This document shows, one piece after another, positions 1 to 64,000 of a stretch of 64,000 nt of DNA. Both the position numbers and the translations under genes were made by a program. The notes under the pieces were generated by a model. It saw only the letters and a program-made list of their open reading frames with translations, searched no databases and was not told where the DNA came from. The stretch is from Neoechinorhynchus agilis (Eukaryota > Animalia > Acanthocephala). How positions within the stretch are numbered: position 1 is the stretch's first letter; every line of letters begins with the position of its first letter. The DNA lies in NCBI GenBank assembly GCA_051530055.1, contig CM121342.1, positions 4,029,489 through 4,093,488 of the forward strand, given 5' to 3'.

Positions 1-1490
1 GTTTGTTTAGAACACGCATCTCGGCATGCAAAGGATAAATTGACACCAGTTTAACTCCAAGTTTTTGTAGGTTTTTACAGTTGTCCCAACGAACGAAGGA
101 CGCTATTCATTTTTTATAGATTCCCCGAAAAATCCGCTGTTTTATGCGCTTGTCTTCTCGAAAACGAGGAGCAAACTTCTACTTTGATCGTGGACGAATT
201 TGGACGACTTGTGAAGGTTTGTTTAGAACACGCATCTCGGCATGCAAAGGATAAATTGACACCAGTTTAACTCCAAGTTTTTGTAGGTTTTTACAGTTGT
301 CCCAACGAACGAAGGACGCTATTCATTTTTTATAGATTCCCCGAAAAATCCGCTGTTTTATGCGCTTGTCTTCTCGAAAACGAGGAGTAAACTTCTACTT
401 TTGATCGTGGACGAATTTGGACGACTTGTGAAGGTTTGTTTAGAACACGCATCTCGGCATGCAAAGGATAAATTGACACCAGTTTAACTCCAAGTTTTTG
501 TAGGTTTTTACAGTTGTCCCAACGAACGAAGGACGCTATTCATTTTTTATAGATTCCCCGAAAAATCCGCTGTTTTATGCGCTTGTCTTCTCGAAAACTA
601 GAAGTAAACTTCTACTTTGATCGTGGACGAATTTGGACGACTTGTGAAGGTTTGTTTAGAACACGCATCTCGCCATGCAAAGGATAAATTGACACCAGTT
701 TAACTCCAAGTTTTTGTAGGTTTTTACAGTTGTCCCAACGAACGAAGGACTCTATTCATTTTTTATAGATTCCCCGAAAAATCCGCTGTTTTATGCGCTT
801 GTCTTCTCGAAAACGAGAAGTAAATCACTTTGATCGTGGACGAATTTGGACGACTTTTGAAGGTTTGTTTAGAACACGCATCTCGGCATGCAAAGGATAA
901 ATTGACACCAGTTTAACTCTTAGTTTTTGTAGGTTTTTACAGTTGTCCCAACGAACGAAGGACGCTATTCATTTTTTATAGATTCCCCGAAAAATCCGCT
1001 GTTTTATGCGCTTGTCTTCTCGAAAACGAGGAGCAAACTTCTACTTTGATCGTGGACGAATTTGGACGACTTGTGAAGGTTTGTTTAGAACACGCATCTC
1101 GCCATGCAAAGGATAAATTGACACCAGTTTAACTCTTAGTTTTTGTAGGTTTTTACAGTTGTCCCAACGAACGAAGGACGCTATTCATTTTTTATAGATT
1201 CCCCGAAAAATCCGCTGTTTTATGCGCTTGTCTTCTCGAAAACGAGGAGCAAACTTCTACTTTTGATCGTGGACGAATTTGGACGACTTTTGAAGGTTTG
1301 TTTAGAACACGCATCTCGGCATGCAAAGGATAAATTGACACCAGTTTAACTCTTAGTTTTTGTAGGTTTTTACAGTTGTCCCAACGAACGAAGGACGCTA
1401 TTCATTTTTGATAGATTCCCCGAAAAATCCGCTGTTTTATGCGCTTGTCTTCTCGACAACTAAAAAGTAAACTTCTACTTTGATCGTGGA
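1..1490. repeat. Tandem array, ~216-217 bp unit, ~7 copies (continues past window start); unit contains a DDB1-like exon segment
   Basis: gtttgtttagaacacgcatc recurs at 1, 217, 434 etc. After ttttttatag the unit translates FPEKSAVLCACLLENEEQTSTLIVDEFGRLVKVCLE, resembling DDB1 LLGDMEGRLFMLLLE. The last copy is the most diverged. Confidence 0.9.
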
Positions 1491-1568
1491 TGACTTAAGA
1501 AGGGTATTTTAGACCTCGCGCATCTCTCAAATTGAGGAATTTGTATTGTAAAATTCGGATGAAATTGA

Positions 1569-4543
1569 ATGAGATGTCCTGTTAAAGACGGCGAGCCATC
1601 TATGATGCTAATGTGCTCTGTCGGATGTGCCGTATGTATTGTACCGATCGTCGGAACCAACAACCTCTTCTTTGGCTCCACTACAGCAGATAACGTTTTA
1701 TACGAGTACAAAAGAGCTGAGAACTCATTGGTTGAATTGGATCGTTTGGTGAACTTGGGACCGATCGTTGATATGGTCTGTGTTGAGTACGGCATCCGGT
1801 CGATCTTTGTGACATGTTCTGGAGTTCACTCCGGTGGATCCATTGGATTTTCGACCTTACCATCTCATAAAGTCCACATCGATTGCGTCGCTAATGTGAA
1901 GCATGCGAAACAAATATGGCCATTTACTATTGGTGATACCCAATACGCCGTTGTATCGATAGGAAAACGTTCCCGTTTGTTGACATTTGAAGCTGATCGA
2001 GTCCTTTTTTCGTCGACGCCCGACTTTATCAGTCCAGTGGAGACAATAATCGCATTTTCTACAGCCAAATATTTCGTACATGTGAGCAGAACTGCCATAA
2101 AAGTAACCTGTTTGGCGACGAACAGCGTCTTTTCACCTTGGCATCCTGCCATAAATGACGGTGAGATTGTAAAAGCTTCTCGGTTTAAAGGCCATTTCGC
2201 TTTGGTGACCTCCAATAATCTCTTATATTATTTTACATTGAATGAAAGCAGCGACGAAGCTCCGATTCGTGGTGATGGAAGCAAAGTGTTGAAATGCGAT
2301 CGAATAATTGATATTAGCGTTGGAAGTGATTTGATCGTCGTTGTCAATGAAGTGAACAATGAGTTTTATTGCGTATTGTACGAAACTTTTAGTCTAGAGT
2401 TGCAAAGTTCATCGGTTCTAACCATAGACGATGGATCGATTACAAGTGTCGTGTTGTTCGAATGCTCTTTACTCACCGCAGTCATCGTATCTACTTCTTA
2501 TGGGAAAATCGCCTATAGAGATGTTAGAAGTGATAACGATTGGACTCTGGTTCAATTAAATGCTCTTGGATATCCAGTAAAGTTGTGTTATTCCCATGAA
2601 ACAGAACGAGTATTCGTTGTTTCTGACTGCGATGAACCGATGGGTGTTGACGTTATGATTACACCGAAAAAAGACGGAATTGACTTCTCGTTGCTGTGGA
2701 CGGTATTAAGAAACCCCAATGGAGATGATATCCCTCAGACTTATTGCTATGCCACTAGTTTTGGCGGCCGAGTTATGATGTGTACATTAGATTCAATTCT
2801 GATCGGTCGAATAGATCCAAATGTGGGAAATCATGCCAGAAAGATTTATTTGGGAGAATCGCCTAGTCGAATAGTTTATCATAAGTCAACTCATACTTTT
2901 GTCGTATTGACCAGTCATAGAAGTATATTCTGCGATGATCCAACTCTAAGTTTACATTCACATTCTTGTCAAAATCAAGATCAGGTGATTATTGATTTCG
3001 ATGATTCATTCGAATATGAACAAGTGCATTCGAGTGTAAAAGTTGTCGGATACAAACGGGTGGAACGAGTCCTCAACCTTCCAAATAGCATCGAGGCTTC
3101 CTGTTTGTGTACTGTTCAACACGGAAAAGATGAGCTAATCGCCGTGGCAATGTTTAAGCTTATCGATGCTCAAACGGTCAACGATTGTAGATAAGAGAAA
3201 TAATATAAAATTGAGAATTTTTAAAAGAATACCTACAAAAATTCTTTAGATCGCGCTTTGAGCTTCGGTAACTTCGACCGTTAACTCCGACGATTGAGGA
3301 ATCCATTCAAGATCTTGACTCGAAGATCCTAATGTTCGATCTAAAATGGAATACTGACGGGCTAATATCAATGCGTTATTTGAACGTTTCATATCCATCG
3401 ATGAGGCCAGTGATAAGCGTCTGTCAGCTTCGTCCAATGAATAAAAAGGACGATACCGAATTTTTGGAGTTAAAAGTGTCGCAATTGTCCACTTCGTTGT
3501 CGATTCCTCGGTTGCCTGAGAAGCCAGGTAAGAGTCAGATTGAAGAGTTTAGTTTTAGTGATTGGGACATTTCCGACGAAGATCCCGAAAAATCCGAGAA
3601 AGCTCGCAGTCTTCTTAAAGCCATCCATTATATTAAATGCCACAAATCGAATGATATCGGCACAATCGTCGTTGGAATAACAGACTGTGAGATGTTTATG
3701 TTTGAGCTGGAAGCAGGGAAATCGGTAGTCTCACTCAATAAAGTGAACTGCGAAGAAAGTGGAAGTCATATGCTTTCCCTCGATGTCAAACAAACTTCTA
3801 ATGCCGAGTACATTGTGACCGGAGATGCACTCGATGTGATTACGTTTTATAAATGTAGATTTTCAAAAACCGAAGTGGATAATTCGAAAAGTGAATCATT
3901 TTGTCGTTTGTGTCTAATGGGCGAGACTTACGAACGTTTCTGGTTGACGGCATTCCAACTAATCGGGAATTCAGGTGAAGCCATGATTGCTGGTGATTGT
4001 CACAAAAACTTCATTGCCATGTTTCCCAGTGGGGTTTTGAACAATCAATCCGGTGGTAATCGACGAATTATAAGAGTCAAAAGTCGCTTCCACATCGGCG
4101 ATTTGGTGAATACGTTTGTGATGGGCGTTCACCCTACTCTGCATCTATACGATTCTAACAATGCTCCATTCTACGCTGCACTTGTATCCGGAGGGATTCT
4201 AAAAGTTCAATGCTTATCAGATGAACAATTTGAAATCTTACGTTCCTTTCAAGTTCATATCGAAGATTGTATCAAACAAAGCAGCGCCAAGTTCGCTGTT
4301 GGAGGCGAATTAGAACGATTGGTCGATCAACTAGGCTTATATGCGTTCAATGATAATTCTAAATTCAGACGGACTGCGCAGTCTAAAGATACCAACGATA
4401 ATCCAAATGTGTTCGTGGATTTGGATTTTTTGAACTCCTTTCTTAATCTTGACGATAATTGGCGTCAGAAGTTGTTGGGCGATGCAGATTGTGTCAAATC
4501 GGCTCTTAAACAAAGAGACGAATACAAACAAATTCTTAAATGA
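1569..4543 (+). CDS. DDB1: DDB1-like (DDB1/CPSF160/SF3B3 family) beta-propeller protein, 3' two-thirds; ORFs 1569-3194 and 3332-4543 joined by an intron (candidate GT-AG 3187-3311); 5' end lies in or upstream of the array
   Basis: NLGPIVDM, FVTCSG, RFHIGDLVNTF and FVDLDFLNSFL match DDB1 NLGPIVDM, LVTCSG, FHLGEFVNVF and FIDGDLIESFL in order. Confidence 0.8.
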
Positions 4544-4801
4544 AATTTTCCATAGAAAAAAAGCGGTGTGGCAGATTTTGAAAGAGAAAAATTTGAATGT
4601 TGTCAAATTGATCGTGATTTAGATTTTTAACTTATGGATTTTGTATAAAAAACAGGTTAAATTGCCCTTTTCTTTATAATAAATCGACACAATAAGCGAC
4701 GCTGAATATAAAGCAATTTTTTGACATTGTTAAAGGAACAAAGAGGTTAAAGGTTGATGTACACTTCTTTTTCCTTTCAAAAATACTCTTATATTTAAAA
4801 A

Positions 4802-5839
4802 ATGGCAGCGCTTATTGTACTCCAAGCCATCTTATTGGTTGCATTTTGTCACGAATGTAAAGTTATTGGACAAAACTCGGGTACCATTTTAGCGCAATTG
4901 GATAAATGCGCCAATCACACACGAAATTTGTTCATTGACCGATTTGCCTGGCAAGACATTCCAATGGATTTTGCTGATCGTTTCAATTTGGAAACAGTTG
5001 GATTCAGCAATGCTCAACCATGCAAAGGAACGTTTAATTTTTCAAAACTAACATCAGTTAATCGGTTAGAACTTCGAAATGTTGGAATTAAAACTTTGGA
5101 GTTTCACATACCCAACTACATTGGAGAATTGGATATTTCCGGCAATAACATTCAAGATTTATCATTTTCAATTGTTCTGAACGCACAAAACCTTTACTAT
5201 TTAAATGCGGACCGAAATAGAATAAAAACCATCGATGTTTTTAAACTTCTAAGAAACATTTCTGTTCTAATGTTAAACAATAACAATATTTCAAGTGTTT
5301 CAATCGACTTTTCGATGGAGTTTTCGAAGCTCGTTCAACTTTTCCTGTACGGAAATCCAATAAAAAACTTAGTATTTACTGCCGAACGTTTCAATGTAAT
5401 GGAAAAGACTCGATTGATCAATATGTTCAATCAGAATTATATGACATTTTCAGAATCTTTGCTGGACGATTTACATCCGATTAGACAAGGAGCAAACAGC
5501 GCAATAGTCGATCTTTGGATTTCGTACCTTGGAACTATAGAGGACGTTTTGAGTCAAATTCGAAAACTAGACAATCTCATATCCTTGGAAATCTCGGACT
5601 TTGAAGTCCTCGACTATGATTCGGAACCTCTAAAGCTTGGAAATGTAAGAATTCTCTCGATAACATCACAGCAATTGAGCTATTTGCCGAAATTCGCAAG
5701 GAACAATCTAATTGAACTCTATGTTTGGAATGACCAAGAATCCACGAATGTGACTTACAATCGATCGATTTTTCCCCATTTAAAGTCTCTTGTGACTTAT
5801 AATCCCATTTTAAAAACACGAACATCATTGACTTTTTGA
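4802..5839 (+). CDS. Secreted leucine-rich-repeat protein, intronless
   Basis: Hydrophobic N-terminal signal peptide; repeated LxLxxNxI motifs (LDISGNNI, LMLNNNNI, LFLYGNPI). Confidence 0.8.
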   Translation: MAALIVLQAILLVAFCHECKVIGQNSGTILAQLDKCANHTRNLFIDRFAWQDIPMDFADRFNLETVGFSNAQPCKGTFNFSKLTSVNRLELRNVGIKTLEFHIPNYIGELDISGNNIQDLSFSIVLNAQNLYYLNADRNRIKTIDVFKLLRNISVLMLNNNNISSVSIDFSMEFSKLVQLFLYGNPIKNLVFTAERFNVMEKTRLINMFNQNYMTFSESLLDDLHPIRQGANSAIVDLWISYLGTIEDVLSQIRKLDNLISLEISDFEVLDYDSEPLKLGNVRILSITSQQLSYLPKFARNNLIELYVWNDQESTNVTYNRSIFPHLKSLVTYNPILKTRTSLTF

Positions 5840-5864
5840 TACTTTGGCAAAAGAAAAAACACTG

Positions 5865-7620
5865 TTCTCCTTATTTCATTTGAAGCGGAGTTTCAGTCAT
5901 TGAAAGCGGATAAAAACATGGTCGCGGACGATGTCAATTTTTTTGGGGATTTCTTTTAAAAAGCCCGCTTGAATCTATCGATTTTTTTTCGATTTTAATC
6001 ATTTATTGAAAATATTCTCCTTATTTAATTTGAAGCTCAGTTTCAGTATCCCAAAGTTTCATTGTTTTCGGTCATTGAAAGCGGATAAAAACGTGGTCGC
6101 GGACGATGTCAATTTTTTTGTGGATTTCTTTTAAAAAGTCCGCTTGAATCTATCGATTTTTTCGATTTTAATCATTTATTGAAAATATTCTCCTTATTTA
6201 ATTTGAAGCTCAGTTTCAGTATCCCAAAGTTTCATTGTTTTCGGTCATTGAAAGCGGATAAAAACGTGGTCGCGGACGATGTCAATTTTTTTGTGGATTT
6301 CTTTTAAAAAGTCCGCTTGAATCTATCGATTTTTCCCGATTTTAATCATTTATTGAAAATATTCTCCTTATTTAATTTGAAGCTCAGTTTCAGTATCCCA
6401 AAGTTTCATTGTTTTCGGTCATTGAAAGCGGATAAAAACGTGGTCGCGGACGATGTCAATTTTTTTGTGGATTTCTTTTAAAAAGTCCGCTTGAATCTAT
6501 CGATTTTTCCCGATTTTAATCATTTATTGAAAATATTCTCCTTATTTAATTTGAAGCTCAGTTTCAGTATCCCAAAGTTTCATTGTTTTCGGTCATTGAA
6601 AGCGGATAAAAACGTGGTCGCGGACGATGTCAATTTTTTTGTGGATTTCTTTTAAAAAGTCCGCTTGAATCTATCGATTTTTCCCGATTTTAATCATTTA
6701 TTGAAAATATTCTCCTTATTTAATTTGAAGCTCAGTTTCAGTATCCCAAAGTTTCATTGTTTTCGGTCATTGAAAGCGGATAAAAACGTGGTCGCGGACG
6801 ATGTCAATTTTTTTGTGGATTTCTTTTAAAAAGTCCGCTTGAATCTATCGATTTTTCCCGATTTTAATCATTTATTGAAAATATTCTCCTTATTTAATTT
6901 GAAGCTCAGTTTCAGTATCCCAAAGTTTCATTGTTTTCGGTCATTGAAAGCGGATAAAACGGTCGCGGACGATGTCAATTTTTTGTGGATTTCTTTTAAA
7001 AGTCCGCTTGAATCTATCGATTTTTCCCGATTTTAATCATTTATTGAAAATATTCTCCTTATTTAATTTGAAGCTCAGTTTCAGTATCCCAAAGTTTCAT
7101 TGTTTTCGGTCATTGAAAGCGGATAAAAACGTGGTCGCGGACGATGTCAATTTTTTTGTGGATTTCTTTTAAAAAGTCCGCTTGAATCTATCGATTTTTC
7201 CCGATTTTAATCATTTATTGAAAATATTCTCCTTATTTAATTTGAAGCTCAGTTTCAGTATCCCAAAGTTTCATTGTTTTCGGTCATTGAAAGCGGATAA
7301 AAAGTTTCAGTATCCCAAAGTTTCATTGTTTTCGGTCATTGAAAGCGGATAAAAACGTGGTCGCGGACGATGTCAATTTTTTTGTGGATTTCTTTTAAAA
7401 AGTCCGCTTGAATCTATCGATTTTTCCCGATTTTAATCATTTATTGAAAATATTCTCCTTATTTAATTTGAAGCTCAGTTTCAGTATCCCAAAGTTTCAT
7501 TGTTTTCGGTCATTGAAAGCGGATAAAAACGTGGTCGCGGACGATGTCAATTTTTTTGTGGATTTCTTTTAAAAAGTCCGCTTGAATCTATCGATTTTTT
7601 TCGATTTTAATCATTTATTG
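5865..7620. repeat. Tandem array, ~174 bp unit, ~10 copies
   Basis: attctccttatttaatttgaagc at 6014, 6187, 6361, 6535 etc.; first copy diverged; one partial internal copy near 7300. Confidence 0.95.
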
Positions 7621-7737
7621 ATTGGGTTTTTGCGAGCACATTGCTCAGATATCGAATGTTAAAAAGACCGTCTTGAGCCGATAAAAAAATCGAACAACAT
7701 TCATCAATTTATTTTAAATTTGAAACAATAAAAAGAA

Positions 7738-8166
7738 TCATTTGCTTAACGTAGATTCGTCTGCCTGAGATAAATCTTCAAGCCTAATTTCCTTTTCATC
7801 ACCTTCTCTTCCTCTTAAAGCAAGGATATGGCCACGTAAACACAATATAAAAGATAATAAAAGAATAACGATTACGATTATCAAAACCACGAGTATTAGT
7901 TTGTAAGATCTCAATTTCTGGTCCGTGGGTATAGTGGCTATCTCGTCCGCTTTCAGCCAATTACGAAATGTTGTTTTGGTCAAACTCGAGCCAGCAAAAG
8001 TCTCACTTGGATCCAATGATATTATGTTGAGAACTTCTGATGATTGTTGATTCTGTGGAGCCTTTAGAGCCTGTATAGTTGCTGCTGTTGGATTCGTGGA
8101 TAAAGCCATTAGAACGCCACAGAGCTCCATCAGAACAACGCAAACCGAAACGATCTCAATACGCAT
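7738..8166 (-). CDS. Small single-pass membrane protein (signal peptide + C-terminal TM), unknown function
   Basis: 142-aa ORF with a hydrophobic N-terminus and a LILVVLIIVIVILLLSFILCL TM segment followed by basic residues. Confidence 0.6.
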   Translation of the reverse strand: MRIEIVSVCVVLMELCGVLMALSTNPTAATIQALKAPQNQQSSEVLNIISLDPSETFAGSSLTKTTFRNWLKADEIATIPTDQKLRSYKLILVVLIIVIVILLLSFILCLRGHILALRGREGDEKEIRLEDLSQADESTLSK

Positions 8167-8489
8167 AGCGATGCTTCAAATGTATAATCCGATTGGACAA
8201 AATGAATTACGTTTCCATGGTAACTATCAACCAATCATGTTACGTGAAATACGGGGCTAAAAATAGAAAATTCAAGCGAGTTTTTTGTATTTGAAAAGCT
8301 AAAGCAGAAGGAATAACGAGAAACATTGGACGGCATTGAACTTCACGAAAACAACTTTACGTCAGAATTGCAAACTTCTTTCGTGATTTTAGCGCGCTTT
8401 TAAAATTAAAATGCGTCATAACAGATGAAACACACCAGAGACCACTTTGCGTGCTTATCCCAAAAAAATCAAACTTAAACCAATCGTCT

Positions 8490-9990
8490 CAGGTCCGCCG
8501 TCACACGGTTTAAAACCCGAACAAAATCACCTCAAGTTTCTCCAAAACAAATTTTTAGCCTAAAAAGATGAAATCCGCGTTTTTCAAATATCAAAATTCT
8601 TCCGTGATTTTAACGCTTATATAAAAATCCTTGACGTCATTCCTTAAAAATGTTTTTCGCATTAAGAACCGAACAAAATCAGCTCACGTTTCTCCAAAAC
8701 AAATTTTTAGCCTTAAAAGATGGAATCCGCGTTCTTATCTAAATTCTTCCGTGATTTTATCGCTTTTATAAAGAAATCTTGGACGTCACTCGTTATAAAT
8801 GTTCTTCGCATTAAGAACCGAACAAAATCAGCTCAAGTTTCTCCAAAACAAATTTTTAGCCTTAAAAGATGGAATCCACGTTCCTATCTAAATTGTTCCG
8901 TGATTTTATCGCTTATAAAAAAATCTTGGACGTCACTCGTTATAAATGTTCCTCGCATTAAGAACCGAACAAAATCAGCTCAAGTTTCTCGAAAACAAAT
9001 TTTTAGCCTTAAAAGATGGAATCCACGTTCCTATCTAAATTGTTCCGTGATTTTATCGCTTTTACAAAGAAATCTTGGACGTCACTCGTTATAAATGTTC
9101 TTCGCATTAAGAACCGAACAAAATCAGCTCAAGTTTCTCCAAAACAAATATTTAACCTTAAAAGATGGAATCAGCGTTCTTATCTAAATTCTTCCGTGAT
9201 TTTATCGCTTTTATAAAGAAATCTTGGACGTCACTCGTTATAAATGTTCTTCGCATTAAGAACCGAAAAAAATCACCTCAAGTTTCTCCAAAAAAAATTT
9301 TTAGCCTAAAAAGATGAAATCCGCGTTTTTAAAATATCAAAATTCTTCCGTGATTTTATCGCTTATATAAAAATCCTTGACGTCATTCCTTAAAAATGTT
9401 TTTCGCATTAAGAACCGAACAAAATCAGCTCAAGTTTCTCCAAAACAAATTTTTAGCCTTAAAAGATGGAATCAGCGTTCTTATCTAAATTCTTCCGTGA
9501 TTTTATCGCTTATATAAAAATCCTTGACGTCATTCCTTAAAAATGTTTTTCGCATTAAGAACCGAAGAAAATCAGCTCACGTTTCTCCAAAACAAATTTT
9601 TAGCCTTAAAAGATGAAATCCTCGTTCCTATCTAAATTGTTCCGTGATTTTATCGCTTTTACAAAGAAATCTTGGACGTCACTCGTTATAAATGTTCCTC
9701 GCATTAAGAACCGAACAAAATCAGCTCAAGTTTCTCCAAAACAAATTTTTAGCCTTAAAAGATGGAATCCACGTTCCTATCTAAATTCTTCCGTGATTTT
9801 ATCGCTTATATAAAAAAATCTTGGACGTCATTCGTCATAAATCTTTTTCGCTCTGAGAACCGAACAAAATCAGCTCGCCGTTCTCCAAAACAAATTTTTA
9901 GCATTAAAGGATGCAATCCGCGTTCTTATCAAAATTCTTCCGTGACTTTACCGCTTATATAAAAAAACCCTGGACGTCATTCGTCATAAA
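8490..9990. repeat. Tandem array, ~149 bp unit, ~10 copies, at least two sequence variants
   Basis: aaaagatg(g/a)aatc recurs every ~149 bp; variants ccttgacgtcattccttaaaaatgttttt versus cttggacgtcactcgttataaatgttctt are interspersed. Confidence 0.95.
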
Positions 9991-10057
9991 TAATTAAGAA
10001 CCTCCCATTTAATTCCATGAGACTTTAGATGTGATTTTTTTGTCCGTTTTAAAATAG

Positions 10058-10901
10058 ATGAATGAGTCTAAAGGTCGAAAGAGCATCAAAATCACGCTTA
10101 AACGTCGAAGTTTGACTGATGAAGCGTCCGAAGAAGCTAACAAGATCGAAGAAAGTGAGCTTGCGTCCGAGGAGACTCCAAGTGAGCCCAAGTCTGAGAT
10201 TTCGGTTGAAATGGGAACTTGTAAAGGCATTGAGGTACCAATTGTGGTTGATTTATTATCAAAACCGATTTGAAACCTTAGATGGATCTTATCGGATTCG
10301 AGTCTAAAGATGAAGGAAGTGTGTATTTTTGTTGGAAATGTGATTATCCAGTTGTTCGATATGGACGAATCGTGAGTCGTTTTTTTTGTTTCCGGTTCAC
10401 TTTAGAGAAAATAGAGTCCTTGCCGGCACGTTTTCTGTGCGGATTGTTCTTCTTCAAAACGGGGTTGGCGTTGTCCAAGGTACGTGTTTTTTGTCGAGAA
10501 AGCTTTTTTTGAAGCTACTTCATAGATGTAAAGAATCAGCTTCAGAGATCAAACAGATTTCTAAAGGTCCACTTTATATTTGCATTTTCGGTGGTACTCA
10601 TCTTCAAGACAAACGATCGTGCCTCCGTGGATACGAGACGTGGACGAGAGCTCTTTCACATGTCCAAAAACGCCATGAAATCGGCGCTGATGTAGTCGAA
10701 AATTACTTAGTAGAAGCATTTTTCGCTTCGGACGAAAAATTAACAGTCCAAACGACGTCTTTGAACCAAACAACGTCTTTGATTAACTCAATTGCACCCG
10801 AACTCATCAATGTGTTAGTGAATGCATTAGCTAAAAACGAACCGGATCAAAAACAAGAAACGTTAGATAGTTACGATTCGACCATTTTGGATGAAGGCTA
10901 A
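10058..10901 (+). CDS. CBLL1: Hakai/CBLL1-like RING E3 ligase, 4 exons
   Basis: Three GT-AG introns give YFCWKCDYPVVRYGRISPCRHVFCADC...CPRC...LYIC...C.R.Y......HVQKRH, matching the Hakai RING+HYB pattern (HFCDKC.LPI.IYGRMIPCKHVFC...LFMC...AHINHRH). Confidence 0.8.
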
Positions 10902-11639
10902 GCACTAACTTGAGTGCCAGTTCAAAAAAATAATATATTCTTCACTTTTGCGCAATAACGCCTTTTTTAGATTTTATAGCAACAACAACAATGATCTTTC
11001 GCCCAAAATAAAAATTTTCCGAGGGGAGAAAGCGGGTTTGAAAATTAGAATTAAAAATAAGCGTAAAATGGTGTAGAAAAAATTAAAATGATTTTATTTT
11101 CAAAAATCCGACTGATTTCCGAGTTTGCAAGTGTCGTTGTGATCAAAAGGCGTACGAAATCAAGCGATTGTCGAAGTAACTCAAACGAATCCGAGGTCCG
11201 CAAGACCAGGACGGCAGCTGAGTGATCCAGAAAGGCGGTGGCTATTCCAAAAATGAAAAAATCTTCCATATTTTTGAAATTATTGTTCACGTCTCCGACG
11301 AGGTTCTCAGAACGTCTTTTTAATCGAAAAAGAAATCATTTGCCGCGGCTGCACATCTTCATGGGGTTTTTACACTGTAATTCTGATCCGGATAAAATTG
11401 ATGTGTTCCATTTCCTAGAGTTTTCTTTTTCGATGAATAATTATGGCTCAGATTGTTTTAATCAGTTTGGAGATTCAAAAACGTCTCGTGTTGTTCACAA
11501 AGAAATGAGTTTGACGTAACAAATTTCTAGTTGAGAGATGTCAACAACAATTAGGTAAGGTTTTTCTACTAGAAAATAGCTAAGATCATCGTAAAAAAAG
11601 CGATCTACGATGATAAAATATTAGTTCAAATCGAAGAAT

Positions 11640-13640
11640 GTGGTTCTTCTTTCGAAATAAAGTAGAACGTCGTTTATGAGGGTCCTAGATTTTAGTTTGA
11701 TGTTAACATCAATTTTACCTCTTGGACAACCCAACGATTTCGGTCAGGGAAGTGTTCAATGTAAATGAGTTTGTACAAATCCCTCTGGATCCTTAGATTT
11801 TGAACCCTTTGACCACCTCGACACTTTCTACGAAATGTACAAATCACTAAGCTGCCGTCTTGATTTATTTGATTCCGGGTTTTGTATAACTAAATACCCT
11901 CGAATCGTCTGAGTTTCTTGGACAATCGTTTGACCAGGGCAGAGTGTTTCGACGCCAAAGGGAACGAAATAATTGCGATTCTCAACAACGGCCATTGTTG
12001 ATCCAAGAGTCGAGGTTCTTCTTTCGAAATAAAGTAGAACGTCGTTTATGAGGGTCACAGATTTTAGTTTGATGTTAACATCGATTTTACCTCTTGGACA
12101 ACCCAACGATTTCGGTTGTGAAGTGTTCATGTAAATGAGTTTGTACAAATCCCTCTGGATCCTAAGATTTTGAACCCTTTGACCACCTCGACACTTTCTA
12201 CGAAATGTACAAATCACTAAGCTGCCGTCTTGATTTATTTGATTCCCGGGTTTTGTATAACTAAATACCCTCGAATCGTCTGAGTTTCTTGGACAATCGT
12301 TTGACCAGGGCAGAGTGTTTCGACGCCAAAGAGAACGAAATAATTGCGATTCTCAACAACGGCCATTGTTGATCCAAGAGTCGAGGTTCTTCTTTCGAAA
12401 TAAAGTAGAATGTCGTTTATGAGGGTCATAGATTTTAGTTTGATGTTAACATCGATTTTACCTCTTGGACAACCCTACGATTTCGGTCAGGGAAGTGTTC
12501 AATGTAAATGAGTTTGTACAAATCCCTCTGGATCCTTAGATTTTGAACCCTTTGACCACCTCGACACTTTCTACGGAATGTACAAATCCCTAAGCTGCCG
12601 TCTTGATTTATTTGATTCCCGGGTTTTGTATAACTAAATACCCTCGAATCGTCTGAGTTTCTTGGACAATCGTTTGACCAGGGCAGTGTTTCGACGCCAA
12701 AGGGAACGAAATAATTGCGATTCTCAACAACGGCCATTGTTGATCCAAGAGTCGAGGTTCTTCTTTCGAAATAAAGTAGAACGTCGTTTATGAGGGTCCT
12801 AGATTTTAGTTTGATGTTAACATCAATTTTACCTCTTGGACAACCCTACGATTTCGGTCAGGGAAGTGTTCAATGTAAATGAGTTTGTACAAATCCCTCT
12901 GGATCCTTAGATTTTGAACCCGTTGACCACCTCGACACTTTCTACGAAATGTACAAATCACTAAGCTGCTGTCTTGATTTATTTGATCTTGCTCTTGTAT
13001 AACTAAATACCCTTGAATCGTCTGAGTTTCTTGGATAATCGTTTGACCAGGGCAGAGTGTTTCGACGCCAAAGGGAACGAAATAATTGCGATTCTCAACA
13101 ACGGCCATTGTTGATCCAAGAGTCGAGGTTCTTCTTTCGAAATAAAGTAGAACGTCGTTTATGCGGGTCCTAGATTTTAGTTTGATGTTAACATCGATTT
13201 TACCTCTTGGACAACCCAACGATTTCGGTCAGGGAAGTGTTCAATGTAAATGAGTTTGTACAAATCCCTCTGGATCCTTAGATTTTGAACCCTTTGACCA
13301 CCTCGACACTTTCTACGGAATGTACAAATCCCTAAGCTGCCGTCTTGATTTATTTGATTCCGGGTTTTGTATAACTAAATACCCTCGAATCGTCTGAGCT
13401 TCTTGGATAATCGTTTGACTAGGCAGAGTGTTTCGACGCCAAAGGGAACGAAATAATTGCGATTCTCAACAACGGCTACTGTTGATCCAAGAGTCGAGGT
13501 TCTTCTTTCGAAATAAAGTAGAACGTCGTTTATGAGGGTCACAGATTTTAGTTTGATGTTAACATCGATTTCCATCTTCTGGATAACCTTACGATTTCGG
13601 CTTTCGAAGTGTTCAATGTGTAAATGAGTTTGTACAAATC
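11640..13640. repeat. Tandem array, ~371-372 bp unit, ~5.5 copies, broken coding potential on the minus strand
   Basis: aaataaagtagaa(c/t)gtcgtttatg near 11657, 12029, 12400, 12770, 13141, 13512. Confidence 0.95.
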
Positions 13641-14210
13641 CTCTGTTCAGGCTGACTAATAACTCTCTGTGAAGAACTTCTATAGACGATGTTCTGCATT
13701 TGCTGTAGAGCTGTATAAATCCTTATCTTCAAATGGCATCTAACGCATTTTCTACAGTGATACAACAACGTACAGAAATGAATCATTGAACAATCGATCT
13801 GAAGGCGACATTTCTCATGCTCCGTTCATTCGGGACTTGAATTGATCACAGCAGCGGATCATTTTTATGTGTTCTTGCTAACGAGTCAACATTCAATTGG
13901 AAACCGATTTGAAACGAGATTCCCTTAGAGTTTGTCGATCATTAGTGAGTTTTTGACGTAACTCTCGTTGAATTTAATGTCGGAAATCGATCTTTAAAAT
14001 TTGTGTGACTTTTTTTTTGAACGATTTGAGCTTCATTTCTTCGATTTCCGAATTTTTTTGTGCATCTCAGATGTTAGACTTTTAAAATCCTCCGCATTTT
14101 TTTAAAAAATATTTATTTTCACACTACAAGAAATTTTTATTTGTTCAACTTTACGGATCAATGCTGGTTTTAAAAAAAATGACGAAATCTTTCTAGACTC
14201 CGGTCACTAA

Positions 14211-15345
14211 ATGTCATCCGGATCGTCCGCATGCGAGAGTTCTAATGATGACTCGGATATTGCTTTGTCGATTCCTCCACGACTTCTAGCAGATGCGGCT
14301 AATCTAAAGTTGAGTCCTCTAAAATACCTTGGATCTGGATCCTTCTCGCATGTTATTTTGGTTCAGTTTGAAGAAGATTCAGTAAAGCAAAATGGTGCTT
14401 TGAAAATAATCATAAGCGATTCGCTGAAATCAACATCTCATGGATACGTTCGTCGAATCCAATCGGAGTTAAGGATTCTCCGAAAAGTCAATCATTTGTA
14501 CATTATAAAAATGTACAAAGCTTTTATATACCGTTCGTATATTTGTATGCTTTTCGAGCCAATCAATACTGGTATTGATTTGTTTACTTTAACTCGAAGA
14601 TATGCGATTGGACCCGAGAAATCTGCACTTCCTCTAAAGATTTGCATCCATATTCTGTCCCAAATAACGTTTGCTTTGTCTTATTTGCATGCTCGGCGCA
14701 TCATTTATCGGGATCTAAAACCGGAAAACGTTGTGAATCGTTTGTTTTCAATTGGAGCTAAAATTGAGAAACTACGATAAAGTTGACGCAAACGGACTCA
14801 TAAAGCTGGTTGACTTTGGATTTGCAAAGGAACTTCCACCGGGTGGAAAGGCCTATTCTCGTTGCGGAACACTCGTGTCTATGGCGCCGGAAATACATGC
14901 AGCTTCAGGATACACGAATAAAATTGATTGCTGGGCATTGGGAGTTCTAATCTATGAATTAATAGGAGGATTTAATCCGTTCGAGAATAGTACTGGAAAA
15001 TTGAATTTCTTAATCAAACAATTTCCCGCTCATATGGACCGGTTTACAGTTTCCCTTATCTTGAATCTCACTGCATTCGATCCAAATATCCTCATGGCGT
15101 TCAATGTTTGAAAGTTTCTTTTGATTGAACATCCTGGCAGTAATCGTATGGAATGTAGGGAAGTAATGAAGCATTGTTTGTTTAAATGCATTGATTGGAA
15201 AAAAGTGGAACGAGGTACTTTAGATAAACCGACTGGATTCGAAAAATTGTTTACTTCACTGACCAATGAAATGTTCAATGGAAGCGTTGATCATGATGAA
15301 AACAGCAGAGAATGGCTTAAGAATCGTTTTGAATGGAATCTGTAG
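14211..15345 (+). CDS. AGC-family (PKA-like) Ser/Thr kinase; candidate 25-nt GT-AG intron near 14723-14747 and candidate 45-nt AT-AC intron 15086-15130
   Basis: LGSGSFSHV, ALKII, YRDLKPEN, IKLVDFG, CGT..SMAPE, DCWALGVLIYEL..GFNPF and AGC tail HCLFKCIDW. Confidence 0.85.
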
Positions 15346-15880
15346 CTCAGGGATTAAAGGAACGCTATTGTAAAACCTTCCAAAGAATGCTCATGTTTCA
15401 TTTTAGATGGAAGCGAATAGAAAAACAAACTCAAGTCTATTAATCATACCGGAATACACACATCATCACACCTAACCGGGCATTCCTCGAATATCCACTT
15501 CCATTTACAAAAGAACTTTGGAACAATCCAACACCATCGGCTATCGTAGCAAGTCATTCCATAATATTTGGGAGCCTGGATGGTGGTGAAAATGATAAAG
15601 AGTAGTAGTAGAAGTCTTTTCATTGTGCTAAGAGCAGATTAGGACGGTACTCTGTAATATACTGTCGACTCCTGAGAAGAACGTGATTAGTTATGATGAA
15701 TTGTCAGGTTAGTAAACGACGAAATGAGATTGTCTTGACAGATACACTAATTTACGTAGGGAAAAACGATTTTGTAGTTATCTCTTTTTGCTTCAGGCGA
15801 GTTGCGCAATATCTGAAATGATCAGGTAGCAAAAACAAAGGTTTATTAAGAGAATTCGAAAAGTGTTTTTTTTTTATTTG

Positions 15881-16036
15881 TCGATAGGAGAAAATAAATG
15901 AAATTAAGAATTTATTGGATATTTCCATCCACTATCTCGGATCTTCTTCAGCGATTGTTTGTTAGTAATGGCGGATCCGAGATAGTGGATTGAAATATCC
16001 AATAAATTCTTAATTTCATTTATTTTCTCCTATCGA
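15881..16036. mobile_element. Near-perfect hairpin (MITE-like), ~63 bp arms
   Basis: tcgataggagaaaataaatg...ctatctcggatc / gatccgagatag...ttctcctatcga. Confidence 0.75.
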
Positions 16037-16273
16037 GAAAATAACAATGAATAATCTTTTTAGATTGTCCTTATTTAAGCAAATTAAGCGGTTGAAACAA
16101 ATCTATTTATTTTGAACCGATATTTTAGAGTTTTACTCCTTCTTAAGGGTTTGCTTGGAAATGTCGGTAGAAACTAAATATTCGTTTTTAAGAGCTTAAC
16201 TTGCATAAATGAGGACAATCTAAAGTGATTCCTATCCAATTGTTCCTTCGAGGATGTGTATTCTCAATGGCGA

Positions 16274-16475
16274 ATTGTTCTCCCACTCGAGTTTTATTGA
16301 ACTCTTCATTACGAATTTTTAAGGCCTTAAAGCATCCTTCTTAAGCATTGCTTGTAAGTTTTTAAATATGTGAGTTCGTCTAATTTAAAGAACTTACAAG
16401 CAATGCTTGAGAAGGAGGCTGAGGCCTTGAAAATTCGCAATGAAGAGTTCAATAAAACTCGAGTGGGAGAACAAT
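16274..16475. repeat. Imperfect long hairpin, ~85 bp arms
   Basis: attgttctcccactcgagttttattgaactcttcatt... / ...aatgaagagttcaataaaactcgagtgggagaacaat. Confidence 0.85.
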
Positions 16476-16539
16476 CTATTATGTAATTGTCGTCGTTGGT
16501 CGGTCGCTTCGGATTCGTCAGTGTAATCCAATTTTGTAT

Positions 16540-16960
16540 CGGAACTTTCTAAGGATCTGGGAAGGGACACTGGATTGTTCCCAATTTGTCGTTTTGTCAG
16601 TTACGTGTTTGAGTTTCTCAGTTCGGTAAGTATTTATCACGGATTGGGGTTCGATGTTGGTTTTTGATCTTGTCTTTAAATCTCTTCGATTGTCCTCCGC
16701 GTAGTTGTTTTGGGTTCCTTGTGTCATCCATTTTCTGAGCAATTAGCACGAATTCCATACTCAGGGATTTTGATATCTCAAGGACTTTGTTGTTAGTCAC
16801 ATAGTCTTCCCATCTGATTAGGGAAAGATTTGATGGAGTTGATTGAGTCTCTCGAGGATCTTGATGTGTTCCCGTTTCGTGGATCAGGTTTTTTAGCCGT
16901 ACAGCAAAGTTGTGAGAACGATAGCCCAACAAATCCGGACGTTTGTGTCAGTTGAAGTTG
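16540..16960 (-). mobile_element. Degenerate RTE-clade non-LTR retrotransposon 3' fragment
   Basis: LIRWEDYVTNNKVLEISKSLSME...QKMDDTRNPKQL.RGGQSKRFKDKIK matches the RTE post-RT consensus IxWxDxVxNxEVL...RMxDxRxPKxL...RFKD; frameshifted. Confidence 0.75.
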
Positions 16961-17452
16961 TGGAATACTCATTGTCCGAGATTTTTCCAAATATGTGAGT
17001 TCGTCTAATTTAAAGAACTTCAGCGATTGCTTGCAAGTTTTTTCAGTTGCAATCGCTGAAGAAGATCCGAGATAGGGGATCGAAATATCAAATAAATTCT
17101 TAAAGTGTTTTTTGTGGTTAGAAAAGAAAAAAATTTGTTTAAACTATTTCGGAACTAAATAAATCTAATGGATGAAATATTGGAACCATTCTGTTCTTTT
17201 AATTTTTATGCCAAATGCAAACATGAACAATTCAAAAAATTTAAAAATAGAAGAAAAGATTTGTTTTGGACTCAGCCTATAAATTCGCCCATTCACAACG
17301 GAGCAGAGAGGAAACGACAAACCAGGCCCGATAAAGCCCAGAAATTCCAGACAAACTTCGTGGCGTTTGATGCTAAAAGTCTTTTTTACAAAGTTTATTA
17401 GGTTTGCAGTGAACAAGTTTTTTAAATCGGTTTTAACATTGAACTATTCTGA

Positions 17453-17603
17453 TGCTTGTTTATGGCTTAAACAATTAAAGGAATTTTGGTTAAATCCGAT
17501 TGTTTTCGCTTCTCTTGTCTTTATCAAAATTGCTTAGTTTTCATATCCGAAAACAATCGGATTTAACCAAGATTCCTTTAATTTTTTATGCCATAAACAA
17601 GTA
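17453..17603. repeat. Hairpin (MITE-like), ~55 bp arms
   Basis: tgcttgtttatggc...ggttaaatccgattgttttcg / cgaaaacaatcggatttaacc...gccataaacaagta. Confidence 0.8.
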
Positions 17604-19147
17604 AATAGAAGTTTACAAGAATGTCAGTTTTATTCATAGTCACAGGATTGATTTAATTGTAAAACTGAACAAAAAACATCTTGCGTTTACCTTGAACCCA
17701 TCGAGATTTAAGAATAAATCTTGCCTTATTGGGATTTAACATAAAGTTTCTATTTACTGTTAGCGGTTAGGTCACCGATAAAAAAAATTCGAACTAAAAA
17801 TGGTCGTTAGAAAAATAATGGAATAAATTACTAATTTCTATAAAATAAACGCGTCGGTGATAACGCAGATCAATGAAGTTTTGGATGCAAAAAAAAATCC
17901 AAATCGTGAATCAATAAGTTTTGACGTTTTTTAAAAATACGAGAAAATATTAAAAAAGAAGCAAAATGTTTGACGAAGCTTTTAAACATTAACAAAGAAC
18001 TTCAATGGAGAACAAAACAACGTGAACTCCGAAACAAAAAAAGAACAAAAATTTTTATTAGTAGTAAAACGAAAAGGAGAATGAGATCGCGTTTCATAGT
18101 CTAATTTCGATGAATCCTTGAAAAGATTTGAGTGTATTTAAAAGCGAAATTCATTAGAAAAATAAGCACTTTGAAATGTCGAAAATCTTTTCGTCCGGAA
18201 AGTAAAGATTATTGCCGATAAGGATTTTGTGGTGGCGATAAGAGGCGATTGAATTTAAATGAGAATAATCGAGGTAATCTTTAGTCTTTTTGATTACCAA
18301 TGACTTTGGAATTAAGAAATAATCTCAGCGCATTCTATTGAGTTGGACGAGACGAATTGGTATCCAAAGACTGCAATGTCGTTTCTCAATCGAAGAGGCG
18401 GTTAAAATAAAACGTTACCGATACGGATAATATTTTTAATACGTGGACGATCGCCAGATCAAAAAAGATCGGAATCATTTAAGTAAAAAGACAGAAAATT
18501 CGATCGCACAATTATTAAATATGCTTTAAAATACATTAAGACCGAAAAACTGTCCTGAAAAATATCAATAACAAAAATTAATATAAGTAGCGAATGATTT
18601 TAATATCGTTGAAAATATTTAAGATCAATTTAAAGGAAGGAAAATATCGATAAACCTTTTTTCACGAGGGAATTTCACCCGATCAAAGACTCGTGAACAA
18701 TAAAATTGAAAGCTAAGAGTTAAATAATTTTCCATAAAGATGGAATACGTCTTCAAGTGTCGAACTAAACAAAAATTATCGCTCAAAAAATTCCAACAAT
18801 GAATCTTTACTTAAAAGTGCAATTCTACCACCGAATATTAATTAGTATAAATATTTTTGTTTAAAAAAAAGAATAGAAACCCGGAAAATATGCGATAAAT
18901 GATTACCGAATTAAATGATACTGATAAAACGCGATATTATCTTCAAAGATCGTTGAATTATTTGAAAAAATCGATAAATTCTCAACCTTTTTCTGCTGCA
19001 ACATCATAAATACATTCAACATTTTAAACCTTTTAAGCGACTTCAAGAGCTTTCTTGTGAATTCTCTTAAAATTTAACGATATTTCCGGCTAATATGGAA
19101 TAACCCGATTTTCCGCAAATCGCATCCAAGAATGTTTATCATCAGAA

Positions 19148-20500
19148 TCACAGATAAGGAAAAACTCGCAATGATAAAAGCAACAAAATACTAATGAGTG
19201 TCAAAGTCGTCCCGACATTTATAATCCGACTGGAAAATCCTCGGCTTCCAGTTTGTTTATTGAAACGAACAATATGAATAAAATGAGCTGCGTCGCTTTC
19301 GTATATTAGAAGAGCATTCGAGAATACAAATAAGGCCGAAATTGAACAAAGAGTTCGCAGAAAGATCCGCATCTCCGTAAATAACCAGGCGAACGGACGA
19401 AGAAAAATATGAGATGTCGTTATTGTCTCCTTCGAGAAAGATGATAGGAAAACTGCGGAATCAATGACAGGTCGAAGAACTCGAATGCTGTCGTCCAATC
19501 TAAAGTTAACTTCGAAAAGGCAATCGTCCAAAGAATCAAAGACAAGTTGAACGCAGATCTCACTTTTTGGACATTTCTTTTCCGTTGTGCAATAACCTCG
19601 GATTTGTGGATTCTCAAATCCCAAACGTCTAACAAGACATCCAGTTCTATTGAGCAGTCGTGCCTTCATGAAACAATTTCGCTGGGAAATATAAGATATT
19701 TTGTAGATAGAGATCAAGACAACCTTTGATCTCATATCTTAAATGTACAATTGGAAATCATCGATGTGAACGCAGCATTCCGAACGGTTAAAACGGCGAA
19801 CAACCTCTAAACAAAAACGAAGTTCGTCCAAACTTGTAACAGTGCAATTGTCAATCGATTGAACTTCAAAATTTCCTGTTATTCCATTGATTTTATCCAA
19901 ATGAATTTGTCTGTTGAATAAATCGTTATTAACGGATCTGTCGATAATGGCAACCAGGAAAAAGCAAACAAAACAACAGACGAGATTGTGCCATAAACCA
20001 CCGGCGACAAATCTATCAAAATTGGTTCGAAATTTGTTATAACAGAATTCAAAAATACCTCAGTTTCTTTACAATTTCATCTGTTGGATTCACTGAGAGT
20101 CGAACAAAAGAAGCAGGAATGTAAATGCAAGTTAAACGCAGCCCCATTGAGCGAAAGGATCCACCGTCACTAAACAAATGAAGAAATAATTGGAGGGAAA
20201 AATGAGTTCATACTTTAGACAAGCGATGACATGGCCAGATTCGTGGATTACGACCGAAAAAACGATCGCCGTGATAAGATGAACAAATGGAAATCGCAAA
20301 TAGACAACAATCAAAGCGACTGTTGAGAAATGAGTTGGCTTATAGAAAAGAAGAGCGAAAATCAAACACAAAGGACTAATAATTAAAGCGATTCCGAAAG
20401 CAATAATTCCAGCATTGAACCATTGGTTTAAGAAGCGACGATGACAAGAATTTAAGAAGGAATGAATTTGAACGTTGTCAACTTTGAATGCGATGTTCAT
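19148..20500 (-). CDS. MBTPS2: Site-2 protease (M50) homolog, multi-exon, copy 1
   Basis: VVIHESGHVIA (HExGH); FVAGGLWHNLV resembles IFCAGIWHNFV; C-terminal SNALLIYESDA aligns to NAVPCFALDG. Confidence 0.8.
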
Positions 20501-20924
20501 CTTAAATTCTAAAAGAAAAGCTCGGTCACATCTTTCGAAAAGGATATTCCAAAAAAATGAGCATTCTACTCAATCGATGGCTTTTATGTTGAAGAATGAA
20601 AACCTGGAGTAATATTTCGGATAAGAACGGACGTCGAGGAACGAACGGCCAATGAGTTTTTACGTTCGTAAACGTAAAGCTTTTGAGGATCAAAAACTTC
20701 TTTTTTGTGGATAAAAATGTACGTTCCATTCAATGAAGGAGGTCGAAGAAAAAACGAAAAAGTTGCATTCGATTCTCTTTCCAGCGAGAGAAGGGTGGCG
20801 GACGCCGGTTTTAGTCATTCGAGCGAACGAGCGTTTCCCTCGCTGGATGTTCGGAGTCGTCCGGAGTTGGGATGTTCTCGATGCTGCGGATGGGGCGTTT
20901 CCTTCGTTTTCGGCGGGATCCCTT

Positions 20925-20996
20925 TGCGTTGGCCGGGAATCGAACCCGGATCGGCTGCTTGGAAGGCAACCATGCTAACCATTACACCACCAACGC
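20925..20996 (-). tRNA. tRNA-Gly(TCC), copy 1
   Basis: Reverse complement of 25887-25958; full cloverleaf with TCC anticodon. Confidence 0.95.
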
Positions 20997-21327
20997 TGCT
21001 TTCCGAGAAGCGAACGAAATATATTTGAAATTTCTAAAGCGAAAATAGAAGCTGAATTTTGAATCTTCTCCATTTCAAATCCCAGATTTTCTTAATTATT
21101 CGGCAAAGTGGGACCATAGAATTCGTTATAGAATTCGTGTGCTCCTCGGTGCAGAAGTAATCGCCGTGAATTCAAAGATAAAATTCCTATGCCGTGAACA
21201 CTTCTCTCTCACATGTTTAAGATGTAATCAAATATCGATTCTTATTTTATTGGGAAATGACTAAAATAAAAATCGATTTCTAATTTTTGGATCATCGAAA
21301 TTTCGTGGTTAGTTTGATAGCAATATC

Positions 21328-21350
21328 GCTAACCATTACACCACCAACGC
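21328..21350 (-). pseudogene. Truncated 5' fragment (23 nt) of tRNA-Gly
   Basis: gcgttggtggtgtaatggttagc on the minus strand, then unrelated sequence. Confidence 0.8.
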
Positions 21351-22280
21351 TGCCTATGAGAAAAACGAACTGAGAATGTTAAACTTTCTAAATGGAAATG
21401 GGATGCTGAATTTTGAATCATCTCCATTTCCAATCTTAGATTTTCTTAATTATTATTTCGGCAAAAAAGGCGATAAAATTGTTGGTTTTTATTATTCTTA
21501 AAGTTCAAGTACAATCCCGATGAGTACTGGACCGAAAACAGTACAAAATCGATCTCTAATTTTTGGATCATCGAAATTTCGTGGTTAGTTTGATAGCAAT
21601 ATCGCCAATCATTACAGTCTCGTATTTTTGCCGAATGCGGTCGCCACTGGACGGCCATCTAAAATCGGTAAAGATTGTTCGATTCTAAAATATTGGGGTG
21701 CATTCAGGGCACTACTAAGAGAATTGCGTTCATTTCATTTTAAAGTTCGGAAGGTCTCTTCACAAATTTGGCTCCGGCTCGTTCAAACTCGGCAACAATT
21801 ATTGAGCCCAATCTAAGGTACACGAAACTGGAATTAGGACTAAATCATGGAATAAGTCAATAGTTAGAAGGTTTGGAAAAAAGAACGTTTGAGCAAATAC
21901 ATTCAAAAGAGGCGTGAAATCCGCTGATTTTGCAGTAAAGAACGTAGAGGACGCTAATGAAACCCATTTAAAATAAAACAAATTGAGATGTATTTAATTG
22001 CATTTATTTGACAATGTTTTAAATGTACAACACAATTGAAATAAATTCAATATAATAATTAGAAGCAGAGAAATGAGTAGAGGCGTTTTTAGCGTAAAAC
22101 CCAATTCAATTTTCCCTGTATGAACGATTAGCAAAACAATTGAAAACCGTATGATATATTTGTGAGGCGCATCGGTACGCTTATTTGCTTATTTGGGACT
22201 ATTTGTTCATCTTGTTTGGGTCTAGCTTCTTTTTTTTGCGATGAATCACAACCGGAACGTAGCCTTCAATATTGCCAGCT

Positions 22281-23617
22281 ATGAATTTCAGTAGTAGAAT
22301 GCAAGGAAATAATAACCAAGAGTTTGTAGACAATTATCAAGAATATGGCAATGATCATCATCAGTCTCCCGAATACTATTCAAGTGGAGATCAATTTGAT
22401 TCTCGGTACGACATTAATGACAATGTTCATGGACGTCCAAATGAAACAGTTTCCAACCTCAACCAAAGTAGCTCTCGTGGTAATCTATCATATATGGAAA
22501 TGATATCGAGAGCAATTGAATCCCATCCTCAACAACGACTTGTCTTAAAAGACATCTACAAATGGCTCATCATAAATATGCCATATTTTACTGAACGGCA
22601 GCATAAACCAATCTGCAGGTCCTGGCAGGTAAATATTGAACTATAAAAAACTTCCCAAGTTTCCATTCGAGTTTTTAGAACACTGTGAGGCACAATTTAT
22701 CAATCTATAAGTGCTTTATTCGCATCCCAAATGAGAGACCAGGTAAGAGTTCTTGGTGGATTGTAGATCGAACACGGACTGGTAAACGTCGATCAAGTCA
22801 TAAACGTCGATATGAAGATCAATATTGGTACAATCGAAATGGGATGGACCTTCAACCGTATGCTGTAAAGCGGTATCGTCTGAGTCCAAATGACACAAAT
22901 CCAAGTTTCTATAATAACCTAAATTCCCAATATGGAAACTATACTGAATATGGGAACTGGAACGTAAACGCAAATAACGGAATGGCAAATATGAATGGTT
23001 TAACACATTTCAACGTCCCTCAAAATGGGCATTTTGAGAATTTATCACAACCTACAACTAATTTTCAATATAATCAAGGTGAAATTGGCTATAGTGGTTA
23101 CCAGAATGAAAGCCAGCCGGGACCTACAATCTATGCTGACCAGGATTCACAGTATAATAGTCAATTTGTTTGTCCGTCAGAAACTGGAACGGCTAATTCC
23201 ACTACACAAACCATTGGAAATCCGAATTTTCAGTGTGAACAAAGTGAGCAATTCGACACTCAACCACCACCACCACTATATGGCAATCCTGATTTCCAAT
23301 CAAATTGGAACTACTATCAAAATGAACAATTCACCTATCCACAACAATATGAAACAAATAATGCCGATCCTTTACAGAATACTTACCAAAATGATATTAA
23401 TGCATTCGATAATAACAATTCATCAGAAAATTGGAATCAAACCCCCAATGAAACCGTTTTCTACTTACAACAAAGCCAATTTGACACAATCTCAAATCCA
23501 ACGCAATTCGAATATGTTTCAACAAATCGTATTCAAGCGGATACAATGCAACGGAATGCGATCCAAGAGAGAGATGTGGTAAATAACCAATCCGGTGATT
23601 ATATTCACCGAGTGTAG
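22281..23617 (+). CDS. FOXO: Forkhead transcription factor, FoxO class; 50-nt intron 22629-22678
   Basis: GNLSY.EMI.RAIES...RL.L.DIY.W....PYF...WQ|NTVRHNLS...F.RI.NE..GKSSWW; the GKSSWW motif is typical of FoxO. Confidence 0.85.
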
Positions 23618-25532
23618 TATGAGATGTAAAGCATCTTAGTGATTTAACCCCCCTTATATTCATCCCACATTATTACTCCTTTAAGTATTAATAAATATTG
23701 AAATACTTTATTTGTATTTATTTAAAAGCAAAACAACAATACAAAACCTCTCCGCTCCTATTCATCGGCGCTGGCCAAAATAATGGTTGCATTGCCCCGC
23801 GGCACCGCAATGCTTTGGCTCTCCAGTCGCCGCGTTGATTCGTTTCCCCAAGTCCCCCCCCAAGGACAAATGGTAGTCTCGGATTAGCTCCCTGTATTTC
23901 GAGCATTTCCGATCCTACCCGCCAAGGAATCCATCTAATCTACAAAGATTGGTGGGTTCTAGAATGTTTGGGAGGGAAAGCGTTTTTAGAATCCTACTCA
24001 GAATGGCATTGATTTCAGCATGCCGGATATTTGTTGGTACTCAATGTCCATAAGATTGAAAGTGTTATTATCGAGGCCATATTCAGGGAACCAATACTTT
24101 CGAGAGAAACAAGACAAATTATTCCCTAAAGTTCAGGATACCTCCTGACATTGAGGTTGCTGAATTCCTTTATTGACTGAAACGAAATATTTCAATTAAA
24201 GTGATTCTTGGATATATAATTTTCCCTACTTACAAGCAGTTTATTATTTTGAACAACCCTCCCTCAACCTCGAACCTCCCTATACCAACGCTCCTTTTCC
24301 ATGCTGCCCAATCTTCTCTCGGATATCAAAACCCGAAAATGAACCTGAGGAAAGACCAACCTTAAAAAACGCTCCTCCAAACAATAACCACCAATTCGCC
24401 CACAAGAACGGACCTTCCAACCGGATATTCTTAAACGAGCAGACATATTCTCATCCAAATGGGCATCCCTCCGACCTGATATTCTCACCCTAACGAATAC
24501 GCTTTTTTGAATAACTCTGAACTGGAATGCTTCTGAGGACCCAAAGTTACATGGATAATATTCTGTATTTTCATCGATAGTTTATATTCTGTATTTATTA
24601 CCAATAAACGTGCTGTTATTATCTGTTCGTGGCCCTTGAAGTATCATAATTTTTGATCGATTTTTACCAGCATCGTTTTCTTCGTTCGGATTGTTTTCTA
24701 CTAAATTATCAAACTTTCTTGGGACCCTTGTTAAACTCCACTTCGTCTCACTTCACTGCTTAAAATTGTAAATGTGGATCGAGTTAACGATCACGGCAAA
24801 AGAAGCGTTTTTTCAACTTGTCAAGTTGATTCCGAAAACTTTTTAAATTCTATGAACAAAACGCGTTTTCCGCCCGAATCCCTAGGATTTAATTTCATTG
24901 CTCAAATGAAAAAATTTGTCTTTTGTTTTTAAACGCCCTCTGAGCCACCAAAAAGCAGCATCGATCGTCATTGGGCTTCGACCGTTCGTCGATACTTACT
25001 GTTTCCGAAGAAAAATTTCTAGTAAGCTTTGTACCCAGAAAACGGAATCCTTCCTTTTAACGTCTCCTTCCTTCCCTACACTAAAACTTCTTCCCCTGAA
25101 ACGTCGATGTCGCATCGTTGTGAAGAGACCTTCCGAACTTTAAAATGAAATGAACGCAATTCTCTTAGTAGTGCCCTGAATGCACCCCAATATTTTAGAA
25201 TCGAACAATCTTTACCGATTTTAGATGGTCGTCCAGTGGCGACCGCATTCGGCAAAAATACGAGACTGTAATGATTGGCGATATTGCTATCAAACTAACC
25301 ACGAAATTTCGATGATCCAAAAATTAGAGATCGATTTTGTACTGTTTTCGGTCCAGTACTCATCGGGATTGTACTTGAACTTTAAGAATAATAAAAACCA
25401 ACAATTTTATCGCCTTTTTTGCCGAAATAATAATTAAGAAAATCTAAGATTGGAAATGGAGATGATTCAAAATTCAGCATCCCATTTCCATTTAGAAAGT
25501 TTAACATTCTCAGTTCGTTTTTCTCATAGGCA

Positions 25533-25555
25533 GCGTTGGTGGTGTAATGGTTAGC
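25533..25555 (+). pseudogene. Truncated 5' fragment (23 nt) of tRNA-Gly
   Basis: First 23 nt of the tRNA fused via GC to a repeat of the sequence near 25278. Confidence 0.8.
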
Positions 25556-25886
25556 GATATTGCTATCAAACTAACCACGAAATTTCGATGATCCAAAAAT
25601 TAGAAATCGATTTTTATTTTAGTCATTTCCCAATAAAATAAGAATCGATATTTGATTACATCTTAAACATGTGAGAGAGAAGTGTTCACGGCATAGGAAT
25701 TTTATCTTTGAATTCACGGCGATTACTTCTGCACCGAGGAGCACACGAATTCTATAACGAATTCTATGGTCCCACTTTGCCGAATAATTAAGAAAATCTG
25801 GGATTTGAAATGGAGAAGATTCAAAATTCAGCTTCTATTTTCGCTTTAGAAATTTCAAATATATTTCGTTCGCTTCTCGGAAAGCA

Positions 25887-25958
25887 GCGTTGGTGGTGTA
25901 ATGGTTAGCATGGTTGCCTTCCAAGCAGCCGATCCGGGTTCGATTCCCGGCCAACGCA
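25887..25958 (+). tRNA. tRNA-Gly(TCC), copy 2
   Basis: GCGTTGGTGGTGTAATGGTTAGCATGGTTGCCTTCCAAGCAGCCGATCCGGGTTCGATTCCCGGCCAACGCA; A and B boxes present, TCC anticodon. Confidence 0.95.
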
Positions 25959-26382
25959 AAGGGATCCCGCCGAAAACGAAGGAAACGCCCCATCCGCAGC
26001 ATCGAGAACATCCCAACTCCGGACGACTCCGAACATCCAGCGAGGGAAACGCTCGTTCGCTCGAATGACTAAAACCGGCGTCCGCCACCCTTCTCTCGCT
26101 GGAAAGAGAATCGAATGCAACTTTTTCGTTTTTTCTTCGACCTCCTTCATTGAATGGAACGTACATTTTTATCCACAAAAAAGAAGTTTTTGATCCTCAA
26201 AAGCTTTACGTTTACGAACGTAAAAACTCATTGGCCGTTCGTTCCTCGACGTCCGTTCTTATCCGAAATATTACTCCAGGTTTTCATTCTTCAACATAAA
26301 AGCCATCGATTGAGTAGAATGCTCATTTTTTTGGAATATCCTTTTCGAAAGATGTGACCGAGCTTTTCTTTTAGAATTTAAG

Positions 26383-27735
26383 ATGAACATCGCATTCAAA
26401 GTTGACAACGTTCAAATTCATTCCTTCTTAAATTCTTGTCATCGTCGCTTCTTAAACCAATGGTTCAATGCTGGAATTATTGCTTTCGGAATCGCTTTAA
26501 TTATTAGTCCTTTGTGTTTGATTTTCGCTCTTCTTTTCTATAAGCCAACTCATTTCTCAACAGTCGCTTTGATTGTTGTCTATTTGCGATTTCCATTTGT
26601 TCATCTTATCACGGCGATCGTTTTTTCGGTCGTAATCCACGAATCTGGCCATGTCATCGCTTGTCTAAAGTATGAACTCATTTTTCCCTCCAATTATTTC
26701 TTCATTTGTTTAGTGACGGTGGATCCTTTCGCTCAATGGGGCTGCGTTTAACTTGCATTTACATTCCTGCTTCTTTTGTTCGACTCTCAGTGAATCCAAC
26801 AGATGAAATTGTAAAGAAACTGAGGTATTTTTGAATTCTGTTATAACAAATTTCGAACCAATTTTGATAGATTTGTCGCCGGTGGTTTATGGCACAATCT
26901 CGTCTGTTGTTTTGTTTGCTTTTTCCTGGTTGCCATTATCGACAGATCCGTTAATAACGATTTATTCAACAGACAAATTCATTTGGATAAAATCAATGGA
27001 ATAACAGGAAATTTTGAAGTTCAATCGATTGACAATTGCACTGTTACAAGTTTGGACGAACTTCGTTTTTGTTTAGAGGTTGTTCGCCGTTTTAACCGTT
27101 CGGAATGCTGCGTTCACATCGATGATTTCCAATTGTACATTTAAGATATGAGATCAAAGGTTGTCTTGATCTCTATCTACAAAATATCTTATATTTCCCA
27201 GCGAAATTGTTTCATGAAGGCACGACTGCTCAATAGAACTGGATGTCTTGTTAGACGTTTGGGATTTGAGAATCCACAAATCCGAGGTTATTGCACAGCG
27301 GAAAAGAAATGTCCAAAAAGTGAGATCTGCGTTCAACTTGTCTTTGATTCTTTGGACGATTGCCTTTTCGAAGTTAACTTCAGATTGGACGACAGCATTC
27401 GAGTTCTTCGACCTGTCATTGATTCCGCAGTTTTCCTATCATCTTTCTCGAAGGAGACAATAACGACATCTCATATTTTTCTTCGTCCGTTCGCCTGGTT
27501 ATTTACGGAGATGCGGATCTTTCTGCGAACTCTTTGTTCAATTTCGGCCTTATTTGTATTCTCGAATGCTCTTCTAATATACGAAAGCGACGCAGCTCAT
27601 TTTATTCATATTGTTCGTTTCAATAAACAAACTGGAAGCCGAGGATTTTCCAGTCGGATTATAAATGTCGGGACGACTTTGACACTCATTAGTATTTTGT
27701 TGCTTTTATCATTGCGAGTTTTTCCTTATCTGTGA
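26383..27735 (+). CDS. MBTPS2: Site-2 protease (M50) homolog, multi-exon, copy 2
   Basis: Same as copy 1; GT-AG introns after ..CLK and ..KKLR. Confidence 0.8.
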
Positions 27736-28969
27736 TTCTGATGATAAAGATTCTTGGATGCGATTTGCGGAAAATCGGGTTATTCCATATTAGCCGGAAA
27801 TATCGTTAAATTTTAAGAGAATTCACAAGAAAGCTCTTGAAGTCGCTTAAAAGGTTTAAAATGTTGAATGTATTTATGATGTTGCAGCAGAAAAAGGTTG
27901 AGAATTTATCGATTTTTTCAAATAATTCAACGATCTTTGAAGATAATATCGCGTTTTATCAGTATCATTTAATTCGGTAATCATTTATCGCATATTTTCC
28001 GGGTTTCTATTCTTTTTTTTAAACAAAAATATTTATACTAATTAATATTCGGTGGTAGAATTGCACTTTTAAGTAAAGATTCATTGTTGGAATTTTTTGA
28101 GCGATAATTTTTGTTTAGTTCGACACTTGAAAACGTATTCCATCTTTATGGAAAATTATTTAACTCTTAGCTTTCAATTTTATTGTTCACGAGTCTTTGA
28201 TCGGGTGAAATTCCCTCGTGAAAAAAGGTTTATCGATATTTTCCTTCCTTTAAATTGATCTTAAATATTTTCAACGATATTAAAATCATTCGCTACTTAT
28301 ATTAATTTTTGTTATTGATATTTTTCAGGACAGTTTTTCGGTCTTAATGTATTTTAAAGCATATTTAATAATTGTGCGATCGAATTTTCTGTCTTTTTAC
28401 TTAAATGATTCCGATCTTTTTTGATCTGGCGAACGTCCACGTATTAAAAATATTATCCGTATCGGTAACGTTTTATTTTAACCGCCTCTTCGATTGAGAA
28501 ACGACATTGCAGTCTTTGGATACCAATTCGTCTCGTCCAACTCAATAGAATGCGCTGAGATTATTTCTTAATTCCAAAGTCATTGGTAATCAAAAAAACT
28601 AAAGATTACCTCGATTATTCTCATTTAAATTCAATCGCCTCTTATCGCCACCACAAAATCCTTATCGGCAATAATCTTTACTTTCCGGACGAAAAGATTT
28701 TCGACATTTCAAAGTGCTTATTTTTCTAATGAATTTCGCTTTTAAATACACTCAAATCTTTTCAAGGATTCATCGAAATTAGACTATGAAACGCGATCTC
28801 ATTCTCCTTTTCGTTTTACTACTAATCAAAATTTTTGTTCTTTTTTTGTTTCGGAATTCACGTTGTTTTGTTCTCCATTGAAGTTCTTTATTAATGTTTC
28901 CAATTTAAAAATTCAAAGTTACATAACCGACGTTCAGTATCAATTCAAAAGCTTCGTCAAACATCTGAT

Positions 28970-31547
28970 TTAAAATTTTATTGAATTAATCCCACTGTTC
29001 GTTCGATATGTGCCGTTAATTCTTGCAAATATTTCACTTTCACTTGGAAGCCTGCACGTGATGTCCACTCTTGTGAAAGCTTGAAATTTTCGGCTGCCAT
29101 TAAAACTACAATATTCCAGCACAGTATTTAATCCTTCGGCTGAAAAATTTTGAGGTGCTGCCAAGATTTTGAATCTGTTAGGATTCCATGGCGCACTTTC
29201 ATTACCTTCATGACTGACATGAGTTATTCTACCAGCCTCTAGTTTTGGTCGTGAAATGGTTTTGTACTTTATCAATATTCTTCGGAGCAGATCATCGTCC
29301 TCGCCTCCCCATCCGAAATAATAATTAGAGCGTAGTCTCAATTCATCAATGAAGTTAGTAAAGTTCTACTGTAAAGGCTCTTTAAATACTTAGCGTTAAA
29401 ATTCAGAACTTCTGCTGAGAGTTTTTCAAACCGACATTATATTTTCCGACATTGATCGTGCAAAGTCTCTCTAAACTTTTCTATTTCTATAGTAAAATGC
29501 CCATCGATATGAGTGTTTTTCAAAACACTTTTCGTAATTTCTAGTGGTAGTTTCACCTTCCCGGGGGATCACTAATTTCGCCGATACTTCACTTTGTATA
29601 ATTCCGACGTTATTAAGGTCGACGTGAAATATCGAGGAAATTAGTGAATTTAAATCCCCGAAATAGTAAAACTACCAAAACAAAATCTCTTTTTCCCTAC
29701 CGAAGATAATAATCCATTATTACCTCATGAGGATTTAAATTCACTAATTTATTTCGTCGATATTTCACTTTGTATAATTCCGACGTTATTAAGGTCGACG
29801 TGAAATATCGAGGAAATTAGTGAATTTAAATCCCCGGAATTGTAAAACTACCAAAACAAAATCTCTTTTTCCCTACCGAAGATAATAATCCATTATTACC
29901 TCATGAGGATTTAAATTCACTAATTTATTTCGCCGATATTTCACTTTGTATAATTCCGACGTTATTAAGGTCGACGTGAAATATCGAGGAAATTAGTGAA
30001 TTTAAATCCCCGGGATTGTAAAACTACCAAAACAAAATCTCTTTTTCCCTACCGAAGATAATAATCCATTATTACCTCATGAGGATTTAAATTCACTAAT
30101 TTATTTCGTCGATATTTCACTTTGTATAATTCCGACGTTATTAAGGTCGACGTGAAATATCGAGGAAATTAGTGAATTTAAATCCCCGAAATAGTAAAAC
30201 TACCAAAACAAAATCTCTTTTTCCCTACCGAAGATAATAATCCATTATTACCTCATGAGGATTTAAATTCACCAATTTATTTCGTCGATATTTCACTTTG
30301 TATAATTCCGACGTTATTAAGGTCGACGTGAAATATCGAGGAAATTAGTGAATTTAAATCCCCGAATAGTAAAACTACCAAAACAAAATCTCTTTTTCCC
30401 TACCGAAGATAATAATCCATTATTACCTCATGAGGATTTAAAATATTTCACTTTGTATAATTCCGACGTTATTAAGGTCGACGTGAAATATCGAGGAAAT
30501 TAGTGAATTTAAATCCCCGGGATTGTAAAACTACCAAAACAAAATCTCTTTTTCCCTACCGAAGATAATAATCCATTATTACCTCATGAGGATTTAAAAT
30601 ATTTCACTTTGTATAATTCCGACATTATTAAGGTCGACGTGAAATATCGAGGAAATTAGTGAATTTAAATCCCCGAAATAGTAAAACTACCAAAACAAAA
30701 TCTCTTTTTCCCTACCGAAGATAATAATCCATTATTACCTCATGAGGATTTAAATTCACCAATTTATTTCGTCGATATTTCACTTTGTATAATTCCGACG
30801 TTATTAAGGTCGACGTGAAATATCGAGGAAATTAGTGAATTTAAATCCCCGAAATAGTAAAACTACCAAAACAAAATCTCTTTTTCCCTACCGAAGCCAA
30901 GATATTTTTTGGTAATGTTGCATTGAAGCTACGTTTTTAGAGAAACCGTTGATTCTTTGATATTGGTAATAAGTGATCGCCGTTACACCTCCGAAATACC
31001 ATTGATCGAACACATATTGGCTCGAAGACATTCCAGTTAATAATTGACTTGGAGATGTTCGATTGCACACGTACAAATTTTCGAATCGATCAGGGATTTT
31101 GTCCACGTCTGAAAAAACAAAACATTCATATCCAAGGTTATTTGCTGCCAGGAATCCCATATTAAATGCACTTCCACGATTAAACGGTTCGTTTCCTTGC
31201 TGGTTAACCACCAAAATAGAATACGGGACATTCTGCTGCTGGAGGAAAAAATGCATTTTGCTTAAAAACACAGATAAATATTTCTTCCAATTACGAATCG
31301 CTACAATCAGTAGTGTTGATCCATAGACTGGTCTACAATCTCGTGGAGACCAATGTCCTCCCAGCGTCACTTCGGGTATCTCGAGTGATTCTGGATCAAT
31401 AGAATCCAAAATCTTAACGCCACGAAGTCCGTGATCATAGTCCCCAGATCGATACAAGCAATATTTCAAAACTTTGGGATGTTGTGGTGCCGATAGAAAT
31501 AATTGGATCGCTAATAACGTCAAAATCAAAAAACGGTTTGTTCTCAT
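28970..31547 (-). CDS. B4GALT: Beta-1,4-galactosyltransferase (GT7) homolog interrupted by a 1.6 kb insertion
   Basis: FNRGSAFNMGF, CFVFSDVDKIP, YFGGVTAIT..QY.RINGFS | NYYFGWGGEDDDL..RI and NPNRF are the GT7 motifs in order. Confidence 0.9.
29331..30933. mobile_element. Non-autonomous TIR element with 12-bp TIRs and an imperfect 9-bp TSD, filled by a tandem array
   Basis: Ends CGTAGTCTCAAT and ATTGAAGCTACG (10/12 inverted match); flanks taattagag (29322-29330) and tttttagag (30934-30942); removal restores INGFSNYYFGW. Confidence 0.7.
29575..30897. repeat. Tandem array, ~176 bp unit, ~7.5 copies; each unit contains a ~105 bp hairpin
   Basis: ggatttaaattcactaattt..tcgatatttcac[loop]gtgaaatatcga..aaattagtgaatttaaatcc, repeated. 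Confidence 0.95.
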
Positions 31548-33423
31548 TGTTTTTTAATGTAGAACTCGCGTACAGTTTTTATTTCTCAATGAAAATTTAT
31601 TGCTTATTCGAATGACTAAACTGGACTCTCGGACGTGTTAAAATCATAGAGTTTAAGAAAAAAGAGTTGCTTTCAAATCGAGGATAACGATCAATGTTTC
31701 CATAAATTCTTTAGACATCTGAATATGCAAAAAAAATGATTTACATAAAATTCTGTTTGTTAGACTTTCCAGAAAGGAAGTTGCTTCTCGGATTTGAATT
31801 CGAGTAGCAAAAAGATCTTGTCCAGTTCAATTTTTAATTAACTTGATATCTTTATTGTAAACGGGATCCTAAGACAGTTTCTTCGTTAATAACGTCAAAA
31901 TTAACGGTTTGTTCTCATTGTTTTTTTAATGTAGAACTCGCGTACAGTTTTTATTTCTCAATGAAAATTTATTGCTTATTCGAATGACTAAACTAGACTC
32001 TCGGACGTGTTAAAATCATAGAGTTTAAGAAAAAAGAGTTGCTTTCAAATCGAGGATAACGATCAATGTTTCCATAAATTCTTTAGACATCTGAATATGC
32101 AAAAAAAATGATTTACATAAAATTCTGTTTGTTAGACTTTCCAGAAAGGAAGTTGCTTCTCGGATTTGAATTCGAGTAGCAAAAAGATCTTGTCCAGTTC
32201 AATTTTTAATTAACTTGATATCTTTATTGTAAACGGGATCCTAAGACAGTTTCTTCGTTAATAACGTCAAAATTAACGGTTTGTTCTCATTGTTTTTTAT
32301 GTAGAACTCGCGTACAGTTTTTATTCTCAATGAAAATTTATTGCTTATTCGAATGACTAAACTGGACTCTCGGACGTGTTAAAATCATAGAGTTTAAGAA
32401 AAAAGAGTTGCTTTCAAATCGAGGATAACGATCAATGTTTCCATAAATTCTTTAGACATCTGAATATGCAAAAAAAATGATTTACATAAAATTCTGTTTG
32501 TTAGACTTTCCAGAAAGGAAGTTGCTTCTCGGATTTGAATTCGAGTAGCAAAAAGATCTTGTCCAGTTCAATTTTTAATTAACTTGATATCTTTATTGTA
32601 AACGGGATCCTAAGACAGTTTCTTCGTTAATAACGTCAAAATTAACGGTTTGTTCTCATTGTTTTTTTATGTAGAACTCGCGTACAGTTTTTATTTCTCA
32701 ATGAAAATTTATTGCTTATTCGAATGACTAAACTGGACTCTCGGACGTGTTAAAATCATAGAGTTTAAGAAAAAAGAGTTGCTTTCAAATCGAGGATAAC
32801 GATCAATGTTTCCATAAATTCTTTAGACATCTGAATATGCAAAAAAATGTGTTTGTTTGTGTTTTTTTTTTTGTTTTTTTGTGGGTGGTTTTTCGTTGTT
32901 GGTTTGTTTTTTTTTTATGTAGAACTCGCGTACAGTTTTTATTTCTCAATGAAAATTTATTGCTATTCGAATGACTAAATGACTCTCGGACGTGTTAAAA
33001 TCTGGTTGGGTTGTTGGGTGTTTTTTTTTTTGTTATGTTTACATAAAATTCTGTTTGTTAGACTTTCCAGAAAGGAAGTTGCTTCTCGGATTTGAATTCG
33101 AGTAGCAAAAAGATCTTGTCCAGTTCAATTTTTAATTAACTTGATATCTTTATTGTAAACGGGATCCTAAGACAGTTTCTTCGTAATAACGTCAAAATTA
33201 ACGGTTTGTTCTCATTGTTTTTTTATGTAGAACTCGCGTACAGTTTTTATTTCTCAATGAAAATTTATTGCTTATTCGAATGACTAAACTGACTCTCGGA
33301 CGTGTTAAAATCATAGAGTTTAAGAAAAAAAGTTGCTTTCAAATCGAGGATAACGATCAATGTTTCCATAAATTCTTTAGACATCTGAATATGCAAAAAA
33401 ATGTTTTACATAAAATTCTGCCT
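31514..33423. repeat. Tandem array, ~370 bp unit, ~5 copies, containing the B4GALT ATG and upstream region
   Basis: taataacgtcaaaat at 31514, 31887, 32259, 32628, 33185; garbled consensus at 32845-33040. Confidence 0.9.
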
Positions 33424-33531
33424 ATGAAAATAGGTTTAAAAAGTATCATTTATGTTTCCGTTATTGCAGATTAATTCAATGAATAAAGACTGCACCAAAT
33501 AAGAATAATCTTTTTTTTGAACATAGTCCAT

Positions 33532-34125
33532 TCATGACAATTTCGCTAGATCATTCAAGCTATGATTTCTGACAAGGAAGGCAATAAACAGCGATATATA
33601 CCATAATGCGGAACCGATTGACTTTACAACAATAAGAATTATTGCATTTGTTTGAAGAGCAGATATTATTCGAGTTGAATCACTGTTGTTATTGAATACT
33701 TTAGAAAAGGTGAGAAGCTTCGTGCAGTAACCAAGTGTAAATATCTCAAGAAACGGTAAACCACACAATAAAGCGAGAAATATGTATGCACATCTATCAA
33801 TCGCGTATTGCAGCAACAATATTCCAGAAAAGAAGTGGAGAAATCTCAATATTCCAATGATGATAACCATCACCGCGATAAATCCTACCAATTTCGACGT
33901 TTTCTCAAACATCGCTATTGCAATTTCATCCGATTTTTCGATGTTGTCAATCATGGAATTGAGTATGAATTGGAGAAAAAATAAGAATGTTCCTGCAGAA
34001 ATCGACAATGCCACAGTTGCTCCATTTATCGATACCAACCCGATGAGGAACCGATTACACCATCCGTAGTTTTGAGAAGCCTTTTCATATGAAGAATTCG
34101 GGATTTGCTGTATTGGCGTTGTCAT
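33532..34125 (-). CDS. Four-TM membrane protein, unknown function
   Basis: Long ORF from ATG near 34125 with four hydrophobic segments. Confidence 0.6.
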   Translation of the reverse strand: MTTPIQQIPNSSYEKASQNYGWCNRFLIGLVSINGATVALSISAGTFLFFLQFILNSMIDNIEKSDEIAIAMFEKTSKLVGFIAVMVIIIGILRFLHFFSGILLLQYAIDRCAYIFLALLCGLPFLEIFTLGYCTKLLTFSKVFNNNSDSTRIISALQTNAIILIVVKSIGSALWYISLFIAFLVRNHSLNDLAKLS

Positions 34126-36842
34126 TGTGAAGTTTTGTTTTTTGGTTAACGTTCTAAGCGACTCATGTACGCTTAAATATGAAGGGCAAAACGCAAAACA
34201 TCTAAACTTAGAGACTTTCCTCACTATAACCAAATCAATCTTATTTCTTTGGAGTATTTTCTTTTAATCCGACGAAGGATTTTCGTAAAGGATTCACTCT
34301 GAAGAAGTGCTTTGAACGAGTTACTGAAACTCCAAAGGGCTCATTAGTTCAGTTCGAGAATTGAAGTTCTTAAAAGTTAACAGTTGATCGAAGCCAAAAA
34401 AAGTGTAAAGGGAATAAATCCAACTATTAAAAGAGGCAAACAAAGGTTTCAGACGTGAATCCTAAGAAACAAGCTAATGGGTAAAGCGACTAAGAAAAAG
34501 AATACGGGTTTGCCATCAGAATGGCAAACGAAGATTTGTTGGAAACGAATGGTGTTCAAAAGACTGTGAATACTTCGACGATTACTAAAGACTTTGTACC
34601 ACCTTCAGGAGGATATTCAGTCTTTAATACTTTATTATTCTAAAATTACGGTGGAAGAGTCTGATATTGTGATTGGGATAAAAGTAAACAATAGGAAAAA
34701 AAGACTAAGGTTGAACAAAATGTCGAAGAAACATCTGAACGAGTAAAAACAAGAACAAAAGAAGGAACAAATAACTTTGACGATATGGGATCGACCTAAA
34801 TACCATCAAAATCAATCAATGCTCCTATTCATTTATGTCAGGATACGATTTTATCCCTCGCCGCTCTGAATTCGACCCATCGTGTTACGGACTCTTCATT
34901 CAAGGATATAAATCGCATCATTTTTATTGCCGGAATCCCCTGTTGCGCCGCTTTCGTATCACTCAACTGCTTTTCCCCGACTTTCATTCTGAATTATCTA
35001 TCTTAAAAACCGTTGTGCTCATTTCCTCCAAAAATCTTTGAATTCAGCACTCTCCCATCTCTAACACGAGATACAAGCTCTTTACTTCACAACTTCTTTT
35101 TCGAATCTTTCCACACAAAAATTAATCATCGCATGTTTCCACCGCATCTCCAAACTAAACCCGGACCTCATCGTCCCAGTATTAACCTTTTCTTTTAACT
35201 ACTACTCTAAATTCCATACTAAATACAGTTTCTTTTCCGAAACAAGTTAAAAATATCACACATCAATTCTCAACTCTGCCAATCACTCATCCCAAAACCA
35301 AATTTCGATTCGATCCCTTATTGAGTCTACGCCAGCCAGATCCCTTCTCCAATTTGACCTCCACTGAACTAAAACAGGTTCTAGACTCCATCAATCAGAA
35401 CCTCTGCCCTAACTCAAATTGCAATCATTGCTCCACATCAGAAACCACACAATACTCCTCTTGAAAACCTCCATCATTTCAAGAAATTAGCTCAAAATTC
35501 GTCCCATCAATCACAAAACTTTCCTACAAACAATAATCACCAATAACCACCCGATCGAACCCGTAATTAACTCCAAAATCAACAACGGCATTCATTTATC
35601 CTATCAGAAATCGAGTGCTCCGGAGGAAGGTTCATGGTTCGTTTTTTTGTGTTCATGAATAAAACGCGTTAATAAATAGCTTTTTGAAATAATCGAGTCT
35701 TTGTACGTCTCTCAAAAGCAAAAACTCTAATGTGATTTGTTGGAGAATAGAGCAGAAGATGCTCAAATTATTAATGAGAGAGAGTAGACAATTTAAAGTT
35801 AGCGGAAATGAGAAGCGTTGAGGTGATCAAATGTACAGAAGTTTCATTAACTGGGAGAAGTTGATTTTTGGTTTAAAGTACCGAAATGAATTTTTTAAAA
35901 ATTAACACGATATTTAAAAAGGTGGAAAACGATTAAAGTTCTTCCAAAATATTTTATTTTTATCAGGTTCTAATTACCTAATTAAAGTCGCTAATTCTTA
36001 AAAATCATTTAATCCATATTTCGGCAAAAAAAAGTCTATTAAATTGTAAACCCGCGTCGAAATTAATTTTTTTACGTGTGTTTTTTATTTTCCCAAATCT
36101 TTTATATGATTTAAGCTGATCGATGAATTTGAACAAAATTTTTTTCCAACGGTAAACCGAAATTCACTTATCATTGAAATAAATGGATACTTTTGGACAG
36201 GGTTCGCTAAATTTCAGTTAAAAAATCTTTTTCAAATCTAATAACATTTTTTAGAATTACTGCCCTTTCTCACAATTTTCTTCGGTCATATCAAAGGACT
36301 ATCCTCAATTAAAATTCGGCTAATTGACCACTGCTTACTCACTCAACTGTTCTTTACCGAATGTAATTGGTACTTGATTCACATTGGATCATTAACTACA
36401 CGCAGCGATGCAGCTAGATTTTTGTTTCATCCTGCCGCAGCATTTCAATTGTAAGATCATGTTAACGTTCAAGGAGGACTTTAGAACAGCCAACCATGAA
36501 AAACTCATATTATATTCCAATGCGAGATAAATCGGATTGCAATTAAAAGTTCCAGAGTAATTAAATTGCTCGCCTCATTCCATGTTCGAAGACGCTAATC
36601 AAATCAATAATATATTATGTTATGGCGAATAAGCCCATCGCCATCATTAGCGCGACACTCTCACAAATCCATTAACACCTCCTTGATTTCCAAAGATTTA
36701 AAAGACAAAGTTGTTTGTATTTGTTTTTATATCAATAAATTGTTCGGTGTTCATTTCTTTGACAATAGCTTATTAAATAAAAAATTATTATGTAAATAAT
36801 TATCTTGTCAAAAGTTTCAAAACTTATTATTGTTTAGTGATC

Positions 36843-37808
36843 AACGTAAAACTATTTTGAGTTTTAAAGTCTCATTCTGAATTTCCGCTTAAAAACATAT
36901 CCAAAAATGCGACATTTCGTCGATTAGAATTAAATATTTTTTGCAGCAAACAATAAGCAGAATTCGCCTCCTACGTAAAACTATTTTGAGTTTTAAAGTC
37001 TCATTCTGAATTTCCGCTTAAAAACATATCCAAAAATGCGACATTCCGTCGATTAGAATTAAATATTTTTTGCAGCAAACAATAAGCAGAATTCGCCTCC
37101 AACGTAAAACTATTTTGAGTTTTAAAGTCTCATTCTGAATTTCCGCTTAAAAACATATCCAAAAATGCGACATTTCGTCGATTAGAATTAAATATTTTTT
37201 GCAGCAAACAATAAGCAGAATTCGCCTCCAACGTAAAACTATTTTGAGTTTTAAAGTCTCATTCTGAATTTCCGCTTAAAAACATATCCAAAAATGCGAC
37301 ATTTCGTCGATTAGAATTAAATATTTTTGCAGCAAACAATAAGCAGAATTCGCCTCCACGTAAAACTATTTGAGTTTTAGTCTCATTCTGAATTTCCGCT
37401 TAAAAACATATCCAAAAATGCGACATTTCGTCGATTAGAATTAAATATTTTTTGCAGCAAACAATAAGCAGAATTCGCCTCCAAGGCCGTAAAACTATTT
37501 TGAGTTTTAAAGTCTCATTCTGAATTTCCGCTTAAAAACATATCCAAAAATGCGACATTTCGTCGATTAGAATTAAATATTTTTTGCAGCAAACAATAAG
37601 CAGAATTCGCCTCCAAAGGACAACGTAAAACTATTTTGAGTTTTAAAGTCTCATTCTGAATTTCCGCTTAAAAACATATCCAAAAATGCGACATTTCGTC
37701 GATTAGAGAATTTCCGCTTAAAAACATATCCAAAAATGCGACATTTCGTCGATTAGAATTAAATATTTTTTGCAGCAAACAATAAGCAGAATTCGCCTCC
37801 AAAGGACA
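36843..37808. repeat. Tandem array, ~129 bp unit, ~7.5 copies
   Basis: acgtaaaactattttgag at 36844, 36973, 37102 etc. Confidence 0.95.
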
Positions 37809-38779
37809 GCTATTTGGAAAGCACCCGTTTCTATAATACGTCCTCCTTCCAATCTGTATTACATTCGTATGACCTTAGGGACATTCGACTTTTGTGATTA
37901 TCTGATTAAGCCACCATGCGCTTCAGTGGACTTGGCCCAAAGCTACAAAGTTGAAAACGGCTCTTAAAGTCCTCGTATTGAAACCACTCCCAATTGATAT
38001 GATGATATCTTCAGGCCAGAATTGCTTAGTTGCTTCCATATGAAACAAATGCGGATAATCACTATATAAGAACGTTTTTTAATTTTAGACCAAAAAGTAA
38101 TTTTTATTAATGTGGCGTGAAATCAAGTTATCTCGAATTTGAGCATTTTTATCGAGGAAAACTCCTCCAGGAATATTAGTCATGCTTTAAAATAAAGATA
38201 AGCCGGAATTAAATTCAGCACAACAGGCGATGGTTTTTTATAAATTCACGTCGATCGTAAAAATGAAAGGTGATACTTTATTGAAATCTCCTGGGGATCA
38301 GTTGAGGATAAAAGGAAAATATTTAATTCTGCATTTTGGAATAGCGGTGCTTTTCTTCGAAAGCATGCCAGGCTATACTGGTTCAGAAACCAAAAGATCA
38401 AGTCAATTAGCATGGAAAAATAATGGTTTAGTCGGTGTCTAGAGCGTTTGGCCGAGTGGCTTCAAATGGTGATTTTAATTGGCTGAAAAGTTATCGGCTG
38501 TATTTTATCTTAAAATTGGATTCTCAACACAAATAAGGGCGTAGAATTCTCTTGCAAATTCACTTGGGCATGAAATCATGTGGACTACACATTCCATTTC
38601 GACTAAACACACACTATAAGCAATTAATCTATTTTACGTTTTCTTTTCAACGTAATTTTCTTAATTCCAGAAATTGCAAAAGCTTTTTTCACCAATATTC
38701 ATTTCTCAAAATACTTTTGTCGGAAGACGCACACTCTAAATTCTATGAATGAACATAGTTTCGTTTTCGTCAAATGTTT

Positions 38780-38835
38780 GTTCGGCAGCTTCCTTGATGG
38801 CCGCGTTGGATCGCCGCGCTGATTCGCTGCTCAAA
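38780..38835 (-). mobile_element. Tiny relic of the C-terminus of an RLE-type non-LTR retrotransposon
   Basis: The minus strand reads EQRISAAIQRG, matching IQRISLAIQRGNA at the end of the 55829-56306 relic. Confidence 0.5.
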
Positions 38836-39107
38836 TAAATATAAAATTTGACAAAAAAAATGTCGATATGTGAGTTACCGTGGAATGTGATTAAGAAATT
38901 ACCGATTGTAGACCTAAACAATAATTCCTACAAAAAATTGTCACTTATAAGACATTCTTGATGTTTTTGCAAAAAAAAACACTTCTCTCTTCGAATAATA
39001 CAGATCTGCCGTTGTGTATGCAACTTGCAATATGATTGGCTGAGATTTACTCCTAGTGCGATCACTAATCTTACACTTAATGCCATAGATAATCTGAAAT
39101 TCGCAAC

Positions 39108-40427
39108 TATGACTGAAGGATCTACGATTATTATGACTGGAAGCAAGAGACGATCTGAGACCGAATTGTTCGACCATGCTTACAGTAATGTTGAATTATT
39201 AGCTCCAAAGGTAAAACTATTAGTTGGTCTTGTGGATTTTTGTCGTCAAATATATTCGTTTAGAGAAGCAAAAGAAGCAATTGCTATTTTTGTCACAATC
39301 AGATTTTAGACCAATGGAAAATCGTTCTTGAACCGGCTGGTTATGCTTGTCATCCTCAATGTCTCAAATGTGTAGTATGTTCAGAACAAATTGAAATGGG
39401 AAATACGGAGTACCCATGTGGAAATTTGACGAGTGCTCCTTCTTGTTTTCAAATGAGCGGATATATTTATTGCTTACGACATTATCAAGAAACGTAAGTT
39501 AAATTTAACTGACTATTCACGTTTTTGAGCCAATTTTCTTCAACATGTTAATTTTTGTTTAATTAATAGACTTTAAAATACTGTTGGGCGTGGTGTTAGT
39601 TATTAGCATGGATTCGGTTTCACGGATTAATAGATTCCATAGATATGATCGTATCTTTTTTTTAATTGCTCTTCTAGAATTAAAGTGAACGAAATTTAGG
39701 CTCATGAATGTGCTGAATGTAACGGAGCCACAAAACCGATCAATGGTCTCGGACATCAAATGTGCAGCTTGTCATTGTGAAATTTTTAAAACCGAAATGG
39801 TGAACCGTCTTTATGATGATTCGTTGATCCATACAAGATGTTTTGGATGCCATTTGTGCCAAAATCCAATAATGGACTATTATTCTTTTGAAAACGGTTA
39901 TATTTCATGCGGATGCAACGTACAACCAACAGTTTTTGGATCTACGAATCCTAACGAATGGACACCGTGTGAAAGTGCAAACGAATTGATTTCTTCAATT
40001 CCATCTGGACATAATTCTTCGAATATCTATCAACAGATTCCATATCAACGGCACGGTGAGTAAATATTTATCTTCAAAGATTTGCTATGTGTTATTTAAG
40101 CGTTCGGAAATGTGATGGTACAAACTCGCCAAAACTTCAAACCAAAACGTGATAGGACTAGTTTTAGACCGGAACAGCTTATTGCTCTCAAGAATTATTT
40201 CGAAAATAATCCGAATCCAGATACAAAGGAAATAGAAGCTTTATGCGTCCGAACTCAGCTTTCTAAACGAGTGGTTCAAGTTTGGTTCCAAAACAGAAGA
40301 GCAAAAGTAAAGAAAGAGGTAGGAATTTTAAAATGACTCGTTTGCAAATAAATGATATTAATAAAAATTGTAGACTATGCCTTCAAACATGATGATTGTA
40401 CAAACAAATCAAGAAGAGAATGAATAA
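39108..40427 (+). CDS. LIM-homeodomain transcription factor, most like Lhx2/9 (apterous); 5 exons
   Basis: Spliced LIM1 CYFC..HPQCLKCVVC..CF...YIYCLRHY, LIM2 CAAC..HTRCFGCHLC, homeodomain KRDRTSF..QL..LK.YF..N.NPD.K..KRVVQVWFQNRRAK; GT-AG introns. Confidence 0.85.
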
Positions 40428-41072
40428 ATTATTTCTGTAAATTTACAGTAAATTGGGGTATGAGTTTCGTAAATATAAAATATAATCGAGTTCATTTGTA
40501 TTTAAAACTAAAGCGCACGCAATCTGAATCAAGCGATTAAAATTAGACGAATGAGTCGTGAAAAATGCTAATTTGATTAGCATTTAAATCAATGGAGGAT
40601 TTAGAAATCAACAGAAAGCTGAGTTATGCGTTACCGAGAGCTAATACAACAACATCAAACTTTAAATTCCCTTTAGCTATTTGAAATCTCGAATAACGCG
40701 ACGAAAATTGATTATTTTTTAGGCGGCGGCATATTTTTTATTACATTTTAATTTAAATCAGCACACACACTTTTGAGAATTTAGTACAAGCGATCTCAGT
40801 TCATTTAAATTAATTTGTGAACAATATAAAGTCAAAATATATTTAGAAACCTGATGCGAAAATTTTATCAATAAAATTTTTCTTCTAAGTTTAAATTCCA
40901 TGATTTGGGTTTCATCGTGATCATCTTTTTCACTAACATGAATATATCCAAAGTCGCAAAAATTAGTTTTAATTTTAAAGCTAAGATTTACAATTGCAGC
41001 ATTGGGCCAATCAGAATGAAAGGGCATTTGTATAACAAAATAATAATAAAGGACGACGTGCAAATGTTTATG

Positions 41073-43200
41073 TTACTGTAAAGAAATATTAATATATTGA
41101 TAATCTTTCAGGCCACTTCTGGGTCCGTAATTTTAAGCTTTAAAATGGTAGAACCCGTTTCAACCTCTAGATAAACCGATATTTTAACATAAAGAAATCA
41201 CGGCATTGCAGAGTAGGTTTTTAATCCGAGCATCGATCAAGTGTTAAAATGTTGAATTAATAAAGAAAACCTCGAATTTAATAGAAGATTTTTGCTATGA
41301 CCCCGTTTAAAACTCGTTTATTAACCAAATGAAAACGGTTAAATAGAATGTAAATAGCACAAATCGGCCTCCTTCGTATCCTCTGCCGTTTTTATGTTCT
41401 TTACGGACAAAATAAAATCATCTTTAATTTCCACTGAATTTGATCGATCCATCCCGCTATCAACCGAGAATGTGATAGTGTCACAATTCTCTAAACTCGA
41501 CTTTTGAGCTTCATTTGCTCTTCTGGTTCTTTAGAACAACCATCAAAAATCACCGTAGCGAATTTGTCATTCTTTAACGTTTCTTCAACAATTTTCGCCC
41601 ATAATTTTACTGTAAAGAAATATTAATATATTGATAATCTTTCAGGCCACTTCTGGGTCCGTAATTTTAAGCTTTAAAATGGTAGAACCCGTTTCAACCT
41701 CTAGATAAACCGATATTTTAACATAAAGAAATCACGGCATTGCAGAGTAGGTTTTTAATCCGAGCATCGATCAAGTGTTAAAATGTCTAATTAATAAAGA
41801 AAACCTCGAATTTAATGAAGATTTTTATGACCCCGTTTAAAACTCGTTTATTAACCAAATGAAAACGGTTAAATAGAATGTAAATAGCACAAATCGGCCT
41901 CCTTCGTATCCTCTGCCGTTTTTATGTTCTTTACGGACAAAATAAAATCATCTTTAATTTCCACTGAATTTGATCGATCCATCCCGCTATCAACCGAGAA
42001 TGTGATAGTGTCACAATTCTCTAAACTCGACTTTTGAGCTTCATTTGGCTCTTCTGGTTCTTTAGAACAACCATCAAAATCACCGTAGCGAATTTGTCAT
42101 TCTTTAACGTTTCTTCAACAATTTTCGCCCATAATTTTACTGTAAAGAAATATTAATATATTGATAATCTTTCAGGCCACTTCTGGGTCCGTAATTTTAA
42201 GCTTTAAAATGGTAGAACCCGTTTCAACCTCTAGATAAACCGATATTTTAACATGAAGAAATCACGGTATTGCAGAGTAGGTTTTTAATCCGAGCATCGA
42301 TCAAGTGTTAAAATGTCTAATTAATAAAGAAAACCTCGAATTTAATAGAAGATTTTTGCTATGACCCCGTTTAAAACTCGTTTATTAACCAAATGAAAAC
42401 GGTTAAATAGAATGTAAATAGCACAAATCGGCCTCCTTCGTATCCTCTGCCGTTTTTATGTTCTTTACGGACAAAATAAAATCATCTTTAATTTCCACTG
42501 AATTTGATCGATCCATCCCGCTATCAACCGAGAATGTGATAGTGTCACAATTCTCTAAACTCGACTTTTGAGCTTCATTTGGCTCTTCTGGTTCTTTAGA
42601 ACAACCATCAAAAATCACCGTAGCGAATTTGTCATTCTTTAACGTTTCTTCAACAATTTTCGCCCATAATTTTACTGTAAAGAAATATTAATATATTGAT
42701 AATCTTTCAGGCCACTTCTGGGTCCGTAATTTTAAGCTTTAAAATGGTAGAACCCGTTTCAACCTCTAGATAAACCGATATTTTAACATAAAGAAATCAC
42801 GGCATTGCAGAGTAGGTTTTTAATCCGAGCATCGATCAAGTGTTAAAATGTCTAATTAATAAAGAAAACCTCGAATTTAATAGAAGATTTTTGCTATGAC
42901 CCCGTTTAAAACTCGTTTATTAACCAAATGAAAACGGTTAAATAGAATGTAAATAGCACAAATCGGCCTCCTTCGTATCCTCTGCCGTTTTTATGTTCCT
43001 TACGGACAAAATAAAATCATCTTTAATTTCCACTGAATTTGATCGATCCATCCCGCTATCAACCGAGAATGTGATAGTGTCACAATTCTCTAAACTCGAC
43101 TTTTGAGCTTCATTTGGCTCTTCTGGTTCTTTAGAACAACCATCAAAAATCACCGTAGCGAATTTGTCATTCTTTAACGTTTCTTCAACAATTTTCGCCC
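41073..43200. repeat. Tandem array, ~533 bp unit, 4 copies, containing the 3' coding end, stop and 3' flank of the adjacent minus-strand gene
   Basis: The ttcgccc junction recurs at ~41598, 42128, 42663, 43198; it encodes repeated ..KIVEETLKND..LCYLHSI*. Confidence 0.95.
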
Positions 43201-43520
43201 AACGTACGCGCAAATCCTGCCAGGCGTTATTCTTCATTGGCACATCGCAGGAAATGCTGATTTGATTTACGTTGGTGTCAAGATGAGAGCAAATCGCTGA
43301 TGTAGCCATTCGTCGCTTGCAATCAATAGAACTGCTCTGATCATCAACAAGGCGATCATTTCCCTTTTCTTTCCATTGATCACCTCCCACACATTTCCAT
43401 ACTGAACTCAGGATACGCCGAATACCCTTAAATCTGGTCGCTTCCTTCAAGTTTGAGTCAATCTTTTTATTACGTTGCCAGAGATCCCTGGTTTTCTTAC
43501 CACAAACTGAGACTTTGATA
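42938..43520 (-). CDS. Hypothetical protein, last exon (5' exon unresolved)
   Basis: Open frame of about 195 codons after the acceptor ttccttatag near 43520; no recognisable family. Confidence 0.5.
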
Positions 43521-43679
43521 ACTATAAGGAAAATTACAGAAAAAAAGTTTAGGAATTTCTTAACTCACCATTCATGTCGCTGATATAACGATCCTATCAC
43601 GTCGAATCTTTTTAGGATATCACGTTTCCATAGTGATACGATTTTTTTTCAAATTATGATTGAAAAAATTTCAGCGTAG

Positions 43680-44630
43680 AATTTTCATTTTAGACATTTA
43701 ATTCGTCTTATTCTCCGAAAAAATGTAAGCGAATTCATGAGGAAATATTTAAATGTTCACTATTGAAATATCGCGGAAAATCGAAATTAATAACCTTGAA
43801 TAATAATGATTTTCAGTATTTATAGTAATAGAAAGTCATGAATGTAATTTTAAATTAAACAATACGGAAAAAATCACAAAGAATTTCATATGTGAACCGA
43901 ATAATAAATTCCTATTGGTTAACCAAACAATTTGCATAATAACAACTTTAGCGCATAATTGTTCAAAAATGATAATTCATTATTAATGAATAATATTTTA
44001 GCTACGTTGAATAGTACAGTAACAGTTTAAGGATAAGAGTTTCTTCTAAATATCAATAATATCGAAAGTATTTTCGTTGGTAGAAATCGTAAGGATGTTT
44101 ACGTTAATATGCGAAAGTTCCTGCAAAGTTTTCATGCTTCTTAATGATTATAATTATATAAATAAAATATTTAATTCGTAAGATCGCTTCGAATCTTTTC
44201 AGGTTATCACGTTGCGATGATGATGATAAAAATTTAAAGAATTAATATTGAACACGTCTAAAGTGTTCAGCATGTTTATTTCGTATTTAGAAAAAGTGAA
44301 TTTATGCTGTATGGCCGCGATCTCTTTAGAGTAAGGAAATTTGAGGCTTTAATGAAATTACGGCATAGAATTTTAATTTTATACATTTAATTCGTCTGAT
44401 TATGCGAAAAAATAAAAGCGCACTCATGAGAAATAGTAGACGGCACAAATCACTTTGTAAACCTATAAAAATCCGAATAATAAATTCCTATTGGTTAACC
44501 AAACAATTTGCATAATAACAACTTTAGCGCATAATTGTTCAGAGATGATAATTTATTATTAATGAATAATATTTTAGCTACGTTGAGTAGTACCGTAACA
44601 GTTTAAGGATAAGATTTTGTTCTAAAGATC
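43680..44630. promoter_or_regulatory. Two diverged direct copies (~43680-44060 and ~44370-44630) upstream of the bZIP gene, each with ATTGG (CCAAT box) and octamer ATTTGCAT
   Basis: aataataaattcctattggttaaccaaacaatttgcataataac occurs at ~43900 and ~44476. Confidence 0.5.
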
Positions 44631-44671
44631 AACGTTTGCAGAGATCGCAAGTTCTCGTTTTCGGTATAACG

Positions 44672-45430
44672 ATGTTTAATTATTTTAACAACAACGAACA
44701 AATGTCAATGGTTTCGAGCAACCCAATTCAATTCTATGAAAATTTAACTCCGATAGCGAACAATGTACATCTTCCATTCTCAAGTTACACTCAAGGTGAT
44801 CAAATAGTTCCAAACTATACAACTCCATCAAATAATTTCAATAACTATATATCAGCAAATCAACCTCCTAACAAATTAGTGAATACGTTCGTTGGTCATC
44901 CAACGATTCTAATAAATCCAAAAACAAATAATTTTCAATTTCAAATGCAGCCGTACAATCAAAACTCTCAATTCGTATCTTGCGAGCAGCCGGCCAATAC
45001 TACTCAACCTACAGTTCAAAACCTAAATAATTTTTACTACAACACAATTACAAACTACCCTCAAGAGGTTCAACCTTCCTTAAGAGGACCAACAGATCCA
45101 CAGAGCTCATGTTTTCCATATGATGGAATCTACGACCAACAATACGATTTCGCGAATTCCGCTGGGGCGGAAACAGGTTTAACCAATGGACGTAAAAAGA
45201 GAACAAGAGTGCCGGACTGTTATAAAGATCAGAATTATTTTTTGAAGCGAAGAGCAAATAACATTGCGGCGAATAAATGCAGAGAAAGGAAAAATGCAAA
45301 AGTGGCTCATTCAAAGAAAATTCTAAGATTGCACCTCGACATGGTAGCATCGGGATGCTGTCCAAAGGACAGAGCAAGAATAAACGAGATGATAAAAACT
45401 TTATTGGATGAAAAAATTTTAATAGATTAA
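44672..45430 (+). CDS. PAR/C-EBP-like bZIP transcription factor with a degenerate zipper, intronless
   Basis: VPDCYKDQNYFLKRRANNIAANKCRERK resembles the PAR basic region KDxKYWxRRxKNNxAAKRSR; N/Q/P-rich N-terminus. Confidence 0.75.
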   Translation: MFNYFNNNEQMSMVSSNPIQFYENLTPIANNVHLPFSSYTQGDQIVPNYTTPSNNFNNYISANQPPNKLVNTFVGHPTILINPKTNNFQFQMQPYNQNSQFVSCEQPANTTQPTVQNLNNFYYNTITNYPQEVQPSLRGPTDPQSSCFPYDGIYDQQYDFANSAGAETGLTNGRKKRTRVPDCYKDQNYFLKRRANNIAANKCRERKNAKVAHSKKILRLHLDMVASGCCPKDRARINEMIKTLLDEKILID

Positions 45431-46494
45431 AACAAAAATATTAAAGATCTGTATAACTTTTTTTAGAAAGATCGCGGCCTATAATAAATACGGATGGATA
45501 TTTCACTCGCACTGACTTTGGAATACGTTTGGTAACGTTTCAGTGGTTTTTTTTAAATTCAGAAATGTTATTTCATCTTAAGATCTTTAGTGTAATGTTA
45601 TATTGACGCCTTAATTCGTTAAGTTGCGTAAATTAACTATACTTCCGACGGGTTCGTTAATGAATGAAAGCCGAGCTGTTGCCACACAAAATTTAATCTC
45701 ATAACGGGACCATGATCATCACGTTGTTGTTTGTCTTTTGAAATTCTTTAAAGATATTTTCTCTTATTATGTAACAAAACATTTAAAAGAGCTTTAGATT
45801 TAATATTTTTTTGAAGGCACCGCTCATCGCTAAATCTTTACAGGACGAGTTATCGTTTTCTTGCAATCACTAAAACCTTTGCATAAATGAAAGTTTCGTT
45901 GAGCCAAATATAATCTGCAGATTAATTTCTTGACTCGATACTTGCAAAAGGAGTTTCGCAATTTCAGCAAAATGTAGTCGAAATTACACTCAAATTAAAA
46001 GAATTATGACTCATTAACTCGAATATGGCTTATAAATTCAGCATCTTTAAAGTGCTCAATGTTTAACGGACGAGGAAATCCGTACAAGGTTTCGTTGTCC
46101 AAATTAAACTCTTCTAATTAGTCTTTATCATTATGTCGCTTCATTTGACACAACTTCTACATATTGCACAAATCAGTAAATCTTTGAAATTCCGCAAGGA
46201 ATATTTTTCACTTGGATAATTCTTTAATGCCTGAAGTGAGGCAAGATTGTATCCGAATTCTTAGGGCAAATTTAACTCTATTTAACTCACCATTTCGGCT
46301 TTCAGTTCGAAAAGAAGCTTCCAAACCGATATTTCAATTCATTATGACTTTTTTTATTTTGAAGTTTGTGAACATAGAAATTTGTTGTTTGCAAAAATAT
46401 AAGCAGCCGTCGCACTTCAAAACGGAATAAATGGCTATTATTAAAAACTGCACGATTTGGTATCGGATCCACGCGATCAATAATGCTTTTACGT

Positions 46495-49400
46495 CTATTC
46501 GATCATGTTATCGGCCATACGACAGGTTCCAGAGTATGTCAATTTTTGAATCAAGCAATCGAATTCCGCTAAAATTAAATTAAATGAATGTTTCGTCCAG
46601 TTAAAAGAAAACCAATATTCGCTCTTGCTTGTTTGGTAAAGTTCTTTTTTGAAAAATGATATAGAATAATACCGACGAACATGAATATAAGACACGAGAT
46701 CATGCTGTTGAATTCCTCAATGATTCCAAAAATACAAATCGCAATGGTCATTATTCCAAAGATAATAACTGCCCACAATGGAGCCTAATTAATAGATTGT
46801 TATTAAAAAAAAGGAACAAAACTTACTTCATAAATCTTAGACTTTTGGTAATCTTCCTCGTTCAACTTTGTTTTAATTCCATATTCGAGGTACCGTAGGT
46901 ATAAGAAACTGATGAACGTCACGACGTAGAAAAAGGATTCGCAGAAGGTGCTCATATAAAGTAGTACATCGATGTCTCCAACTAGTAAATATACAATCGA
47001 TGCCAATGTCTATGCGATTTGTTTTAAAACAAAATGGTATCATTAAGGAAAATGAAATTATAAAAACCTAGAGCCTCCTCATTGGCTAGGCAAATTAATA
47101 AAATTTCCAATCTTATCGGCTGAGTAAAACTGTGAACTGAGTATTCATATATTCCAAAGTTGAAGAAGTAAAGACCTAGATTTTACGAGACGGTTAATCA
47201 AAGGACATCAAATAACCAATAGTATTGATAAACCCAAAAATGGTATTGTTTGTAAAACTTTAAAAAATCTATTTCGAACCTTTGTGTTTGAACCCGTGAG
47301 AAGGTGACGTTTTCAAATGTTTTATAAAACTCCTTAAACACAATTTGTTTTAAAGAAGAAAAAATTGAAATTTAAGCCCAAAACCCACACAAAGACAGGG
47401 GGAGCTTTACTTACAACAATAGCGATCGAATTGACTGGAGTTAAATAGTTCCAATGGAGAAAGCACAAAGATATCGGCATATGTCCTTTCCTTGCAGCTC
47501 CAAAGACCAATCTTAAACTTCATTTAAAAAAAGGCTTTTGTGTCGAGAAACCAACCTTGAAGTAGTAAAAATTATACTGTTTGTTGATCCAAAGATCGAA
47601 AGAGATACGAGAATGGAGAATACGGGTCCAAGCGATGGATGGAACTTGCTCATCATTTCCTAACTCATGGCACTCAGGATAATTTACGAATTAGCATGGG
47701 ATAACAAACGACGGCGATTGCAGGGGACGACAATATTTCACTCTTGTCCAAAGTAGAGAAATATGCCACATTAGTAAAGACATAAAGACCGGTCACGCAA
47801 GTGATGGCTAATATTGCGGCACGTTTAAGATCTCTAATCAATAATGGTCATACTAAATGACTATGGAAGTTCAATACCTTTCAGGACGCTTCAATTCCTC
47901 AGCTGCTAGATTAAGATAATTCCTTAAAATTGAATATTGGCGAAAATCCACAAGCACACACACAAAGTTTCATACCATCCGGAGTATGCAAAACTACAGC
48001 CGTAAAAAGCAGTCATTACTGATGCTACCGATCGAGTTCCATCAAAAGCGTTCTGAAAGTTTTCAATGCCGCTGCCTTTTGAAAAACGACGAAGTTAAAT
48101 TAGACAAAAATACAAGAAAACCTGAACTTAAATTGTATAATCCGGTCACGACTATTCCAAGCAGTGCCAATGCTTTCCCGAACGCGAACGACAATTGAAA
48201 AAATTCGACAAGTTTCATACTCCAGCAATTTATGAATGCAAAGAACACTTCGAAATTAGATAAAAGGTTGAATGTTACATCGGAAAGTACTTTTGAGGCG
48301 TGAATGACATATTTAAAAACGGAGACCATAAACCAATGGAAAACCTTAATAATGACCAAGGTCATTTCTCAAAAATACCTAGCCGTAAAGTTCCATCTAC
48401 GAAGTTTTAAAGTAAGATCATTGGTCCATTTTATAAAATGCGATAAAATAGACTAAACATTTTGCCTTTTCAATATTTTAGGTTTTTGTAAAAAATCAAA
48501 GAATTCCATGAAATGACGGGAAAACAGGTCGTCTCCTTGGGACTTCACCTGTCCGAATACGATTTCTAAACGCTACTTTTCCCTTGTAGTTTCAGGCAAA
48601 AAGTTCAAAAGACCGAAAAATGGAGATCCGTCGCTCTAGATTTTTTTTAAAACCTATCTCACTCTTGAGACAATTTGTGCCGTCGGATAAAGCATCGCAC
48701 AATTTTTAATTTTGGAAGGGTTGTTTTGTGGCGTAGAAATTAAAATGATTTTATTTTTAAAACCGCCGACATTTCGAAGGCACAATCTTGTACGCCTTTT
48801 GATCAAGGTTGCTTGCAAGTCTTTTCAAACCAAACCTTGATAAACGCGTACAAGATTATGCCTTCGAAATATCGGCAGTTTTAAGCCAGAAAACAATCTA
48901 AAGCATTTTTATCAGTGATTCAGAAAGGATCCTCGATGCAATGGAGGATTCCAAAGTTCCCATTGGAACTTGGGTATTTATGCAACGTAAAATGAAATTT
49001 CCTGTTGAAGAAACTTCCTTAGGACTTAATTTTGAGATTTTGTTATTAGACCGCTTAACTTTATAGATTTTAAACGATCTCCGAAATAAACAACGTAAAA
49101 TGGAATTTCCTGCTGGAAAACTCTATAAAATAAAACGTATTCTTTTTCGTTCAATTGACGAATACTATTAGTTAGGTTATATATTTCCTTAGAACTTCAA
49201 TTTGATTGCAAGAGAAATTCTAGGCAATTTCGATTTTCATGTTAGACCGCTTAAACTTTATAGATTTAAACGATCTCCGAAATAAACAACGTAAAATGGA
49301 ATTTCCTGCTGGAAAACTCTATAAAAACGTATTCCTTTTCGTTCAATTGACGAATACTATTAGTTAGGTTATATATTTCCTTAGAACTTCAATTTGATTG

Positions 49401-51892
49401 CAAGAGAAATTCTAGGCAATTTCGATTTTCATGTTAGACCGCTTAACTTTATAGATTTAAACGATCTCCGAAATAAACAACGTAAAATGGAATTTCCTGC
49501 TGGAAAACTCTATAAAATAAAACGTATTCTTTTTCGTTCAATTGACGAATACTATTAGTTAGGTTATATATTTCCTTAGAACAATTTGATTGCAAGAGAA
49601 ATTCTAGGCAATTTCGATTTTCATGTTAGACCGCTTAAACTTTATAGATTTAAACGATCTCCGAAATAAACAACGTAAAATGGAATTTCCTGTTGAAAAA
49701 CTCTATAAAAACGTATTCCTTTTCGTTCAATTGACGAATACTATTAGTTAGGTTATATATTTCCTTAGAACTTCAATTTGATTGCAAGAGAAATTCTAGG
49801 CAATTTCGATTTTCATGTTAGACCGCTTAACTTTATAGATTTAAACGATCTCCGAAATAAACAACGTAAAATGGAATTTCCTGTTGAAAAACTCTAAAAT
49901 AAAACGTATTCTTTTTCGTTCAATTGACGAATACTATTAGTTAGGTTATATATTTCCTTAGAACTTCAATTTGATTGCAAGAGAAATTCTAGGCAATTTC
50001 GATTTTCATGTTAGACCGCTTAAACTTTATAGATTTAAACGATCTCCGAAATAAACAACGTAAAATGGAATTTCCTGTTGAAAAACTCTATAAAAACGTA
50101 TTCCTTTTCGTTCAATTGACGAATACTATTAGTTAGGTTATATATTTCCTTAGAACTTCAATTTGATTGCAAGAGAAATTCTAGGCAATTTCGATTTTCA
50201 TGTTAGACCGCTTAAACTTTATAGATTTAAACGATCTCCGAAATAAACAACGTAAAATGGAATTTCCTGCTGGAAAACTCTATAAAATAAAACGTATTCT
50301 TTTTCGTTCAATTGACGAATACTATTAGTTAGGTTATATATTTCCTTAGAACTTCAATTTGATTGCAAGAGAAATTCTAGGCAATTTCGATTTTCATGTT
50401 AGACCGCTTAACTTTATAGATTTAAACGATCTCCGAAATAAACAACGTAAAATGGAATTTCCTGTTGAAAAACTCTATAAAAACGTATTCTTTTTCGTTC
50501 AATTGACGAATACTATTAGTTAGGTTATATATTTCCTTAGAACTTCAATTTGATTGCAAGAGAAATTCTAGGCAATTTCGATTTTCATGTTAGACCGCTT
50601 AAACTTTATAGATTTAAACGATCTCCGAAATAAACAACGTAAAATGGAATTTCCTGCTGGAAAACTCTATAAAATAAAACGTATTCTTTTTCGTTCAATT
50701 GACGAATACTATTAGTTAGGTTATATATTTCCTTAGAACTTCAATTTGATTGCAAGAGAAATTCTAGGCAATTTCGATTTTCATGTTAGACCGCTTAAAC
50801 TTTATAGATTTAAACGATCTCCGAAATAAACAGCGTAAAATGGAATTTCCTGTTGAAAAACTCTATAAAAACGTATTCCTTTTCGTTCAATTGACGAATA
50901 CTATTAGTTAGGTTATATATTTCCTTAGAACTTCATTTGATTGCAAAATTCTAGGCAATTTCGATTTTCATGTTAGACCGCTTAACTTTATAGATTTAAA
51001 CGATCTCCGAAATAAACAGCGTAAAATGGAATTTCCTGTTGAAAAACTCTATAAAAACGTATTCCTTTTCGTTCAATTGACGAATACTATTAGTTAGGTT
51101 ATATATTTCCTTAGAACTTCAATTTGATTGCAAGAGAAATTCTAGGCAATATCGATTTTCATGTTAGACCGCTTAACTTTATAGATTTAAACGATCTCCG
51201 AAATAAACAACGTAAAATGGAATTTCCTGTTGAAAAACTCTATAAAATAAAACGTATTCCTTTTCGTTCAATTGACGAATACTATTAGTTAGGTTATATA
51301 TTTCCTTAGAACTTCAATTTGATTGCAAGAGAAATTCTAGGCAATATCGATTTTCATGTTAGACGGCTTAACTTTATAGATTTTAAACGATCTCCGAAAT
51401 TAAATAAACTGTGGCCTTTAAAAGAAACTCACGTAAAACGCAACATCCAATGCATATTTTTGGAATAGAACTTATAGTGCATAAATCCGCGGGTTTTATG
51501 AGATATTCACTGAGGGTAAGTCCACTGATCGCCAGACCAGAAGGAATGATAAGCAAGAGTCTTGTATAGCAAAACAGAAATCCAAGGTATTCACCGAGTG
51601 TTTGACATATATATTCATAATCTCCTCCAGCTTTAGGCATTTTTGTTCCTAGCTCAATATACATCATGCTTCCGAGAGCCACCAAAACTCCATTTAGTAT
51701 CCACATAATAAGAGCAACTCCAATGGAACCCGCGTCTCGAGCAACAGTTCCAGCGCTCACAAAAATACCACTGCCCACTGTTGAATTGAAAATCACTGCT
51801 GCACCTCTCCACATCCCCATTGTTTTTTTCAATTCCGGCTCTTCTTTCACTTCATTTGACATTCCAAAACTCTTAGATCTCGAATGCACCAT
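46495..51892 (-). CDS. SLC7/LAT-family amino-acid transporter, multi-exon; first intron ~3.2 kb; 3' end approximate
   Basis: GSGIFVS, YIELGT.MPKAGGDYEYI...GFLF, then spliced FAFINCWSMK..Q..FAFGKALAL.GIVVTG; donor GTGAGT near 51433, acceptor near 48248. Confidence 0.85.
48757..48884. mobile_element. Imperfect hairpin element, related to sequence at ~11070-11170
   Basis: aaaaccgccgacatttcgaaggcacaatcttgtacg / cgtacaagattatgccttcgaaatatcggcagtttt. Confidence 0.65.
48985..51400. repeat. Tandem array, ~192-196 bp unit, ~12 copies, inside intron 1 of the transporter
   Basis: ttagaccgctta at 49046, 49242, 49434, 49626 etc.; recurring variants. Confidence 0.95.
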
Positions 51893-52349
51893 TTTTTTTA
51901 CAAAGTCGTGGCGGTTCGTTTAGACAGCAGTTTAAAAAAACCCAACCCCAATGCATTTAGTCATCTATCCAACGATGAAGTCTTAGTACACGAGACGTCC
52001 TTAAAGACTTGGTCATGCTTATTTTGTAGTTTGTCTTTGAGTCGCAAGGATTCAATAAATCACTGCTTTTCAGTACTTTAAAAACTTTAAACCAAAATGA
52101 TTGACGAAAATTAATCATGTTGGATTTGTTTCGAAATGTGATATATCGAAGAAAATTTAATCTTTTTGCCCAAACATTTTTATAACGTCTGCAAAAAAGA
52201 GACTTGGATACAAACAAGTTTCAGTCCGATTTAACTTTCCACAATACCAAACTAGTAACGTCGAAAAATAGCTCTTTTAAAGATATAAACTTGATTGATT
52301 TAATTGTACCAAATCGCAACCATTCAATGTTTCGTAGAATTTTTTTGTT

Positions 52350-53240
52350 CCATAAAGACCAAGTAATCTTGTAATTGGAATAAAATTAAAAAATTATCAA
52401 CCGCCTTTGCGTGTTCTTAAAATCATTCATAAACTCTGTTTATTTTAGAATTTTTTTAAAGAAACTCACAGTGGGTTTTTAGGCAAAACTTAGTAATCTT
52501 CGTTAAGTTTCCGCAAAATCTTAATTCGAAACGGTTTAAAAAGGTTATCAAAAATAAAATGGACTGTGATTTAATAAAGCCATAGCGTTTCAAATATTTT
52601 TAACGGTAATCAGATAATCAATTGTACAAAAAAAAGAGATCTTAAGTTCTCCATAAAGACCAAGTAATCTTGTAATTGGAATAAAATTAAAAAATTATCA
52701 ACCGCCTTTGCGTGTTCTTAAAATCATTCATAAACTCTGTTTATTTTAGAATTTTTTTAAAGAAACTCACAGTGGGTTTTTAGGCAAAACTTAGTAATCT
52801 TCGTTAAGTTTCCGCAAAATCTTAATTCGAAACGGTTTAAAAAGGTTATCAAAAATAAAATGGACTGTGATTTAATAAAGCCATAGCGTTTCAAATATTT
52901 TTAACGGTAATCAGATAATCAATTGTAAAAAAAAAGAGATCTTAAGTTCTCCATAAAGACCAAGTAATCTTGTAATTGGAATAAAATTAAAAAATTATCA
53001 ACCGCCTTTGCGTGTTCTTAAAATCATTCATAAACTCTGTTTATTTTAGAATTTTTTTAAAGAAACTCACAGTGGGTTTTTAGGCAAAACTTAGTAATCT
53101 TCGTTAAGTTTCCGCAAAATCTTAATTCGAAACGGTTTAAAAAGGTTATCAAAAATAAAATGGACTGTGATTTAATAAAGCCATAGCGTTTCAAATATTT
53201 TTAACGGTAATCAGATAATCAATTGTACAAAAAAAATCTT
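52350..53240. repeat. Tandem array, ~300 bp unit, 3 copies
   Basis: ccataaagaccaagtaatc at ~52350, 52651, 52951. Confidence 0.95.
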
Positions 53241-53719
53241 AAGTTCATAAATAAAGTAATCGTTCATTGTCATCTTCTCGGTTTTCAAATCGATCAATAA
53301 AGTACGAAAATTAAATTTCTAACTGATTTTGAACTCATAAAAATTATTTACACGGTTGACGGTTATAATAATACGTTCATTTGTTAATTAACAAAGAAAA
53401 GGACCAATGTATCTTTGGGTACTCACAAAAACACTCGAATTCGAAGGAGAGATTCTTAGGTTGTGAAGCTGGGTCTCTCCTCCAATTCATTAAGGTTTAA
53501 ATTTTGATGTCCAAACAGATCTTGAACTTTGTTTTTGTGTTGTAGAGTTGGTCGGTTCGTTGATTTTGGTTGGTTGACATTTTCTTGGAATAGGAATAGT
53601 TTAGAACTGAAAGGAATGAGAATTCAACTTTCCCGCAAAAATACAATCATTCCACGATAAAATCGCCTTGTTAAATAGTTTTTATTTTAGCGTTTGTGTA
53701 AATCGACCGGTCGCCTTTA

Positions 53720-54915
53720 TCAGTGTAAATTAAGTTGTCCTATTCGGCTTTTTCCTTTCAGGAACACATCCCATCGATATTTTAGGAACCGAATGAAATC
53801 AGTTAGGCTCTCAAAATCGTACGGCAATGAGTTTTGTACAATTCTCCGGATTCTCAGATACCTCCTCCCGAGGATCCTACACTCATCAGTGAGTTTCCTC
53901 TTCCCTGCAGAACGGTATTTCGTTTCCTTTTGTTGTGAGTCAAAGGCGACGGTGGATTTTGAATCCTTTTGACCCTCAAACCGAAGTCCACTGGACCGCT
54001 TCGACAAAACTACGAAATGTACAAACTCTGCCATCTTTTATACCTTGGGATTAGTGTTGAATTTTGTTGTCTTCTGGGAAGCGGTTTAGGTTTTTCTGTA
54101 GAACATCTTTTACTCGGATTTTTCCTTTTGGGCACACATCCAACCGATATTTTACATAGGGGAACAGAATGAAATCTGTTAGACTTTCAAAAAAAGAATA
54201 GCTCCGGATTCTCAGATCCCTCCTCCCGAGGATCCTACACTCATCAGTGAGTTTCCTCTTCCCTGCAGAACGGTATTTCGTTTCCTTTTGTTGTGAGTCA
54301 AAGGCGACGGTGGATTTTGAATCCTTTTGACCCTCAAACCGAAGTCCACTGGACCGCTTCGACAAAACTACGAAATGTACAAACTCTGCCATCTTTTATA
54401 CCTTGGGATTAGTGTTGAATTTTGTTGTCTTCTGGGAAGCGGTTTAGGTTTTTCTGTAGAACATCTTTTACTCGGATTTTTCCTTTGGGCACACATCCAA
54501 CCGATATTTTACATAGGGGAACAGAATGAAATCTGTTAGACTTTCAAAAAAAGAATAGCTCCGGATTCTCAGATACCTCCTCCCGAGGATCCTACACTCA
54601 TCAGTGAGTTTCCTCTTCCCTGCAGAACGGTATTTCGTTTCCTTTTGTTGTGAGTCAAAGGCGACGGTGGATTTTGAATCCTTTTGACCCTCAAACCGAA
54701 GTCCACTGGACCGCTTCGACAAAACTACGAAATGTACAAACTCTGCCATCTTTTATACCTTGGGATTAGTGTTGAATTTTGTTGTCTTCTGGGAAGCGGG
54801 TTTAAGTGTTTCTCTAGAACATCTTTTACTCGGATTTTTCCTTTTGGGCACACTGTTAATCGATATTTTTGGATAAGGGAACCGAATGAAATCTGTTAGA
54901 CTTTCAAAAAACAAA
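53720..54915. repeat. Tandem array, ~358 bp unit, ~3.3 copies, open frame on the minus strand
   Basis: ORF starts at 54034, 54392 and 54749 (MAEFVHFVV...). Confidence 0.95.
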
Positions 54916-55185
54916 TGTCAATGAGTTTTGTGTGTGTCGAGTTGGCCTAGTCGAAGAAATTTATTAAATCCGATATTTCAACGGCACAATCTCGCCACCT
55001 CACGGAGTTTGCACGTAAATTAAGCTCGAGCCTAAAAATTCTTAAGCCAAAGAACACAATAAAATCTTCAAAAAAAAGTCAGAATTGACAAAGATCTTTG
55101 CATGATTTCAGAGTTGCCTATTTTAAACGATAGTTCTTAGCAGGACTTCCTTAAACTACAAATCAAACTAAAGGCGATTTTATTG

Positions 55186-55512
55186 CTACTTCAAAGATCC
55201 GCCCACTTGTTCCTGATAAACCTCAATACAATCTTCATCGTCCATTCCCAAAGAGCTGGCAGTTTCATCTTCATTGATTCGTTTACCTTCGTACATAAAC
55301 CGAAGAGTTCCTACAGGAATTCCGTAACGTTCGGCATAAGATTTCATGAGTTTACTGAGTACTGTCTGTGATTTTACTTTGAAGTACAACTCGCCTCCTT
55401 CCTGGCTGATCACCTTTATTTTAACATAAGAATCTCCTTCAGCTGCATTCGCTGAGACGTCCGCGGGAGGCTGAGGAACCTGAGGCTCATCTTGCGCTTT
55501 ATCGTTCTCCAT
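55186..55512 (-). CDS. SUMO: SUMO, copy 1, intronless
   Basis: YVKIKVISQEGGELYFKVK..T.LSKLM.SY.ER.G..V..LRF.YEG.RI...ET...LGM.DED.IEVYQEQVGG. Confidence 0.95.
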   Translation of the reverse strand: MENDKAQDEPQVPQPPADVSANAAEGDSYVKIKVISQEGGELYFKVKSQTVLSKLMKSYAERYGIPVGTLRFMYEGKRINEDETASSLGMDDEDCIEVYQEQVGGSLK

Positions 55513-55738
55513 TGGGGTTTTTTGCGTCAAACGCCGCAATGTTTCTCCAAATGGGACGAATAATACGTTTCAAATCGGAAAGAATCGACAATGATGACGT
55601 CATGTTTTCTAGGTGGGTGAATGCATGTCCAAAACAATTCTCAGCGAATTTTTATGTGGCTCACACGGAAGTCTTAGGATTTTCAACACGACGAAATTGA
55701 TCAGTTTAGGCCTTCACCTTCTTGAGTCTGTCTAAAAT

Positions 55739-56680
55739 GCACTCAATTTCACTTATCCGGTGGTATCCTCAGGGAAAAGATTCTCTTCTTATTTAAAATT
55801 GTTTCTTTTTTTAAAGGACAATTTTAGATTAAATCGTCCCCCGGACGCTGACCGCATTTCCTCGTTGGATTGCGAGGCTTATTCTTTGGATCAGGAAAAT
55901 CCTCTCGCGTCGCTCCCCTGTTTCTGCTGCAAGTCGTCTTCCGAGTTGGGCACTAAAGCTTCGTGCCGAAGATCCCAGCGTCCCTTGTGTCTCCACGCCG
56001 AAAGGAAGGAAAATGTAATTTTGTTTCAGCTCATTGTATTTCTCCGCTTTCCTCCTTTCGGCGGCACTCGCTGCTCCTCCCGTCTCCGCTGTCCACGCAT
56101 TTTGCGTCCCAAATTAGACTCTTCCCTTCTTTCCAAGGGAAAACTGTCATACCGTCGGGACGCTTACCATCCGAGCGACAGAGGTGATTGGGCTCCAGGA
56201 TGGTTGGAACGTGGATCGAGTTCAGAGCTCTGCTAATGATCGCGTTGAGCTCTGCGTGCCTTGGGAAACGACCGCTCGATCTCTTGCAGTAGAGTCCATG
56301 TCTCACGAGAATTCAAAACTTGATCAAATATGCGGCTTCGGAAATCAATTATATTATTCACAAATACTTATTTGTATTCTCTTAAATTTTAAACTTGCCC
56401 GAAGACGAACTTACGTCGAAAAACAACCTTACAATTCTCAGAGAAGCCGTAAGACACAGAAAGCTCTCTCGGAAATAAAGATTTTCAACACGTCGAGGTT
56501 CGAAACGTCTTTAATAAAGAATCATTTACCGGGTGTCGACCTAAACAATAATCCCTGATGATTTTCCACGCCGCACATTCGATCGAGTTTTGCATTCTCG
56601 TAAATTTGAAACTTGGTCAATTTTAAATAAGAAGAGAATCTTTTCCCTGAGGATACCACCGGATAAGTGAAATTGAGTGC
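55739..56680. mobile_element. ~940 bp non-autonomous DNA element with ~62 bp TIRs carrying a LINE 3' fragment
   Basis: gcactcaatttcacttatccggtggtatcctcagggaaaagattctcttcttatttaaaatt at 55739 and its reverse complement ending at 56680; no clear TSD. Confidence 0.75.
55829..56306 (-). mobile_element. 3' fragment of an RLE-endonuclease non-LTR retrotransposon (CRE-like), copy 1
   Basis: HGLYC...RH..LN..I.RAL...[22 protein letters not shown]...VET.G...QRISLAIQRGNAVSV.GT*; frameshifted. Confidence 0.85.
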
Positions 56681-56711
56681 GCCGGCCTGCGCTCAATGCC
56701 CCAGGACCGTA

Positions 56712-57726
56712 CGGTTAAGAGTTTGTAAGAATCCCTCCGGATTCTCAGATACCTCCCGGGGAGGCGGGACTCATCAGTGAGTTTCCTCCTCCCTTCAACG
56801 GGGTATTTCGTCCCCTTTGGCTGTGCGTCATTGGTGGTAAAGGATTTTGACTAAAATTGAATGACGATATCATTTTAGAGCTATATTTTCTCACTATTTT
56901 GGTTCTGTCTCTCTTTTTTCGTTCCTTAAAATCATCATTCAATTTTAGTCAATCCCTTCAGTTGTCCGGCTTATTTTTTTAGGCATAAAGCCAAACCAAT
57001 TAAATCAGAGAAGTGATATAACCACATTGTCTCCAATGCACGGTTAAGAGTTTGTAAGAATCCCTCCGGATCCTCAGATACCTCCCGGGGAGGCGGGACT
57101 CATCAGTGAGTTTCCTCCTCCCTTCAACGGGGTATTTCGTCCCCTTTGGCTGTGCGTCATTGGTGGTAAAGGATTTTGACTAAAATTGAATGATGATATC
57201 ATTTTAGAGCTATATTTTCTCACTATTTTGGTTCTGTCTCTCTTTTTTCGTTCCTTAAAATCATCATTCAATTTTAGTCAATCCCTTCAGTTGTCCGGCT
57301 TATTTATTTAGGCATAAAGCCAAACCAATTAAATCAGAGAAGTGATATAACCACATTGTCTCCAATGCACGGTTAAGAGTTTGTAAGAATCCCTCCGGAT
57401 CCTCAGATACCTCCCGAGGAGGCGGGACTCATAGTGAGTTTCCTCCTCCCTTCAACGGGGTATTTCGTCCCCTTTGGTTGTGCGTCATTGGCGGTAACGG
57501 ATTTGACTAAAATTGAATGATGATTTTAACGAAAAAAGAGAGACAGAACCAAATAGTGAGAAAATATAGCTCTAAAATGATATCATCATTCAATTTTAGT
57601 CAATCCTTTACCACCAATGACGCACAGCCAAAGGGGACGAAATACCCGTTGAAGGGAGGAAAACTCACTAATGAGTCCGCCTCCGGGAGTATCTGAGCAT
57701 CCGGAGGGATTGTTAAGAACTTTTAA
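56712..57726. repeat. Tandem array, ~329 bp unit, ~2.5 forward copies plus an inverted partial copy, in the palindrome spacer
   Basis: cggttaagagtttgtaagaatccctccgga at ~56712, 57041, 57370; 57530-57726 is the reverse complement of the unit. Confidence 0.9.
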
Positions 57727-58105
57727 GTATGGGGCTCGGCAGACCGGCACTTCCCAGACCGAAATCGGTGAACTGTGTGTTGTGCCGAAGTTCCGTAAAG
57801 TTTCAAATTTACGAGAATGCAAAACTCGATCGAATGTGCGGCGTGGAAAATCATCAGGGATTATTGTTTAGGTCGACACCCGGTAAATGATTCTTTATTA
57901 AAGACGTTTCGAACCTCGACGTGTTGAAAATCTTTATTTCCGAGAGAGCTTTCTGTGTCTTACGGCTTCTCTGAGAATTGTAAGGTTGTTTTTCGACGTA
58001 AGTTCGTCTTCGGGCAAGTTTAAAATTTAAGAGAATACAAATAAGTATTTGTGAATAATATAATTGATTTCCGAAGCCGCATATTTGATCAAGTTTTGAA
58101 TTCTC

Positions 58106-58583
58106 GTGAGACATGGACTCTACTGCAAGAGATCGAGCGGTCGTTTCCCAAGGCACGCAGAGCTCAACGCGATCATTAGCAGAGCTCTGAACTCGATCCA
58201 CGTTCCAACCATCCTGGAGCCCAATCACCTCTGTCGCTCGGATGGTAAGCGTCCCGACGGTATGACAGTTTTCCCTTGGAAAGAAGGGAAGAGTCTAATT
58301 TGGGACGCAAAATGCGTGGACAGCGGAGACGGGAGGAGCAGCGAGTGCCGCCGAAAGGAGGAAAGCGGAGAAATACAATGAGCTGAAACAAAATTACATT
58401 TTCCTTCCTTTCGGCGTGGAGACACAAGGGACGCTGGGATCTTCGGCACGAAGCTTTAGTGCCCAACTCGGAAGACGACTTGCAGCAGAAACAGGGGAGC
58501 GACGCGAGAGGATTTTCCTGATCCAAAGAATAAGCCTCGCAATCCAACGAGGAAATGCGGTCAGCGTCCGGGGGACGATTTAA
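58106..58583 (+). mobile_element. 3' fragment of the RLE-type non-LTR retrotransposon, copy 2
   Basis: Mirror of 55829-56306. Confidence 0.85.
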
Positions 58584-58899
58584 TCTAAAATTGTCCTTTA
58601 AAAAAAGAAACAATTTTAAATAAGAAGAGAATCTTTTCCCTGAGGATACCACCGGATAAGTGAAATTGAGTGCATTTTAGACAGACTCAAGAAGGTGAAG
58701 GCCTAAACTGATCAATTTCGTCGTGTTGAAAATCCTAAGACTTCCGTGTGAGCCACATAAAAATTCGCTGAGAATTGTTTTGGACATGCGTTCACCCACC
58801 TAGAAAACATGACGTCATCATTGTCGATTCTTTCCGATTTGAAACGTATTATTCGTCCCATTTGGAGAAACATTGCGGCGTTTGACGCAAAAAACCCCA

Positions 58900-59226
58900 A
58901 TGGAGAACGATAAAGCGCAAGATGAGCCTCAGGTTCCTCAGCCTCCCGCGGACGTCTCAGCGAATGCAGCTGAAGGAGATTCTTATGTTAAAATAAAGGT
59001 GATCAGCCAGGAAGGAGGCGAGTTGTACTTCAAAGTAAAATCACAGACAGTACTCAGTAAACTCATGAAATCTTATGCCGAACGTTACGGAATTCCTGTA
59101 GGAACTCTTCGGTTTATGTACGAAGGTAAACGAATCAATGAAGATGAAACTGCCAGCTCTTTGGGAATGGACGATGAAGATTGTATTGAGGTTTATCAGG
59201 AACAAGTGGGCGGATCTTTGAAGTAG
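58900..59226 (+). CDS. SUMO: SUMO, copy 2
   Basis: Identical translation to copy 1. Confidence 0.95.
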   Translation: MENDKAQDEPQVPQPPADVSANAAEGDSYVKIKVISQEGGELYFKVKSQTVLSKLMKSYAERYGIPVGTLRFMYEGKRINEDETASSLGMDDEDCIEVYQEQVGGSLK

Positions 59227-59833
59227 CAATAAAATCGCCTTTAGTTTGATTTGTAGTTTAAGGAAGTCCTGCTAAGAACTATCGTTTAAAATAGGCAACT
59301 CTGAAATCATGCAAAGATCTTTGTCAATTCTGACTTTTTTTTGAAGATTTTATTGTGTTCTTTGGCTTAAGAATTTTTAGGCTCGAGCTTAATTTACATG
59401 CAAACTCCGTGAGGTGGCGATATTGAAATATCGGATAGCTTAATTTCTAAAAAAATACAAATAATATTGGATCTTAAAATACAATCGATGATCAATACGT
59501 TTTGAAAAAAAGGTAATTCGTTTTATAATTGATAAAAGTTTAACAAGGCGTTGATTTGAACACAAAATTTAAATGGAAAAATTAACATTTAAAAAATATT
59601 TTGATTCGAGTAAACAGTAAACAAAATCGTTGTTTTTATGTACACTAACAGAAAAAGTGACATTCAACGATTTTATTAATCATTCGACGATCTCCATTAT
59701 TTCTGGATATGTAAAAATGCTTTATGTGTTGTAGAGAAACTGGTCGATCTTAGGCTGCTTAATTAAAAAAAATTATTGAAAATAATGGACAGAAATTATC
59801 ACTAACTGAAGATGTTTTTATATGACGAAAAAA

Positions 59834-59940
59834 TTAAAAGAATTTATTGATTCAGATATTCCGGCACAATCTCGTGCCTTTATCGAGGTTTCTCGCACGT
59901 TTTTTTGTTCAGAAATATCGGAATCAATAAATTCTTTTAA
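59834..59940. mobile_element. Small hairpin element of the GATATT../AATATC family
   Basis: ttaaaagaatttattgattcagatatt.. / ..aatatcggaatcaataaattcttttaa. Confidence 0.7.
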
Positions 59941-60069
59941 ATTTTCTGCCATATAAAAACATGAGCAATTCAATCTTCAAACATAACCAAAGATACAATC
60001 GAATAAAGTCTCGGTTAATCATATCGAGAGAAAATCCATATTTAAAAAATTGCGAAACAATGATTGAGA

Positions 60070-60540
60070 GAAGGCGACGTTTTCTCTTTTGAAATATTTC
60101 GAAGACCATCTTATTTTGTCCGAAAGAGGAGTGCAGCAAGGAGATCCCCTCGGTCCAATCGCATTCTCCCTAACAGTAAATCCAATAGCGCATTCTCTCC
60201 ATTCCAGCTTCAAAGCTTGGTACTTGGATGACGCTACGCTCGGAGGTGATCCCTCCGTTGTACTGCGCGATTTGGAGACGCTGATTAGGGAGACCTCGAA
60301 GATGGGCATTGAGCTCAATGCTGGAAAATGTGAGCTCCTTGTATTGAATATTGGAGACGCCGCCAGAGACCGTAGCTCCAGGCCTGAAACTCGTGACTCG
60401 GGAACAACTCAGCCTCCTGGGCAGTTGCGTCTTCGATTCAAATGTGGAAGATGAGATCGGCCATATCATACCGAAACTTTCGTTGCTGTGCGATAGGGTG
60501 AGCGCTCTCTCAGCTCACGAAGCCTTGTTTCTGAACGTGC
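60070..60540 (+). mobile_element. Reverse-transcriptase fragment of a non-LTR retrotransposon (CRE-like), frameshifted
   Basis: SERGVQQGDPLGPIAFSL...WYLDDATLGG...GIELNAGKCE, then ..LSLLGS..LCDRVSALSAHEAL. Confidence 0.85.
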
Positions 60541-60947
60541 TTATGCCTTTGCTTCCTTTATTCCTGATTTATCTTAAATCGCATACACTCATGGCGGGAT
60601 CCTTTATCGTTCTTTTTGGGAGACTCTTGGCTAACTCACATACACATCGGAGGCGTTCAGCGGCACTCGAAGGGCCGGAGCCCATGGGCGATCTCAAACC
60701 TGATCCCTACCCTTCCAGCAGCCTCGCAACTCCCTCGTGGAACCCAGCGACCAGTGGATTTTAACTAGCGATCAACCGAGCGCAGCGATGATCAATCACG
60801 AATTAGGTTCAAAAAACTCTAAGAATTTATAAGAGTATCAGTGGGTTTTTTTTGAAAAACGCTTTTAATTAATTTTAACAGAATCGGATTATTTAATTAT
60901 CGTTAAAATTTAATGAAGTAGTATTATGCTGATAATGGTGATTCAGT

Positions 60948-61909
60948 TTAGTGGTAACCTATGAGGAGCCACGGGTATTTCCACTGGTGCTTTCTTGTAC
61001 AATTCTTTGGCTTCCCTTAGAAGTTCCAGATAGATCGATTGAACAGTACTCGCTGCAACTCCGGCCAGTTCGGCCACTTCATCGTGCCGTTTCTTAATTC
61101 CAAATGCAGCAGCCGCCATATAAACACAACCGGACGCTGTACCAGCAGGTCGATGATGTCTAGCGATGCCTAATTTCTCAGCTCCTTTATAGATATGTTG
61201 AGCAAATTGTTGAACGTTTATGGCAGAAAAAATGGATAACCACCTTTAAACACCATTTTCTCTGTACTTTTAAATCAAGAAGAAGACCGCAAATTATTCT
61301 GGTTATAAAGTCTTGTGCTGTTGAAGCCTGAGTGCTTTTTCCTAATAGATCCTGAATAATACGATGACAGTTTCGAATTTCAATAGACGAAGCTTCCGTC
61401 GCTGAACAAATCTGATCAAACGTACGTGAAACTTCTTCGTCCTGGCAAGCAGTGTACATGCATGCGGCCACAATTACACCTCTTCTGGTTCGTCGGAGAG
61501 CAGGAGATCCGTGAACTAGCCGAAAGATGTGCTCTGATTGATCGGCAATCATTCCAGGAAGACAGAGTCGTTCAGTGATGGTTTCAATGTCTCTACGAGC
61601 TTTACGGACACGACTGATTGAACTCAAAAGCTTTCGGTTTGCGTTCGATGTGATGTATTGGTGATGGCAATTGAATGATATGGATCCGATAATCGTACTA
61701 AGGTCGCAGTGATCTCGATAAAAATTGTGAGGTTCACCCACTCGGCTGGCGTCACTCACGGATATATCCGACATTGGAGGAGCTCTCCATTCAGGCGATT
61801 CGTCCACTAATCGTTCTTTAAGAACGATACCACATAGAGGGCAAGTTAATTCACCAGCGTGGATATTCAAGATGGGTTCAATCTCAGGATGTTCCGGACA
61901 CTTGTTCAT
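60948..61909 (-). CDS. GTF2B: TFIIB-like general transcription factor; ORF 61187-61909 plus a frame-shifted 3' exon ending ..HRLPLN*
   Basis: CPEHP..GEL.CP.CG.V...R.VDE..EWR, DASRVG, two cyclin repeats (AACMY.AC....RTF.QI; GCVYMA...KR..EVA..AGVA.STV..IY). Confidence 0.85.
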
Positions 61910-61979
61910 ATTATCTATAAGAAATAGGCCTCCTTTTTAACGACGGGAGTTTTTACGACGATCACCGCAAAAAAAGACG

Positions 61980-64000
61980 TTGTTCAAAAAGAATTTATTT
62001 TCTAAAGAAATGTTTTTTTTTGATTTGGTTGTTCAAAAAAGAATTAAACGGAAAAACTGGTCATAGTTGAACGCTTACAAGAGGGAAAATATTTTCTAAA
62101 ATCATTTTGAGGTTCAAAGAAATCGTTTAAGAAAAAGAACATCGCATCGGTTTTAAAGGATTCCGGAATCAAATTTAAATTTCTCTTAGAACGATTCAAT
62201 GGTTTCAAAATAAAAGCAATAGCGAGGATATTTTCTTAAGAAATGTTTTTTTTGATTTGGTTGTTCAAAAAAGAATTAAACGGCAAAACTGGTCATAGTT
62301 GAACGCTTACAAGAGGGAAAATATTTTCTAAAATCATTTTGAGGTTCAAAAAAATCGTTTAAGAAAAAGAACATCGCAACGGTTTTAAAGGATTCCGGAA
62401 TCAAATTTGAATTTCTCTTAGGACGATTCAATGGTTTCAAAATAAAGCAAAAGCGAGGATATTTTCTTAAGAAATGTTTTTTTATTTGGTTGTTCAAAAA
62501 AGAATTAAACGGCGAAACTGGTCATAGTTGAACGCTTACAAGAGGGAAATATTTTCTAAAATCATTTTGAGGTTCAAAGAAATCGTTTAAGAAAAAGAAC
62601 ATCGCAACGGTTTTAAAGGATTCCGGAATCAAATTTAAATTTCTCTTAGGACGATTCAATGGTTTCAAAATAAAAGCAATAGCGAGGATATTTTCTTAAG
62701 AAATGTTTTTTTTATTTGGTTGTTCAAAAAAGAATTAAACGGCGAAACTGGTCATAGTTGAACGCTTACAAGAGGGAAAATATTTTCTAAAATATTTTGA
62801 GGTTCGAAATGTTTAAGAAAAAGAACATCGCAACGGTTTTAAAGATTGGAATCAATTTGAATTTCTAGACGATTCAATGGTTTCAAAATAAAAGCAATAG
62901 CGAGGATATTTTCTTAAGAAATGTTTTTTTTGATTTGGTTGTTCAAAAAAGAATTAAACGGCGAAACTGGTCATAGTTGAACGCTTACAAGAGGGAAAAT
63001 ATTTTCTAAAATCATTTTGAGGTTCAAAGAAATCGTTTAAGAAAAAGAACATCGCAACGGTTTTAAAGGATTCCGGAATCAAATTTGAATTTCTCTTAGG
63101 ACGATTCAATGGTTTCAAAATAAAAGCAATAGCGAGGATATTTTCTTAAGAAATGTTTTTTTTATTTGGTTGTTCAAAAAAGAATTAAACGGCAAAACTG
63201 GTCATAGTTGAACGCTTACAAGAGGGAAAATATTTTCTAAAATCATTTTGAGGTTCAAAGAAATCGTTTAAGAAAAAGAACATCGCAACGGTTTTAAAGG
63301 ATTCCGGAATCAAATTTAAATTTCTCTTAGGACGATTCAATGGTTTCAAAATAAAAGCAAAAGCGAGGATATTTTCTTAAGAAATGTTTTTTTTGATTTG
63401 GTTGTTCAAAAAAGAATTAAACGGCGAAACTGGTCATAGTTGAACGCTTACAAGAGGGAAAATATTTTCTAAAATCATTTTGAGGTTCAAAAAAATCGTT
63501 TAAGAAAAAGAACATCGCAACGGTTTTAAAGGATTCCGGAATCAAATTTGAATTTCTCTTAGGACGATTCATGGTTTCAAATAAAAGCAATAGCGAGGAT
63601 ATTTTCTTAAGAAATGTTTTTTTTTGATTTGGTTGTTCAAAAAAGAATTAAACGGCGAAACTGGTCATAGTTGAACGCTTACAAGAGGGAAAATATTTTC
63701 TAAAATCATTTTGAGGTTCAAAAAAATCGTTTAAGAAAAAGAACATCGCAACGGTTTTAAAGGATTCCGGAATCAAATTTAAATTTCTCTTAGGACGATT
63801 CAATGGTTTCAAAATAAAAGCAATAGCGAGGATATTTTCTTAAGAAATGTTTTTTTTTGATTTGGTTGTTCAAAAAAGAATTAAACGGCGAAACTGGTCA
63901 TAGTTGAACGCTTACAAGAGGGAAAATATTTTCTAAAATCATTTTGAGGTTCAAAGAAATCGTTTAAGAAAAAGAACATCGCAACGGTTTTAAAGGATTC
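61980..64000. repeat. Tandem array, ~232 bp unit, at least 8.5 copies (runs off the window end)
   Basis: ctggtcatagttgaacgc at 62057, 62289, 62518 etc. Confidence 0.95.

What the first reader, a model, noticed from the sequence alone, without database searches (positions are those of the whole stretch)
1..64000. Genome peppered with locally derived tandem arrays of similar total length and roughly nucleosome-multiple unit sizes
Seen: 13 separate arrays cover about 20 kb (about a third of the window). Units are about 129, 149, 174, 176, 194, 217, 232 | 300, 329, 358, 370, 372 | 533 bp, while each array spans only about 1-2.4 kb. Several units are copies of the immediately adjacent gene sequence. 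Edge copies are the most diverged, and linked variants recur in non-adjacent copies, which fits real ageing arrays better than pure read noise. Known: microDNA/eccDNA sizes cluster at mono- and di-nucleosome lengths. Inference: an active process such as excision of chromatin-sized circles, rolling-circle copying and in-situ reinsertion, or repeated microhomology template switching, makes short local satellites even inside genes. The size grouping rests on only 13 values.
Basis: partly seen in the sequence, partly recalled or inferred. Interest (0 to 1): 0.8.

Follow-up and report, generated by a model that had tools for sequence, protein, structure and literature searches.

The report
Private tandem arrays crowding worm genes
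About a third of this gene-dense stretch of the thorny-headed worm Neoechinorhynchus agilis is real, young head-to-tail repeat arrays, mostly copied from local DNA. Their unit sizes do not cluster at nucleosome multiples beyond chance, and their junctions fit stepwise slippage and unequal exchange rather than one-shot copying of DNA circles.

Summary
All 13 arrays are present (units 129-533 bp) and cover 20.1 kb, or 31% of the window. The window lies on chromosome CM121342.1 of the N. agilis assembly, which was built from unamplified nanopore and Illumina DNA. The 20 kb of flanks I fetched are about as dense (31%).

Variants shared by non-adjacent copies, 2- and 5-unit higher-order repeats, and an array built on the real end of a DDB1 exon show genomic arrays rather than read noise.

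Two claims fail:
With the flank arrays (91, 92 and 173 bp) added, p is 0.2-0.6.
- All local origin: three arrays (329, 358, 371 bp) share a roughly 110-140 nt module and form one dispersed family.

Junctions show short direct repeats of 2 to about 20 nt at the founding duplication. They also show older junction variants kept at array edges and block duplications. This fits in-situ slippage or template switching followed by unequal exchange. It contradicts a single rolling-circle burst for at least three arrays. Circles remain untested.

The scan noted the same pattern on other DNA of this genome. The closest known parallels are the scattered satellites of nematodes and the euchromatic repeats of Tribolium.

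The parts
1..1496 (+). 217 bp array, cut by the window start. The whole array is 13.5 copies (2,935 bp), from 1,438 bp before the window to position 1496. It lies in the DDB1 intron.
   Evidence: The first copy is the real exon end and keeps an open reading frame. Later copies have broken frames. There is a 433 bp higher-order repeat, and variants are shared by non-adjacent copies.
5863..7621 (+). 174 bp array, about 10 copies. It starts about 24 bp after the stop codon of the LRR gene.
   Evidence: Substitution identity is 99.5%. The first copy lacks a 25 bp internal slip-duplication that all other copies carry. One copy has an extra 52 bp duplication.
8510..9991 (+). 149 bp array, 9.9 copies; the oldest array (about 91% identity).
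   Evidence: It has a 5-unit (746 bp) higher-order repeat, with copy 1 matching copy 6 and copy 3 matching copy 8. A 10 nt direct repeat (ATTAAGAACC) sits at the unit start and in the right flank.
11630..13645 (+). 371 bp array, 5.4 copies; a member of the 329/358/371 family.
   Evidence: It shares a 32 nt motif with the 329 bp unit and further stretches with the 358 bp unit. Its right end falls inside the shared motif.
29575..30896 (+). 176 bp array, about 7.6 copies, inside a hairpin-type insert that splits the B4GALT gene.
   Evidence: The unit folds into a roughly 100 nt hairpin (z = -4.7). The left flank at 29538-29592 pairs with the unit.
31508..33420 (+). 372 bp array, about 5.7 copies. 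It overlaps the first 40 nt of the B4GALT reading frame. Two copies are damaged by G/T-rich junk.
   Evidence: The clean copies are 99.8% identical. The junk lies at 32848-32907 and 32991-33037.
36848..37801 (+). 129 bp array (units 124-136 bp), 7.4 copies, with a 50 bp internal duplication.
   Evidence: The right-hand junctions keep progressively more of the right flank, which shows in-situ origin with a 2 nt (CA) microhomology and later junction deletions.
41070..43201 (+). 533 bp array, 4.0 copies.
   Evidence: It has a whole number of copies, sharp ends and 99% identity.
49036..51403 (+). 192 bp array, 12.3 copies. Its right end overlaps the last 21 nt of an amino-acid permease gene.
   Evidence: There is a 2-unit (387 bp) higher-order repeat and a degenerate older copy in the left flank.
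52349..53235 (+). 300 bp array, 2.96 copies.
   Evidence: Identity is 99.8%. The right flank repeats the unit start imperfectly over about 35 nt, which looks like the short direct repeat that seeded the array.
53740..54911 (+). 358 bp array, 3 copies, plus a degenerate older copy at 53740-53816; a family member.
   Evidence: The edges keep an older, longer unit form. The inner junctions carry a deletion variant.
56711..57524 (+). 329 bp array, 2.47 copies, in the spacer of a perfect 1,628 nt inverted repeat; a family member.
   Evidence: The unit forms strong hairpins (z = -5.4).
57503..57726 (-). Inverted partial copy of the 329 bp unit, joined to the array at a palindrome inside the unit.
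   Evidence: (91.6% identity on the minus strand).
61996..64000 (+). 231 bp array, cut by the window end. The whole array is 9.7 copies (2,244 bp), ending 239 bp past the window. It starts 86 bp upstream of the TFIIB start codon.
   Evidence: The weak snoRNA-like Rfam hits lack C and D boxes.

Best explanation
These are real, mostly young tandem arrays (short satellites) in the nuclear genome of Neoechinorhynchus agilis. Most are private to their locus. They were seeded in place from introns, gene spacers, an exon end and a hairpin insert.

Shown:
- The founding duplications lie between short direct repeats of 2 to about 20 nt, or have blunt joins.
- Arrays then changed stepwise: junction deletions, internal slip-duplications, and duplication of 2- and 5-unit blocks.
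- Derived variants spread through the interior while older forms remain at the edges.

Inferred: seeding was by replication slippage or template switching. Growth and homogenisation were by unequal sister-chromatid exchange or gene conversion. The arrays fill the short spacers of a compact 46 Mb genome and often reach to within tens of bases of start and stop codons.

The unit sizes form a broad spread from 91 to 533 bp, not nucleosome steps. Three arrays belong to one dispersed family that carries a conserved module of unknown role.
For: - Arrays and coordinates.
- Organism and record: (GCA_051530055.1, CM121342.1; proteins named N. agilis).
- No amplification step in the assembly: PMC12690905.
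- Real variation: informative substitution sites and higher-order repeats.
- In-situ origin of the 217 bp array from the DDB1 exon end.
- Junction series in the 129 bp array. Whole-number copy counts with a few nt of filler in the 174, 149, 533, 300 and 358 bp arrays. Direct repeats of 10 nt (149 bp array) and about 35 nt imperfect (300 bp array).
- The array switches to an inverted copy at a palindrome beside the 329 bp array.
- The unselected flanks are 31% arrays.
- No shared motif among units outside the one family.
Against: - There are no two-copy duplications of 100-3000 bp spacing in the 64 kb window outside the arrays. Only one occurs in the flanks (107 bp x 2). The smallest array is 814 bp. 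A slow stepwise process might be expected to leave more two-copy stages, so growth may come in bursts.
- Several arrays have sharp ends and fractional copy numbers (371 bp: 5.4; 329 bp: 2.5; 176 bp: 7.6; 372 bp: 5.7). This also fits insertion of ready-made concatemers.
- Copy number falls with unit length (rho -0.52, p 0.07). Length-limited synthesis would predict this too.
- Copy numbers rest on one hybrid assembly of a pool of 50 worms, and one array holds uncorrected junk.
Confidence: 0.6

Rival explanations
1. Chromatin-sized DNA circles are cut out, copied by rolling-circle synthesis and put back at the same locus or nearby, giving arrays born as kilobase-long multi-copy blocks.
For: - Array length is independent of unit length, and copy number falls with unit length.
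- Two-copy stages are nearly absent.
- Some arrays have sharp ends and fractional copy numbers.
- One family (329/358/371) sits at three loci.
- The idea is current for beetle and fly satellites (PMC4675708; titles and abstracts).
Against: - A single circle gives one junction type. The 129, 358 and 174 bp arrays carry several junction or unit variants, with ancestral forms at the edges.
- Block duplications of 2 and 5 units point to unequal exchange.
- The nucleosome-multiple sizes that motivated the idea are within chance.
- No circle data exist.
Confidence: 0.2
2. The arrays, or their copy numbers, are artefacts of long-read sequencing or hybrid assembly.
For: - G/T-rich junk replaces parts of two 372 bp units.
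- Many differences between copies are indels.
- Two inverted repeats of 1.6 and 3.8 kb are exactly 100% identical, which may reflect polishing.
- Only one assembly carries this DNA.
Against: - No amplification was used, and reads of at least 5 kb span every array (PMC12690905).
- Substitution variants shared by non-adjacent copies and 2- and 5-unit higher-order repeats cannot come from noise.
- The first 217 bp copy keeps the DDB1 reading frame while later copies have decayed.
- Edge copies and junction series show history.
Confidence: 0.07
3. The arrays are cargo of mobile elements or are tandem small-RNA gene clusters, as found elsewhere in this genome (snoRNA arrays, hammerhead or Penelope arrays), rather than arrays of arbitrary local DNA.
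For: - The 176 bp array sits inside a hairpin-type insert.
- The 329/358/371 family shares a structured module with 2 covarying pairs. Its minus strand carries CUGAUGAG and CGAAA boxes.
- Earlier notes report snoRNA and ribozyme arrays in this genome.
Against: - Rfam finds only two tRNAs at gathering score, and no hammerhead or credible snoRNA even at E up to 10 on the arrays tested.
- No unit has a box C/D layout.
- Units outside the one family share no motif.
- Hairpin strength of units is no greater than in control DNA.
Confidence: 0.08

Closest known systems
Scattered satellites of holocentric nematodes ('satellite explosion', PMC3634726; complex tandem repeats of Nippostrongylus, PMC5765664)
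   Same: Both have many mutually unrelated, species-specific tandem arrays spread through gene-bearing DNA. Most arrays are under a few kb.
   Different: Nematode motifs are mostly under 50 bp and total about 2.5 Mb in C. elegans. Here units are 91-533 bp and fill about a third of an 84 kb stretch. To my own knowledge, not tested here, acanthocephalan chromosomes are described as monocentric.
Euchromatic tandem-repeat families Cast1-Cast9 of Tribolium castaneum (PMC4675708; PMC11610590)
   Same: Both are short arrays in gene-rich regions. Units near 170 and 340 bp were noted there and linked to nucleosome length, and rolling-circle spread was proposed.
   Different: The Tribolium repeats are families with many arrays on several chromosomes and make up about 4% of the genome. 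Here 10 of the 13 window arrays have no second copy in the 77 kb compared.
Drosophila 1.688 / Rsp-like euchromatic satellites (bioRxiv 10.1101/846238)
   Same: Both are short satellite arrays near genes, and spread by DNA circles has been discussed for them (listed; I read only the abstract line).
   Different: Those are dispersed families that move to new loci. Here most arrays were made from the sequence already at the locus.
Duplications between short direct repeats in flap-endonuclease (rad27/FEN1) mutants of yeast (own knowledge, not checked here)
   Same: In both, the founding events are flanked by short direct repeats.
   Different: Those duplications are small and form no kilobase arrays. 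The state of the worm's replication and repair genes was not examined.

Membership tests
Satellite / tandem-repeat DNA in euchromatin | Head-to-tail copies of a unit of about 100 bp or more, homogenised within the array | tested here: met
   There are 13 arrays with 2.5-13.5 copies. Substitution identity is 91-99.8%.
Satellite family in the usual sense (Tribolium Cast, Drosophila 1.688) | The same unit present as arrays at many loci | tested here: inconclusive
   Within 77 kb only the 329/358/371 trio is related. The rest of the genome could not be searched.
Nucleosome-sized satellites | Unit lengths peak at 1x and 2x one spacing (about 170 and 340 bp) | tested here: not met
   For the 13 window units, p=0.08-0.15. 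For 16 units including the flanks, p=0.2-0.6. Units of 91, 92, 129, 231 and 300 bp fall between the expected peaks. The sample is small.
Rolling-circle products of DNA circles | One junction type in all copies of an array | tested here: not met
   The 129 bp array has four junction variants. The 358 and 174 bp arrays have edge copies of an older unit form. Other arrays are uniform.
Rolling-circle products of DNA circles | Unit-length circular DNA exists | not testable with these tools
   No read data or circle data are on hand.
Transposon-borne internal tandem repeats | Array lies between element termini (inverted repeats or hairpin ends) | tested here: inconclusive
   Only the 176 bp array region was scanned for flanking inverted repeats, and it sits in a hairpin-type insert. 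In-register BLAST shows inverted unit copies only beside the 176 and 329 bp arrays. The other arrays were not scanned for element termini.
Tandem small-RNA gene arrays (snoRNA, spliced leader, 5S, hammerhead) | Unit matches a curated RNA family or has box C/D layout | tested here: not met
   Rfam searches at gathering and E-value thresholds found nothing, and no unit has a box C/D layout. The module of the 329/358/371 family remains unexplained.
Amplification or assembly concatemer | Copies differ only by random noise, and amplified DNA was used | tested here: not met
   Shared substitution variants and higher-order repeats are present. Library preparation was unamplified (PMC12690905).

The most novel reading that the evidence does not exclude
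N. agilis may have an unusually active, lineage-specific process that amplifies DNA in bursts. It could work by template switching at replication forks or through DNA circles. It would turn almost any 90-530 bp piece of intron or spacer into a kilobase array, skipping the two-copy stage. If so, roughly a third of its gene-bearing DNA would be private satellites of recent birth. One possible cause is the loss or change of a replication or repair factor in this gene-poor parasite.
Probability: 0.25. Interest if true: 0.75.

Novelty: new member of a known kind. Interest (0 to 1): 0.45.

Why it matters
How satellites are born is still argued mostly from old, large families. Here many young arrays sit next to the single-copy DNA they came from, with readable founding junctions and intermediate variants. 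That allows the seeding and growth steps to be studied directly.

There are practical consequences too:
- The arrays reach into exons, start codons and stop codons.
- DDB1 is annotated as three separate genes across one of these arrays.
- Promoters and untranslated regions must lie inside some arrays.

The genome paper I could search does not describe this repeat load. Two related papers contain no mention of tandem or satellite repeats (PMC12256650) or of repeats (PMC9523657).

Tried and rejected
- Hammerhead ribozyme in the 329/358 module. The minus strand has CUGAUGAG and CGAAA boxes, but in an order that gives no standard three-helix fold, and Rfam has no hit.
- Spliced-leader RNA gene for the same module. 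It has a GTA after a conserved AGTTT and a U-rich Sm-like site, but the would-be leader differs between arrays and no transcript data could be reached. Left open and judged unlikely.
- snoRNA arrays. The weak Rfam hits in the 231 and 329 bp units lack C and D boxes, and my own box scan found none.
- Hairpins as a general trigger. Fold z-scores of units do not differ from control DNA (p=0.30).
- A shared sequence motif. None was found outside the one family.
- Independent confirmation in other assemblies. Every successful protein look-up returned the NCBI genome record alone.
- Four look-ups with guessed single-exon products found nothing.
- Sampling random loci through paralogues. The kinase and TFIIB searches returned only this region's own genes, so only 20 kb of flanks could be added.
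- A first folding script timed out.
Full report
WHERE THE WINDOW COMES FROM

A single-exon LRR protein of the window is found only on NCBI record GCA_051530055.1, CM121342.1, a 16.4 Mb chromosome. Window position 1 is record position 4,029,489. Two of the window's gene products are named by NCBI as hypothetical proteins of Neoechinorhynchus agilis.

The genome paper (PMC12690905) describes the data and assembly:
- DNA came from a pool of about 50 worms, sequenced on nanopore R9.4 and Illumina, plus a little HiFi. No amplification step is mentioned.
- Reads of at least 5 kb were kept.
- Assembly was MaSuRCA hybrid with Flye, then Hi-C scaffolding, giving 46.2 Mb.
- Neither that paper nor its supplement describes the tandem-repeat content. 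Two related papers contain no mention of tandem or satellite repeats or of repeats.

THE OBSERVATION

Tandem Repeats Finder, a k-mer spacing scan and in-register BLAST find all 13 arrays.

| Array (window coordinates) | Unit (bp) |
|---|---|
| 1-1496 | 217 |
| 5863-7621 | 174 |
| 8510-9991 | 149 |
| 11630-13645 | 371 |
| 29575-30896 | 176 |
| 31508-33420 | 372 |
| 36848-37801 | 129 |
| 41070-43201 | 533 |
| 49036-51403 | 192 |
| 52349-53235 | 300 |
| 53844-54911 | 358 |
| 56711-57524 | 329 |
| 61996-64000 | 231 |

They sum to 20.1 kb, or 31% of the window.

Fetching the flanks (L001, L002, L003) completes the two cut arrays. The 217 bp array is 13.5 copies (2,935 bp). The 231 bp array is 9.7 copies (2,244 bp). 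The flanks also add:
- 173 bp x 4.9 copies, ending 37 bp before the DDB1 start codon
- 208 bp x 4.2 copies and 107 bp x 2.0 copies
- a 2.1 kb coding-like repeat with 21 and 91 bp periods
- 92 bp x at least 24.7 copies

Leaving out the continuations of the two cut arrays, the 20.2 kb of unselected flank is 31% arrays. The window is therefore not a local outlier.

First-reader notes on other pieces of this genome describe the same picture, and two follow-ups confirmed it on other DNA. I did not check those notes myself.

REAL OR ARTEFACT

Copies are 97-99.8% identical in substitutions, and 91% in the 149 bp array. Many of the differences are indels, some of which may be read error. Several features cannot be noise:
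- Substitution variants are shared by non-adjacent copies.
- The 149 bp array has a 5-unit, 746 bp higher-order repeat in which copy 1 matches copy 6 and copy 3 matches copy 8.
- The 192 and 217 bp arrays have 2-unit repeats.
- The first copy of the 217 bp array is the true end of a DDB1 exon with an open reading frame. Later copies have broken frames. The next exon aligns to human DDB1 from about residue 309.

One blemish is that G/T-rich junk replaces parts of two 372 bp units. It looks like uncorrected long-read sequence, so exact copy numbers deserve caution.

THE SIZE CLAIMS

After allowing for the scan over periods, p is 0.08-0.15. Adding the flank arrays gives p=0.2-0.6. Units of 91, 92, 129, 231 and 300 bp fall between the supposed steps.

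Complete arrays span 0.81-2.94 kb. Array length does not track unit length (rho 0.21). Copy number tends to fall with unit length (rho -0.52, p 0.07).

One point does stand out. The window holds no two-copy tandem duplication outside the arrays, and the flanks hold only one.

LOCAL ORIGIN

Ten of the 13 window units have no relative among the 15 units compared across the window and flanks.

The exception is a family. The 329 and 358 bp units share about 110-140 nt at 78% identity. The 371 bp unit carries the ends of the same module with the middle deleted. The module folds into a plausible multi-hairpin shape with only 2 covarying pairs. It has no Rfam match. Its role is unknown.

The 176 bp unit is a hairpin that pairs with the left flank, so it arose by amplification inside a hairpin-type insert in B4GALT.

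JUNCTIONS AND MECHANISM

- **129 bp array.** The junctions change step by step from the right flank inwards. The outermost junction keeps the flank sequence up to a 2 nt CA overlap, the next keeps less, and the inner four carry the shortest form.
- **358 bp array.** The edges, including a degenerate copy at 53740-53816, keep a longer ancestral unit. The inner junctions carry a deletion variant.
- **174 bp array.** The first copy lacks a 25 bp slip-duplication present in all others, and one copy has a further 52 bp duplication.
- **Copy counts.** The 174, 149, 533, 300 and 358 bp arrays hold whole numbers of copies, give or take a few nt of filler.
- **Seeding repeats.** The 149 bp unit starts with the same 10 nt as the right flank. 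The 300 bp unit start is repeated imperfectly over about 35 nt in the right flank.
- **329 bp array.** It turns into an inverted copy at a palindrome inside the unit. It sits in the spacer of a perfect 1,628 nt inverted repeat.

Together these show founding duplications between short direct repeats, followed by repeated slippage, block duplication and spread of derived variants. I read this as replication slippage or template switching followed by unequal sister-chromatid exchange.

A single rolling-circle burst would give identical junctions, so it is contradicted for at least the 129, 358 and 174 bp arrays. It is not excluded for the uniform arrays with sharp ends and fractional copy numbers (371, 329, 176 and 372 bp). 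The scarcity of two-copy stages also leaves room for burst-like growth.

WHAT WAS RULED OUT

- Units are not richer in hairpins than control DNA.
- Units share no motif outside the one family.
- Units have no box C/D layout.
- Units match no RNA family.

POSITION RELATIVE TO GENES

The arrays fill introns and short spacers and come very close to coding sequence:
- 37 bp before the DDB1 start codon
- about 24 bp after the LRR gene stop codon
- 66 bp before the next gene start
- 86 bp before the TFIIB start codon
- overlapping the B4GALT start and an amino-acid permease stop

DDB1 is annotated as three separate genes across the array.

COMPARISON WITH KNOWN CASES

- Scattered, unrelated, species-specific satellites are known from holocentric nematodes. 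There the motifs are mostly under 50 bp and total about 2.5 Mb in C. elegans (PMC3634726).
- Euchromatic repeats with units near 170 and 340 bp, the nucleosome argument and the rolling-circle proposal are all published for Tribolium. There they form multi-locus families making up about 4% of the genome (PMC4675708).

This case differs in the local density, the larger units, and the private, locally seeded nature of most arrays. I file it as a new member of a known kind.

The genome-wide extent, the privacy of the units and the circle question need the whole assembly and the reads, which I could not reach.

Noticed in passing
window 17984-21765 and 25118-28899: A perfect (100%) 3,782 nt inverted duplication with a 3,352 nt spacer that holds the FoxO-like reading frame. 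Each arm carries a tRNA-Gly(TCC) gene. Exact identity may mean a very recent event, gene conversion, or homogenising by read polishing.
   Followed up: partly
window 54987-56614 and 57798-59425: A perfect 1,628 nt inverted repeat. Its 1,183 nt spacer holds the 329 bp array, an inverted partial unit, and a 63 nt piece (56618-56680) inverted relative to 55739-55801. It looks like nested template switches.
   Followed up: partly
window 32848-32907 and 32991-33037: G/T-rich low-complexity stretches replace parts of two 372 bp repeat units. They are probably uncorrected long-read sequence in the assembly.
   Followed up: no
window 56719-56860, 53844-53990, 11767-11798: The 329, 358 and 371 bp arrays share a conserved, hairpin-rich module. 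Its minus strand carries CUGAUGAG and CGAAA boxes, but there is no Rfam hit. Its role is unknown; a small RNA gene or a mobile-element end are possibilities.
   Followed up: partly
window 16270-16480 and 48759-48882: Long hairpins that score weakly against plant microRNA precursor models, well below the gathering scores. They may belong to the hairpin elements or introns noted elsewhere in this genome.
   Followed up: no
L002 5032-7170 (minus strand; just right of the window): A 712-codon open reading frame built from 21 nt (7-residue) repeats. The called genes in this stretch lie on the opposite strand.
   Followed up: no
L001 2909-3949, 6768-8393, 8531-9742: DDB1 is called as three separate genes in the public record. 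One break coincides with the 217 bp array in its intron.
   Followed up: partly
window 43897-44038 and 44473-44614: A 142 nt direct repeat at a spacing of 576 nt. This is a non-tandem repeat, found next to the 533 bp array region.
   Followed up: no
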